A DNA stretch of 26,060 nucleotides from an uncultured Ruminococcus sp. (GTDB taxonomy: Bacteria; Bacillota; Clostridia; Oscillospirales; Acutalibacteraceae). Position 1 is the first letter of the stretch. The number at the start of each line of letters is the position of its first letter. Where the stretch lies: the NCBI GenBank assembly GCA_902762335.1, contig CACWNZ010000001.1, positions 1-26,060 on the forward strand. The letters are read 5' to 3'. Positions 1-26,060 of this stretch are shown piece by piece. The position numbers and the translations under genes were made by a program. The notes under the pieces are model-generated. The model saw only the letters and a program-made list of their open reading frames with translations, was not told the origin of the DNA and did no database searches.

Positions 1-70
1 GTACGGAGATCAGCGCCAGAGCGATGACGGAAATGATTATTCTTTTTGCCGCCGACTTTTTTTTCTTCAT
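1..70 (-). CDS. Partial CDS (N-terminus only), membrane-anchored or secreted protein
   Basis: ATG at 70 preceded by AGGAGG; my translation MKKKKSAAKRIIISVIALALISV (basic then hydrophobic) runs off the window edge; directly downstream of the mutS2 stop. Confidence 0.6.
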   Translation of the reverse strand, partial: MKKKKSAAKRIIISVIALALISV

Positions 71-88
71 TATACCGCCTCCTCTGTA

Positions 89-2437
89 TTATTTCAGCTC
101 GGCAACGGTGACGCCGGAGTCGCCCTCGCCGAAGGTACCGAGACGGAAGGAACGGACGGACGGGTGGGTCTTGAGGTGCTTCTGTATCTCTTTGCGCAGA
201 ACGCCCGTACCCTTGCCGTGTATTATCGTTATAATGTGCAGCCCCTGCATTACCGCAAGGTCTATCGCCTTGTCTACGTCAAGCAGCGCGTCTGCGGCGT
301 TCTCGCCCCTTACGTCTACCTCGGTAGAGGCGTTCACCCTCATATCGTTCCTGACCGTGCGCACGGCGCTTCGCTTTGGCAGGGTAACGCTCTCCTGCTT
401 CAGCAGGCGGATATTATCGAGGGGAACTCTCGTTTTTATTATCCCCGCCTGAACGAGTACGCTGTCCTTTCCCGTTTCGAGAACGGTAGCCTTTTTGTCT
501 ATATCGAATATGAGCACGAGGTCGCCGCGCCTGAGCTCCCTCGGCAGTCTGTACTCCTCCTTTTCCCTGGTCCTTACGGGGTCTGCCGCCTCCTCCATGC
601 TGCGTATATCCGCCCTGAGTTTCGCCTTCTCCTCGGGTGTTATCTCCTGCTTCTTTCTTATCGCCTCAAGCTCGTCAAGAACTCCGTATACCTGAGCCCT
701 CGCCTTCGTTATTATCTGCTCCGCCTCCGTGCGGGCGTTCTCTATCTCTCTTTCGCTTCTCTGTCTGCTGCGCTCCGCCTCGGCTCTGGCGTTTTCAAGC
801 TCCGCCTGCGCCTCCGCCTTAAGAGCCTCCGTTTCGCCGAGTCTTTGCTCAAGCTCGTTCCTGCTGTCCTCAAGCTTCCGAACGACCGCCTCGAACTTTG
901 AATCCTCCATGGAAACAAGCTCTCTTGCCCTGTTTACGACGCTCTCGTCTATGCCGAGGCGTTCCGAAATGGCAAAGGCGTTAGATCTGCCGGGCATACC
1001 TATCAGCAGCTTATAGGTGGGTCTCAGCGTAGAAACGTCGAACTCACAGCAGCCGTTCTCTACGCCCTTAGTCTCAAGCGCAAAGCTCTTCAGCTCCGCA
1101 TAATGGGTGGTCGAAGCTATCCTTGCGCCCTGCTGTCTTAGTCTTTCGAGGATAGCCGTAGCAAGGGCGGCACCCTCTACGGGGTCTGTTCCCGCGCCGA
1201 GCTCGTCGATAAGCACAAGACTTTTTTCATCGGCGGTTTCAAGTATGCGCCTTATAGTGGTAATATGCGCCCAAAACGTGGATAATGACTGCTCTATGCT
1301 CTGCTCGTCGCCTATATCGGCAAGAACGTTATCGAACACCGAAAGCTCGCTGTTGTCGGCGGCGGGTATCATCAGTCCGCACATCGCCATGAGCGAGAGC
1401 AGTCCGAGAGTCTTTAATGATACCGTCTTGCCGCCCGTATTGGGACCCGTTACGACGAGGGTATCAAAGCCGACACCTAACTCTATATTGGTAGGCACGA
1501 CTTTATCCGCCGCGATAAGCGGGTGCCGCGCGTTTTTCAGGACTATCCTGCCGCTGTCGTTCATCACGGGAAGGGTAGCCTTCATCTTATAGGCAAGCTC
1601 CGCCTTAGCGAATATCACGTTAAGCTCGGTAAGAATGCGGTAGCTCTCGCAGATACTGTCCGCATAGGCTCCCAGCTCCGACGACAGTTCGGCAAGTATC
1701 CTGTCTATCTCGGTCTGCTCCTTCGAGCGGAGAAGTCTTATTTCGTTGTTCGCCTCAACAACGCTCATCGGCTCTATGAACACCGTAGCGCCGCTCGACG
1801 AGGTATCGTGGACAAGCCCCGGAACGGACGAACGGAACTCCGCCTTGACCGGCACGACGAATCTGCCGCTCCTTATCGTAACTATGCTGTCCTGAAGGTA
1901 CTTCTGCATGGATACCGAATGTATCAGCTTATCGAGCCGCTCTCTTATCTTAGAGGCGGCGGCGGTGATCTTGCGTCTTATGGCAGCGAGCTCGGGCGAG
2001 GCGTTGTCGGCTATCTCGTCCTCGGAGAGAATAGCCGATGTTATCTTCTGTTCAAGATATTTATTCGGAGAAAGTGCGTTGAATCTCATATCAAGGCAGG
2101 TCTCTGTCGATGCCGACCTGTCTCTCCATTCGAGAACGGTGCGTATGACTCTCAGCAGAGCCGCCGCCCTCAATAATTCGAGGGGCGTCAGCACCGCGCC
2201 CGCCTGAGCCCTGCGCAGGGCATTGGTCATGTTATGTATATTTCCGAAGGCGGGAGCGCCGAAGCGCGCCGAGAGAGAATGAGCGTCGCTCGTTTCTCTG
2301 AGCAGCTCTCTCACCTCAAACAGTCCGCTCGACGGCTCTATAGCAAGAGCAAGCCGGGCAGCGTCCTCAAACGAGGTCTGCTCCGCAAGCCTTTCAAGTA
2401 TTTTATCAAGCTCAAGGGCTTTATGATCTCTGTTCAT
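89..2437 (-). CDS. mutS2: MutS2 family ATPase/endonuclease with C-terminal Smr domain
   Basis: 782 aa; Walker A GPNTGGKT, Walker B IDELGAGTDP, coiled coil, KOW-like segment, Smr IIHGKGTGVLR; AAGGA RBS. Confidence 0.97.
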   Translation of the reverse strand: MNRDHKALELDKILERLAEQTSFEDAARLALAIEPSSGLFEVRELLRETSDAHSLSARFGAPAFGNIHNMTNALRRAQAGAVLTPLELLRAAALLRVIRTVLEWRDRSASTETCLDMRFNALSPNKYLEQKITSAILSEDEIADNASPELAAIRRKITAAASKIRERLDKLIHSVSMQKYLQDSIVTIRSGRFVVPVKAEFRSSVPGLVHDTSSSGATVFIEPMSVVEANNEIRLLRSKEQTEIDRILAELSSELGAYADSICESYRILTELNVIFAKAELAYKMKATLPVMNDSGRIVLKNARHPLIAADKVVPTNIELGVGFDTLVVTGPNTGGKTVSLKTLGLLSLMAMCGLMIPAADNSELSVFDNVLADIGDEQSIEQSLSTFWAHITTIRRILETADEKSLVLIDELGAGTDPVEGAALATAILERLRQQGARIASTTHYAELKSFALETKGVENGCCEFDVSTLRPTYKLLIGMPGRSNAFAISERLGIDESVVNRARELVSMEDSKFEAVVRKLEDSRNELEQRLGETEALKAEAQAELENARAEAERSRQRSEREIENARTEAEQIITKARAQVYGVLDELEAIRKKQEITPEEKAKLRADIRSMEEAADPVRTREKEEYRLPRELRRGDLVLIFDIDKKATVLETGKDSVLVQAGIIKTRVPLDNIRLLKQESVTLPKRSAVRTVRNDMRVNASTEVDVRGENAADALLDVDKAIDLAVMQGLHIITIIHGKGTGVLRKEIQKHLKTHPSVRSFRLGTFGEGDSGVTVAELK

Positions 2438-2480
2438 AGCTGTTTTCCTTTTATATATTCGTATGGCTCAGCGCTCTCAA

Positions 2481-3230
2481 TTAAGTGAACGCCTGTATCT
2501 GCTTATAGTAATCAAGTGTACGGAATCGTGTGTCGGACAGGGACAGGATATATTTTTCGGCGCAGTCGGAGAGCTGTCTGAGCGAGGTATCGGACAGCGT
2601 GAACGAAAATATCTTTTTGGGCTCGGCAAGGGCTATATATCTGAACGCCGTGACCGCACCCCTTGACAGCATACAGACGGTCTGCTCCTCCCTTACGCAG
2701 TCGGAGCAGAGCAGCCTGTTTTTTTCATATTCAAAGAACATGGTCTCGCTGTCGTATTTTCCGCAGCCCGAGCAGTAGAGAATATCGGGCATAGAGCCCG
2801 AGAGCACCGCAAATCTTATCTCAAAAACGGTCTTTACCAGCCCGGCGGGCTTGTCGGTGGCAGTAAGAACGTGCAGGCAGTTCAGCATGAGATCAAGAAT
2901 TTCCGACGAATAGACGTTTTCGGGGATATTCCTGACGGCAAGCTCGCACATATACTGCGCCAGCGCAAGCCTTTGCAGGTCGAACTGTACGTTGTAAAAG
3001 GAGCGTATCAGCCTTGACTCGTCGATAACGTAGCTCGTTTTTCCTTTATATATACTCAGTTGGGAATAGCTGAACGGCTGAGTTGAGGCGAAGTTCAGAT
3101 TTTTCAGATTCTTCGCGCCCCTTACAAATCCCCTGATTATCCCGCTGTCCCTTGTAAGCACGGTCACCAGCCTGTCGCTCTCTCCTACTGCCGTGTCTGT
3201 CAGGATCAGACCCTCCGTTTCCGTTTTCAT
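2481..3230 (-). CDS. recO: DNA repair protein RecO
   Basis: GESDRLVTVLT OB-fold start, CxxC...CxxC zinc finger, next to era; start moved to ATG 3230, which has a GAGG RBS. Confidence 0.95.
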   Translation of the reverse strand: MKTETEGLILTDTAVGESDRLVTVLTRDSGIIRGFVRGAKNLKNLNFASTQPFSYSQLSIYKGKTSYVIDESRLIRSFYNVQFDLQRLALAQYMCELAVRNIPENVYSSEILDLMLNCLHVLTATDKPAGLVKTVFEIRFAVLSGSMPDILYCSGCGKYDSETMFFEYEKNRLLCSDCVREEQTVCMLSRGAVTAFRYIALAEPKKIFSFTLSDTSLRQLSDCAEKYILSLSDTRFRTLDYYKQIQAFT

Positions 3231-3354
3231 CAAAATCCTCCGTTCGGTCACCCGCGCCGCAGGAGACACGGTCTGACCTTATCCTGCAATACGTGAGATA
3301 ATCGCCGACACTTCCCGTTTCTGCAAAATTCCGCCATGCGGTGTTTTCATCCAT
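3046..3354 (-). CDS. yqzL: YqzL-family small protein (C-terminus overlaps recO)
   Basis: N-terminus AWRNFAETGSVGDYLTY resembles the YqzL W..F..TG....YL pattern; conserved era-yqzL-recO position; GGAGG RBS. Confidence 0.7.
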   Translation of the reverse strand: MDENTAWRNFAETGSVGDYLTYCRIRSDRVSCGAGDRTEDFDENGNGGSDPDRHGSRRERQAGDRAYKGQRDNQGICKGREESEKSELRLNSAVQLFPTEYI

Positions 3355-3454
3355 ACGTATACTGCCTCCGTTCCGGTATATATAATGTATGGTAATATTA
3401 TAGCCGCAGTACAGCGAATTATTACAGAAATAATGTCACGGCGCAAAAAAGCGC

Positions 3455-4366
3455 TTATTCGTCAAAGCTGCTGCTGTCGTAGCCGAGACTGCGCAGTATG
3501 GCTTCTCTGTTTCGCCAATCCTCCTTGACCTTTACCCATATCTGAAGGTTTACCCTGCACCCGAAGAAGCGCTCCATATCCTGTCTTGCATAGGTGCCTA
3601 TCTTTTTGAGCATGGAGCCGCCCTTTCCTATTATCATTCCCTTATGGCTTTCCCTCTCGCAGTAGATGACCGCGTCCATATCTATTATCTCCTTGTCGGG
3701 GCGCTCCTTCATTCTTTCAACGAACACCGCCGTCCCGTGAGGCACCTCCTTATCGAGCAGGCGCAGCAGCTTTTCTCTTATCATCTCGGCTGCAAGCACT
3801 CTTTCGGGCTGGTCGGTAAGGGTGTCCTCGTCAAAGAGGAAATCCCCCTCGTGCGCCTGCGCCCTCATCTCCTTTTTGAGAATATCCATGCCCGAGCCCG
3901 TCTGAGCGGAGCACGGCACAACGGCGCAGAAGTCGTAGAGCGAAGCAAGCTCCGCTATCTGCTTTGCAAGCACGGTCTTGTCGTTTATCGTATCTGTTTT
4001 GTTTATTGCAAGCACGGCGGGCAGTCCGAGCGAACGGAATTTTTCTATGAGCTGTTTTTCCTCCTCGGATATGCTTCTGTCCGCCTCTGTCACGAGAACG
4101 CACATATCCACACCCGCAACGGATTCGTTTATCGAGCGCAGCATAAAGCGGTCGAGGTCGTTTCTCGGCTTGTGCAGTCCCGGGGTATCTATGAAAACGA
4201 GCTGGCAGTCCTCCTCCGTGAGAACTCCCGTTATCCTCGTTCTTGTGGTCTGGGGCTTTGAAGAAACTATGGCTATCTTCTCGCCCAGAAGCCTGTTGAG
4301 TATAGAGGACTTGCCCACGTTGGGACGCCCGACTATTGCAATAAAGGCTGTTTTTCTTTCAGTCAC
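3455..4366 (-). CDS. era: GTPase Era
   Basis: GRPNVGKS, DTPG, NKTD, KH domain with IIGKGG; GTG start overlapping the dgkA stop. Confidence 0.98.
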   Translation of the reverse strand: MTERKTAFIAIVGRPNVGKSSILNRLLGEKIAIVSSKPQTTRTRITGVLTEEDCQLVFIDTPGLHKPRNDLDRFMLRSINESVAGVDMCVLVTEADRSISEEEKQLIEKFRSLGLPAVLAINKTDTINDKTVLAKQIAELASLYDFCAVVPCSAQTGSGMDILKKEMRAQAHEGDFLFDEDTLTDQPERVLAAEMIREKLLRLLDKEVPHGTAVFVERMKERPDKEIIDMDAVIYCERESHKGMIIGKGGSMLKKIGTYARQDMERFFGCRVNLQIWVKVKEDWRNREAILRSLGYDSSSFDE

Positions 4367-4835
4367 TTTTTTTCTTCCCTTCCTTTTTTCTTCGGCGCGG
4401 CATTACTATAAACAATACCGACAATACCGCAGCGGCGCACAGCAGGCACAGAGCCGCCGTATTGCCCGCAAAAAATTCGTACGCGCTTATCCAGCCCTCC
4501 GCCGATGAGAACAGGATAACTCCGATGACCGCGGCAAAGACCGCAAGTATGAGCACTGCGCCCGCGGCGGCGTCCTTGGCTGTTTTTATCATGTCGTCAC
4601 GCTGCGGGCATACCCTGTCGCACAGGGCTTCTATAGACGTATTTATCGCCTCGGCGGCAAGCACCCCGCCTATAGTCAGCAGAAGCAGCACCCATTCGCC
4701 GCGGCTGAAATTAAAAAAGCGCGCAAAAACGAGAACATACAGCGCAGCCACTGTATGAACTCTCATATTGCGCTCGTGTATTATACAATGAATGATCCCG
4801 CAGAATGCGTATACGAAGCCCTTTAGAAAAGACAT
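4359..4835 (-). CDS. dgkA: Prokaryotic diacylglycerol/undecaprenol kinase family membrane protein
   Basis: EAINTSIEALCD and AKDAAAGAVL motifs, hydrophobic helices, canonical ybeY-dgkA-era order; ATGA overlap with ybeY. Confidence 0.9.
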   Translation of the reverse strand: MSFLKGFVYAFCGIIHCIIHERNMRVHTVAALYVLVFARFFNFSRGEWVLLLLTIGGVLAAEAINTSIEALCDRVCPQRDDMIKTAKDAAAGAVLILAVFAAVIGVILFSSAEGWISAYEFFAGNTAALCLLCAAAVLSVLFIVMPRRRKKEGKKKSD

Positions 4836-5341
4836 CAGGTATCGTCCTGCATGAAGTAGCTTGAAGAGCCGGGCAGCCCGAGCTGTGTCATTACCTTTTC
4901 TTCCTTCTCGCGCATACGTATCCTCTGGAGTCCGTTGTCCTCATGGTCGTAGCCCAAAAGATGGAGCATCGAATGCGCCGTGAGATAGCCCACCTCTCTC
5001 TGCAGGCTGTGACCGAAGCGCTCCGCCTGCTCTACGGCGGTCTCCATGGATATTACGATATCGCCGAGTATCTTGGCGCCCGTTGCGGGGTCGGTGTCGT
5101 ACTTGCCGTTTTCGCCCATCGGGAACGAAAGCACGTCCGTTACCGCATCCTTGCTTCTGTAGATATTGTTGAGCTCCTTGATCTGCTTGTTATTGACAAG
5201 TGTAACGCTTACCTCTACGGAGCCGCGGAATTCCTCCATAATAAGCACAGCGTTGCAGCAGCGCCTGATAAGCATACGCAGACCCGTGGGGATCTTGATC
5301 TCTTTCTGCTTGTTGGTAATTATTACCTTGATCTTATCCAT
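4835..5341 (-). CDS. ybeY: rRNA maturation endoribonuclease YbeY
   Basis: DVLSFP and HSMLHLLGYDH metal motif; ATG 5341 chosen because AAGGTG lies 9 nt upstream. Confidence 0.97.
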   Translation of the reverse strand: MDKIKVIITNKQKEIKIPTGLRMLIRRCCNAVLIMEEFRGSVEVSVTLVNNKQIKELNNIYRSKDAVTDVLSFPMGENGKYDTDPATGAKILGDIVISMETAVEQAERFGHSLQREVGYLTAHSMLHLLGYDHEDNGLQRIRMREKEEKVMTQLGLPGSSSYFMQDDT

Positions 5342-5358
5342 TTCAAACTTCACCTTTC

Positions 5359-6327
5359 TTACTTATTGCTTCTGCCCTTACCCGAGGCAGCTTCGTACGC
5401 CTTTATGATATCCTGCACGAGTTTGTTTCTCACTACGTCCTTTGCCGAGAAGAACACCGTTTCTATATCGTCTATATCCTTGAGTATCCTCACGGCGTCC
5501 TTCAGTCCCGACCTCACTCCTCCGGGCAGGTCTATCTGGGTTATATCGCCTGTTATCACCATTTTGGAGTTGAAGCCGAGTCTTGTAAGAAACATCTTCA
5601 TCTGTTCGGGGGTCGTATTCTGTGCTTCATCAAGAATAATAAAGCTGTCGTCAAGCGTTCTTCCTCTCATATACGCGAGGGGAGCGACCTCTATGTTGCC
5701 TCTCTCGACGTATTTCTGATAGGTCTCTGCGCCGAGCATATCGAAGAGCGCGTCGTACAGCGGGCGCAGGTAGGGGTCTACCTTGCTTTGAAGATCCCCC
5801 GGCAGAAAGCCTAACTTTTCGCCTGCCTCAACGGCGGGTCTTGTCAGTATTATGCGGTTGATCTCTCTTGCCCTGAACGCCGCCACCGCCATAGCCACGG
5901 CAAGATAGGTCTTGCCCGTACCCGCAGGTCCTACGCCTACGGTGACGGTGTTGTCTTTTATCGCCGTGCAGTAGTTTTTCTGTCCGAGGGTCTTGGGCTT
6001 GACGGGGCGCCCCTTCGAGGTTATGCAGATACAGTCGCCCGCAAGCTGCTCTATGCGGTGCTCGTTGCCCTCGTTGACGAGGGCCATACAGTAGCGCACG
6101 TTCTGCTCGCTGAGGGCTTCTCCCTTATTCAGCAGACCGAGCAGGCTTTCTATCACCTTGACTGCCCTTGACACGTTTTCGGGCTCTCCCGTGACCTTGA
6201 GCTCGGAGCCCCTGCACACCACCGATACCATGTATTCGTTCTGTATCAGTCTGACGTTCTCGTCAAAGGTACCGAACAGAGCGACTGCCTGCTCCATACG
6301 GTCGATATTGAGTATCTGTTCGATCAT
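5359..6327 (-). CDS. phoH: PhoH-family ATPase
   Basis: GPAGTGKTYLA, APLAYMRGRTL, LDEAQN; ATG 6327 has a GGGTGG RBS; the in-frame upstream extension is AT-rich promoter DNA. Confidence 0.96.
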   Translation of the reverse strand: MIEQILNIDRMEQAVALFGTFDENVRLIQNEYMVSVVCRGSELKVTGEPENVSRAVKVIESLLGLLNKGEALSEQNVRYCMALVNEGNEHRIEQLAGDCICITSKGRPVKPKTLGQKNYCTAIKDNTVTVGVGPAGTGKTYLAVAMAVAAFRAREINRIILTRPAVEAGEKLGFLPGDLQSKVDPYLRPLYDALFDMLGAETYQKYVERGNIEVAPLAYMRGRTLDDSFIILDEAQNTTPEQMKMFLTRLGFNSKMVITGDITQIDLPGGVRSGLKDAVRILKDIDDIETVFFSAKDVVRNKLVQDIIKAYEAASGKGRSNK

Positions 6328-6406
6328 TAGACCACCCTGACTATTCCTGATGTCACATATTTTAACACGATGAGTAAAAATATATATTTGAGATATAATT
6401 TTTTCT

Positions 6407-6435
6407 ATTATAACACAAAAATAGTTAAAAGTCAC
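6407..6435 (-). promoter_or_regulatory. Candidate sigma-A promoter for the phoH operon
   Basis: Minus strand GTGACT-17 nt-TATAAT with TG extension. Confidence 0.5.
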
Positions 6436-6584
6436 TATATTTTTTTGATTTCTTCAAATTTTTTTCAGAATAATCATTACTGTCCTCAGCTGTGGAATTT
6501 TTGTTGGTATAGAACGATCCCGGGAGTTTTCCCCGCCGCTGCGGAGGCAGAAAATTTTTTAAGAATCAAAAAGGCATCAGGATA

Positions 6585-6613
6585 TTGAAATATCCCGCGG
6601 ATCAGGGTAAAAT
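6585..6613 (+). promoter_or_regulatory. Candidate sigma-A promoter for the first STAS gene
   Basis: TTGAAA (6585-6590), 17 nt, TAAAAT (6608-6613). Confidence 0.55.
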
Positions 6614-6653
6614 AATAATAACACCGATCATGACTTGAAAAGGGGCAATTATT

Positions 6654-6950
6654 ATGACCATAGAACAAAAGAAGAACGGCTCAAGTGTCTGTATCGCCGT
6701 TGCGGGCAGGCTTGACACCGCCACCGCGCCCGAGCTTGAGAGCGCCATACAGGGCGTACCCGGCGATACCACCCTGCTCACCCTCGATCTTGAAAAGCTC
6801 GACTATATCTCCTCCGCAGGACTCAGGGTGCTGCTCTCGGCTCATAAGGCGATCAGCCCGAAGGGAAAGCTGAAGATCGTAAACGCCAACGAAGCCATAA
6901 CAGAGATCTTCGATATAACGGGCTTCTCGGCAATTCTTAATATCGGATAA
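6654..6950 (+). CDS. STAS-domain anti-sigma-factor antagonist (SpoIIAA/RsbV-like), copy 1
   Basis: 98 aa; GRLDTATAPELE and LDYISSAGLRVLL with the conserved phospho-acceptor Ser. Confidence 0.93.
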   Translation: MTIEQKKNGSSVCIAVAGRLDTATAPELESAIQGVPGDTTLLTLDLEKLDYISSAGLRVLLSAHKAISPKGKLKIVNANEAITEIFDITGFSAILNIG

Positions 6951-6960
6951 CGAGACTAAA

Positions 6961-7006
6961 AACACCCTCCGTCGGGCATTCGGCGGAGGGTGTTCTCATC
7001 TTTTTT
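6961..7006. terminator. Intrinsic terminator between convergent STAS and PPTase genes
   Basis: AACACCCTCCG (6961-6971) / CGGAGGGTGTT (6984-6994) stem; A-run before and T-run after. Confidence 0.85.
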
Positions 7007-7017
7007 CAGGTGACCGG

Positions 7018-7662
7018 TCATATCTGTAAGGGACCGTTCCGTATCAGCCGCATTATCCCGGCGGCATCGAGCGGTATGATATGCAGCTCCGAAAACGGCT
7101 CGGAGCAGGCGGCCGCCACCGAGCGGTTTTTCCATACCGCGGAGCGGTAATACCATATCCTGCCGTCAAAGGCAAGACTGTCCGTTTCGGGATCCACGCA
7201 CAGGGAAACCGGCTCCACGCTCATACCGAGCCCCGCCGCCTTCAGTATGCTTTCCTTTATGCTCCACAGACGATAAAAGCGCTCAGGAGGGTCAGCCTTT
7301 ATCCATTCCCGTTCTTCAGGGCAAAAAACTAAGGGCGCAAGCTTCAGGTTTTCGCTGCTTATGCCCTCGATGTCCGTTCCGAGCTCACTGCCGCCGAAGG
7401 CGATCGCGGCGCAGCCGTCGGAATGGCTCAGACTGAAAAACCTGCCCGACCGCGAATACGGCTTGCCGTATTTATTCAGGCTTATATCGGCTTCCCTCTC
7501 ACCCGCGCAGCAGGTCAGCAGAAGCCCCGCCCCCATACACATAAGTCTGTCCTCATATCTGAGATAGCGCCGCGCTTTTTTCATTCTTTCGGGAAACAGA
7601 GCCTCGCACGGCTCCTCCCCCACCCTTGCAGCCTCTTCGTTTTCGATCGTATAAATATCCAT
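7018..7662 (-). CDS. Sfp-type 4'-phosphopantetheinyl transferase
   Basis: YGKPY, FSLSHS, GTDIE, WSIKESILKAAG motifs; ATG 7662 with GGGGGAG RBS. Confidence 0.92.
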   Translation of the reverse strand: MDIYTIENEEAARVGEEPCEALFPERMKKARRYLRYEDRLMCMGAGLLLTCCAGEREADISLNKYGKPYSRSGRFFSLSHSDGCAAIAFGGSELGTDIEGISSENLKLAPLVFCPEEREWIKADPPERFYRLWSIKESILKAAGLGMSVEPVSLCVDPETDSLAFDGRIWYYRSAVWKNRSVAAACSEPFSELHIIPLDAAGIMRLIRNGPLQI

Positions 7663-7833
7663 TCTCTCAACTCCCCCGAAGCCTTCGGCTTGTAAATAAT
7701 TATACGGCAAAGTCCGCGCACGGCGCAAGTTTTTCCGATCCGTACTGTCCGCCGTGAAACGACGAAATATCATAGCATTTTGCGAGGTCCCGTGCTATAA
7801 TATATTTATCAGTATCGAAAAGGAGAGGGTAAA

Positions 7834-8610
7834 ATGAAGATCAGAAACCTGACGGCAGGAATATGCGCCGCGCTCCTGATAGCTGCGGCGGCAGGGTGCG
7901 GAGGAACAGCAAAAAACAAGAGCAGTACGGCTTCCGCTGATACAGTATCGCAGACGGCTGCATTCACCACTCCCGGAGAGCGCCTTTCCCGGCTCCCGCA
8001 GGCTTCTCCCGAATGGGTAACGAAGCTTGCTGCCGCGCAAAACGCAAAGCAGCTGTTTATCGTGGCAGGATACGAGGGCTCGACGGCATGGGTATCAATG
8101 CATGAAAGGGATACCGACGGTAATTGGAAAATGACAGCCTCTACCCCCGGCTATATCGGCAGGGCGGGACTCGGCAAGACGAAGGAGGGTGACGCAAAAA
8201 CGCCCGTAGGCACCTTCCGCTTCAACAGGGCGTTCGGTATTGCCGACGATCCCGGCTGCGCCATACCGTATATCAAGGCTGATGACGACACCTATTGGTC
8301 GGGCGACAGCAAAATAAGCTATAATCAGTTGGTCAGTCTGAAGGATCACCCCGATCTCAACACCGCCGACAGCGAGCATATCCTTGATTATCAGTATCAG
8401 TATCAATACTGTCTGAATATCAGCTACAACGAGAGCGGAACGGCGGGCGCGGGGTCCGCTATATTCCTGCACTGTCTCGGCGACAGAAAGCCCTTTACGG
8501 GAGGCTGCGTTGCGATACCCGAGGAGCAGATGTATTTCGTTATGCGGCACGTCGACCCCGAATGTGTCGTGGTTATAGATTCAATGGAAAGCCTCGGCGC
8601 GGAGTTCTGA
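7834..8610 (+). CDS. Lipoprotein with YkuD/L,D-transpeptidase-like catalytic domain
   Basis: Signal peptide with lipobox AAGC, Ser/Thr/Ala linker, KEGDAKTPVGTF, AIFLHC...TGGCVA. Confidence 0.85.
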   Translation: MKIRNLTAGICAALLIAAAAGCGGTAKNKSSTASADTVSQTAAFTTPGERLSRLPQASPEWVTKLAAAQNAKQLFIVAGYEGSTAWVSMHERDTDGNWKMTASTPGYIGRAGLGKTKEGDAKTPVGTFRFNRAFGIADDPGCAIPYIKADDDTYWSGDSKISYNQLVSLKDHPDLNTADSEHILDYQYQYQYCLNISYNESGTAGAGSAIFLHCLGDRKPFTGGCVAIPEEQMYFVMRHVDPECVVVIDSMESLGAEF

Positions 8611-8627
8611 ACGCAGATGAGCGCCCG

Positions 8628-8661
8628 AAGGGCTGCCGTACAAAGCGTTACGGCAGCCCTT
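8628..8661. terminator. Intrinsic terminator between convergent YkuD and NUDIX genes
   Basis: Perfect 13-bp inverted repeat AAGGGCTGCCGTA / TACGGCAGCCCTT. Confidence 0.8.
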
Positions 8662-8664
8662 TTG

Positions 8665-9228
8665 TCAGTCCTTTGCAGCCCAGACCGCGCAGTACGCCTG
8701 TGTTCTTGCGGCAAAGCGATGTTCCCTGAGAAGCCCGCGCACCTCTGCTTTAGTGTACCATGCGGCGCTTATCTCCTCGACCTCGGAGCTGCTTTTCTCT
8801 ATAGTACCCTCTGCCGTTCCCAGCACTACGGCGCCCGTTTCGTTTGAAAAGCCCACGGCGGAATAGCTCTCCTTCCAGGTCTCCTTTATCTCCGTCAGCC
8901 TCAGACCCGTCTCCTCTCTGAGCTCCCTTGCGGCGGCCTCGCAGAGAGTCTCGCCCTCGTCGATAAGCCCTGCGGGGAAATTATATATGCGTTCCCCCAC
9001 TGCCATGCGGAACTCGTAATTGAGCAGTATCCTCTCGCCCGCGCCGTCGTGCATTATCATGATAACGGCGTCGGGCTTTTTTTCGTTAAGCTCCGATTGC
9101 CGCTTTATATCGGGGTCACGGCTTATCATCTCGTATATTTTTTTGCCGCCGCTCTCCGTCTCGTAATCTATGCTGTAGCAGGTGATATATTCGCCCTGAT
9201 ATTCCTTTTTTATGCCCTTGAATATCAT
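8665..9228 (-). CDS. NUDIX hydrolase (ADP-ribose pyrophosphatase-like)
   Basis: Complete Nudix box GLIDEGETLCEAAARELREETGL. Confidence 0.93.
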   Translation of the reverse strand: MIFKGIKKEYQGEYITCYSIDYETESGGKKIYEMISRDPDIKRQSELNEKKPDAVIMIMHDGAGERILLNYEFRMAVGERIYNFPAGLIDEGETLCEAAARELREETGLRLTEIKETWKESYSAVGFSNETGAVVLGTAEGTIEKSSSEVEEISAAWYTKAEVRGLLREHRFAARTQAYCAVWAAKD

Positions 9229-9229
9229 A

Positions 9230-10633
9230 TCAAACGCCCCTTATCGTCTCAAAATAAATACAGTCCCCGCCGCACCTGCCTTCAAAGGCTCCGCCGCAGA
9301 CGGGCATTTCGCAGAGCTTGTGCGAATCGTCGTCATTCCGTCCTATCCTCTTGCGGACGTAGCCGATATTCCTGAAATTATCCTCCTTGCCCTTTTTTAT
9401 GGCGGCGCAGGTATTTATCCATATAACGTTGCAGTCGTCATGGGCGCACAGGTCGAAAGACTGTCGGAAATCGTAGGAGCCCGTTGAAAAGGACGGAACG
9501 ATTATCAGCGTGAGCCTGAAGCAGCGCATGAGCTGCTCCATATATTTTGTCGTAAGAAAATCCTTGCATATAAGGATAGCGATCCGCCCTATCCCCTCGT
9601 AATGCAGGATATTTACCACTAAATTGGTTTTTATATCCTCTAAAAAGGCTTCTCCGTCCTGCTCCCTGCGGTAAGGATACTGCTTGCTCTGACAGCAGAC
9701 CTCGTCTCCGAAGCGGTCAAGCACGGTGACGGTATTCATACTATTTTCCCATACGGACGGCAGTATTATGAGCGAGGGCATTTTTTCCCGCTCCGAAGGC
9801 GGCAGGGCTTTCAGTCTGCCGCGGATATGATCCCGTGTCGCGCGGTTGCCGAGCAGCTCGGGAAAGACCATGATATCGCAGCCGTTTTCGGCGGCGTGCA
9901 GAAGCCTGCGCCATATCGCGCGGTTGTCCTCATCAAAGCTGCGGCTGTCGTATTCTATGCCGAGATACTGTATATCGTCTCGGATATAGGACAGCTCGGT
10001 ATAATGCTTTTCACGGCGCAGGGGAGATACGGCGACCCTTAAGCAGCCTCGGGACGAAAGACCCTGAAAGAGTCTGTCCGACAGAAAAATATGCTTATCG
10101 ATGAGCTCTCCGAGGACAGTGTTTTCGATGAGAAGGAAATTGAACAGGAAATTATCGAGTCTGTTATATGAATTTGAAAGCCTGTGACTGCGCTCCCATA
10201 CGCAGGAGCAGCGCGGCAGAAGCCCTATACCTACGGTCTCGCGGTTGGTATTCAGCACCACCGAAAAATCATCGCGCTGATAAGCCGCTATCCTTTCAAG
10301 CAGCAGCCCCTTCATAGCCTCGTCAAGAGTCTGCGCAAGAACTATCATGGCATAAGGCTCTCCCCTGCCCGCGAGCGCCGTAATATATCCCTCAAGCGCG
10401 GAATACAGACCCTCGCAGAGATCGCCGTCCCTCAGCCGACGAACACGGAGCGTCTTCCGTTCCGCAGGCGTATCCTCAAACAGCGCAGAGACGTTTACGG
10501 AAATATCACGGAGCATTTCCTCCCTGCGCTTGCGGCTGAGACAGCTGAATCTCACAAACAGAGACTCGTCAGGGCAGGAGCTTATTATCCTTGAGCACAG
10601 CTCCGCCAATATATTGCATATCCGCGTTATCAT
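9230..10633 (-). CDS. Hypothetical protein with C-terminal carbon-nitrogen hydrolase (nitrilase-fold) domain
   Basis: 467 aa, GGAGG RBS; DIMVFPEL (Glu), QSKQ (Lys), IAILICKD (Cys) and LIIVPS in the order expected for the E-K-C triad; N-terminal half not recognised. Confidence 0.7.
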   Translation of the reverse strand: MITRICNILAELCSRIISSCPDESLFVRFSCLSRKRREEMLRDISVNVSALFEDTPAERKTLRVRRLRDGDLCEGLYSALEGYITALAGRGEPYAMIVLAQTLDEAMKGLLLERIAAYQRDDFSVVLNTNRETVGIGLLPRCSCVWERSHRLSNSYNRLDNFLFNFLLIENTVLGELIDKHIFLSDRLFQGLSSRGCLRVAVSPLRREKHYTELSYIRDDIQYLGIEYDSRSFDEDNRAIWRRLLHAAENGCDIMVFPELLGNRATRDHIRGRLKALPPSEREKMPSLIILPSVWENSMNTVTVLDRFGDEVCCQSKQYPYRREQDGEAFLEDIKTNLVVNILHYEGIGRIAILICKDFLTTKYMEQLMRCFRLTLIIVPSFSTGSYDFRQSFDLCAHDDCNVIWINTCAAIKKGKEDNFRNIGYVRKRIGRNDDDSHKLCEMPVCGGAFEGRCGGDCIYFETIRGV

Positions 10634-10690
10634 GACCGTTCCCCTCCGTTCTCGGACGATCTGCCGCCCGCGTGTTTTGGGACTGCTCTA

Positions 10691-10719
10691 ATTGTAGCAT
10701 TTTCGGCGGGGTATATCAA
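10691..10719 (-). promoter_or_regulatory. Candidate sigma-A promoter for the nitrilase-fold/NUDIX pair
   Basis: Minus strand TTGATA-17 nt-TACAAT with TG extension. Confidence 0.65.
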
Positions 10720-10777
10720 CGGAAAAACGGGATACCCGTAAAAATTTTTGCTGCGTTGTGTATATATACGGATCTTC

Positions 10778-10806
10778 TTGCACATTGTCCAAATTTATGG
10801 TATGAT
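10778..10806 (+). promoter_or_regulatory. Candidate sigma-A promoter for the NRPS operon
   Basis: TTGCAC (10778-10783), 17 nt, TATGAT (10801-10806) with TG extension; AAGGAG RBS before ATG 10843. Confidence 0.75.
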
Positions 10807-10842
10807 AATATCATTAAATTACCGTATCAAAGGAGTTTTCTT

Positions 10843-13800
10843 ATGAGCAGTATTATCGAAAGAATACAAAAAAACATAGCGGACTATCCCGACCACGAAG
10901 TAATCGTCGATCAGGGCGAGAACAACAGCTTCACCTACCGTGAGTTCGATCTTTATGCCGCAAGAGTCGCCGCAAGGCTCAAAAAGCAGGGTGTAACAAG
11001 AGGTGATTTTGTCACCATCGAGCTTCCGAGAAACAAGGAGTATATCGCCTCAATGTACGCCGTATGGAGAGTCGGAGCGGCATTTGCGCCCCTGTCTCCG
11101 GCATATCCGGCGGAGCGTCTTGAATTTATCCGCAATGACTGCGACGCAAAGGCGGTCATCAATGAAAAATTCCTGCGTGACATCGAAAACGAGGAGCCGT
11201 TTTATGATATTGTGACACCCCGTCCGGAGGACCCTTCACTGCTGATATATACCTCGGGCTCTACGGGAAAGCCGAAGGGCGTTCTGCATACCCACGCGGG
11301 CATAGAGGATTCCATTGCAAGATACTCCGACTACGCAAAGCCGCCTATGGGCTTCCGCGCGGCACTCGGCGCGCCGTTTACCTTTGTCGCATCGGTACAG
11401 GGCGTATTTGCTCCGCTTTGTTCGTGTCTCACGGCGTATCTCATGCCCTATCAGGCAATGCGCGACCCCGTTCTCCTTGCCGATTATATCTATGAAAACA
11501 AGATAAACCGCACCTTTATCAGCCCGAAAATGCTCAAGGTGTTCAAGCCCAAGGGCGATTCACTCAAGGTGGTCTATACGGGCAGTGAGCGCGTCAGCAA
11601 TACCTACAGCGACGACTTTGAGATAATCGTCAGCTACGGTCAGACGGAATCCGCAGGCGCCGTAATGATGTTCAAACTTGACAGGAAATACGAAAACACG
11701 CCGATCGGCAAGCCTATCGGAGATATACGCATACATATACTTGACGAAAACGGCAGCGAAGCCGACGAGGGCGAGCTTTGTCTTGCGGGAATATTTGCGG
11801 AGTGCTACCTCAATCTTCCCGAGCAGACCGCCAAGACCTTTATCGACAATCCCTTTGCCGACGAGGACGGCTATAAAAAGCTGCTCAGAACAGGAGATAT
11901 CGTCAAAAAGGGTGAGGACGGCAATATCATCTATCTCAACCGCAGGGATTGGATGGTCAAGATAAACGGTCAGCGCGTTGAGCCGGGTGAAATAGAGGCT
12001 ATCATCAAGAGCACCGACGGCATACATGACGCCGCGCTCAAGGACTTCAAGAATCAGTACGGTCAGGTATATCTTGTCGCCTATTACGTTGAGAGCTCAC
12101 CCGTCAATGCCGATGATATAAAGGCGGCTATCTCCAAAAAGCTGCCGCCCTATATGATACCCGCCTTCTTTGTGCGTCTTGACAAGCTGCCCGTAAACGC
12201 AAACGGAAAGCTGGACAGAAACGCCCTTATCGCTCCCGAGGCAGGCAGCTTCAAGACCGACTATATCGCTCCCGAAACCGATATGCAGAAGGTGCTGTGT
12301 TCCGCCTTTGAAGCCGTTCTCGGTGTTGAGAACGTGGGCATTGACGACGATTTCTTCGCTCTCGGCGGCGATTCTATCAAGTGCGCCATGACTGCGGCAA
12401 AGTGCGGCGTGTATAAAATTTCCACCGCAGATATCTTTGCCGGAAAGACTCCCCGCATGATAGAGCGTCTGCTCATTCAGAAGGCGTCTGCAAAGAGCGT
12501 TGTCAAAAAGGAAAAGAAAGCAAGGATATATCCGCTGACCCCCTCGGAAAGAGGAATGTATCTTGAACAGAAGCTGAACGAAAAGTCGGTAGTCTATAAT
12601 CTGAATATCGCCGCTATCATAAAAGGCTCAGATATTGAAAAGATAAAAGAAGCTCTTAATGCCGTTTTCAGGGCTCACGAGGCGTTCTACTCCTATTACG
12701 GCGAAGAAAACGGTCTGCCCGTTCGTATTCTCTCCGACAAGCTGCCCGAGATCAAGGAAAAGACCGCCGCAACCCGTGAGGAAGTCATTGACATAATAGA
12801 CAGCTATGCGGAGCCCTTCGACCTCAATACGGGCATTCCCGTCAGACCTACTCTCTATTCCGTCGCGGACGGCAGCGTGATACTTCATCTCGCGATACAT
12901 CATATCGCCTTTGACGGCGGCTCGGCAAAGACCTTTGTAAGCGAGCTGATCGACGGTCTTAACGGCAAAGAGATCACCGCCGCCGAGATAGACCTCTCCG
13001 ACCTCTACAGCGACAGCCTTGAAGCAAAATATGAGAGCGGTCTGAAATATTACAGAGAGATTTTCTCGGACGGCGTACCCGTGAACGAAATGCCCACAAA
13101 GGGCAAGCGTCCGAAGGTGCATCCGCTTTCCGACCGTCAGATCGACTTTGATATAGACAACGAAAAGCTGAAAGCAATCGACAATACCGCCCGCAAATTC
13201 AGCGTGACGGAGTTTGAGCTGATCTTCTCGGCTGTGTCCATGACCCTCGGAAAATACACCTCGTCCGAGGACGTGGTTTTAGGCATTCCCACAAATATGC
13301 GCCCCAACGGCGCCGATAACGTCATCGGTATGTTCGTCAACACCGCTCCCGTCCGTGTACGCCCGAAGCGTAACGCGGAAATTCAGGATTATTTGCAGAG
13401 TGTCAGCGAAGCCGTGCGCAGCGTGACATACGGCGCATATCTGCCCTTTGAGGACGTTGTTGCCGAATTTGTAAAGCAACGTGACGAGTCCCGCAACCCA
13501 ATGTTTGACGTGAGCGTCAACTTCATGTGGAATCCGCCAGCCTACAACAAGGACGGTCTGAGCGTTGAGATGTATTCGCCTCTCCAGAAGATGAGCCGCG
13601 ATATCGGCATCGTCATACGCAAGGGCGCAAAGGGTCTGCACTTTATGGTGCAGTATTCCTCGGAGCTTTTTGAGGATACCCTGATAGAGAACTTCATCGA
13701 GCAGCTCAGATCGGCAATCGATCTGCTCGGCACGGCAGCAACGGTAAGAGATGCTCTTGTCCTTCCCGAAAAGCAGAAGGAACAGCTTGAGAAATTCGCC

Positions 13801-16773
13801 GTTGAAGCCGAAGAGGAAATACCCGTAACGCTGCTGCACAAGCTCTTTGAAAAGAGCGTTTCCGAAAACAAAGACAAGACCGCGCTCATCGCAAAGGACT
13901 GCACACTTACATACGATGAACTGAACAAGAGGGCAAATATCGTTGCCCATAACCTGATAGACAGGGGTATAAAAACAGGAGACAGCGTAGCCCTTCTTCT
14001 GCCGAGAGAAAGCTGCTTCTTTGCCTGTATGTTCGGCGTTAACAAGGCGGGAGCGGCGTTCATACCCTGCGACCCGCAGTACCCCGCAGACAGGATAAAC
14101 CATATCATTACCGACTCCGAAGCATCATTTATCATCACCACAGCCGACAAGCTTGCGGATTATCCCGCCGACAAGGCTATCAATGTTGAGGACATCACAA
14201 AGGGCGCTCAGACGGAGAATCCCGATGTAGAGATGAGCGACCGGGAGCTTGCGTATATGATCTATACCTCAGGCTCCACCGGAAAGCCCAAGGGCGTTAT
14301 GCTCCGGCACAGAGGTATCTGCAACTATCTCATGCCCCACCCCGCAAATTCACATATCTATTATCTGAAAAACAATGTCAGCACCTATCTTTCCGTGACG
14401 ACCGTCTCCTTTGATATGTCATTTAAGGAACACACGGCAGCCTTCTGCAACGGCAAGACCCTTGTGTTTGCCGGCGAGGACGAGATGAATGACCCCCGCG
14501 CCCTTGCCGAGCTTATGGAAAAGTACAATGTTGACTGTATAAACGCGACCCCGTCAAGACTCCAGCAGTATCTTGAATATACTCCGTTCAAGACTGTCCT
14601 TTCAAAGTGCCGTCTTGTCATGTCCGGCGGCGAGGGATATCCCATGTCCCTGCGCGACACAATAAAGGAATGTTCAAAAGAAATAAAAATAGTCAATACC
14701 TACGGTCCTACCGAGATCACCGTCTCCTGTAACGCGGCGGACCTTACAAACGCTTCTCAGGTCACCGTCGGCAGACCGCTGCTGAATTATAACGAGGTCA
14801 TCGTTGATAAATTCGGAGACGTATCGCCCTACGGCGTTGTGGGTGAGCTTTATATCGGCGGCGTGGGAGTTGCAAAGGGATACCGCAATCTGCCCGAAAA
14901 GACAGCGCAGGCATTTGTTGAGTTCGGCGGTCAGCGGATGTACCGCTCCGGCGACTATGCAAAGTGGGACAAGGACGGAAACGTGCATATCCTCGGCAGA
15001 CTTGACAGTCAGGTCAAGCTCCGTGGACTGCGTATAGAGCTGGGCGAAATTGAAGGGCTTATCGCACAGCAGCCCCACATCAAGAAGGTCGCAGTAATCA
15101 TCCGCAAGCTCAGCGGTCAGGAGAATCTCTGTGCCTACTTTACCGCCGATACCGAAATTGATATAAATGCACTCAGGGATGAGCTGAAAAAGCACCTGAC
15201 CCATTATATGATACCCACTGCATATCTCCAGATGAACGAAATGCCCATGACCGCCAACGGCAAGACCGACACCAAAATGCTGCCCGACCCCGTTCCCGTT
15301 AGCCTCGGAGAATACGTCGCTCCCGCTAACAAGACCGAGGAGTTCTTCTGCGAGTCCTTCAGAAAGGTGCTTAAGCTTGACCGTGTGGGCGCTACCGATG
15401 ACTTCTTTGAGATAGGCGGCACCTCGCTGATCGTTACTTCAGTCGTACTTGACGCGTCCGAAAACGGCTTCAGCATAACCTACGGCGACGTATTCAAATA
15501 TACCACCCCGAGAGCCCTTGCTGAGCTCTTCAAGGACGGAGAGGTCAACGACACAAACAAGCTGTTTGATTTTGAGGGCTATGACTATTCAAAGATAAAC
15601 GAGCTGCTGTCAAAGAACAACGTTGAAGCCTTCCGCAGCGGAGAAATAAAAGAGCTCGGGAATGTACTCATCACCGGCGCAACCGGCTATATGGGCGCTC
15701 ACCTGCTTGCTGAGTACCTCAAGCGTGAAAGCGGCAAAGCATACTGTATGGTGCGAAAGGGCAGGTTTGATTCCGCCGCCGAGCGCCTTGAGAACATGAT
15801 GTTCTATTACTTCGGCTCTGATCTTGAAGAAGAATTCAAAAGCCGCGTTGAGGTGCTGAACGGCGACGTTACCGACTACAAATACTTTGAGCCCTTTGAG
15901 ACTCTGCCGATAAACACCGTGTTCAACTGCGCGGCAAACGTAAAGCACTTCTCCAACGGCACAGACATCGAAGACATCAACGTAGGCGGCGCCGTCAACT
16001 GCATAAAGCTCTGCCGGAAACTGAGCGCAAGGCTGATACACTTTTCCACCGTTTCCGTTTCGGGAACAACAGACGACATTTCCAAGCTCAGCCGCCGCGA
16101 GCTTGACGAGCAGACGCTCTATTACGGTCAGACCCTCGACAACAAATACACCTCCTCAAAGCTCATGGGTGAGCGCATGGTGCTTGAAGCCGCCGCAGAA
16201 GGACTTGACGCAAAGGTCATTCGCGTAGGCACTCTTGCCGCCCGCGAATCCGACGGCGAGTTCCAGATAAACTTCCTCACCAACAACTTTATGGGACGTC
16301 TGCGCTCCTACAGCCTGCTCGGCTGCTTCCCCTACAGCATGATAGAGAATCAGGTATGCATGGGACCGATAGACCGTTCCTGCGAAGCCTTCCTCAAGCT
16401 TGCAAAGACCCCGAAGGAATGCTGCGTGTTCAATGCGGTAAACAACCACACACTTCCGCTTGGCGATATTATCCGTCAGATGAACGAAAACGGCAGCAAG
16501 GTAGATTTTGTAGAGTACGAGGAATTTGCCGCGGCTCTGCACGAAGCCCAGAAAGACCCGGACAAAGCCGCAATTCTCTCAAGTATGACGGCGTATATGA
16601 ACACCGCTCACGGCAAAAAGATAGTCGCCCTGCCCTTCAACGCCCACTATACCACACAGATACTCGCCCGCATGGGCTTCTTCTGGAATGCAAGCAACGA
16701 AAAATACGTGGGTGACTTCATCAACGTACTGCGCGGCTTCCTGTTCTTCCGCAAGGACAATCTCAAAAGATAA
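10843..16773 (+). CDS. Bimodular non-ribosomal peptide synthetase, A-T-C-A-T-R (terminal thioester reductase)
   Basis: 1976 aa from ATG 10843; two YTSGSTGKPKG A3 motifs; T domains GGDSI (Ser 12373) and GGTSL (Ser 15424); C domain HHIAFDG (12898-12918); R domain ITGATGYMG and YTSSK. Confidence 0.97.
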   Translation: MSSIIERIQKNIADYPDHEVIVDQGENNSFTYREFDLYAARVAARLKKQGVTRGDFVTIELPRNKEYIASMYAVWRVGAAFAPLSPAYPAERLEFIRNDCDAKAVINEKFLRDIENEEPFYDIVTPRPEDPSLLIYTSGSTGKPKGVLHTHAGIEDSIARYSDYAKPPMGFRAALGAPFTFVASVQGVFAPLCSCLTAYLMPYQAMRDPVLLADYIYENKINRTFISPKMLKVFKPKGDSLKVVYTGSERVSNTYSDDFEIIVSYGQTESAGAVMMFKLDRKYENTPIGKPIGDIRIHILDENGSEADEGELCLAGIFAECYLNLPEQTAKTFIDNPFADEDGYKKLLRTGDIVKKGEDGNIIYLNRRDWMVKINGQRVEPGEIEAIIKSTDGIHDAALKDFKNQYGQVYLVAYYVESSPVNADDIKAAISKKLPPYMIPAFFVRLDKLPVNANGKLDRNALIAPEAGSFKTDYIAPETDMQKVLCSAFEAVLGVENVGIDDDFFALGGDSIKCAMTAAKCGVYKISTADIFAGKTPRMIERLLIQKASAKSVVKKEKKARIYPLTPSERGMYLEQKLNEKSVVYNLNIAAIIKGSDIEKIKEALNAVFRAHEAFYSYYGEENGLPVRILSDKLPEIKEKTAATREEVIDIIDSYAEPFDLNTGIPVRPTLYSVADGSVILHLAIHHIAFDGGSAKTFVSELIDGLNGKEITAAEIDLSDLYSDSLEAKYESGLKYYREIFSDGVPVNEMPTKGKRPKVHPLSDRQIDFDIDNEKLKAIDNTARKFSVTEFELIFSAVSMTLGKYTSSEDVVLGIPTNMRPNGADNVIGMFVNTAPVRVRPKRNAEIQDYLQSVSEAVRSVTYGAYLPFEDVVAEFVKQRDESRNPMFDVSVNFMWNPPAYNKDGLSVEMYSPLQKMSRDIGIVIRKGAKGLHFMVQYSSELFEDTLIENFIEQLRSAIDLLGTAATVRDALVLPEKQKEQLEKFAVEAEEEIPVTLLHKLFEKSVSENKDKTALIAKDCTLTYDELNKRANIVAHNLIDRGIKTGDSVALLLPRESCFFACMFGVNKAGAAFIPCDPQYPADRINHIITDSEASFIITTADKLADYPADKAINVEDITKGAQTENPDVEMSDRELAYMIYTSGSTGKPKGVMLRHRGICNYLMPHPANSHIYYLKNNVSTYLSVTTVSFDMSFKEHTAAFCNGKTLVFAGEDEMNDPRALAELMEKYNVDCINATPSRLQQYLEYTPFKTVLSKCRLVMSGGEGYPMSLRDTIKECSKEIKIVNTYGPTEITVSCNAADLTNASQVTVGRPLLNYNEVIVDKFGDVSPYGVVGELYIGGVGVAKGYRNLPEKTAQAFVEFGGQRMYRSGDYAKWDKDGNVHILGRLDSQVKLRGLRIELGEIEGLIAQQPHIKKVAVIIRKLSGQENLCAYFTADTEIDINALRDELKKHLTHYMIPTAYLQMNEMPMTANGKTDTKMLPDPVPVSLGEYVAPANKTEEFFCESFRKVLKLDRVGATDDFFEIGGTSLIVTSVVLDASENGFSITYGDVFKYTTPRALAELFKDGEVNDTNKLFDFEGYDYSKINELLSKNNVEAFRSGEIKELGNVLITGATGYMGAHLLAEYLKRESGKAYCMVRKGRFDSAAERLENMMFYYFGSDLEEEFKSRVEVLNGDVTDYKYFEPFETLPINTVFNCAANVKHFSNGTDIEDINVGGAVNCIKLCRKLSARLIHFSTVSVSGTTDDISKLSRRELDEQTLYYGQTLDNKYTSSKLMGERMVLEAAAEGLDAKVIRVGTLAARESDGEFQINFLTNNFMGRLRSYSLLGCFPYSMIENQVCMGPIDRSCEAFLKLAKTPKECCVFNAVNNHTLPLGDIIRQMNENGSKVDFVEYEEFAAALHEAQKDPDKAAILSSMTAYMNTAHGKKIVALPFNAHYTTQILARMGFFWNASNEKYVGDFINVLRGFLFFRKDNLKR

Positions 16774-16785
16774 GGGGGCTGAAAT

Positions 16786-18519
16786 ATGAAACGCAGAGGA
16801 GATCTCCTCAACGAAAAATACCGCAGTCTGTTATGGGCGACCCTCGCAATGACGGCATCAAACTATCTCTCCGGGATACTTGACGGCATTATGGTGGGTC
16901 AGATGCTCGGTACCGTCGAGCTTTACGCTATCAACCTGACCACCTGTATCATCTTCCTGCGGAGCATCCCCATAGCCATGTTCACCTTCGGCGGCAACAC
17001 CCTGTCGGTCATCAGAAAAAGCAAGCGCGACGGACAGGGCGCCGATACCGTTTTTACACTGTCCTTCTGGGCGGGAATACTTTCCACTATACTTATTTCG
17101 ATCATCGGTCTTGCGGTGATAACCCCCACGGCGGAGCTTCTTGCTCAGGGAAAACAGGAGCTTGTCGGGCTCGTTATCGACTATCTCCTGCCCCTTTGGA
17201 TACTGACGCCATTGGTGGCGGCGGTAAATCAGACAGCCGCCTACGCCCGTACGGACGGTATGCGAAAATTGGCGACCGCCCTTCCCATTGTGGCAAACGT
17301 GGTCAATCTTGGCTGCGACGGACTGTATATGGGCGTATTCCATTGGGGCGTTGCGGGTGCGGGCTGGGCGACCGTGACCGGCTATATTGTCGGAACGGCG
17401 ATGACACTTATTTACTTCAAGTCAAAAAAGCGGACGGTGCATTTTACAAAGGAAGCTCTGAAAAAGCTCAGGGAGCTCGGAAAGATATTCGGTGTTGGTC
17501 TCCCCTCTGCCCTGATCTATGTGTGCAACTTCCTCAGGCTGTTCTTTACAAACGCCATAATACTTTCGGCGACGGGCGTTGTGGGCGGCAAGATAGCCTC
17601 TGTTTCCTTCTCACTGAACAGCCTTGCATTCATCTTTGTTGAGGGCGCGTCTATGACCCTTCTGCCGATACTCGGCGCGCTCTACGGCGAAAAGGATACC
17701 AACGGACAAAAGCTTACCCTGCGCTACGGCATGATCATCACGGTCGGTCTTTCGGTCGCAGTGTTCATCCTGTCAGAACTTCTGCCGGTACAGCTTGCGT
17801 CCATGTACGGACTTACCGACCCTGCGGTCACAGAGGTATTTGCGGCGACCTTCCGCATCTTCTCAATAAATATCCCGATACTCGGCGTTATCTACGTCAT
17901 GCGCTCGTTCTTTCAGGCGACGAAGCAGAGAGGGCTTGCAAATCTGCTCGTCATGCTGGACGGCGTGCTTACGATAGTCCCTCTCATGTATTGGTTTTCC
18001 CATTATGATATCTATTGGCTGTGGATGTCCTTCCCGGTTTCAAAGGCATTAACGGTAATCATCACATTTGCAGCAATGCTTATCGGCAAAAGGGTAAAGA
18101 AAAAGAAAAACCTGCTCGGCATTGAGGAGCAGGACGGGATCGCTTTCGACTTTACCATAGACAATGAGGTATCGCAGGCAATAAAGGCGTCAGAGGAAGC
18201 TATAAGCTTCTGTCAGGAAAAGTCTCTTCCCGAAAACACGGTAAACGCCGTCGGCGTAACGGTAGAGGAGCTTTGCCACAATATTGCAACCTATGCCCGC
18301 TCATCCACCAACAAGACCGTTGACGTCTGTGTGCGTATCTTTGACGACAAGGTGAACATCCGCCTGCGTGACAACGGGGTGGAGTTTGACCCGACAGATT
18401 ACATCGACACGAGCGGAAAGCGCATAACAGGGCTTACGCTTGTCAGAAAGCTCAGCTCGTCGATCAGCTATAACCGTGTTTTAGGCTTCAACGTGACAAA
18501 CGTAACGATAAATTATTGA
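16786..18519 (+). CDS. MATE-family efflux transporter fused to a C-terminal RsbW-like HATPase domain
   Basis: About 450 aa multi-TM region with MATE-type motifs (LPIVANVVNLGCDGLYMGVFHWGVAGAGWAT; LPILGALYGEKD), then EELCHNIATYA and RDNGVEFDP. Confidence 0.9.
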   Translation: MKRRGDLLNEKYRSLLWATLAMTASNYLSGILDGIMVGQMLGTVELYAINLTTCIIFLRSIPIAMFTFGGNTLSVIRKSKRDGQGADTVFTLSFWAGILSTILISIIGLAVITPTAELLAQGKQELVGLVIDYLLPLWILTPLVAAVNQTAAYARTDGMRKLATALPIVANVVNLGCDGLYMGVFHWGVAGAGWATVTGYIVGTAMTLIYFKSKKRTVHFTKEALKKLRELGKIFGVGLPSALIYVCNFLRLFFTNAIILSATGVVGGKIASVSFSLNSLAFIFVEGASMTLLPILGALYGEKDTNGQKLTLRYGMIITVGLSVAVFILSELLPVQLASMYGLTDPAVTEVFAATFRIFSINIPILGVIYVMRSFFQATKQRGLANLLVMLDGVLTIVPLMYWFSHYDIYWLWMSFPVSKALTVIITFAAMLIGKRVKKKKNLLGIEEQDGIAFDFTIDNEVSQAIKASEEAISFCQEKSLPENTVNAVGVTVEELCHNIATYARSSTNKTVDVCVRIFDDKVNIRLRDNGVEFDPTDYIDTSGKRITGLTLVRKLSSSISYNRVLGFNVTNVTINY

Positions 18520-18532
18520 CAGGGGGTATGCT

Positions 18533-18967
18533 ATGAAACAGGATATACCCGATACGAAAAGCGTTCCTGCGGAAAGCCGCATATTTACGCTTAACAGGCA
18601 GACCTTTGAGGACGTGATAAGCTATATCGAAGAACGCTGCCGCGCCCTCGGCTGCGGTGAAAAGGCGCTGAGCCGTATTTCCGTGTCATCATCGGAAATT
18701 CTTGCAAATATTGATTCCTACGCCTACGAAAACGGCGGTGAGGTCGAAATAACGATCTCCCGCAGCGGCAGAAGGCTCACGATCACCTTCAAAGACAGCG
18801 GCGCGCCCTTTGACCCGCTCAGCGTAAAGCCTCCCGACGTGACGGCTCCGCTGAGCGAGCGTGAACCGGGCGGACTCGGAATATTTATCGTCAGAAAGCT
18901 GATGAGCAGTGTCAGATATGAATACGCTGACGGTCAGAACGTTCTGACCGTAGAAAAGGAGCTCTGA
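18533..18967 (+). CDS. Anti-sigma-factor-type Ser/Thr kinase (RsbW/SpoIIAB-like HATPase)
   Basis: N box EILANIDSYAY, G1 DSGAPFDP, G2 PGGLGIFIVRKLM. Confidence 0.92.
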   Translation: MKQDIPDTKSVPAESRIFTLNRQTFEDVISYIEERCRALGCGEKALSRISVSSSEILANIDSYAYENGGEVEITISRSGRRLTITFKDSGAPFDPLSVKPPDVTAPLSEREPGGLGIFIVRKLMSSVRYEYADGQNVLTVEKEL

Positions 18968-18968
18968 G

Positions 18969-20141
18969 ATGAAGGATACGAAGATCATTATTGCGGGCGA
19001 CCTTATGCCTATGCCCTGCAATTACGGGCTGTTTTCCGACGGAGACGCGCAGGCTCTTTTCGGAAAAAGACTCTGCGATATGTTTGCTTCGGCGGACTAC
19101 CGGATATGCAATTTTGAAGGCTGTTTTACCGACGGCGACAATCCCATTGAAAAGACAGGTCCTGTGATAAAGGCACCGACTTCAACCATTAAGGCGATAA
19201 AGGCTCTCGGCATAAACTATGCCACCCTCGGCAACACCCACTCAATGGACAACGGCAGACAGGGCTATCTTGATACCTGCCGTACCCTTGAAGAAAACGG
19301 CATAGGCTATTTCGGCTGGGGCGACGATATCAATTCCGTCAGAACTCACGTCAGACTGACGGACTGCGGCAGGCGCATCGTACTTTATAACGTGACCGAG
19401 CTGTTTGAGAACGCTCCGGGTGAGAACACCCCGGGTGTGAATCTCTATGATGAATACCGTGTCTGTCAGGAACTGAAAGAGCTTAAAGCGGAGTGTGACC
19501 TTCTTATCGTGTTCTATCACGGCGGCATTGAAGGGTCGCATTATAACAGCGAGGTCATGCGGAAACGCTTTCACCGTATGGCGGACAGCGGCGCAGACGT
19601 GATAATTTCACAGCATACCCACGCGATCGGCGAAGAGGAGCATTATAACGGCTCATATCTTCTCTACGGTCAGGGGAATTTCTGCTTCCATTTCCGCAGT
19701 GAGGTCACCCCGCTTCTTGCCGAGGGACTCGTGCTTGAGATAGACCTCAACGACAGCGGCTTCACGGCAAAGCCCCACCGCATTATCCGCACCGAAAAGG
19801 GCTGCGTCTATGATGAAAAGCAGGAGCTTGATGAGTTCTATGCCCGAAGCAGAATGCACGACGCGCTTCTCAATGGCGACAGGGCGGCAAAAGAGGAGTT
19901 TGAACGGAACTTTTCAGAGGACTGCAAAAGCTGGCTGACCCAGTTCCTTCTGACCTTCAGGGGCATTGACCCCGAGATCGCAAAATTACGCAAGGAGCTT
20001 TCACCGTCAGAATTAAGGGATCATCTTATCTCCCTCTACCCCAGACCATATCTGACAGCTCTTCTGACGTTTCTGAAAAATGAAGAATTCAACGAGATCG
20101 GCAGACGGCTCCTGAGCGATCTGCTCAAAGAAAAACAATAA
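18969..20141 (+). CDS. CapA/PgsA-family metallophosphoesterase-fold protein
   Basis: IIIAGD, CNFEG, LGNTHSMD, FYHGG, GADVIISQHTH, YGQGNFCF motifs; starts 1 nt after the kinase stop. Confidence 0.85.
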   Translation: MKDTKIIIAGDLMPMPCNYGLFSDGDAQALFGKRLCDMFASADYRICNFEGCFTDGDNPIEKTGPVIKAPTSTIKAIKALGINYATLGNTHSMDNGRQGYLDTCRTLEENGIGYFGWGDDINSVRTHVRLTDCGRRIVLYNVTELFENAPGENTPGVNLYDEYRVCQELKELKAECDLLIVFYHGGIEGSHYNSEVMRKRFHRMADSGADVIISQHTHAIGEEEHYNGSYLLYGQGNFCFHFRSEVTPLLAEGLVLEIDLNDSGFTAKPHRIIRTEKGCVYDEKQELDEFYARSRMHDALLNGDRAAKEEFERNFSEDCKSWLTQFLLTFRGIDPEIAKLRKELSPSELRDHLISLYPRPYLTALLTFLKNEEFNEIGRRLLSDLLKEKQ

Positions 20142-20155
20142 AGGAGAAAACAACA

Positions 20156-20452
20156 ATGACGATAAAGACTTATGAAAAGGACGGCTCACCCGTCGTTGCA
20201 CCCGAGGGAAGGATCGACCACGTTACGGCTGCCGAATTTGAACAGAAGATAAACGAGGTCGGCAGGGACAGCGATAAATTGACTCTTGACTTGGCGGGCG
20301 TAGAATACGTCAGCTCCGCCGCACTCAGAGTTATTCTGAAGGCAAACGATATGGTAAAGGACAAGGGCGGCATGATCATCATAAACGTAAACCGCAAGGT
20401 CATGGAGATCTTCAACGTAACGGGCTTTTCCGATTATCTTGACATCAGATGA
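20156..20452 (+). CDS. STAS-domain anti-sigma-factor antagonist, copy 2
   Basis: 98 aa; EGRIDHVTAAEFE and VEYVSSAALRVIL; AAGGAG RBS. Confidence 0.93.
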   Translation: MTIKTYEKDGSPVVAPEGRIDHVTAAEFEQKINEVGRDSDKLTLDLAGVEYVSSAALRVILKANDMVKDKGGMIIINVNRKVMEIFNVTGFSDYLDIR

Positions 20453-20491
20453 CAGCACGCCCCTAAAGCGCAAAGGAGCTTCAATAACAAA

Positions 20492-20533
20492 ACCGCCGAC
20501 AAAGCAGGCAGAATGACCCGTTTTGTCGGCGGT
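20492..20533. terminator. Bidirectional intrinsic terminator between the NRPS operon and the PP2C gene
   Basis: ACCGCCGACAAA (20492-20503) / TTTGTCGGCGGT (20522-20533), with A-rich flank before and T-rich flank after. Confidence 0.75.
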
Positions 20534-20542
20534 ATTTTTGTT

Positions 20543-22234
20543 TTATGCATCATGATCTCCGTCAGCCGCTTTGTCGTCGGCAGACTTTCCCGCGCCCCTG
20601 TACTCTATGCAAAGCATCGTAAGATCGTCGAACTGCTCGGCATCCTTTACGAATTCGTTTACGGAGCGTCTGACGTTTTTGAGTATCTCCCCGGGGGCGG
20701 CGGAGCTCTGCTCGTTGAGCGCCCCGATCATGCGGTCGATACCGAACTGCTCCTGAGCCTTATCCGTTGCCTCGGGAACGCCGTCCGTATATAAAAACAG
20801 CTTGGACCCCGGGCTGAGCCGTATTTCGTATTCCTTGTAGCTCATACCGCTTATACCGCCCAGAACGAAGCCGTGCTTATCCCTGTAAAGCTCAAACTCT
20901 CCGTCGGGCTTCATCAGTACGGGATATTCATGCCCCGCGTTGGCAGCCGTCAGCCTTCCGGTAGAAAGCTCAAGTATCCCCAGCCAGACCGTGACGAACA
21001 TATCCTCACGGTTATTGGCGCAGACCGCGGCATTGGTGTCGGTAAGTATCTGCGCGGGCGATTTTCCGCTCATGGCGTTGTTCGCTAAAATAATCTTGGA
21101 GGACATCATAAACAAAGCCGCAGGTACTCCCTTGCCGGATACGTCCGCCATTACGATGCAGAGATGGTCGTCGTCCACAAGGAAAAAGTCGTAAAAATCA
21201 CCGCCTACCTCCTTTGCAGGGTCCATAGCCGCATAAATATCAAATTCCGCGCGGTCGGGAAAGGGCGGAAAGACACCCGGCAGCATATCGGCCTGTATAC
21301 GCGCGGCAAGGGAAAGCTCAGTGCTTATGCGTTCCTTTTCGGCTGTAGCCTTTGTCAGATCCTCCACGTACCGTATTATCCTCTCCTCCATACGGTCGAT
21401 AGATGAAGCAAGCAGGCTGATCTCGTCGCGGGTCCTTATCTTTTCCTCAAGCTTTTTGTCCGCGGCGGTGTTATCCGAAGCAAAGCGGCCCGCCTCGTTT
21501 GCAATCTGCTTGACGGGGCGCAGGATAACGCGGTTAAGATAGATCGACTGTCCTATGACGACAAAGATGAGCAGACCGAGCATAGAAAAGAACACCTTGC
21601 CCAAATAGGTGTTGCGGACGTTTACAAGGCTGTCCATTTGCCGCTGAACGCAAAGGATCGCCGTCGTTTTGCCGCTTTTGTCCCTTATCGGTATCATTGC
21701 CGTTATATGGGGGTCGGTCTCGATATAGCCCTGATCTCTTATGACAAGCTCATTATCCGAGCCTTCCTCATACAGTCTGCGGTATTTTTCTTTGTATTCA
21801 TCGTTCGTCGTAGGGCGGACGTAGCCGAACTCATAGCGGGTGTAGCTGCTGTTTTCGTTGATAGTTGAAAACAGGAACGTGATATTATCGTAGGTCTTAT
21901 CCGGCCGTATAACGTAAATAAAGGTCGAGCCCGAGGAATTGCACAGAGTCTCAAGCTTATCCGATACCTGAGTGTATTCCCGGGTTTTGCCGCCGCTTGC
22001 GTAGTAGTCGTCTATCCTGTCGCTGTCGAGGATCATAATGGCAGTATCGGCGGTATGCACGGCGCCGTCATAATACTGCTCCATAAGAGCCTGCGTAAAG
22101 CCGTTAAAGCCTATTATGCTTACAATGACCGAAAAGACGATCATCAGAACGGCAAGACCCGAAATGCTCTTGAATATTATGCTTACCCTCGGACCCCTGC
22201 GCTTTTTTTCCGGGGTTTTATTTTTTTCCGCCAA
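20543..22234 (-). CDS. Membrane sensor PP2C/SpoIIE-type Ser phosphatase (RsbU-like): TM-extracytoplasmic sensor-TM-HAMP-PP2C
   Basis: EVGGDFYDFF, MADVSGKGVPAALFM, NAGHEYP, LYTDGVPEA, DDLTML; two TM helices and a HAMP segment; TTG 22234 has a GGAGG RBS (alternative ATG at 22270). Confidence 0.93.
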   Translation of the reverse strand: MAEKNKTPEKKRRGPRVSIIFKSISGLAVLMIVFSVIVSIIGFNGFTQALMEQYYDGAVHTADTAIMILDSDRIDDYYASGGKTREYTQVSDKLETLCNSSGSTFIYVIRPDKTYDNITFLFSTINENSSYTRYEFGYVRPTTNDEYKEKYRRLYEEGSDNELVIRDQGYIETDPHITAMIPIRDKSGKTTAILCVQRQMDSLVNVRNTYLGKVFFSMLGLLIFVVIGQSIYLNRVILRPVKQIANEAGRFASDNTAADKKLEEKIRTRDEISLLASSIDRMEERIIRYVEDLTKATAEKERISTELSLAARIQADMLPGVFPPFPDRAEFDIYAAMDPAKEVGGDFYDFFLVDDDHLCIVMADVSGKGVPAALFMMSSKIILANNAMSGKSPAQILTDTNAAVCANNREDMFVTVWLGILELSTGRLTAANAGHEYPVLMKPDGEFELYRDKHGFVLGGISGMSYKEYEIRLSPGSKLFLYTDGVPEATDKAQEQFGIDRMIGALNEQSSAAPGEILKNVRRSVNEFVKDAEQFDDLTMLCIEYRGAGKSADDKAADGDHDA

Positions 22235-22330
22235 CCGATATCCCTCCGATGATAAAAGTGTGAGCCTCATTTATACGCGGGCGGATAAGATACGCCGTAA
22301 TACCGCACAGAAGCTCCTTTTTCTCCTTCT

Positions 22331-22359
22331 ATTATACCTTGACGGCGCTCCGATAGCAA
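22331..22359 (-). promoter_or_regulatory. Candidate sigma-A promoter for the PP2C gene
   Basis: Minus strand TTGCTA-17 nt-TATAAT. Confidence 0.65.
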
Positions 22360-22390
22360 TTATATTTTTTCATATTGCGCAGAGAACGGC

Positions 22391-22426
22391 AAAAAGGCTC
22401 CCGCCGGGTTTTTCAGCGGGAGCCTT
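22391..22426 (-). terminator. Intrinsic terminator after the surface-protein gene
   Basis: 11-bp stem AAGGCTCCCGC / GCGGGAGCCTT followed by a U-run on the minus strand. Confidence 0.8.
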
Positions 22427-22483
22427 GAACGGGCATTCCGGTTATTCGGTTTGACTTGAGCAGTCATGTGCAACGGGGGCGGA

Positions 22484-23566
22484 TCACTCCTGCTCGCCCT
22501 TTCTGCGCTTCACGGCAAGGAACAGAGCTGCGGAAAGGCTTGCGACAAGCGCTGCCGAAACAGCTATAGCAGCTGAGGTGTCGCCTGTTTTGGGTGTGTT
22601 GTCGGCGGGCTTGACAGCGGAGCTCTCACCCGTATAATGTACTGCTATCTCAAGCTCGCCGTCGGAGAATACGAGGTTGAGATGATTCTCGCCGTCCTTG
22701 AGGAGCTTATCGGCAAGCTCCTTGCTGAAGGTCACCGCGCCGTTTTCAAGGGTAAGACCCTCCGTTTCGTCAGTTGCGGCAAGACCGCCGTCAATACGTA
22801 CCGCGACAGTATCGGACTTTGATGTCGTTCTGATCACGAAGCCGTCGCCGCCCTTGCCGTAGTCGATAGTGGTATGCTCGGCAAGGATAGGCTCTGCCTT
22901 TTCTTCAAACATTGCGGTAAGATTCAGCGCCTCGGATACGGTGATCGTGATCGTTTCCTCTGTGGAATAGGTCTCGTCCGTATCGCTGTTCATCCAGCCC
23001 TTGAACTCCCGACCTTCATCGGCTTTTGCGCCGAGGATTACGGTATCGCCTACAGCAGCGCTCAATGCGAGGCTCTGCTTCGGGTGCTCATCGCTGAACA
23101 CAGGCTCCGAGCCGTCCTCTGAAACAGCTATCTGACCCTCGCCCGCCGTGTTGGCTGAGATCGTCACGAGAGAAGCGTCTGCAAAAACCGCAGTGAGATC
23201 CAGACTTTCCGTAACGTCAACGGGAACTACGGGGCTCATGGAGAAGAACTCGTCCGTGTCGGTGTTTTTCCAATATACGAATTTCCAACCCTCGCTCGCC
23301 TTTGCGCCGATCCGGATAGTCGTGCCGACGTCGGCGTTTACATATAAGCTCTGCTTGGGCTTCTCATCGTCAAATTCGGGCACGCTGTCGTGATCGCTGA
23401 AGGCGACCTGACCGTTGCCCTCGGTGTTGACTGTTATCAGTACCGAGCCGTTGGCTGTCGTTATCGGCACAGTGTCTTCCTCGGGAGCCTCCTGCGCTGC
23501 GAATGCGGTGGTCGCCATAGAAGCTGCAAGAGCGGCTGCGATAAGGAGCGTGAGAATCTTTTTCAT
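22484..23566 (-). CDS. Sortase-anchored surface protein with two InlB B-repeat-like beta-sandwich repeats and a third Ig-like domain
   Basis: Signal peptide ending AFA; two 92-aa repeats with G..F..W and LTA.F; C-terminal TPKTG, hydrophobic helix, KRRK tail. Confidence 0.85.
   Translation of the reverse strand: MKKILTLLIAAALAASMATTAFAAQEAPEEDTVPITTANGSVLITVNTEGNGQVAFSDHDSVPEFDDEKPKQSLYVNADVGTTIRIGAKASEGWKFVYWKNTDTDEFFSMSPVVPVDVTESLDLTAVFADASLVTISANTAGEGQIAVSEDGSEPVFSDEHPKQSLALSAAVGDTVILGAKADEGREFKGWMNSDTDETYSTEETITITVSEALNLTAMFEEKAEPILAEHTTIDYGKGGDGFVIRTTSKSDTVAVRIDGGLAATDETEGLTLENGAVTFSKELADKLLKDGENHLNLVFSDGELEIAVHYTGESSAVKPADNTPKTGDTSAAIAVSAALVASLSAALFLAVKRRKGEQE
22907..23446 (-). repeat. 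Two tandem 92-aa intragenic repeats
   Basis: PKQSL at aa 70 and 162; TAVF/TAMF at aa 125 and 217; GAKA and W.N.DTDE in both units. Confidence 0.8.
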
Positions 23567-23639
23567 AATGATTACCTCTTTCTTTATTATTTTATTTTGG
23601 GAAAAGACGTAATAAAGGGAGAATAGTCCCTTCGATCAT

Positions 23640-23648
23640 ATTATATCA
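23640..23648 (-). promoter_or_regulatory. Candidate extended -10 promoter for the surface-protein gene
   Basis: TGATATAAT on the minus strand about 75 nt upstream of the start; no convincing -35 at 17 nt. Confidence 0.4.
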
Positions 23649-24170
23649 CGCGCCGTCCACCTGATGTCCATTAAATCGCGGAGCTAATCAAAAAATCTCC
23701 GTTTTTGATAACATACCTTTATTACCGGTTTGTTACGTTGTATACAATGTCCTCTGCGTGATATTCCGCTGAGTGATCGGAGCTTGGTTATTTTTCTTAC
23801 CTCTCGATCGCAAAATAAATATATCATAAAAAACCGGTCCTGCCTATATGCAAAACAGCCCCGATCTGTATACTAATTTACGTTTTACCGCCCGAATGCA
23901 GCCTAATTTACATATCGGCGTGAGATCATATACGAATCATGACCTTTCGCTGTCCACCGAAAAGCTATTATCCTTTTATAGCACGCCGTCCTTAAGCGGT
24001 GCTATCAGCAAGCTTGTATCGGATATGCGTTTATTCAAAGACCTCTGCGAGATGTTTTGTCAGCAAACTCATTTGCTCGTCCTCAATTATATTATTGATC
24101 GTATCATTTCTTTTTGCTTTTGATGACAACATATAACGACGCATGAGCTTCGCGCAGGGGTCTCCCGGCG

Positions 24171-25463
24171 TCAGATGATCGCCTTCCAAGCCCCGCTTTT
24201 TTCAAAAAGCCCGAGGATATCCTTATCAAGACTGCCCTCGTCCGCCATATCGTGAAGTATCCGTAAAGCCCTTTCCGGCGGGATAGGCTTTTTGTAGGGT
24301 CTGTCCTTTGCGGTCAGGGCTTCATAAACGTCCAGGATCGTCAGCAGACGGATCTCCTTTGAGATCTCGTCTCCGCTCCTGTGCTGCGGATAGCCCTTGC
24401 CGTTGAGCAGCTCGTGATGTGAGCTTGCCCATTCGCGCACAACAAGGTAATCATCGGGGAAATCGATCTTATCAAGTATCCTTGCGGTAACGGACACGTG
24501 ACTCTGCATTATCGCCCTCTCCTCATCGGTCAGAGTGCCTCTCTTTATAGCAAGGCAGGTCAGCTCGTCCCGGGTCAGAACGGGCAGCTCCGTACCGTCC
24601 TCCTCCGTATAACGCTGCCGTGAGAGCTCTTCTATCAGAGCAAGATCGTCGTCGGAAAGAAAAGAGGAATTATTTATCCTGTTTATCGCCCCTGACCATG
24701 CGTTTCTCTGCTCCTCGCGGCTCTCAAATTCCTCACGGGTGATCCTTCCCTCAAGCATCGAGATACGGTCCAGCAAATGCATACGGCGGAATCTCTCTTC
24801 TATCTTTTCCGCCCTTGACCCGAGCCTTGTGGCTTTATCCATGACCTCCAGCGGGACGGAGAGCTTTCCCACGTCATGCAGCCAGATGCTTATCAAAAAA
24901 GCGTGCCTTTTTTGTTCGTCGAAGCTCCACTCGTGTCCGGTACGGTCAAGCCAATCCAAAAAGTCCTCGCCGAGCTTTACCATATTTTTGGTGTGGTTGG
25001 CGCTGTAGGGAGAGCGCTCGTCAATGGCGACCGAAAGCGCCTCTATGAGCGAATCCATCAGGGCGATAAGCTTATCGATGTATCGCTTTTTCATAGAAGC
25101 GAGATCGGTCATATCATTCAGAATGAGAAGCAGGGCGATCTTTCTGCCCTCGTTTTTGAGAAAGGACGACATCACGTAGATCGTCTTGGTGCCTGAAGGG
25201 GCTTCGTATTGTATCAGATTATAATGCGGTATCGGCTGACCGCCGACGGCATCTAAGATGATCTGATTGAACTCGTCATTTTTCTCATCGTCAAAAAACA
25301 AATTGCCAAACAGGTTATCCGTTAATTCAGCGCCGGTTTTTTCCAGAATATCTACCGTAGCCTGATTGAAGTATCGGATCCTTCCGTCAGGTCCGAGGAT
25401 AAGTATACCCTCTGAAATATCTCTGAAAATGCTGTTCTGTATCAGTTTATCTTGTTCGTTCAT
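24171..25463 (-). CDS. PAS-like + HD-GYP cyclic-dinucleotide phosphodiesterase
   Basis: N-terminal EGILILGPDGRIRYFN (PAS-like); LHDVGK, HHELLNGKGYP, DVYEALTAKDRPYKK; AGGAG RBS. Confidence 0.92.
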   Translation of the reverse strand: MNEQDKLIQNSIFRDISEGILILGPDGRIRYFNQATVDILEKTGAELTDNLFGNLFFDDEKNDEFNQIILDAVGGQPIPHYNLIQYEAPSGTKTIYVMSSFLKNEGRKIALLLILNDMTDLASMKKRYIDKLIALMDSLIEALSVAIDERSPYSANHTKNMVKLGEDFLDWLDRTGHEWSFDEQKRHAFLISIWLHDVGKLSVPLEVMDKATRLGSRAEKIEERFRRMHLLDRISMLEGRITREEFESREEQRNAWSGAINRINNSSFLSDDDLALIEELSRQRYTEEDGTELPVLTRDELTCLAIKRGTLTDEERAIMQSHVSVTARILDKIDFPDDYLVVREWASSHHELLNGKGYPQHRSGDEISKEIRLLTILDVYEALTAKDRPYKKPIPPERALRILHDMADEGSLDKDILGLFEKSGAWKAII

Positions 25464-25521
25464 GTCGGCATTCTCCTAAAATATAAATATCAGCAGGATC
25501 GGATCATCATTTTTTACTTAT

Positions 25522-25530
25522 ATTATAGCA
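25522..25530 (-). promoter_or_regulatory. Candidate extended -10 promoter for the HD-GYP gene
   Basis: TGCTATAAT on the minus strand about 60 nt upstream of ATG 25463. Confidence 0.45.
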
Positions 25531-25625
25531 TACGATACCCAACTATTGTCCGACAAAGAGGTGCAGTTCATGAAACTTTGTAGTCTTGAACAAAAATGCC
25601 CGCTTATAATCGTGTTATTGCACAC

Positions 25626-25667
25626 AAAAAGGACCCTCCGCCGTGATGCGTTTCCCGGCAGAGGGTC
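25626..25667 (-). terminator. Intrinsic terminator, minus strand
   Basis: GACCCTCTGCCG / CGGCGGAGGGTC stem (one G-U pair that works only on the minus strand) followed by CTTTTT. Confidence 0.7.
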
Positions 25668-25740
25668 GGTTTTATTTATTTTTACGCCGCCTGAAGGAGT
25701 GAGTCCTCCGTCTGAGAAGCGGATCTTTCCGCTTCAGGAA

Positions 25741-25780
25741 AAAAAGAAGCAGACGGGGAGTTACCGTCTGCATCAAAAAA
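25741..25780. terminator. Intrinsic terminator downstream of the tRNA fragment
   Basis: GCAGACGG (25749-25756) / CCGTCTGC (25764-25771) with A-runs on both sides; the 5' A-run is the U-tract on the minus strand. Confidence 0.7.
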
Positions 25781-25817
25781 GACCGTGCTTTGAGCAATAT
25801 GATCAAGAAAGAAAGAG

Positions 25818-25863
25818 AGGCGTCACCCGGATTCGAACCGGGGGATCGGAGTTTCGCAGACTC
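25818..25863 (-). pseudogene. 3' fragment of a tRNA-Cys-like gene (probable att site of an integrative element)
   Basis: Minus strand GAGT-CTGCGAA-ACTCC-GATCC-CCCGG-TTCGAAT-CCGGG-TGACGCC-T: anticodon arm, T arm, acceptor 3' strand and U73; no D arm or 5' acceptor strand (GGCGTCA) upstream. Confidence 0.8.
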
Positions 25864-25988
25864 AGCTATCCGCACTGTCGTGTTCTTTATTTTAACATAT
25901 AAATGGTGAGTAGTCAAACGAGTCTTAAGCTATTATGATCTCTCTTTTTATCTATTTTCTGAAGATAATCTCAATAAGATGATTATAT

Positions 25989-26043
25989 CCTCTTTATGAT
26001 TCGCCGAATAACAAATCCGGCGGAGCATAAAGAGGTCTTTTTT
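25989..26043 (+). terminator. Terminator-like hairpin, plus strand
   Basis: CCTCTTTATG (25989-25998) / CATAAAGAGG (26026-26035) with inner TCGCCG/CGGCGG pairing, then TCTTTTTT. Confidence 0.6.
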
Positions 26044-26060
26044 ATTATACCCCTTATGCT

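Follow-up and report, generated by a model that had tools for sequence, protein, structure and literature searches.

A reductase-terminated NRPS locus of an uncultured Ruminococcus encodes partner-switch proteins and an exporter with a kinase-like tail

What does a phosphorylation switch control when its genes lie beside a nonribosomal peptide synthetase (NRPS) and no sigma factor gene is in sight? The switches of Bacillus (RsbU/RsbP-RsbV-RsbW and SpoIIE-SpoIIAA-SpoIIAB) and the locus described here share a single-domain STAS protein with a conserved Ser, a HATPase_c_2 Ser kinase, and a SpoIIE-type PP2C. The locus differs in that it has no sigma factor and encodes a second, lid-truncated kinase fold fused to a MATE transporter; moreover, two or three STAS proteins are encoded in the genome, and the kinase of relatives is fused to the phosphatase. 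The window, that is, the whole 26,060-nt stretch analyzed, is positions 1 to 26,060 of contig CACWNZ010000001.1 (assembly GCA_902762335.1) from an uncultured Ruminococcus sp., a rumen bacterium of the Clostridia.

Gene content and layout of the locus

Pfam and NCBIfam verified the entire gene set, and every gene named in the first-pass annotation was present. Judged from the sequence, the NRPS, a MATE-HATPase_c_2 fusion, a 144-aa RsbW-like kinase, a PGA_cap protein, and the STAS protein STAS_dn probably constitute an operon in that order, separated by 12, 13, 1, and 14 nt as first reported. A 209-bp intergenic region (10634–10842) with promoter-like sites on both strands is flanked by the NRPS on one side and a divergent 467-aa gene on the other. 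The promoter-like sites at 10779–10814 (+ strand) and 22359–22331 (− strand) are consensus matches only. Between the STAS_dn and PP2C genes lies a G+C-rich hairpin at about 20483–20531 (CCGCCGACAAA...TTTGTCGGCGG) with T runs on both strands, which was recognized by reading the sequence and by terminator scan matches on both strands; it is a likely bidirectional terminator common to the operon and the convergent PP2C gene, as had been proposed.

The NRPS (10843–16773, + strand; 1976 aa) has the organization A-T-C-A-T-R according to its motifs and its Pfam and NCBIfam domains (two AMP-binding, two PP-binding, one Condensation, and NAD_binding_4). The GG(D/T)S motif is found in both T domains, HHxxxDG in the C domain, and TGATGYMG and YTSSK in the R domain. 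The ATG at 10843, preceded by an AAGGAG ribosome-binding site, was preferred as the start, and GTG 10672, the first in the ORF, was rejected. With its terminal reductase, the enzyme is of the peptide-aldehyde type. It shares (C-)A-T-C-A-T-R and an intact R domain with Staphylococcus aureus AusA and with the reductase NRPS clusters of gut and rumen bacteria, but its score against the NCBIfam AusA model was 1048, below the equivalog cut-off of 2500, and it was therefore ruled out as an AusA equivalog. The gut and rumen clusters reportedly yield di- and tripeptide aldehydes or pyrazinones, according to the Fischbach laboratory, and ruminopeptin of Ruminococcus bromii is said by Schneider et al. 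to be the product of such a cluster. These clusters come from the same habitat and taxa as the window. Their chemistry is summarized in PMC12327764.

Two further genes lie upstream. STAS_up (6654–6950, + strand; 98 aa; Pfam STAS E 6.9e-15) has its own promoter-like site and a terminator-like hairpin on its 3' side (6961–6994, + strand; 15 pairs, nine of them G-C), and the Ser of its YISSAGLR motif aligns with S58 of SpoIIAA. An Sfp-type 4'-phosphopantetheinyl transferase (PPTase; 7018–7773, − strand; 251 aa; Pfam ACPS E 2.6e-13) scores below all NCBIfam equivalog cut-offs. It is 47% identical to the PPTase of locus L101, which adjoins an NRPS, and only 31 to 35% identical to those of close relatives; PPTases recur among the family loci (L107, L120, L122, L137, L164, and L166). 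Both are real genes, but their position is not conserved in the nearest relatives. STAS_up shows 44% identity to STAS_dn, its best matches (50–59%) are STAS proteins from MATE-HATPase modules without an NRPS, and no counterpart above 50% identity was found across five close relatives, so that its assignment to the NRPS circuit was not upheld. By contrast, STAS_dn (20156–20452, + strand; 98 aa; Pfam STAS E 9.4e-16), the final gene of the operon, is 61 to 76% identical to its counterparts in relatives, and in the PDB it matches RsbV (6m36_B) and SpoIIAA best. The Ser at position 54 is kept in 72/72 module STAS proteins.

The PGA_cap (CapA-like) protein (18969–20141, + strand; 390 aa; Pfam PGA_cap 147.5 bits) has a metallophosphoesterase fold and no TM segment. 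Among proteins of solved structure, the lasso-peptide epimerase MslH (8gq9) is its nearest relative, and a set of 21 homologues shares the conserved motifs GD, GNtH, yHgG, HtH, and GNFCF. It stands next to PP2C-HATPase and STAS again in L047, L116, L117, L125, L128, and L133; the gating model presented below gives no role to this recurrent companion of the switch genes.

Linkage of the switch genes to the NRPS and the exporter

The first-pass annotation had coupled the NRPS to the MATE-HATPase and to STAS, PP2C, and kinase genes. Relatives of the MATE-HATPase with 43 to 65% identity were NRPS-linked in 9/9 context look-ups with varied gene orders, and at least one switch gene was found in 59 of the nearest 80 R-domain NRPS loci and in 29 of the 31 well-flanked ones (MATE-HATPase in 22, STAS in 25, and PP2C in 18), although the exporter-query and NRPS-query loci are non-independent samples and many genomes are related. 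Homologous NRPSs are thus mostly accompanied by signaling genes. The R-domain NRPS loci with switch genes span Bacillota, Bacteroidota, and one MAG of the methanogen Methanimicrococcus, and the coupling persists despite gene-order shuffles and inter-phylum transfer; it is not a product of chance. HATPase, STAS, MATE-HATPase, and NRPS genes also occur together in Ruminococcoides intestinale (L154).

The same MAG contains a second locus with an R-domain NRPS, a MATE-HATPase, and a STAS gene on contig C63, where the MATE-HATPase has only 27.6% identity to that in the window. All single-domain STAS genes and all above-cut-off Pfam HATPase_c_2 matches of the MAG fall within these two NRPS loci. Because the second locus has neither the separate kinase nor the PP2C, this genome may rely on a single kinase and a single PP2C for all three STAS proteins and both exporters.

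The exporter (16786–18519, + strand; Pfam MatE and HATPase_c_2) comprises a MATE transporter (residues 1 to ~440) and an RsbW/SpoIIAB-like HATPase_c_2 tail (~450–577). Its AF2 model (pLDDT 86.5, pTM 0.78) confidently predicts a MATE fold with a fused Bergerat-type tail, and Foldseek matched PfMATE (6fhz; TMt 0.86). A library clustered at 50% identity contains 340 representatives of the fusion family (E ≤ 1e-30). When MATE-HATPase loci were sampled across the order (n = 27), STAS, PP2C, or kinase genes were present in 19 and an NRPS in only one, and eight had no nearby switch gene. The modules lacking an NRPS adjoin GNAT, methyltransferase, GH3, or radical-SAM genes. Since the switch genes accompany the MATE-HATPase even without an NRPS, the pump is the constant and shared partner.

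This distribution bears on the target of the switch, which the first-pass annotation had placed at the exporter or the synthetase. The unphosphorylated STAS protein or the kinase could bind the NRPS or PPTase and toggle synthesis, with the MATE tail serving only as a membrane anchor. STAS genes are often translationally near the NRPS start, PPTases recur as noted above, and a PP2C ortholog in genome G303 adjoins a PPTase-like gene, all of which would suit control of synthesis; nevertheless, the switch genes that accompany the MATE-HATPase in the absence of an NRPS make it quite improbable. Of the two targets the exporter is the better option and the synthetase the weaker one, because the MATE protein itself carries a kinase-like domain and MATE-HATPase/switch modules exist without an NRPS.

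The tail itself also indicates how the exporter might participate. E494, E495, N499, D529, and G531 are invariant across the NRPS-linked clade, but in 83 MATE-fused domains the ATP lid is ~8 residues shorter and without GGLG, whereas the separate kinases retain the full lid. A split between docking and catalytic roles would fit this difference. Because the nucleotide-binding residues N499, D529, and G531 are kept, the tail may do more than serve as a passive dock: it may act as a kinase or as a sensor that depends on ATP, and signaling could run in the opposite direction. In that case, the exporter would be the input, its HATPase reporting flux by phosphorylating the STAS protein, which would act on the NRPS, PPTase, PGA_cap, or another target. 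STAS directly adjoins MATE-HATPase in 18/86 loci, and eight of these are minimal cassettes of STAS, MATE-HATPase, and NRPS without another HATPase or PP2C in the flank examined, as expected if the tail were the kinase; in many loci (L078, L079, and L083–L085 among them), STAS also lies immediately 5' of the NRPS. The truncated lid and the complete separate or PP2C-fused kinase encoded in most loci, however, make this arrangement unlikely.

Origin of the free kinase and the sigma factor question

The free GHKL Ser kinase (18533–18967, + strand; 144 aa; Pfam HATPase_c_2 E 4.3e-21) contains the N box SEILANI, DSG, and a GGLG lid, and RsbW (6m36) was its only PDB sequence match. The E..N, D.G, and GGLG motifs are retained in free as well as PP2C-fused kinases. 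In relatives, its counterpart forms the C-terminal part of a TM-PP2C-HATPase fusion of 600 aa; the window gene, which has an in-frame deletion of codons ~3–455, retains the fusion gene's ribosome-binding site and ATG-AAA start. These results show that the free kinase in this lineage arose from a PP2C-kinase fusion gene by in-frame loss of the membrane-PP2C part.

With its complete RsbW motif set and its single PDB match, this kinase could sequester a sigma factor encoded elsewhere, which would transcribe the cluster. The MAG has 16 sigma-70 region 2 matches, and because it is 80.7% complete with 3.25% contamination, a sigma partner or additional switch genes may be missing from the assembly; a spoIIAB-sigF-like pair is also present in a close complete genome. 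However, no sigma-70 gene was found in the window or at the C63 locus, and a sigma-70 ORF was detected in only 2/122 related loci, both times >5 kb away from the NRPS. In most relatives, the kinase is joined to a membrane PP2C, which makes it an unlikely captor of a sigma factor, and the spoIIAB-sigF-like pair consists of separate adjacent genes away from the NRPS locus. We therefore consider a classical anti-sigma role very improbable, and the proposal of a sigma-independent switch agrees with these counts.

Such switches have precedents. Pseudomonas aeruginosa SiaABCD, Vibrio fischeri SypE/SypA, and Mycobacterium tuberculosis Rv1364c are counted as sigma-independent, as is proposed for the switch in the window; the outputs known for this group are the diguanylate cyclase SiaD, biofilm polysaccharide, and SigF. 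PP2C-kinase fusions also occur in Rv1364c and SypE. To our knowledge, no output in this group is a transporter bearing a kinase-like domain.

The sensor phosphatase and probable control at the pump

The sensor phosphatase gene (− strand; Pfam SpoIIE 173.5 bits) spans 20543–22270, its end having been corrected from 22234. The protein consists of a TM segment, a 157-aa outside domain, a second TM segment, HAMP (23.8 bits, just below the cut-off of 25), and PP2C, in which the metal-binding Asp residues D358, D376, D496, D548, and D549 are invariant. In its AF2 model (pLDDT 80), the PP2C fold is nearest to RssB, Rv1364c, and SiaA (Foldseek TMt 0.83). The outside domain is predicted to be PAS/Cache-like, and it scored only 17.7 bits against dCache_1 (cut-off 45).

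The first-pass annotation took this ectodomain to sense the exported NRPS product, closing an autoinduction loop. The confidently modeled fold is of a kind that binds small ligands, and TM/outside-loop/TM/PP2C is the commonest architecture in the family (44/66 proteins). Nevertheless, the window sensor most resembles those of modules without an NRPS (28–36% identity), and its full-length homologues (38–45%) are PP2Cs from other MATE-HATPase modules. The PP2C sensor of the closest relatives, whose NRPSs (L001–L012) are 83 to 96% identical, has five to six TM segments and no ectodomain. In G303, the other deletion-variant genome searched and the sole source of a PP2C ortholog (67%), that gene is unlinked to the operon. 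Sensing of the product is unsupported by these comparisons, and we regard the loop as doubtful. Thus, the gene-level observations of the first-pass annotation were confirmed, and its interpretation was supported in part.

In the best reading, to which we assign a probability of about 0.5, the exporter is gated by way of its kinase-like tail, according to whether STAS is phosphorylated. The 144-aa kinase would phosphorylate S54 of the STAS proteins, and the sensor PP2C would remove the phosphate upon a signal received extracellularly or within the membrane. The unphosphorylated STAS protein would then dock onto the MATE tail, which would occupy the place of the sigma factor's captor in Bacillus, and pump activity would be altered; if so, control over release of the NRPS product would be exerted at the protein level and would need no sigma factor. 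The analysis shows the gene content, motifs, folds, conserved linkage, lack of sigma genes, and deletion that set the kinase free, and from these we infer the binding partners, direction of control, signal, and substrate.

A transporter joined to one half of a STAS/anti-sigma pair is also seen in SLC26/SulP anion transporters, which have a C-terminal STAS domain (reviewed in PMC8256260); in the window, by contrast, the transporter belongs to the MATE family, the half joined to it is the kinase-like one, and STAS stands alone as a protein. We found no literature on a MATE-linked partner switch and no experimental characterization of an NRPS/MATE-HATPase/switch system. The gene set itself is not new: without experiments, Leahy et al. 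2010 (PMC2812497) described the NRPS mru0068 of Methanobrevibacter ruminantium M1, around which lie genes for a MatE efflux protein, two serine phosphatases, and an anti-sigma factor antagonist, as well as a separate cluster of PPTase, phosphatase, antagonist, and kinase, and suggested roles in sensing, regulation, and export. That description is at the annotation level, without comparative or experimental analysis, and leaves the fusion of MatE to a kinase-like domain unmentioned.

The window holds one example of a gene cassette that is widespread among gut and rumen anaerobes. Since this gene set recurs in so many of these microbes, a phosphorylation switch probably governs release of their compounds at the pump rather than via a sigma factor.

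Gene content of the probable operon and class of its products

Open reading frames from all six frames of the window were compared with Pfam and NCBIfam, and the gene set and spacing described in the first-pass annotation were borne out: five consecutive genes on the + strand, separated by 12, 13, 1, and 14 nt, encode a nonribosomal peptide synthetase (NRPS), a MatE+HATPase_c_2 fusion (MATE-HATPase, 16786-18519), a 144-aa HATPase_c_2 protein (hereafter the free kinase, 18533-18967), a PGA_cap protein (18969-20141), and a single-domain STAS protein (STAS_dn, 20156-20452). A HAMP-SpoIIE phosphatase gene (PP2C, 20543-22270, - strand) converges on STAS_dn, with a hairpin (CCGCCGACAAA...TTTGTCGGCGG) between the two. 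The left flank carries core Firmicute genes on the - strand (mutS2, recO, era, dgkA, ybeY, and phoH), followed by a second single-domain STAS gene (STAS_up, 6654-6950, +) with a strong hairpin at its 3' side (6961-6994), an Sfp-type PPTase (7018-7773, -), a YkuD-domain protein (7834-8610, +), a NUDIX hydrolase (8665-9228, -), and a 467-aa protein (9230-10633, -) without a Pfam or NCBIfam match. The NUDIX gene lies 1 nt after the 467-aa gene, and this pair (8665-10633, -) is divergent from the NRPS across 209 bp. The nearest loci were found in rumen MAGs labelled Acutalibacteraceae or 'Ruminococcus sp.' and in two isolates with complete genomes, Ruminococcus sp. JL13D9 and JE7B6. STAS_up and the PPTase, NUDIX, 467-aa, and YkuD genes are absent from the operon flanks of these relatives, and no close counterpart of STAS_up or the PPTase was found in the five close relatives searched. 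Further downstream (22484-25463, -), one gene encodes an LPXTG-anchored protein with Flg_new_2 repeats and another a PAS + HD_5 protein. The ortholog of the latter (70% identity) in L002, the related locus of genome G303, directly follows the STAS gene and shares the strand of the operon, whereas the window copy is on the other strand, so the segment beyond the 3' end of the operon has been rearranged.

Although the reading frame of the NRPS is open from GTG 10672, the true start codon is ATG 10843, preceded by AAGGAG, which gives a 1976-residue protein with the domain order A-T-C-A-T-R (A, adenylation; T, thiolation; C, condensation; R, reductase). Its motifs are kept in the T (GGDS and GGTS), C (HHIAFDG), and R domains (TGATGYMG and YTSSK), and it has the two modules ending in T-R, the Rossmann GxxGxxG, and the catalytic YxxxK expected of a peptide-aldehyde NRPS, a class whose released product is an aldehyde or a pyrazinone formed from it. 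It scored 1048 bits against the AusA equivalog NF047350, for which the cut-off is 2500; judged from sequence, the enzyme shares the architecture of AusA but is not its ortholog. Its architecture is that of the NRPSs responsible for peptide aldehydes in gut Clostridia and R. bromii (summarized in PMC12327764). The peptide aldehydes of gut and rumen Clostridia are reported to be protease inhibitors, and in the ruminopeptin study the predicted product could not be isolated from cultures (PMC12327764).

The putative switch proteins retain the residues of their classes. Both STAS proteins have Y-[IV]-S-S-A-[GA]-L-R, with the phosphorylatable Ser of partner switches; S54 aligns with S58 of SpoIIAA by the S-x-G-L register, and Y51, S54, and R58 are kept in all 72 module STAS proteins (72/72). 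The free kinase (75.7 bits, Pfam HATPase_c_2) has the N box SEILANI, DSG, and GGLG of a GHKL Ser kinase, and the phosphatase (SpoIIE, 173.5 bits) has the metal-binding PP2C aspartates D358, D376, D496, D548, and D549, all invariant. In the exporter, Pfam MatE matched two stretches, and an AF2 model (pLDDT 86.5, pTM 0.78) showed a 12-helix bundle with an alpha/beta tail; its best match was PfMATE (6fhz, TMt 0.86), then DinF-BH and NorM, ahead of MurJ and Wzx. From gene adjacency, we infer that this pump exports the NRPS product.

The PGA_cap domain was assigned with 147.5 bits (cut-off 27). Since the protein has no TM segment, the window has no capB/capC (pgsB/pgsC) genes, and the score against the MslH epimerase equivalog was 48.8 (cut-off 700), it should not be filed as a PGA synthesis protein or as MslH. 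Metallophosphoesterase-type motifs are kept in 21 homologues.

Linkage of the exporter, switch genes, and NRPS

Homologous NRPSs mostly carry signalling genes, in agreement with the coupling first proposed for the window. An alignment of the T-R end retrieved 547 relatives of the reductase-terminated NRPS (R-NRPS) in species-representative genomes, and the best 80 of the 547 were annotated with purpose-built profiles. One or more of four kinds of gene (MATE-HATPase, STAS, PP2C, and a further HATPase) lay in the available flank of 59 of these best 80 loci. Among the 31 well-flanked loci of this set (at least 3 kb upstream and at least 4 kb downstream), 29 had at least one such gene; a MATE-HATPase was present in 22, STAS in 25, PP2C in 18, and PGA_cap in 13, and MATE-HATPase, STAS, and PP2C occurred together in 11. 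The R-NRPS loci come from several Bacillota orders, Bacteroidales, and one Methanimicrococcus MAG. On a binned contig of that MAG (L166), an NRPS with a C-A-R end, a MATE-HATPase, a PP2C, STAS, a small HATPase, and a PPTase lie together, a gene set that would be in keeping with the movement into methanogens already described for M. ruminantium.

Seen from the exporter, the fusion family is large: a library clustered at 50% identity contains 340 representatives (E<=1e-30), and most of these align along their full length. For members 43-65% identical to either exporter of the MAG, an R-NRPS adjoins the MATE-HATPase in nine of nine context look-ups, and all of these loci but L080 also have STAS and a SpoIIE-HATPase_c_2 fusion or split pair. 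Gene order varies among the nine: STAS may precede or follow, as may the phosphatase-kinase genes, and a second STAS gene is present in some loci. One NRPS locus (L082:455-17087) has two pairs of STAS and SpoIIE-HATPase genes and a third phosphatase, 5TMR_LYT-SpoIIE; Metallophos (PF00149) genes lie next to both pairs, an echo of the PGA_cap gene of the window. In three loci of Lachnospiraceae and Eubacterium (L125, L128, and L133), PGA_cap, PP2C-HATPase, and STAS form a block about 5 kb from the NRPS, which indicates that PGA_cap travels with the switch genes and not with the synthetase.

The MAG itself has a second cassette, on contig C63 (L014:337-11121), in which an A-T-C-A-T-C-A-T-R NRPS (2898 aa) is followed by a MATE-HATPase_c_2 protein (595 aa; only 27.6% identical to that of the window) and an abutting STAS gene; no PP2C, kinase, or PGA_cap gene is present on this contig. 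All three single-domain STAS genes of the MAG, and all three of its HATPase_c_2 matches above the Pfam cut-off, sit in these two NRPS loci.

The constant partner of the switch genes is the pump and not the NRPS. When 301 genomes of the order were searched, about 23 of them, from about ten families, proved to encode full-length MATE-HATPase fusions; among the 27 such loci retrieved, 15 had STAS, 16 PP2C, and 17 another HATPase_c_2 (19 had at least one), and an NRPS occurred in only one. A common order in these loci runs from STAS and MATE-HATPase through one or two small enzymes to a sensor PP2C and then a kinase of about 136-150 aa. Among the enzymes are GNAT acetyltransferases, SAM methyltransferases, LPG_synthase_C-like transferases, and an oxidoreductase; another set pairs a GH3 amido-synthetase with a radical-SAM/SPASM protein. 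Loci L046-L066 are NRPS-free modules of this kind, with MATE-HATPase, STAS, sensor PP2C, and kinase genes, and one of them (L049) is flanked by LytTR/GHKL two-component genes. Such modules may represent a portable, regulated exporter for various small molecules.

The single NRPS among the 27 loci could be read as a linkage peculiar to the family of the window. This reading was rejected in view of the relatives of intermediate identity and the NRPS-side search, which reveal a large NRPS-linked clade. In a FastTree tree of 81 MATE-HATPases, which has long branches and was sampled in part through the NRPS query, one clade with 100% local support contains 51 of the 53 rows that had been scored as NRPS-linked. 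Both MATE-HATPases of the MAG belong to this clade, and the other modules branch outside. The spread of the cassette over Bacillota, Bacteroidota, and methanogens of the same habitats suggests that it has been selected as a unit. The system is real and conserved, the window holds one member of it, and the literature searched contains no experimental characterization.

Origin of the free kinase and the sensor phosphatase

The window member has its own local features, namely, a deletion-derived free kinase, a presumably recruited ectodomain PP2C, an extra STAS, and a second cassette in the genome. The order NRPS, MATE-HATPase, X, PGA_cap, STAS is kept in 13 related loci, with identities to the window proteins of 83-96% (NRPS), 79-94% (MATE-HATPase), 68-88% (PGA_cap), 61-76% (STAS_dn), and 56-74% (kinase domain). 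The product of gene X has, in most relatives, about 600 aa and consists of a 5-6 TM region followed by PP2C and HATPase_c_2 domains; in the window, L002, and L013, the gene is reduced to its last 144 codons. These variants keep the same ribosome-binding site and ATG-AAA start, and homology restarts at the linker between PP2C and kinase. On this sequence evidence, the free kinase is the product of an in-frame deletion of about 450 codons from a PP2C-kinase fusion gene, and the deletion is derived because the MATE-HATPase of the window is nested inside the fusion-carrying clade.

A stand-alone sensor PP2C is present in the genomes with the deletion. The phosphatase of the window has a 67% ortholog in G303 and only 39-42% full-length homologues in the four fusion-type genomes searched. 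In G303, the ortholog (L077:2423-4870) and the NRPS operon are on different contigs, and the direct neighbour of the ortholog is a PPTase-like gene, so the adjacency of PP2C and operon is not conserved. That the convergent phosphatase is a chance neighbour is nonetheless made less likely by its full-length homologues, which are the PP2Cs that belong to other MATE-HATPase modules.

An AF2 model of the phosphatase (pLDDT 80) consists of a TM helix, an outside domain (residues ~64-212), a second TM helix, a long helix, and the PP2C domain, and its nearest folds are RssB, Rv1364c, SiaA, and SpoIIE. The outside domain is modelled as a helix with five to six strands and may be called PAS/Cache-like from its topology. 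Assignment to Cache itself was rejected: dCache_1 of Pfam scored far below the cut-off, and the fold search mainly brought up matches to the PP2C domain. Two TM helices with a loop of 124-341 aa (mostly 145-175; 157 in the window) between them, followed by PP2C, are found in 44 of 66 module PP2Cs, and the fusion proteins of the nearest relatives have the 5-6 TM region in its place. The sensor half of the window protein is most similar (28-36%) to the sensors of L082 and the NRPS-free modules, and STAS_up is closest (50-59%) to STAS proteins of NRPS-free modules. We infer that, after loss of the fused PP2C, a phosphatase of the general ectodomain type took over, perhaps together with STAS_up. 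Nothing points to sensing of the NRPS product by this ectodomain, as had been suggested at first.

Possible output of the switch

The system has the same parts as the partner switches of Bacillus, but the sigma factor that defines those, which the kinase sequesters and which is usually encoded in the same operon, is missing here. As the first-pass annotation had remarked for the window, no Sigma70_r2 match was found there, nor in C63; with profiles seeded with 12 sigma ORFs of the MAG, a sigma ORF was found in only two of 122 related loci, both more than 5 kb from the NRPS. The MAG (1.99 Mb in 321 contigs, with the window on contig 1) has 16 sigma-70 region 2 matches, none in either NRPS locus. 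A distant sigma factor encoded elsewhere would be a less economical target, one that gains some room from a MAG only 80.7% complete. In the genome of JL13D9, a 150-aa HATPase_c_2 gene immediately precedes a sigma gene, and the two resemble a spoIIAB-sigF pair and lie far from the NRPS locus; the other switch modules of that genome have no sigma neighbour. Sigma-independent switches such as SiaABCD and SypE/SypA exist, as does a PP2C-kinase fusion, Rv1364c, and we know of no partner switch with a transporter-fused kinase-like domain as its likely output.

A candidate target within the cassette is the HATPase_c_2 tail of the pump, for which STAS is the partner suggested by adjacency: STAS abuts the MATE-HATPase in 18 of 86 loci, and eight of these, including C63, are minimal cassettes without another HATPase or PP2C in the available flank. 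The free kinase and the sensor PP2C would set the phosphorylation state of S54 in the STAS proteins, and unphosphorylated STAS would dock on the kinase-like tail and change export, so that the output would be post-translational control of NRPS product release. Free and PP2C-fused HATPase_c_2 domains retain E..N, D.G, and GGLG; the MATE-fused domains (n=83) keep EE and RD.G, with an ATP lid about eight residues shorter and without GGLG. Since N499, D529, and G531 of the tail are invariant within the NRPS-linked clade, nucleotide binding is plausible; phosphotransfer is doubtful. The invariant residues speak for, and the shortened lid against, the main rival reading, in which the flow is reversed and the tail is an active kinase that reports flux. 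Other rivals place the target in the NRPS or the PPTase, or in a sigma factor at a distance.

In the most far-reaching reading, the 'anti-sigma' module would have become the cytoplasmic tail of the MATE exporter, and binding of unphosphorylated STAS would gate the secretion of a secondary metabolite post-translationally, under the control of an extracytoplasmic sensor phosphatase. A single kinase/phosphatase pair would set three STAS proteins and two NRPS exporters in this genome, and the cassette would be a portable 'regulated exporter' captured by NRPS, GNAT, GH3, and radical SAM sets across bacteria and methanogens. We put the chance that this reading holds as a whole slightly below even, at roughly 45%; it leaves the PGA_cap protein unexplained.

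In the literature searched, nothing on a MATE-linked partner switch was found beyond Leahy et al. 2010 (PMC2812497), who described the same gene set surrounding the M. ruminantium NRPS mru0068 and speculated about roles in sensing, regulation, and export; their account does not note the MATE fusion and includes no experiments. If the export-gating reading is true, a transporter would join the short list of partner-switch outputs other than sigma factors. It would then also be, to our knowledge, the first MATE pump regulated via a fused signalling domain. If a phosphorylation switch holds off secretion or synthesis, the STAS Ser, the kinase, and the sensor PP2C would be handles with which to turn such clusters on, possibly through S54A or S54D variants, kinase deletion, or ligands of the ectodomain.

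Follow-up and report, generated by a model that had tools for sequence, protein, structure and literature searches.

Among the biosynthetic genes of gut and rumen bacteria, NRPSs that end in a reductase rank with the most frequent, and their peptide aldehydes inhibit proteases. One such product is ruminopeptin, described as an N-acylated Leu-Glu aldehyde (PMC8518294). A second point of reference is provided by adenylation (A) domains that select keto acids rather than amino acids, namely those of CesA, CesB, StsA and CrpD-M2, in which position 235 is aliphatic and the Pro of motif A5 is replaced (PMC11253843, PMC13643306, PMC4455996). In StsA, CesA/CesB and similar keto-acid A domains, loss of the A5 Pro ranks as the second hallmark. 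StsA carries Ile306 and Met415, and the substitution M415P abolished its adenylation activity; in LgrA, P483M or P483A conferred slight activity towards the 2-oxo counterpart of Val (PMC11253843).

Here we focus on a two-module NRPS from an uncultured Ruminococcus sp., encoded within a 26,060-nt stretch of DNA (the window), whose first A domain (A1) lacks both Asp235 and the A5 Pro. Judging from its sequence, A1 is likely a working A domain of a distinct N-terminal starter clade that does not bind an alpha-amino group, and the product is likely an N-acyl amino aldehyde. The enzyme is thus most likely a short variant of the known gut protease-inhibitor pathways.

The NRPS gene and its neighbours

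The domain order A-T-C-A-T-R, obtained with Pfam, is that of AusA-type synthetases (Table 1). The ATG at 10843 is preceded by an AGGAG box at 10831-10835 and coincides with the start in database records of the same protein. As the original prediction held, neither a ketoreductase (KR) nor a starter C domain is present: the Pfam scan of the NRPS returned no KR and no N-terminal C domain.

Table 1. Features of the NRPS locus, with coordinates in the window; homologues are 94 two-module NRPSs from rumen Clostridia (A1 core identity 65-100%).
Feature	Coordinates	Strand	Evidence
Sfp-type phosphopantetheinyl transferase	7018..7773	-	Domain search
NRPS gene, A1-T1-C-A2-T2-R, 1976 aa	10843..16773	+	Pfam; identical 1976-aa record P0002
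A1, Asp-less starter adenylation domain, residues 1-505	10843..12357	+	Alignments; TIGR01733 score
GTC = Val182, GrsA Asp235 position, A4 motif FTFVASVQ	11386..11388	+	HMMER, MAFFT
Gln267 in A5 (YGQTE), replacing conserved Pro	11641..11643	+	Alignments; Gln in 94/94 homologues
A8 motif NRRDWMVKINGQRVEPGEIE, with atypical Asn in place of Gly and of Arg; fixed in family	11938..11997	+	94-homologue alignment
Lys456, Lys517 equivalent in A10 (NGKLDR), retained	12208..12210	+	Alignment, conservation
T1 Ser511 (GGDSI), phosphopantetheine attachment site	12373..12375	+	Ser in 94/94 homologues
C domain, HHIAFDG; closest NCBIfam model is the AusA C domain	12520..13788	+	Pfam, NCBIfam
A2, canonical amino-acid A domain	13846..15264	+	Code alignment; TIGR01733
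T2 carrier domain	15346..15528	+	Pfam
Terminal reductase (NAD_binding_4), predicted aldehyde release	15670..16773	+	Pfam
MATE exporter fused to HATPase_c_2 domain, conserved neighbour	16786..18519	+	In 43/80 loci
PGA_cap (CapA-like) protein, frequent NRPS neighbour	18969..20141	+	Weak MslH match

Across related loci, the PGA_cap gene lies either upstream or downstream of the NRPS. Inspection of 80 such loci turned up no KR, no aminotransferase and no other gene for making a substrate that is conserved next to the NRPS, and the acid loaded by A1 should therefore be a common metabolite. An upstream 467-aa ORF, matched by no Pfam or NCBIfam model, and a NUDIX gene were considered as substrate suppliers and set aside, as neither has a counterpart beside the NRPS in the 80 loci.

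The second A domain (A2) keeps its Asp, as had been predicted, in a motif that reads VSFDMSF. Its code, D-M-K-N-M-G-T-V-S-K, is invariant in 90 of the 94 homologues and common to three-module and C-starter relatives. Given this invariant code with its Lys239, A2 probably loads Glu, or else a different polar or acidic residue.

The A1 pocket

The original prediction, made by eye, called for a proper alignment of A1, and this was run. It places Val, not Asp, at the Asp235 position: Val182 aligns with the Asp of LgrA FSFDGS (HMMER) and with the Asp of FDASVWE in a GrsA orthologue and in TycA (MAFFT), which bears out both the A4 motif and the Val codon as first read. From the latter two proteins the codes DAWTVAAICK (GrsA orthologue) and DAWTIAAICK (TycA) were extracted as a reference; the reference specificity code is given in PMC11355689. 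The A1 code that emerges from the HMMER and MAFFT alignments is V-A-Q-F-Y-G-S-G-A-K. The code first proposed, V-A-Q-F-V-T-S-G-A-K, was right at eight positions and off by one at 299 and 301, which are Tyr and Gly instead of Val and Thr, since the GGE/AGS motif is matched by TGSE in the alignments. Acidic residues are absent from the eight residues to either side of Val182 and from all other positions of the A1 code.

A second change is found in motif A5, canonically YGPTE, where Gln267 occupies the site of GrsA Pro325 and LgrA Pro483. The A8 motif contains NRRDWMVKING and is atypical, as first described. The ATP-binding motifs A3, A7 and A8 and the Lys517 equivalent are all present in A1. TIGR01733, the NCBIfam model for amino-acid adenylation, scores A1 at 258.6 bits, under its cut-off of 317.4, and A2 at 368.5, over it. 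Of the NCBIfam models, that of AusA is the best hit of both A1 and the C domain; for A2 it comes second, just behind TIGR01733.

Other known departures from the canonical pocket do not describe A1. In beta-amino-acid A domains with a V-D code the Asp has moved to 236, a position that is Ala in A1. (V-D and I-D codes do occur elsewhere among the A domains of the data set.) Aryl-acid A domains of the DhbE/EntE type have Asn235 and the A5 motif QQVxFMAEGL (PMC11253843), instead of which A1 has Val235 and VSYGQTES. For fungal aromatic keto-acid domains, a code of V-A-E-F-S-G-G-A-C-K was discarded for comparison since it conflicts with the published position 5, which is Asn, Ile or Val.

Both changes, the absence of Asp235 and Gln for the A5 Pro, are fixed in all 94 homologues, with Val at position 235 in 89 and Ile in 5. 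Motifs A3, A5, A7, A8 and A10 of A1 are invariant in the same set, as are the P-loop, TGD, the hinge Asp, the A10 Lys, the T1 Ser and the HHxxxDG of the C domain (94/94). With 235 always Val or Ile and the catalytic motifs invariant, Val182 is no chance change. Core identity is 73% for A1 and 76% for the C domain; this conservation, in line with that of the other domains, together with the invariant motifs suggests that A1 is active. Pocket positions 299 and 322 of A1 do vary, and different family members may therefore load different acids.

To place these changes in a wider context, we turned to 863 A domains from a background of 149 other mega-synthetases ranked by summed score. Loss of Asp235 tracks loss of the A5 Pro (18 of 21 domains without the Asp, versus 90 of 842 with it), with an odds ratio of 50 that is inflated by shared ancestry. 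As about 11% of the Asp-containing domains in this set also lack the Pro, Pro loss is a non-specific marker.

A starter clade and its candidate acids

In the tree, A1 sits in a clade of 45 tips, a count inflated through shared ancestry, all of which lack the Asp and the Pro. Every member begins within 25 residues of the N terminus of its own protein, and the clade spans six architectures of 1976 to 7514 aa. Support for the stem is weak for the two deepest members (0.28, 0.63) and reaches 0.92 for the inner 43 tips. A1 has every feature by which the clade of Asp-less N-terminal starter A domains was defined in the present analysis, and about 360 species-level genomes encode an A1 relative. Among three-module and C-starter relatives from several phyla, every readable N-terminal A domain lacks both residues; R. 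bromii is not among the best 80 loci for the three-module query. Relatives of about 2450 aa have the order C-A-T-C-A-T-R, with the last module as here. Beside the same last module, the same slot is thus filled in some synthetases by an A-T-C unit and in others by a starter C domain, which points to A1 as the loader of an N-cap.

We therefore propose that A1 would adenylate a free carboxylic acid without an alpha-amino group and load it onto T1. The C domain would acylate the A2-loaded residue with it on the amino group, the terminal reductase would free the N-acyl amino aldehyde, and the adjacent MATE pump would export it. A1 would then fill the role of the starter C domain in sister synthetases, using free acids rather than acyl thioesters. 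A carboxylic-acid loader and an N-capped amino aldehyde were what the original prediction envisaged, and this reading is well supported by the comparative evidence. Acid loading is suggested by the lost A5 Pro, by the fixation of both changes, by a clade found only at N termini, by the alternation with starter C domains and by the TIGR01733 score under cut-off; if A1 is blind to the alpha-amino group, the product would be an N-capped amino aldehyde.

Which acid this might be can be put only as a rough split. Short and branched-chain as well as phenyl-substituted fatty acids are abundant in the rumen, and such an alpha-unsubstituted acid is our first candidate, at somewhat less than even confidence. 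A 2-oxo acid is possible though doubtful, a 2-hydroxy acid unlikely, and what is left of the split goes to something else.

Through reductive carboxylation, Ruminococcus of the rumen turns volatile fatty acids into branched-chain 2-oxo acids, which would suit an A1 that selects a 2-oxo (alpha-keto) acid in the manner of the cereulide and StsA loaders. Such an enzyme would release an N-(2-oxoacyl) amino aldehyde, its keto group staying in place because there is no ketoreductase. Two fixed features fit this, an aliphatic 235 and a residue other than Pro behind the A5 Gly (PMC11253843, PMC13643306), and the A1 pocket has small residues at 330/331 (G or S followed by A or G), much like the S then G of CesA/CesB. 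However, A1 falls outside the Ces/Sts clade. With plasmid pCER270 taken for the comparison, A1 shows 21% identity to the keto-type Ces domains (E 3e-8), versus 30% to the domains of amino-acid type in those proteins (E 5e-66). Nor is a KR either embedded in the NRPS (Pfam) or conserved beside it in the 80 loci. Moreover, the two diagnostic positions drift freely over the wider starter clade (V, I, A, S or G at 235; Q, L, C, M, S, A or T at 325), a pattern suggestive of constraint that relaxed once amine binding had been lost and not of a tuned keto site, and the slot alternates with a starter C domain, an installer of ordinary acyl groups.

The 2-oxo acid also bears on the earlier claim that the product cannot cyclise to a pyrazinone. 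This stands for plain or hydroxy acids and fails for a 2-oxo acid, for which ring closure with ammonia is chemically conceivable. It is a long shot that the cap is indeed an unreduced 2-oxo group, with the N-(2-oxoacyl) amino aldehyde serving as a dual-electrophile inhibitor or giving a pyrazinone anaerobically, and with a selectivity evolved independently of Ces/Sts. If it were so, a protease inhibitor could bear two electrophiles, a ketoamide and an aldehyde, or the ammonia-rich, oxygen-free rumen could give an aromatic pyrazinone directly. Pyrazinone signals would then have an anaerobic path that skips the oxidation required for dipeptide aldehydes, and selection of keto acids by an A domain would have arisen apart from the Ces/Sts type.

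It is improbable that A1 still activates an alpha-amino acid without the Asp, so as to yield an AusA-type dipeptide aldehyde and from it a dihydropyrazinone or pyrazinone. The AusA architecture and the AusA model as best NCBIfam match for A1 and C are what this would lead one to expect, and A1 is nearest to amino-acid A domains (LgrA). Moreover, McyG adenylates L-Phe in vitro in spite of its Val at 235 (PMC11253843), and the missing Asp is thus no strict bar to an amino acid. In A1, however, two amine-contact features are gone, not one; the clade is confined to N termini, where a nucleophilic amine is unneeded; the A-T-C unit alternates with starter C domains; and the score lies under the curated TIGR01733 cut-off. 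That A1 is decayed and inactive, leaving a single amino aldehyde made from A2 only, is very improbable: atypical A4, A5 and A8 motifs and the low TIGR01733 score might suggest it, but the catalytic residues of A1, T1 and C are invariant in 94/94, the core identity of A1 is close to that of the C domain, and even the atypical residues are fixed, a sign of selection and not of decay.

The analysis brings to light a large uncharacterised clade of starter domains, which appear to cap peptides with a free acid in place of a starter C domain. If this reading is borne out, Val or Ile at 235 with a non-Pro residue at 325 would be a simple genome-mining rule for acid-loading starter modules, N-acyl amino aldehydes made from abundant fermentation acids would be expected in the rumen, and engineered synthetases would gain a compact A-T unit for N-capping. 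As the smallest member, the two-module form is the easiest to express and assay.

Comparison with known systems

The ruminopeptin (rup) type of gut and rumen relatives has a terminal reductase, aldehyde release and an N-acyl cap in common with this NRPS. It differs in that only two modules are present here, where an A-T unit is predicted to load the cap as a free acid; two modules would make an N-acyl aldehyde of one amino acid, the middle residue being absent. The original prediction spoke of a different product class, which was an overstatement, as N-acylated peptide aldehydes are known in the superfamily, ruminopeptin among them (PMC8518294). With that class already known, the product would be a variant and not a new class.

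AusA, the aureusimine synthetase, and the gut A-T-C-A-T-R family have an identical domain order. However, AusA loads two amino acids, and A1 is without Asp235 and the A5 Pro; the free amine for pyrazinone closure should thus be absent, unlike in AusA products. CesA, CesB, StsA and CrpD-M2 have both pocket changes in common with A1, CesA and CesB reading Val at 235 and GMSE (Met for the A5 Pro). In contrast to A1, which has no KR and has Gln325, the Ces/Sts-type domains carry an insertion after A5, an embedded KR and Met325. The loading A domain of McyG (microcystin) resembles A1, by its published description, in its Val at 235 and its N-terminal loading role; McyG is part of a PKS-NRPS hybrid and is reported to adenylate L-Phe (PMC11253843). 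Finally, the starter C domains of lipo-initiation occupy the same slot, with the same N-capping role, in sister synthetases, but differ in fold and in chemistry, their substrates being acyl thioesters and not free acids activated with ATP.

Residues 235 and 325 of the first adenylation domain

The product of the window's one large gene, an NRPS protein identical to database record P0002, has the domain order A1-T1-C-A2-T2-R (A, adenylation; T, carrier; C, condensation; R, reductase), as given by Pfam matches to two AMP-binding, one Condensation, two carrier and a terminal NAD_binding_4 reductase domain. As originally predicted, Pfam found neither a ketoreductase (KR) nor an N-terminal C domain in it. 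The same prediction, made by eye, held that A1 lacks the Asp that binds the amino group and so probably loads a non-amino-acid starter. Its A4 motif is FTFVASVQ, in which GTC at 11386-11388 encodes Val182. In the HMMER alignment with LgrA, the best-matching relative of solved structure (E 5e-142), this Val stands opposite the Asp of FSFDGS. A MAFFT alignment of A1 and A2 with a GrsA orthologue (L081) and TycA (L100), which supplies the true GrsA numbering, confirmed that Val182, not Asp, occupies position 235, and no acidic residue was found near this site or at the other A1 code positions. Codes were extracted at fixed offsets from FDASVWE, which returned DAWTVAAICK for the GrsA orthologue and DAWTIAAICK for TycA, the published reference code being D-A-W-T-I-A-A-I-C-K (PMC11355689). 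A1 reads V-A-Q-F-Y-G-S-G-A-K and A2 reads D-M-K-N-M-G-T-V-S-K. The by-eye code was right except at 299 and 301, where its V and T were shifted by one residue (TGSE aligns with the GGE/AGS motif, in agreement with HMMER against LgrA).

A second residue is also lost. The A5 motif of A1 is YGQTE, its Gln lying opposite Pro483 of LgrA by HMMER (chain numbered 210-732) and opposite the Pro of YGPTE in GrsA, TycA and A2 by MAFFT. In StsA, a keto-acid domain, Ile306 takes the place of the Asp, and the single other essential contact is made by the backbone carbonyl between Gly414 and Met415, the latter corresponding to the conserved Pro of amino-acid A domains. M415P abolished adenylation by StsA, and P483M or P483A in LgrA gave a small gained activity on 2-oxoisovalerate (reviewed in PMC11253843). 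CesA and CesB (sequences from pCER270), with keto-acid selection established by experiment (PMC4455996), carry HVGG and GMSE in their keto-acid A domains and FD and YGPTE in their amino-acid A domains. With Val at 235 and Gln for the A5 Pro, A1 thus has both changes. Among 863 A domains of 149 unrelated large synthetases, 752 keep both Asp and Pro, 90 keep only the Asp, 3 keep only the Pro and 18 keep neither, so that loss of Asp235 is tied to loss of the Pro (odds ratio 50; Fisher p 1.5e-14, inflated by shared ancestry).

Conservation and the N-terminal clade

In 94 two-module homologues, 65% to 100% identical to the window protein in the A1 core, position 235 is Val (89) or Ile (5), and all 94 have Gln in A5. 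No variation occurs in the P-loop, TGD, A10 Lys, T1 Ser or C-domain HHxxxDG, and mean identity is 73% in the A1 core vs 76% in the C domain. This conservation argues that A1 should be neither a chance substitution nor decayed, but a selected domain predicted to be active. Its A8 motif, earlier noted as atypical, is fixed in this set as NR[RK]DWMVKING. Variation in A1 falls at 299 and 322 and to a lesser extent at 330 and 331, while V/I-A-Q-F (positions 235, 236, 239 and 278) and the Gly of position 301 are kept; the A2 code is unchanged in 90 of the 94.

In a FastTree phylogeny of 262 A domains, A1 falls in a 45-tip clade, whose inner 43 tips are joined with a support of 0.92 and whose two deepest tips are weakly supported. 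Wherever a member is named, it comes from an uncultured gut or rumen bacterium. Every tip lacks both Asp235 and Pro325 and begins no more than 25 residues from the protein N terminus, across six architectures (1976, about 2950, 3305, 4009, 4945 and 7514 aa). A starter without an amino group would agree with this restriction to positions that require no nucleophilic amine. A second NRPS of the window's own genome has an N-terminal A domain (L114; G000:C144:1609-3096, minus strand) that is 44% identical to A1 and also lacks both residues (code A-W-A-Y-K-A-I-Q-C-K, Thr at 325). A multi-module NRPS running from a contig edge (G000:C63; L115, L117, L118) has the A2 code in its first module. Internal, non-starter A domains with the code V-G-W-E-I-T-T-D-V-K and Gln at 325 occur in the proteins P0137 (starting at 2577, 5086 and 6116) and P0234 (starting at 3621), sister in the tree to D-I-W-E-L-T-A-D-D-K domains; being Asp-less yet in elongation position, their substrate nucleophile must sit elsewhere.

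A wider scan used the three-module relative P0111 as query, and its best 80 loci were examined. The matches listed included Clostridia, Muribaculaceae, Prevotellaceae, Alistipes, Fibrobacter, Desulfovibrionaceae, Melainabacteria and Acholeplasmatales. Among them, every readable N-terminal A domain has V, I, A, S or G instead of the Asp and Q, L, C, M, S, A or T instead of the Pro, and the last-module code is mostly that of A2. One set of relatives, each about 2450 aa long, keeps a normal Asp in the first A domain, which comes only near residue 440; two of these are C-A-T-C-A-T-R (Pfam: two Condensation, two AMP-binding), and a 2976-aa relative is A-T-C-A-T-C-A-T-R. One slot is therefore filled by either a starter C domain or an Asp-less A-T-C unit, and we read this alternation as the strongest argument that A1 would install an N-acyl cap.

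Distribution and gene neighbourhood

Features of the NRPS region in the window
Feature	Positions	Strand	Remarks
ORF	9230-10633	-	467 aa
Sfp-type PPTase			upstream of NRPS
NRPS gene	10843-16773	+	1976 aa; ATG at 10843; AGGAG box 8 nt before ATG
MATE exporter fused to kinase-like domain			downstream of NRPS
Second kinase-like gene			downstream of NRPS
PGA_cap (CapA-like) gene	18969-20141	+	downstream of NRPS
STAS gene			downstream of NRPS
PP2C phosphatase gene			downstream of NRPS
98-aa paralogue 1	6654-6950	+	flanks cluster
98-aa paralogue 2	20156-20452	+	flanks cluster

In species-representative genomes, relatives of A1 are encoded in 360 stretches, of which the best 80 come almost entirely from rumen or ruminant-gut Clostridia (Ruminococcus, Acutalibacteraceae, Lachnospiraceae, Eubacterium), including the isolates Ruminococcus sp. 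JE7B6, JL13D9 and FC2018 and Pseudobutyrivibrio sp. ACV-2. Neighbours in these 80 loci are the STAS gene (51), the MATE fusion (43), the kinase-like gene (43), PGA_cap (31) and PP2C (23). The window's upstream genes are not conserved at the NRPS in this set; the 467-aa ORF, which matches no Pfam or NCBIfam model, and the adjoining NUDIX gene have no counterparts beside it. The counterpart in L006 of the downstream 98-aa paralogue has a Pfam STAS match. In the 80 loci the NRPS is not accompanied by a KR, aminotransferase or dehydrogenase, so a common metabolite is the expected starter.

PGA_cap, a frequent companion of the NRPS, mostly sits downstream of it, but in one subclade it is the gene immediately upstream. 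The sole NCBIfam match of the window's copy, MslH (lasso-peptide C-terminal Trp epimerase), is weak (48.8 bits) and far under the cut-off. A subclade with the A1 code V-A-Q-F-S-G-A-G-A-K (loci L056, L058, L059, L060, L062, L063, L068, L074) has a different upstream operon, in the order RimK-like ATP-grasp ligase, two ABC exporter genes, a 448-aa F390-synthetase/PaaK-like adenylating enzyme, PGA_cap and NRPS; given this operon, the product in these species may be extended at a free carboxylate. Close relatives in Bacteroidota (Prevotellaceae, Muribaculaceae, Alistipes), Fibrobacter and Desulfovibrionaceae (loci L144, L150-L152, L154, L155, L159, L161, L167, L169, L173, L185, L193) and in Melainabacteria (L147) point to wide horizontal spread of this Firmicutes-type synthetase in gut communities.

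The acid probably loaded and the expected product

Several classes could be set aside. A1 scores 258.6 bits against TIGR01733 (NCBIfam cut-off 317.4; A2 368.5) and so fails as a curated amino-acid adenylation domain. Ala rather than Asp at 236 rules out a beta-amino-acid type, and the aryl-acid motifs (PMC11253843) are absent. In CesA and CesB, the amino-acid A domains resemble A1 more closely (30% identity, E 5e-66) than do the keto-acid A domains (21%, E 3e-8), which differ from it in A4 context and in an insertion after A5. A1 thus lies outside the Ces keto-acid clade, and any keto-acid selection by A1 would be convergent.

From sequence comparison, on which substrate class and product rest, we tentatively favour an alpha-unsubstituted acid. 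A 2-oxo acid, which seems rather unlikely, would account for the two hallmark changes and for the small residues at 330 and 331, a trait shared with CesA and CesB; however, KR is absent, 235 and 325 drift freely across the wider clade in a manner resembling relaxed constraint, and the A1 unit is equivalent to a starter C domain, an installer of ordinary acyl groups. Were the acid 2-oxo, the prediction that the product cannot cyclise would need a caveat, since, by chemical inference, a 2-oxoacyl amino aldehyde combined with ammonia would match a pyrazinone in oxidation level. A 2-hydroxy acid is improbable, and an amino acid is more doubtful still.

Published accounts describe ruminopeptin of Ruminococcus bromii as an N-acylated Leu-Glu aldehyde (PMC8518294, PMC12327764). 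Its structure, as described there, agrees with the three-part relatives of the window NRPS, and this fit suggests that the last module which these relatives share with the window NRPS loads Glu. The window enzyme would then release an N-acyl Glu-type aldehyde, one residue shorter than a ruminopeptin-type product.

Follow-up and report, generated by a model that had tools for sequence, protein, structure and literature searches.

Why should a MATE exporter end in a domain with the fold of the anti-sigma factors SpoIIAB and RsbW? This question is raised by one gene in the window (i.e., the whole stretch of 26,060 nucleotides that was analyzed) from an uncultured Ruminococcus sp. An uninterrupted reading frame at positions 16786 to 18519 on the forward strand encodes 577 amino acids (aa) as a single gene, whose ATG is preceded by a GGGGG Shine-Dalgarno sequence located 7 nt upstream. 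The product is a MATE exporter with a fused RsbW-like tail that is a putative pseudokinase. A first-pass annotation had read the gene as a MATE exporter fused to a kinase-fold domain, and Pfam detected both parts within the one reading frame, including MatE (PF01554, of the MOP superfamily) in two stretches (E value, 7.8e-17) and HATPase_c_2 at aa 461 to 565 (E value, 3.1e-11; 43.8 bits versus a curated cutoff of 27.4). In a full-length AlphaFold2 (AF2) model (pLDDT, 90.8; pTM, 0.86), the last of the transmembrane (TM) helices extends to aa 438 and the tail opens with a strand at aa 452, corresponding to nt 18139, which agrees with the start of about 18140 proposed by the annotation. An AlphaFold DB model (A0A1V5UMC6; 592 aa, 19% identity) superposes across both domains with a TM score of 0.82. 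The domain arrangement appears to be conserved, with an interdomain geometry that is as modeled by AF2 alone.

The annotation had named an error fusing two separate genes as one finding that would overturn it and a domain-architecture census as a check. In the census, the fusion recurs, with the tail at the C terminus. The best 120 homologs (78 to 96% identity, from many independent assemblies) are 577 to 585 aa long, nearly all of them 577 or 578 aa, and all 120 contain both Pfam domains. When the tail alone was used as the query, 71 of the best 150 representatives (50% identity clusters) were at least 540 aa long, with HATPase_c_2 at the C terminus in nearly all of these 71. About 70 distant representatives of 570 to 600 aa share the MATE-plus-tail architecture; most of the contigs encoding the distant representatives are too short to show gene context. 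The fusion is also found in complete genomes, and its gene occurs in about 4.5% of the genomes sampled from the host's class. Of the 100 nearest ESM Atlas clusters, all of which have 50 or more members, between 35 and about 90 represent it. These homolog lengths and architectures refute a sequencing or assembly error joining two genes, for which nothing was found in favor and the probability of which is negligible. Among 72 aligned full-length members, E495, Y562, and N569 are invariant, and conservation is 90% or higher at E494, D513, R528, D529, G531, F534, and P536; judged from such conservation, the fusion is under constraint. The MatE-HATPase_c_2 architecture is annotated automatically in databases, and our full-text literature search found no paper on this fusion or on a MATE-linked partner switch. 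The family thus appears to be uncharacterized, though large.

The transmembrane domain (positions 16786 to 18117, forward strand; aa 1 to 444) was assigned to the DinF/PfMATE type with Foldseek and phmmer, and the AF2 model contains 12 long helices up to aa 438. PfMATE, DinF-BH, and ClbM are the best structural matches of this region. The top Foldseek matches, including PfMATE (6fhz, 3wbn, and 6hfb), DinF-BH (4lz6), VcmN, and NorM, have TM scores by target of about 0.8 to 0.85 and E values down to 4e-14, and MurJ and Wzx rank below the MATE structures. NCBIfam MATE models match aa 21 to 438 at scores below their equivalog cutoffs. A phmmer comparison with PfMATE (E value, 5e-15) aligned D33 with PfMATE D41, and Asp is the family consensus in this TM1 coupling column. 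With its two MatE repeats and 12 TM helices, its MATE fold, and its acidic TM1 residue, the protein has the features that define MATE membership, and cation-coupled small-molecule export is its predicted function. An invariant cytoplasmic loop, G-E-K-D (aa 301 to 304), was considered as a possible site, peculiar to this family, at which the tail docks. The loop is not special, as PfMATE shares it in the form Y-G-E-[KR] (Y-G-E-R-N in PfMATE itself), and plain MATEs carry the related G-A-G-[KR]-x-D in its place. Unlike the 577-aa protein, the PfMATE, DinF-BH, and ClbM structures have no C-terminal regulatory domain. Such a domain is absent from all of the solved MATE structures among the PDB matches (about 440 to 490 aa), as the annotation had stated for characterized MATE transporters.

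The tail (positions 18139 to 18516, forward strand; aa 452 to 577) is an RsbW/SpoIIAB-fold (GHKL, HATPase_c_2) domain according to both Pfam and fold matches. It was modeled alone with a pLDDT of 91.7, and its best PDB matches are SpoIIAB (1th8; TM score, 0.79), RsbW (6m37), and UsfX (8ih8), all of which have structures determined with a STAS partner or a sigma factor bound. The N box, E-E-x-x-x-N-I-x-x-Y (positions 18265 to 18294, forward strand; aa 494 to 503), reads E494-E495-L-C-H-N499, and a profile alignment equates E495 and N499 with the N-box Glu and Asn of SpoIIAB. The G1 motif, R-D-N-G-x-x-F-D-P (positions 18367 to 18393, forward strand; aa 528 to 536), reads R528-D-N-G531...F534-D-P536; it aligns with R-D-E-G of SpoIIAB and D-E-G of RsbW, and D529-N-G531 provides the Asp-x-Gly. 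The N box and DNG of the annotation are therefore both present. The profile alignment of the tail to RsbW/SpoIIAB ends at G1, and the lid (positions 18385 to 18444, forward strand; aa 534 to 553) is shortened and has no G2 box, with G549, the last glycine, as the only one remaining. The AF2 pLDDT is lowest in this lid (59 to 72). Compared with the adjacent free kinase (27% identity over 116 aa; E value, 3e-09), the lid has 20 residues instead of 28 (8 fewer), or 17 instead of 25 when counted from the G1 Gly to the last G2 Gly, and T-G-L occupies the place of the kinase's G-G-L-G. The annotation had likewise described a lid 8 residues shorter and lacking GGLG, and the lid strings it quoted are exact in both translations.

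The loss of G2 extends across the family. The G2 Gly-x-Gly occurs in 1 of 98 fused domains versus all 11 free kinases co-encoded in the same loci. The N-box Glu is kept in 97 of the 98 fused domains, the N-box Asn in 75 (lost in 23), the G1 Asp in 87 (lost in 11), and the G1 Gly in 83. This family-wide loss, alongside intact co-encoded kinases, fits a noncatalytic docking module or pseudokinase. Of the earlier proposal of a pseudokinase or STAS-docking module, the kinase fold and the loss of the G2 box are borne out, and the docking of STAS stands as a prediction. On the basis of its motifs, the tail is likely to be a pseudokinase, for which residual nucleotide binding or activity is conceivable. 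The 577-aa protein and its NRPS-linked clade retain the catalytic Glu, the Mg-binding Asn, and the adenine-binding Asp, and nucleotide binding may therefore survive in this protein. The same residues, together with the G1 Asp-x-Gly and one lid Gly conserved here and in most of the clade, would suit an active Ser kinase with a minimal lid that phosphorylates its cognate STAS protein at the membrane as a second switch kinase, as would two loci (L037 and L038) that contain STAS, transporter, and PP2C genes and no separate kinase gene nearby. However, the phosphate-holding G2 box is missing from 97 of the 98 fused domains, 13 loci encode an intact free kinase as well, and in L037 to L039, where a nearby kinase is absent, the tail moreover retains neither the N-box Asn nor the G1 Asp. 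An active tail kinase is thus distinctly unlikely.

The genes surrounding the transporter encode the parts of a partner switch. Downstream of it on the forward strand are a free RsbW-like Ser kinase with complete N, G1, and G2 (G-G-L-G) boxes (positions 18533 to 18967; HATPase_c_2 E value, 4e-21), a CapA/PGA_cap-family protein within the operon (positions 18969 to 20141; PGA_cap E value, 7e-43; weak NCBIfam match to the lasso-peptide epimerase MslH), and a single-domain STAS protein of the anti-sigma antagonist type with a Ser-Ser phospho-acceptor motif (positions 20156 to 20452; STAS E value, 9e-16; TIGR00377). A membrane sensor PP2C phosphatase is encoded convergently with the operon (positions 20543 to 22270, reverse strand; SpoIIE E value, 6e-51; HAMP; a weak dCache_1 match to a Cache-like region). 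Directly upstream of the MATE gene is a two-module nonribosomal peptide synthetase (NRPS) gene with a terminal reductase (A-T-C-A-T-R; positions 10672 to 16773, forward strand; two AMP-binding, one Condensation, two PP-binding, and one NAD_binding_4 match). An Sfp-type phosphopantetheinyl transferase (positions 7018 to 7773, reverse strand; ACPS E value, 2.6e-13) and, beyond the NRPS cluster as seen from the transporter gene, an open reading frame for a second single-domain STAS protein (positions 6654 to 6950, forward strand; STAS E value, 7e-15) are also present. The intergenic gaps from the NRPS stop codon through the MATE, kinase, CapA-like, and STAS genes are 12, 13, 1, and 14 nt, and these five genes are likely to be cotranscribed, as judged from the sequence. 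A bovine-rumen metatranscriptome yielded short, low-depth contigs over parts of the NRPS end and of the MATE, tail, kinase, CapA-like, and STAS genes. None of these contigs bridges the junction between the TM region and the tail, and CapA-STAS is the only gene junction bridged; as DNA carry-over is possible, these data say little about the operon.

The host genome (81% complete) encodes two MATE-tail transporters, three STAS proteins (two in the window and one beside the transporter paralog), and one free kinase, that at positions 18533 to 18967 being the only free HATPase_c_2 protein above the cutoff. The window therefore supplies a STAS protein with an acceptor Ser, a PP2C of the SpoIIE/RsbU type, and a kinase with complete ATP motifs; the sigma target is absent, with no Sigma70 domain detected by Pfam among the window open reading frames scanned. 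In classical partner switches, the sigma gene is co-encoded. We examined whether this absence recurs in a census of related loci, from which L040 and L041 (matches to the tail profile that are PP2C-kinase fusions, not MATE fusions) and L064 (a MATE of the right length with a nonsignificant tail) were left out. A sigma gene was found inside the operon in none of the 31 loci; an ECF-like open reading frame occurs within 10 kb in 4 of them, never in the operon. These counts, together with a fully conserved MATE domain that includes the coupling Asp, make it highly improbable that the protein is a membrane-anchored anti-sigma factor, in which the tail would sequester a sigma factor encoded elsewhere until released by STAS and the MATE domain would be an anchor or sensor, even though SpoIIAB, RsbW, and UsfX, whose fold the tail shares, are anti-sigma factors and the genome contains 16 sigma-70-family matches.

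The other switch components are frequently linked to the transporter. At least one of a STAS, PP2C, or true kinase gene lies within 10 kb in 23 of the 29 other loci (STAS, 17; PP2C, 19; true kinase, 13), and the order STAS, MATE-pseudokinase, PP2C, kinase recurs across several taxonomic families. The PP2C gene is often the immediate neighbor of the transporter gene, with gaps that are often 1 to 25 nt or overlaps. All 17 STAS proteins of related loci conserve the Ser-Ser acceptor (Y-V-S-S-A motif), which suggests that they can be phosphorylated. In L001 (in the host genome), L045, and L051, STAS is the only switch gene paired with the transporter; STAS thus tracks the transporter rather than the kinase. 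L056 to L058 contain PP2C and kinase genes, yet no STAS gene within 10 kb.

This distribution bears on two further readings. The tail, as a paralog of the free kinase with the fold of the dimeric SpoIIAB and RsbW, could act as a kinase decoy or sigma mimic. The free kinase would form a heterodimer with it, on the model of the SpoIIAB/RsbW homodimer, and hold the exporter in one state until dephosphorylated STAS captured the kinase and freed the transporter. Such a mechanism would also qualify as genuine partner switching, in which the kinase alternates between STAS and the tail, and it uses every component found in the window and in the 13 other loci with a true kinase. We nevertheless consider it unlikely, as L001, L045, L051, L037, and L038 have STAS only or STAS plus PP2C and no kinase nearby, and STAS paralogs multiply with the transporters in the host genome, which has one kinase. 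Alternatively, the transporter could be a sensor or input, whose tail reports transport or substrate state (e.g., by activating the adjacent PP2C) to a switch with its true output elsewhere. The RsbW paralog RsbT activates the PP2C RsbU, an established instance of a GHKL domain that acts on a phosphatase of this type; the PP2C genes in 19 of the 29 other loci, many of them directly adjacent, agree with such a role, and a PP2C as the tightest neighbor would also fit an interaction between transporter and phosphatase. However, neither a sigma factor nor any other effector recurs in the loci, which would leave this switch without an output. In addition, the PP2Cs already have a membrane sensor region of their own (HAMP and a weak Cache-like match) and no recognizable RsbU-type N-domain, as only SpoIIE, HAMP, and weak dCache matches were obtained, and the loci that pair the transporter with STAS only are hard to explain. 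A sensor role is therefore rather improbable, and the operon logic favors a switch that gates export over a transporter that reports to the switch.

The observed architecture, fold, motif loss, gene linkage, and absence of sigma genes place an exporter with a crippled switch-kinase tail in sigma-less operons, which suggests that a phosphorylation switch probably controls export directly. On balance, we lean toward a pseudokinase that docks STAS, through which the exporter would serve as the output of a partner switch lacking a sigma factor. In the proposed circuit, the exporter is a predicted functional, proton-coupled transporter of the DinF/PfMATE type, and its cytoplasmic tail is a catalytically disabled paralog of the switch kinase. 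The free kinase would phosphorylate the small STAS proteins, and the membrane sensor PP2C would dephosphorylate them upon an outside signal. We infer that unphosphorylated STAS would then dock on the tail, as SpoIIAA does on SpoIIAB or RsbV on RsbW, and would stay bound because the tail, as proposed, cannot phosphorylate it. Docking would alter the activity of the MATE domain, in one direction or the other, and the transporter would thereby take the place of the sigma factor in the classical switch. The annotation had suggested that this gene might be the missing output of the switch, and its integral position in sigma-less STAS/PP2C/kinase operons fits that suggestion.

Several known systems resemble parts of this circuit. 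The SpoIIAB/RsbW kinases with their SpoIIAA/RsbV partners (1th8, 1tid, 6m36, and 6m37) share with the tail the fold, N box, and G1 motif, as well as co-encoded PP2C and acceptor-Ser STAS proteins. They differ in that the tail is fused to a 12-TM transporter, has lost G2 and part of its lid, and is encoded with a separate intact kinase and no sigma partner. UsfX, an RsbW homolog of Mycobacterium tuberculosis (8ih8 and 8jzt), has the same fold and binds STAS-type antagonists, whereas it is soluble, has sigma F as its partner, and is not fused to a transporter. UsfX works without phosphorylating these antagonists and would thus be a precedent for an RsbW-like docking module that is not a kinase. 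STAS phosphorylation controls nontranscriptional outputs, as proposed here, in the Bordetella BtrU/V/W (type III secretion), Vibrio SypA/SypE, and Anabaena HenR/All4160 switches (PMC8256260; bioRxiv 10.64898/2026.04.08.717354). There, the switch acts on a secretion process or a glycosyltransferase, through a STAS protein that either is the effector itself or is fused to the enzyme, whereas here the RsbW-like partner is fused to a MATE transporter; the partner-switch review PMC8256260 makes no mention of efflux or MATE. The SulP/SLC26 anion transporters with a C-terminal STAS domain are likewise secondary transporters with one half of a STAS/RsbW-type pair as their tail. However, SLC26 proteins carry the STAS half, the MATE fusion carries the kinase-like STAS receptor, and the transporter superfamilies differ.

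The cargo can be approached through gene neighborhood. One clade of the family, including both copies in the host genome, sits directly after reductase-terminated NRPS genes, and 10 of the 11 NRPS-adjacent members form this clade (support, 99/100). The NRPS at the paralog locus in the host genome has the order A-T-C-A-T-C-A-T-R. In six NRPS-adjacent loci, two of them on truncated contigs, there is no switch gene within reach. ClbM, one of the best structural matches, exports an NRPS-PKS product. Adjacency and the known literature make the product of the upstream reductase-terminated NRPS the most likely cargo here and in the NRPS-linked clade. The window shares with the reductase NRPS clusters of gut Clostridia an A-T-C-A-T-R synthetase, an Sfp-type phosphopantetheinyl transferase, and a Ruminococcus-like gut or rumen genome. 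By analogy with these clusters, whose literature (dipeptide aldehydes or pyrazinones; ruminopeptin) is summarized in PMC12327764, the product would be a dipeptide aldehyde or a pyrazinone. According to the same source, products of related clusters have been reported as host protease inhibitors and are hard to detect in culture.

We tentatively suggest that this could be the first partner switch with a transporter as its direct output. The phosphorylation state of STAS, which would be set by the free kinase and by a PP2C that senses an extracellular signal, would be read by the pseudokinase, and the pump would thereby be gated posttranslationally; the secondary metabolite exported would in this case be a reactive peptide aldehyde made by an NRPS of gut or rumen Clostridia. 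Many bacterial modules of STAS, RsbW-like kinase, and PP2C proteins lack both a sigma factor and a known output, and the MATE-tail family offers a concrete candidate for one. If the proposal is true, it would represent a rare case of posttranslational, signal-dependent gating of a MATE pump and would mean that the reductase-terminated NRPS clusters of gut and rumen Clostridia are subject to a further level of regulation. An understanding of the switch could be of use in inducing the export, and perhaps the production, of their products.

The MATE-pseudokinase gene (positions 16786 to 18519, forward strand) is a single open reading frame of 577 codons within a probable operon that runs NRPS (10672 to 16773; A-T-C-A-T-R), MATE-pseudokinase, free kinase (18533 to 18967), CapA-like gene, and STAS (20156 to 20452), with gaps of 12, 13, 1, and 14 nt. 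The first gap leads from the stop codon of the 2,033-aa NRPS gene to the ATG of the fused gene, which has a GGGGG ribosome-binding site in front; the second leads to the gene of the 144-aa RsbW-like kinase, which has its own GGGGG site. Pfam detects MatE in two stretches (E = 7.8e-17) and HATPase_c_2 at residues 461 to 565 (E = 3.1e-11; 43.8 bits versus a cutoff of 27.4), and NCBIfam places MATE models over residues 21 to 438 and a weak match to RsbW models at residues 486 to 538. The full-length AlphaFold2 model (pLDDT 90.8, pTM 0.86; input alignment of 72 family members) comprises 12 long helices up to residue 438, a short basic linker, and an alpha/beta domain from residue 452. The reading frame, both Pfam domains, and a SpoIIAB-like model of the tail thus bear out the first-pass annotation of a MATE exporter fused to a kinase-fold domain.

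The closest solved structures to the helical part are the MATE pumps PfMATE, VcmN, DinF-BH, NorM, and ClbM (TM by target, ~0.8), and D33 is aligned with the TM1 aspartate D41 of PfMATE; the transporter part therefore looks intact. A motif in the cytoplasmic loop between TM8 and TM9 (G-x-L-Y-G-E-K-D; 17674 to 17697, residues 297 to 304) is nearly invariant in the fused family, with D304 in 72/72 members. It was rejected as a fusion-specific feature because PfMATE has a counterpart (Y-G-E-R-N).

The 120 best database matches (78 to 96% identity; 577 to 585 aa, nearly all 577 or 578) all contain both Pfam domains and derive from numerous independent assemblies with the names Ruminococcus sp. or Oscillospiraceae, which rules out a sequencing or assembly artefact in which two separate genes were wrongly joined. 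In one source, such a protein goes under the name [quoted passage not shown] A census of domain architecture gave the same picture: searching 1.8 billion representatives at 50% identity with the tail only returned 801 matches, and among the best 150 of these, 71 were at least 540 aa long, with the domain C-terminal in nearly all of them, and the shorter proteins were mostly fragment-like or free-kinase-like. Among the 100 nearest ESM Atlas clusters (50 or more members apiece; all Bacillota), 35 carry MatE plus HATPase_c_2 and another 54, of about 581 aa, are labeled MatE only by Pfam; in divergent fused members, Pfam is blind to the tail. When the tail profile was run against ~800 genomes of Bacillota, the fused gene turned up in 8/401 genomes sampled evenly from the phylum and 18/399 of a class sample (this genome counted in each), from several families. 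The AlphaFold DB entry A0A1V5UMC6 superposes over both domains (TM 0.82), and a maximum-likelihood tree separates the fused proteins from three plain MATEs (support, 92/96).

Modeled alone, the tail (pLDDT 91.7) matches SpoIIAB (1th8; TM 0.79), RsbW (6m37), and UsfX (8ih8), all of them structures of complexes with STAS partners or with sigma factors. Its N box (E494-E495-x-x-x-N499) and G1 motif (R528-D-N-G531...F-D-P), which the first-pass annotation had recognized, line up with the SpoIIAB and RsbW equivalents in the family profile, and the alignment ends directly after G1. The shortened lid also proved correct, with 20 residues after G1 versus 28 in the adjoining free kinase (27% identical to the tail) and T-G-L at the site of the latter's G-G-L-G. 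When 98 nonidentical fused tails were aligned with the 11 free kinases that their loci encode, the G2 Gly-x-Gly was found in 1/98 tails, the N-box Asn in 75/98, the G1 Asp in 87/98, and the N-box Glu in 97/98, versus 11/11 free kinases for each motif; the median lid length was 19 (range, 6 to 28) versus 25. Judging from these sequences, the degenerate lid is a trait of the whole fused family. Asn, Asp, or both are gone in members such as those at loci L037 to L039 and L059 to L063, and E494, E495, D513, R528, F534, P536, Y562, and N569 vary little or not at all; this combination of loss and invariance points to strong selection for some noncatalytic role. Within the GHKL proteins, the tail falls in the RsbW/SpoIIAB branch, but it lacks the G2 of a kinase. 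That it is nevertheless an active kinase is unlikely, because G2 loss is nearly universal and members without a nearby kinase have additionally lost Asn and Asp. The window's own tail lies at the conservative end of the family, retaining Glu, Asn, and Asp and missing G2 alone. SpoIIAB binds ADP as a cofactor when STAS docks, and the retained residues suggest that tails of the window's clade may still bind nucleotide in that capacity.

Convergent to the operon lies a gene for a membrane PP2C phosphatase (20543 to 22270, reverse strand) with a SpoIIE domain, a HAMP domain, and a weak Cache-like match. A second single-domain STAS gene (6654 to 6950, forward strand; 98 aa, Ser-Ser motif) is located upstream of the operon, beyond the NRPS cluster, beside an Sfp-type PPTase gene (7018 to 7773, reverse strand). 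The NCBIfam model of MslH, a lasso-peptide C-terminal epimerase, weakly matches the CapA/PGA_cap-family protein encoded between the kinase and STAS genes (18969 to 20141, forward strand), which may act in tailoring the NRPS product and not in the switch; a similar gene lies ~5 kb from the transporter at locus L032. No Pfam family matches the 467-aa ORF between a NUDIX gene and the NRPS (9230 to 10633, reverse strand) at E 0.01. The GTG start listed for the NRPS (10672 to 10842, forward strand) is probably too early, and the adenylation-domain protein more plausibly starts at a Met around codon 58 (close to nt 10843). A PAS plus HD_5 (HD-GYP-like) protein (24171 to 25463, reverse strand), downstream of an LPXTG-anchored surface protein (22484 to 23566), is possibly a cyclic-nucleotide signaling gene near the cluster.

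Elsewhere in this 81%-complete assembly (1.99 Mb, 321 contigs), which holds 1 free HATPase_c_2 kinase above the cutoff, 3 single-domain STAS proteins, and 2 fused transporters, a paralogous cassette (L001; contig C63, 337 to 11121) encodes a 2,898-aa, three-module, reductase-terminated NRPS, a 595-aa MATE-pseudokinase, and a 98-aa STAS, with gaps of 3 and 0 nt; its 13.6-kb contig contains no kinase or phosphatase gene. We compared the flanks of 27 fused genes, as far as 10 kb in either direction, plus two metagenome contigs, scoring ORFs with profiles made from the window's proteins. At least one partner-switch gene occurred in 23 of these 29 loci outside the window (STAS in 17, PP2C in 19, and a true kinase in 13), most commonly in the order STAS, MATE-pseudokinase, PP2C, kinase, and the Ser-Ser acceptor motif was kept in 17/17 linked STAS proteins. 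An NRPS directly adjoins the fused gene in 10/29, including all 6 loci with no switch gene within this range (2 on truncated contigs). Ten of 11 NRPS-adjacent members, both copies of this genome included, form one clade (support, 99/100). At locus L036 (3003 to 4868, reverse strand), 5 kb from the MATE-pseudokinase gene, a 621-aa fusion protein is encoded in which an N-terminal STAS domain is joined to an adenylation (AMP-binding) domain; here STAS signaling and NRPS-type enzymes are physically linked in a second way. Fused switch proteins also lie next to the transporter at L052 (10452 to 12041), L055 (13602 to 15209), and L050 (16766 to 19615): two STAS-linker-kinase proteins of ~530 aa and one PP2C-kinase of 949 aa. 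Many genomes have frames of ~940 to 950 aa that carry the same kinase domain.

Several bovine rumen metatranscriptome runs contain short contigs nearly identical to sequence between positions 16000 and 20500; the source organism therefore lives in the rumen. These low-depth contigs match parts of the NRPS end, transporter, tail, kinase, CapA-like, and STAS genes; one bridges the CapA-STAS junction and none the TM/tail junction. They are compatible with low expression, and their source is possibly DNA carryover.

The partner-switch circuit is complete only if the transporter is its output. The sensor phosphatase, with its extracytoplasmic region, would provide the input, the constitutive-looking free kinase the reset, and the phosphorylatable STAS the messenger; the effector would be the pump, fused to a STAS-receptor-like domain unable to consume its ligand, on which STAS would dock directly. 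We favor such docking over binding of the tail by the free kinase, because the transporter can be paired with STAS in the absence of any kinase (L001, L045, and L051), STAS-transporter-PP2C operons can lack a nearby kinase (L037 and L038), and STAS genes increase in number along with transporter genes, the kinase remaining single. A transporter that acts as the sensor, its tail acting on PP2C in an RsbT-RsbU-like manner, is still a live alternative given the very tight transporter-PP2C linkage, but it would leave the switch without an output. On direct STAS docking, we can only infer the direction of the effect on export (activation or inhibition), its nucleotide dependence, and the cargo. The earlier reading of the tail as a partner-switch pseudokinase or docking module has the support that sequence comparison, predicted structures, and comparative genomics can give, and its mechanism stands as a proposal.

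A sigma-70-family ORF was found in the operon in 0/31 loci and within 10 kb in 4/31. The system is a partner switch lacking the sigma target and groups with the sigma-independent switches Bordetella Btr and Vibrio Syp (PMC8256260) and Anabaena HenR/All4160, in the last of which a glycosyltransferase is under the control of STAS phosphorylation (bioRxiv 10.64898/2026.04.08.717354). What sets it apart from these is that its RsbW-like partner is part of the MATE exporter polypeptide. SulP/SLC26 transporters, which bear the STAS half, mirror this arrangement. The architecture is auto-annotated in databases, and neither full-text literature searches nor the 2021 review of STAS-only proteins (PMC8256260) yielded anything that links MATE proteins or efflux to partner switches; the MatE-HATPase_c_2 fusion is thus known to databases but, as far as could be found, uncharacterized. 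It is of solid interest for researchers of partner switches, MATE pumps, and natural products of gut microbes.
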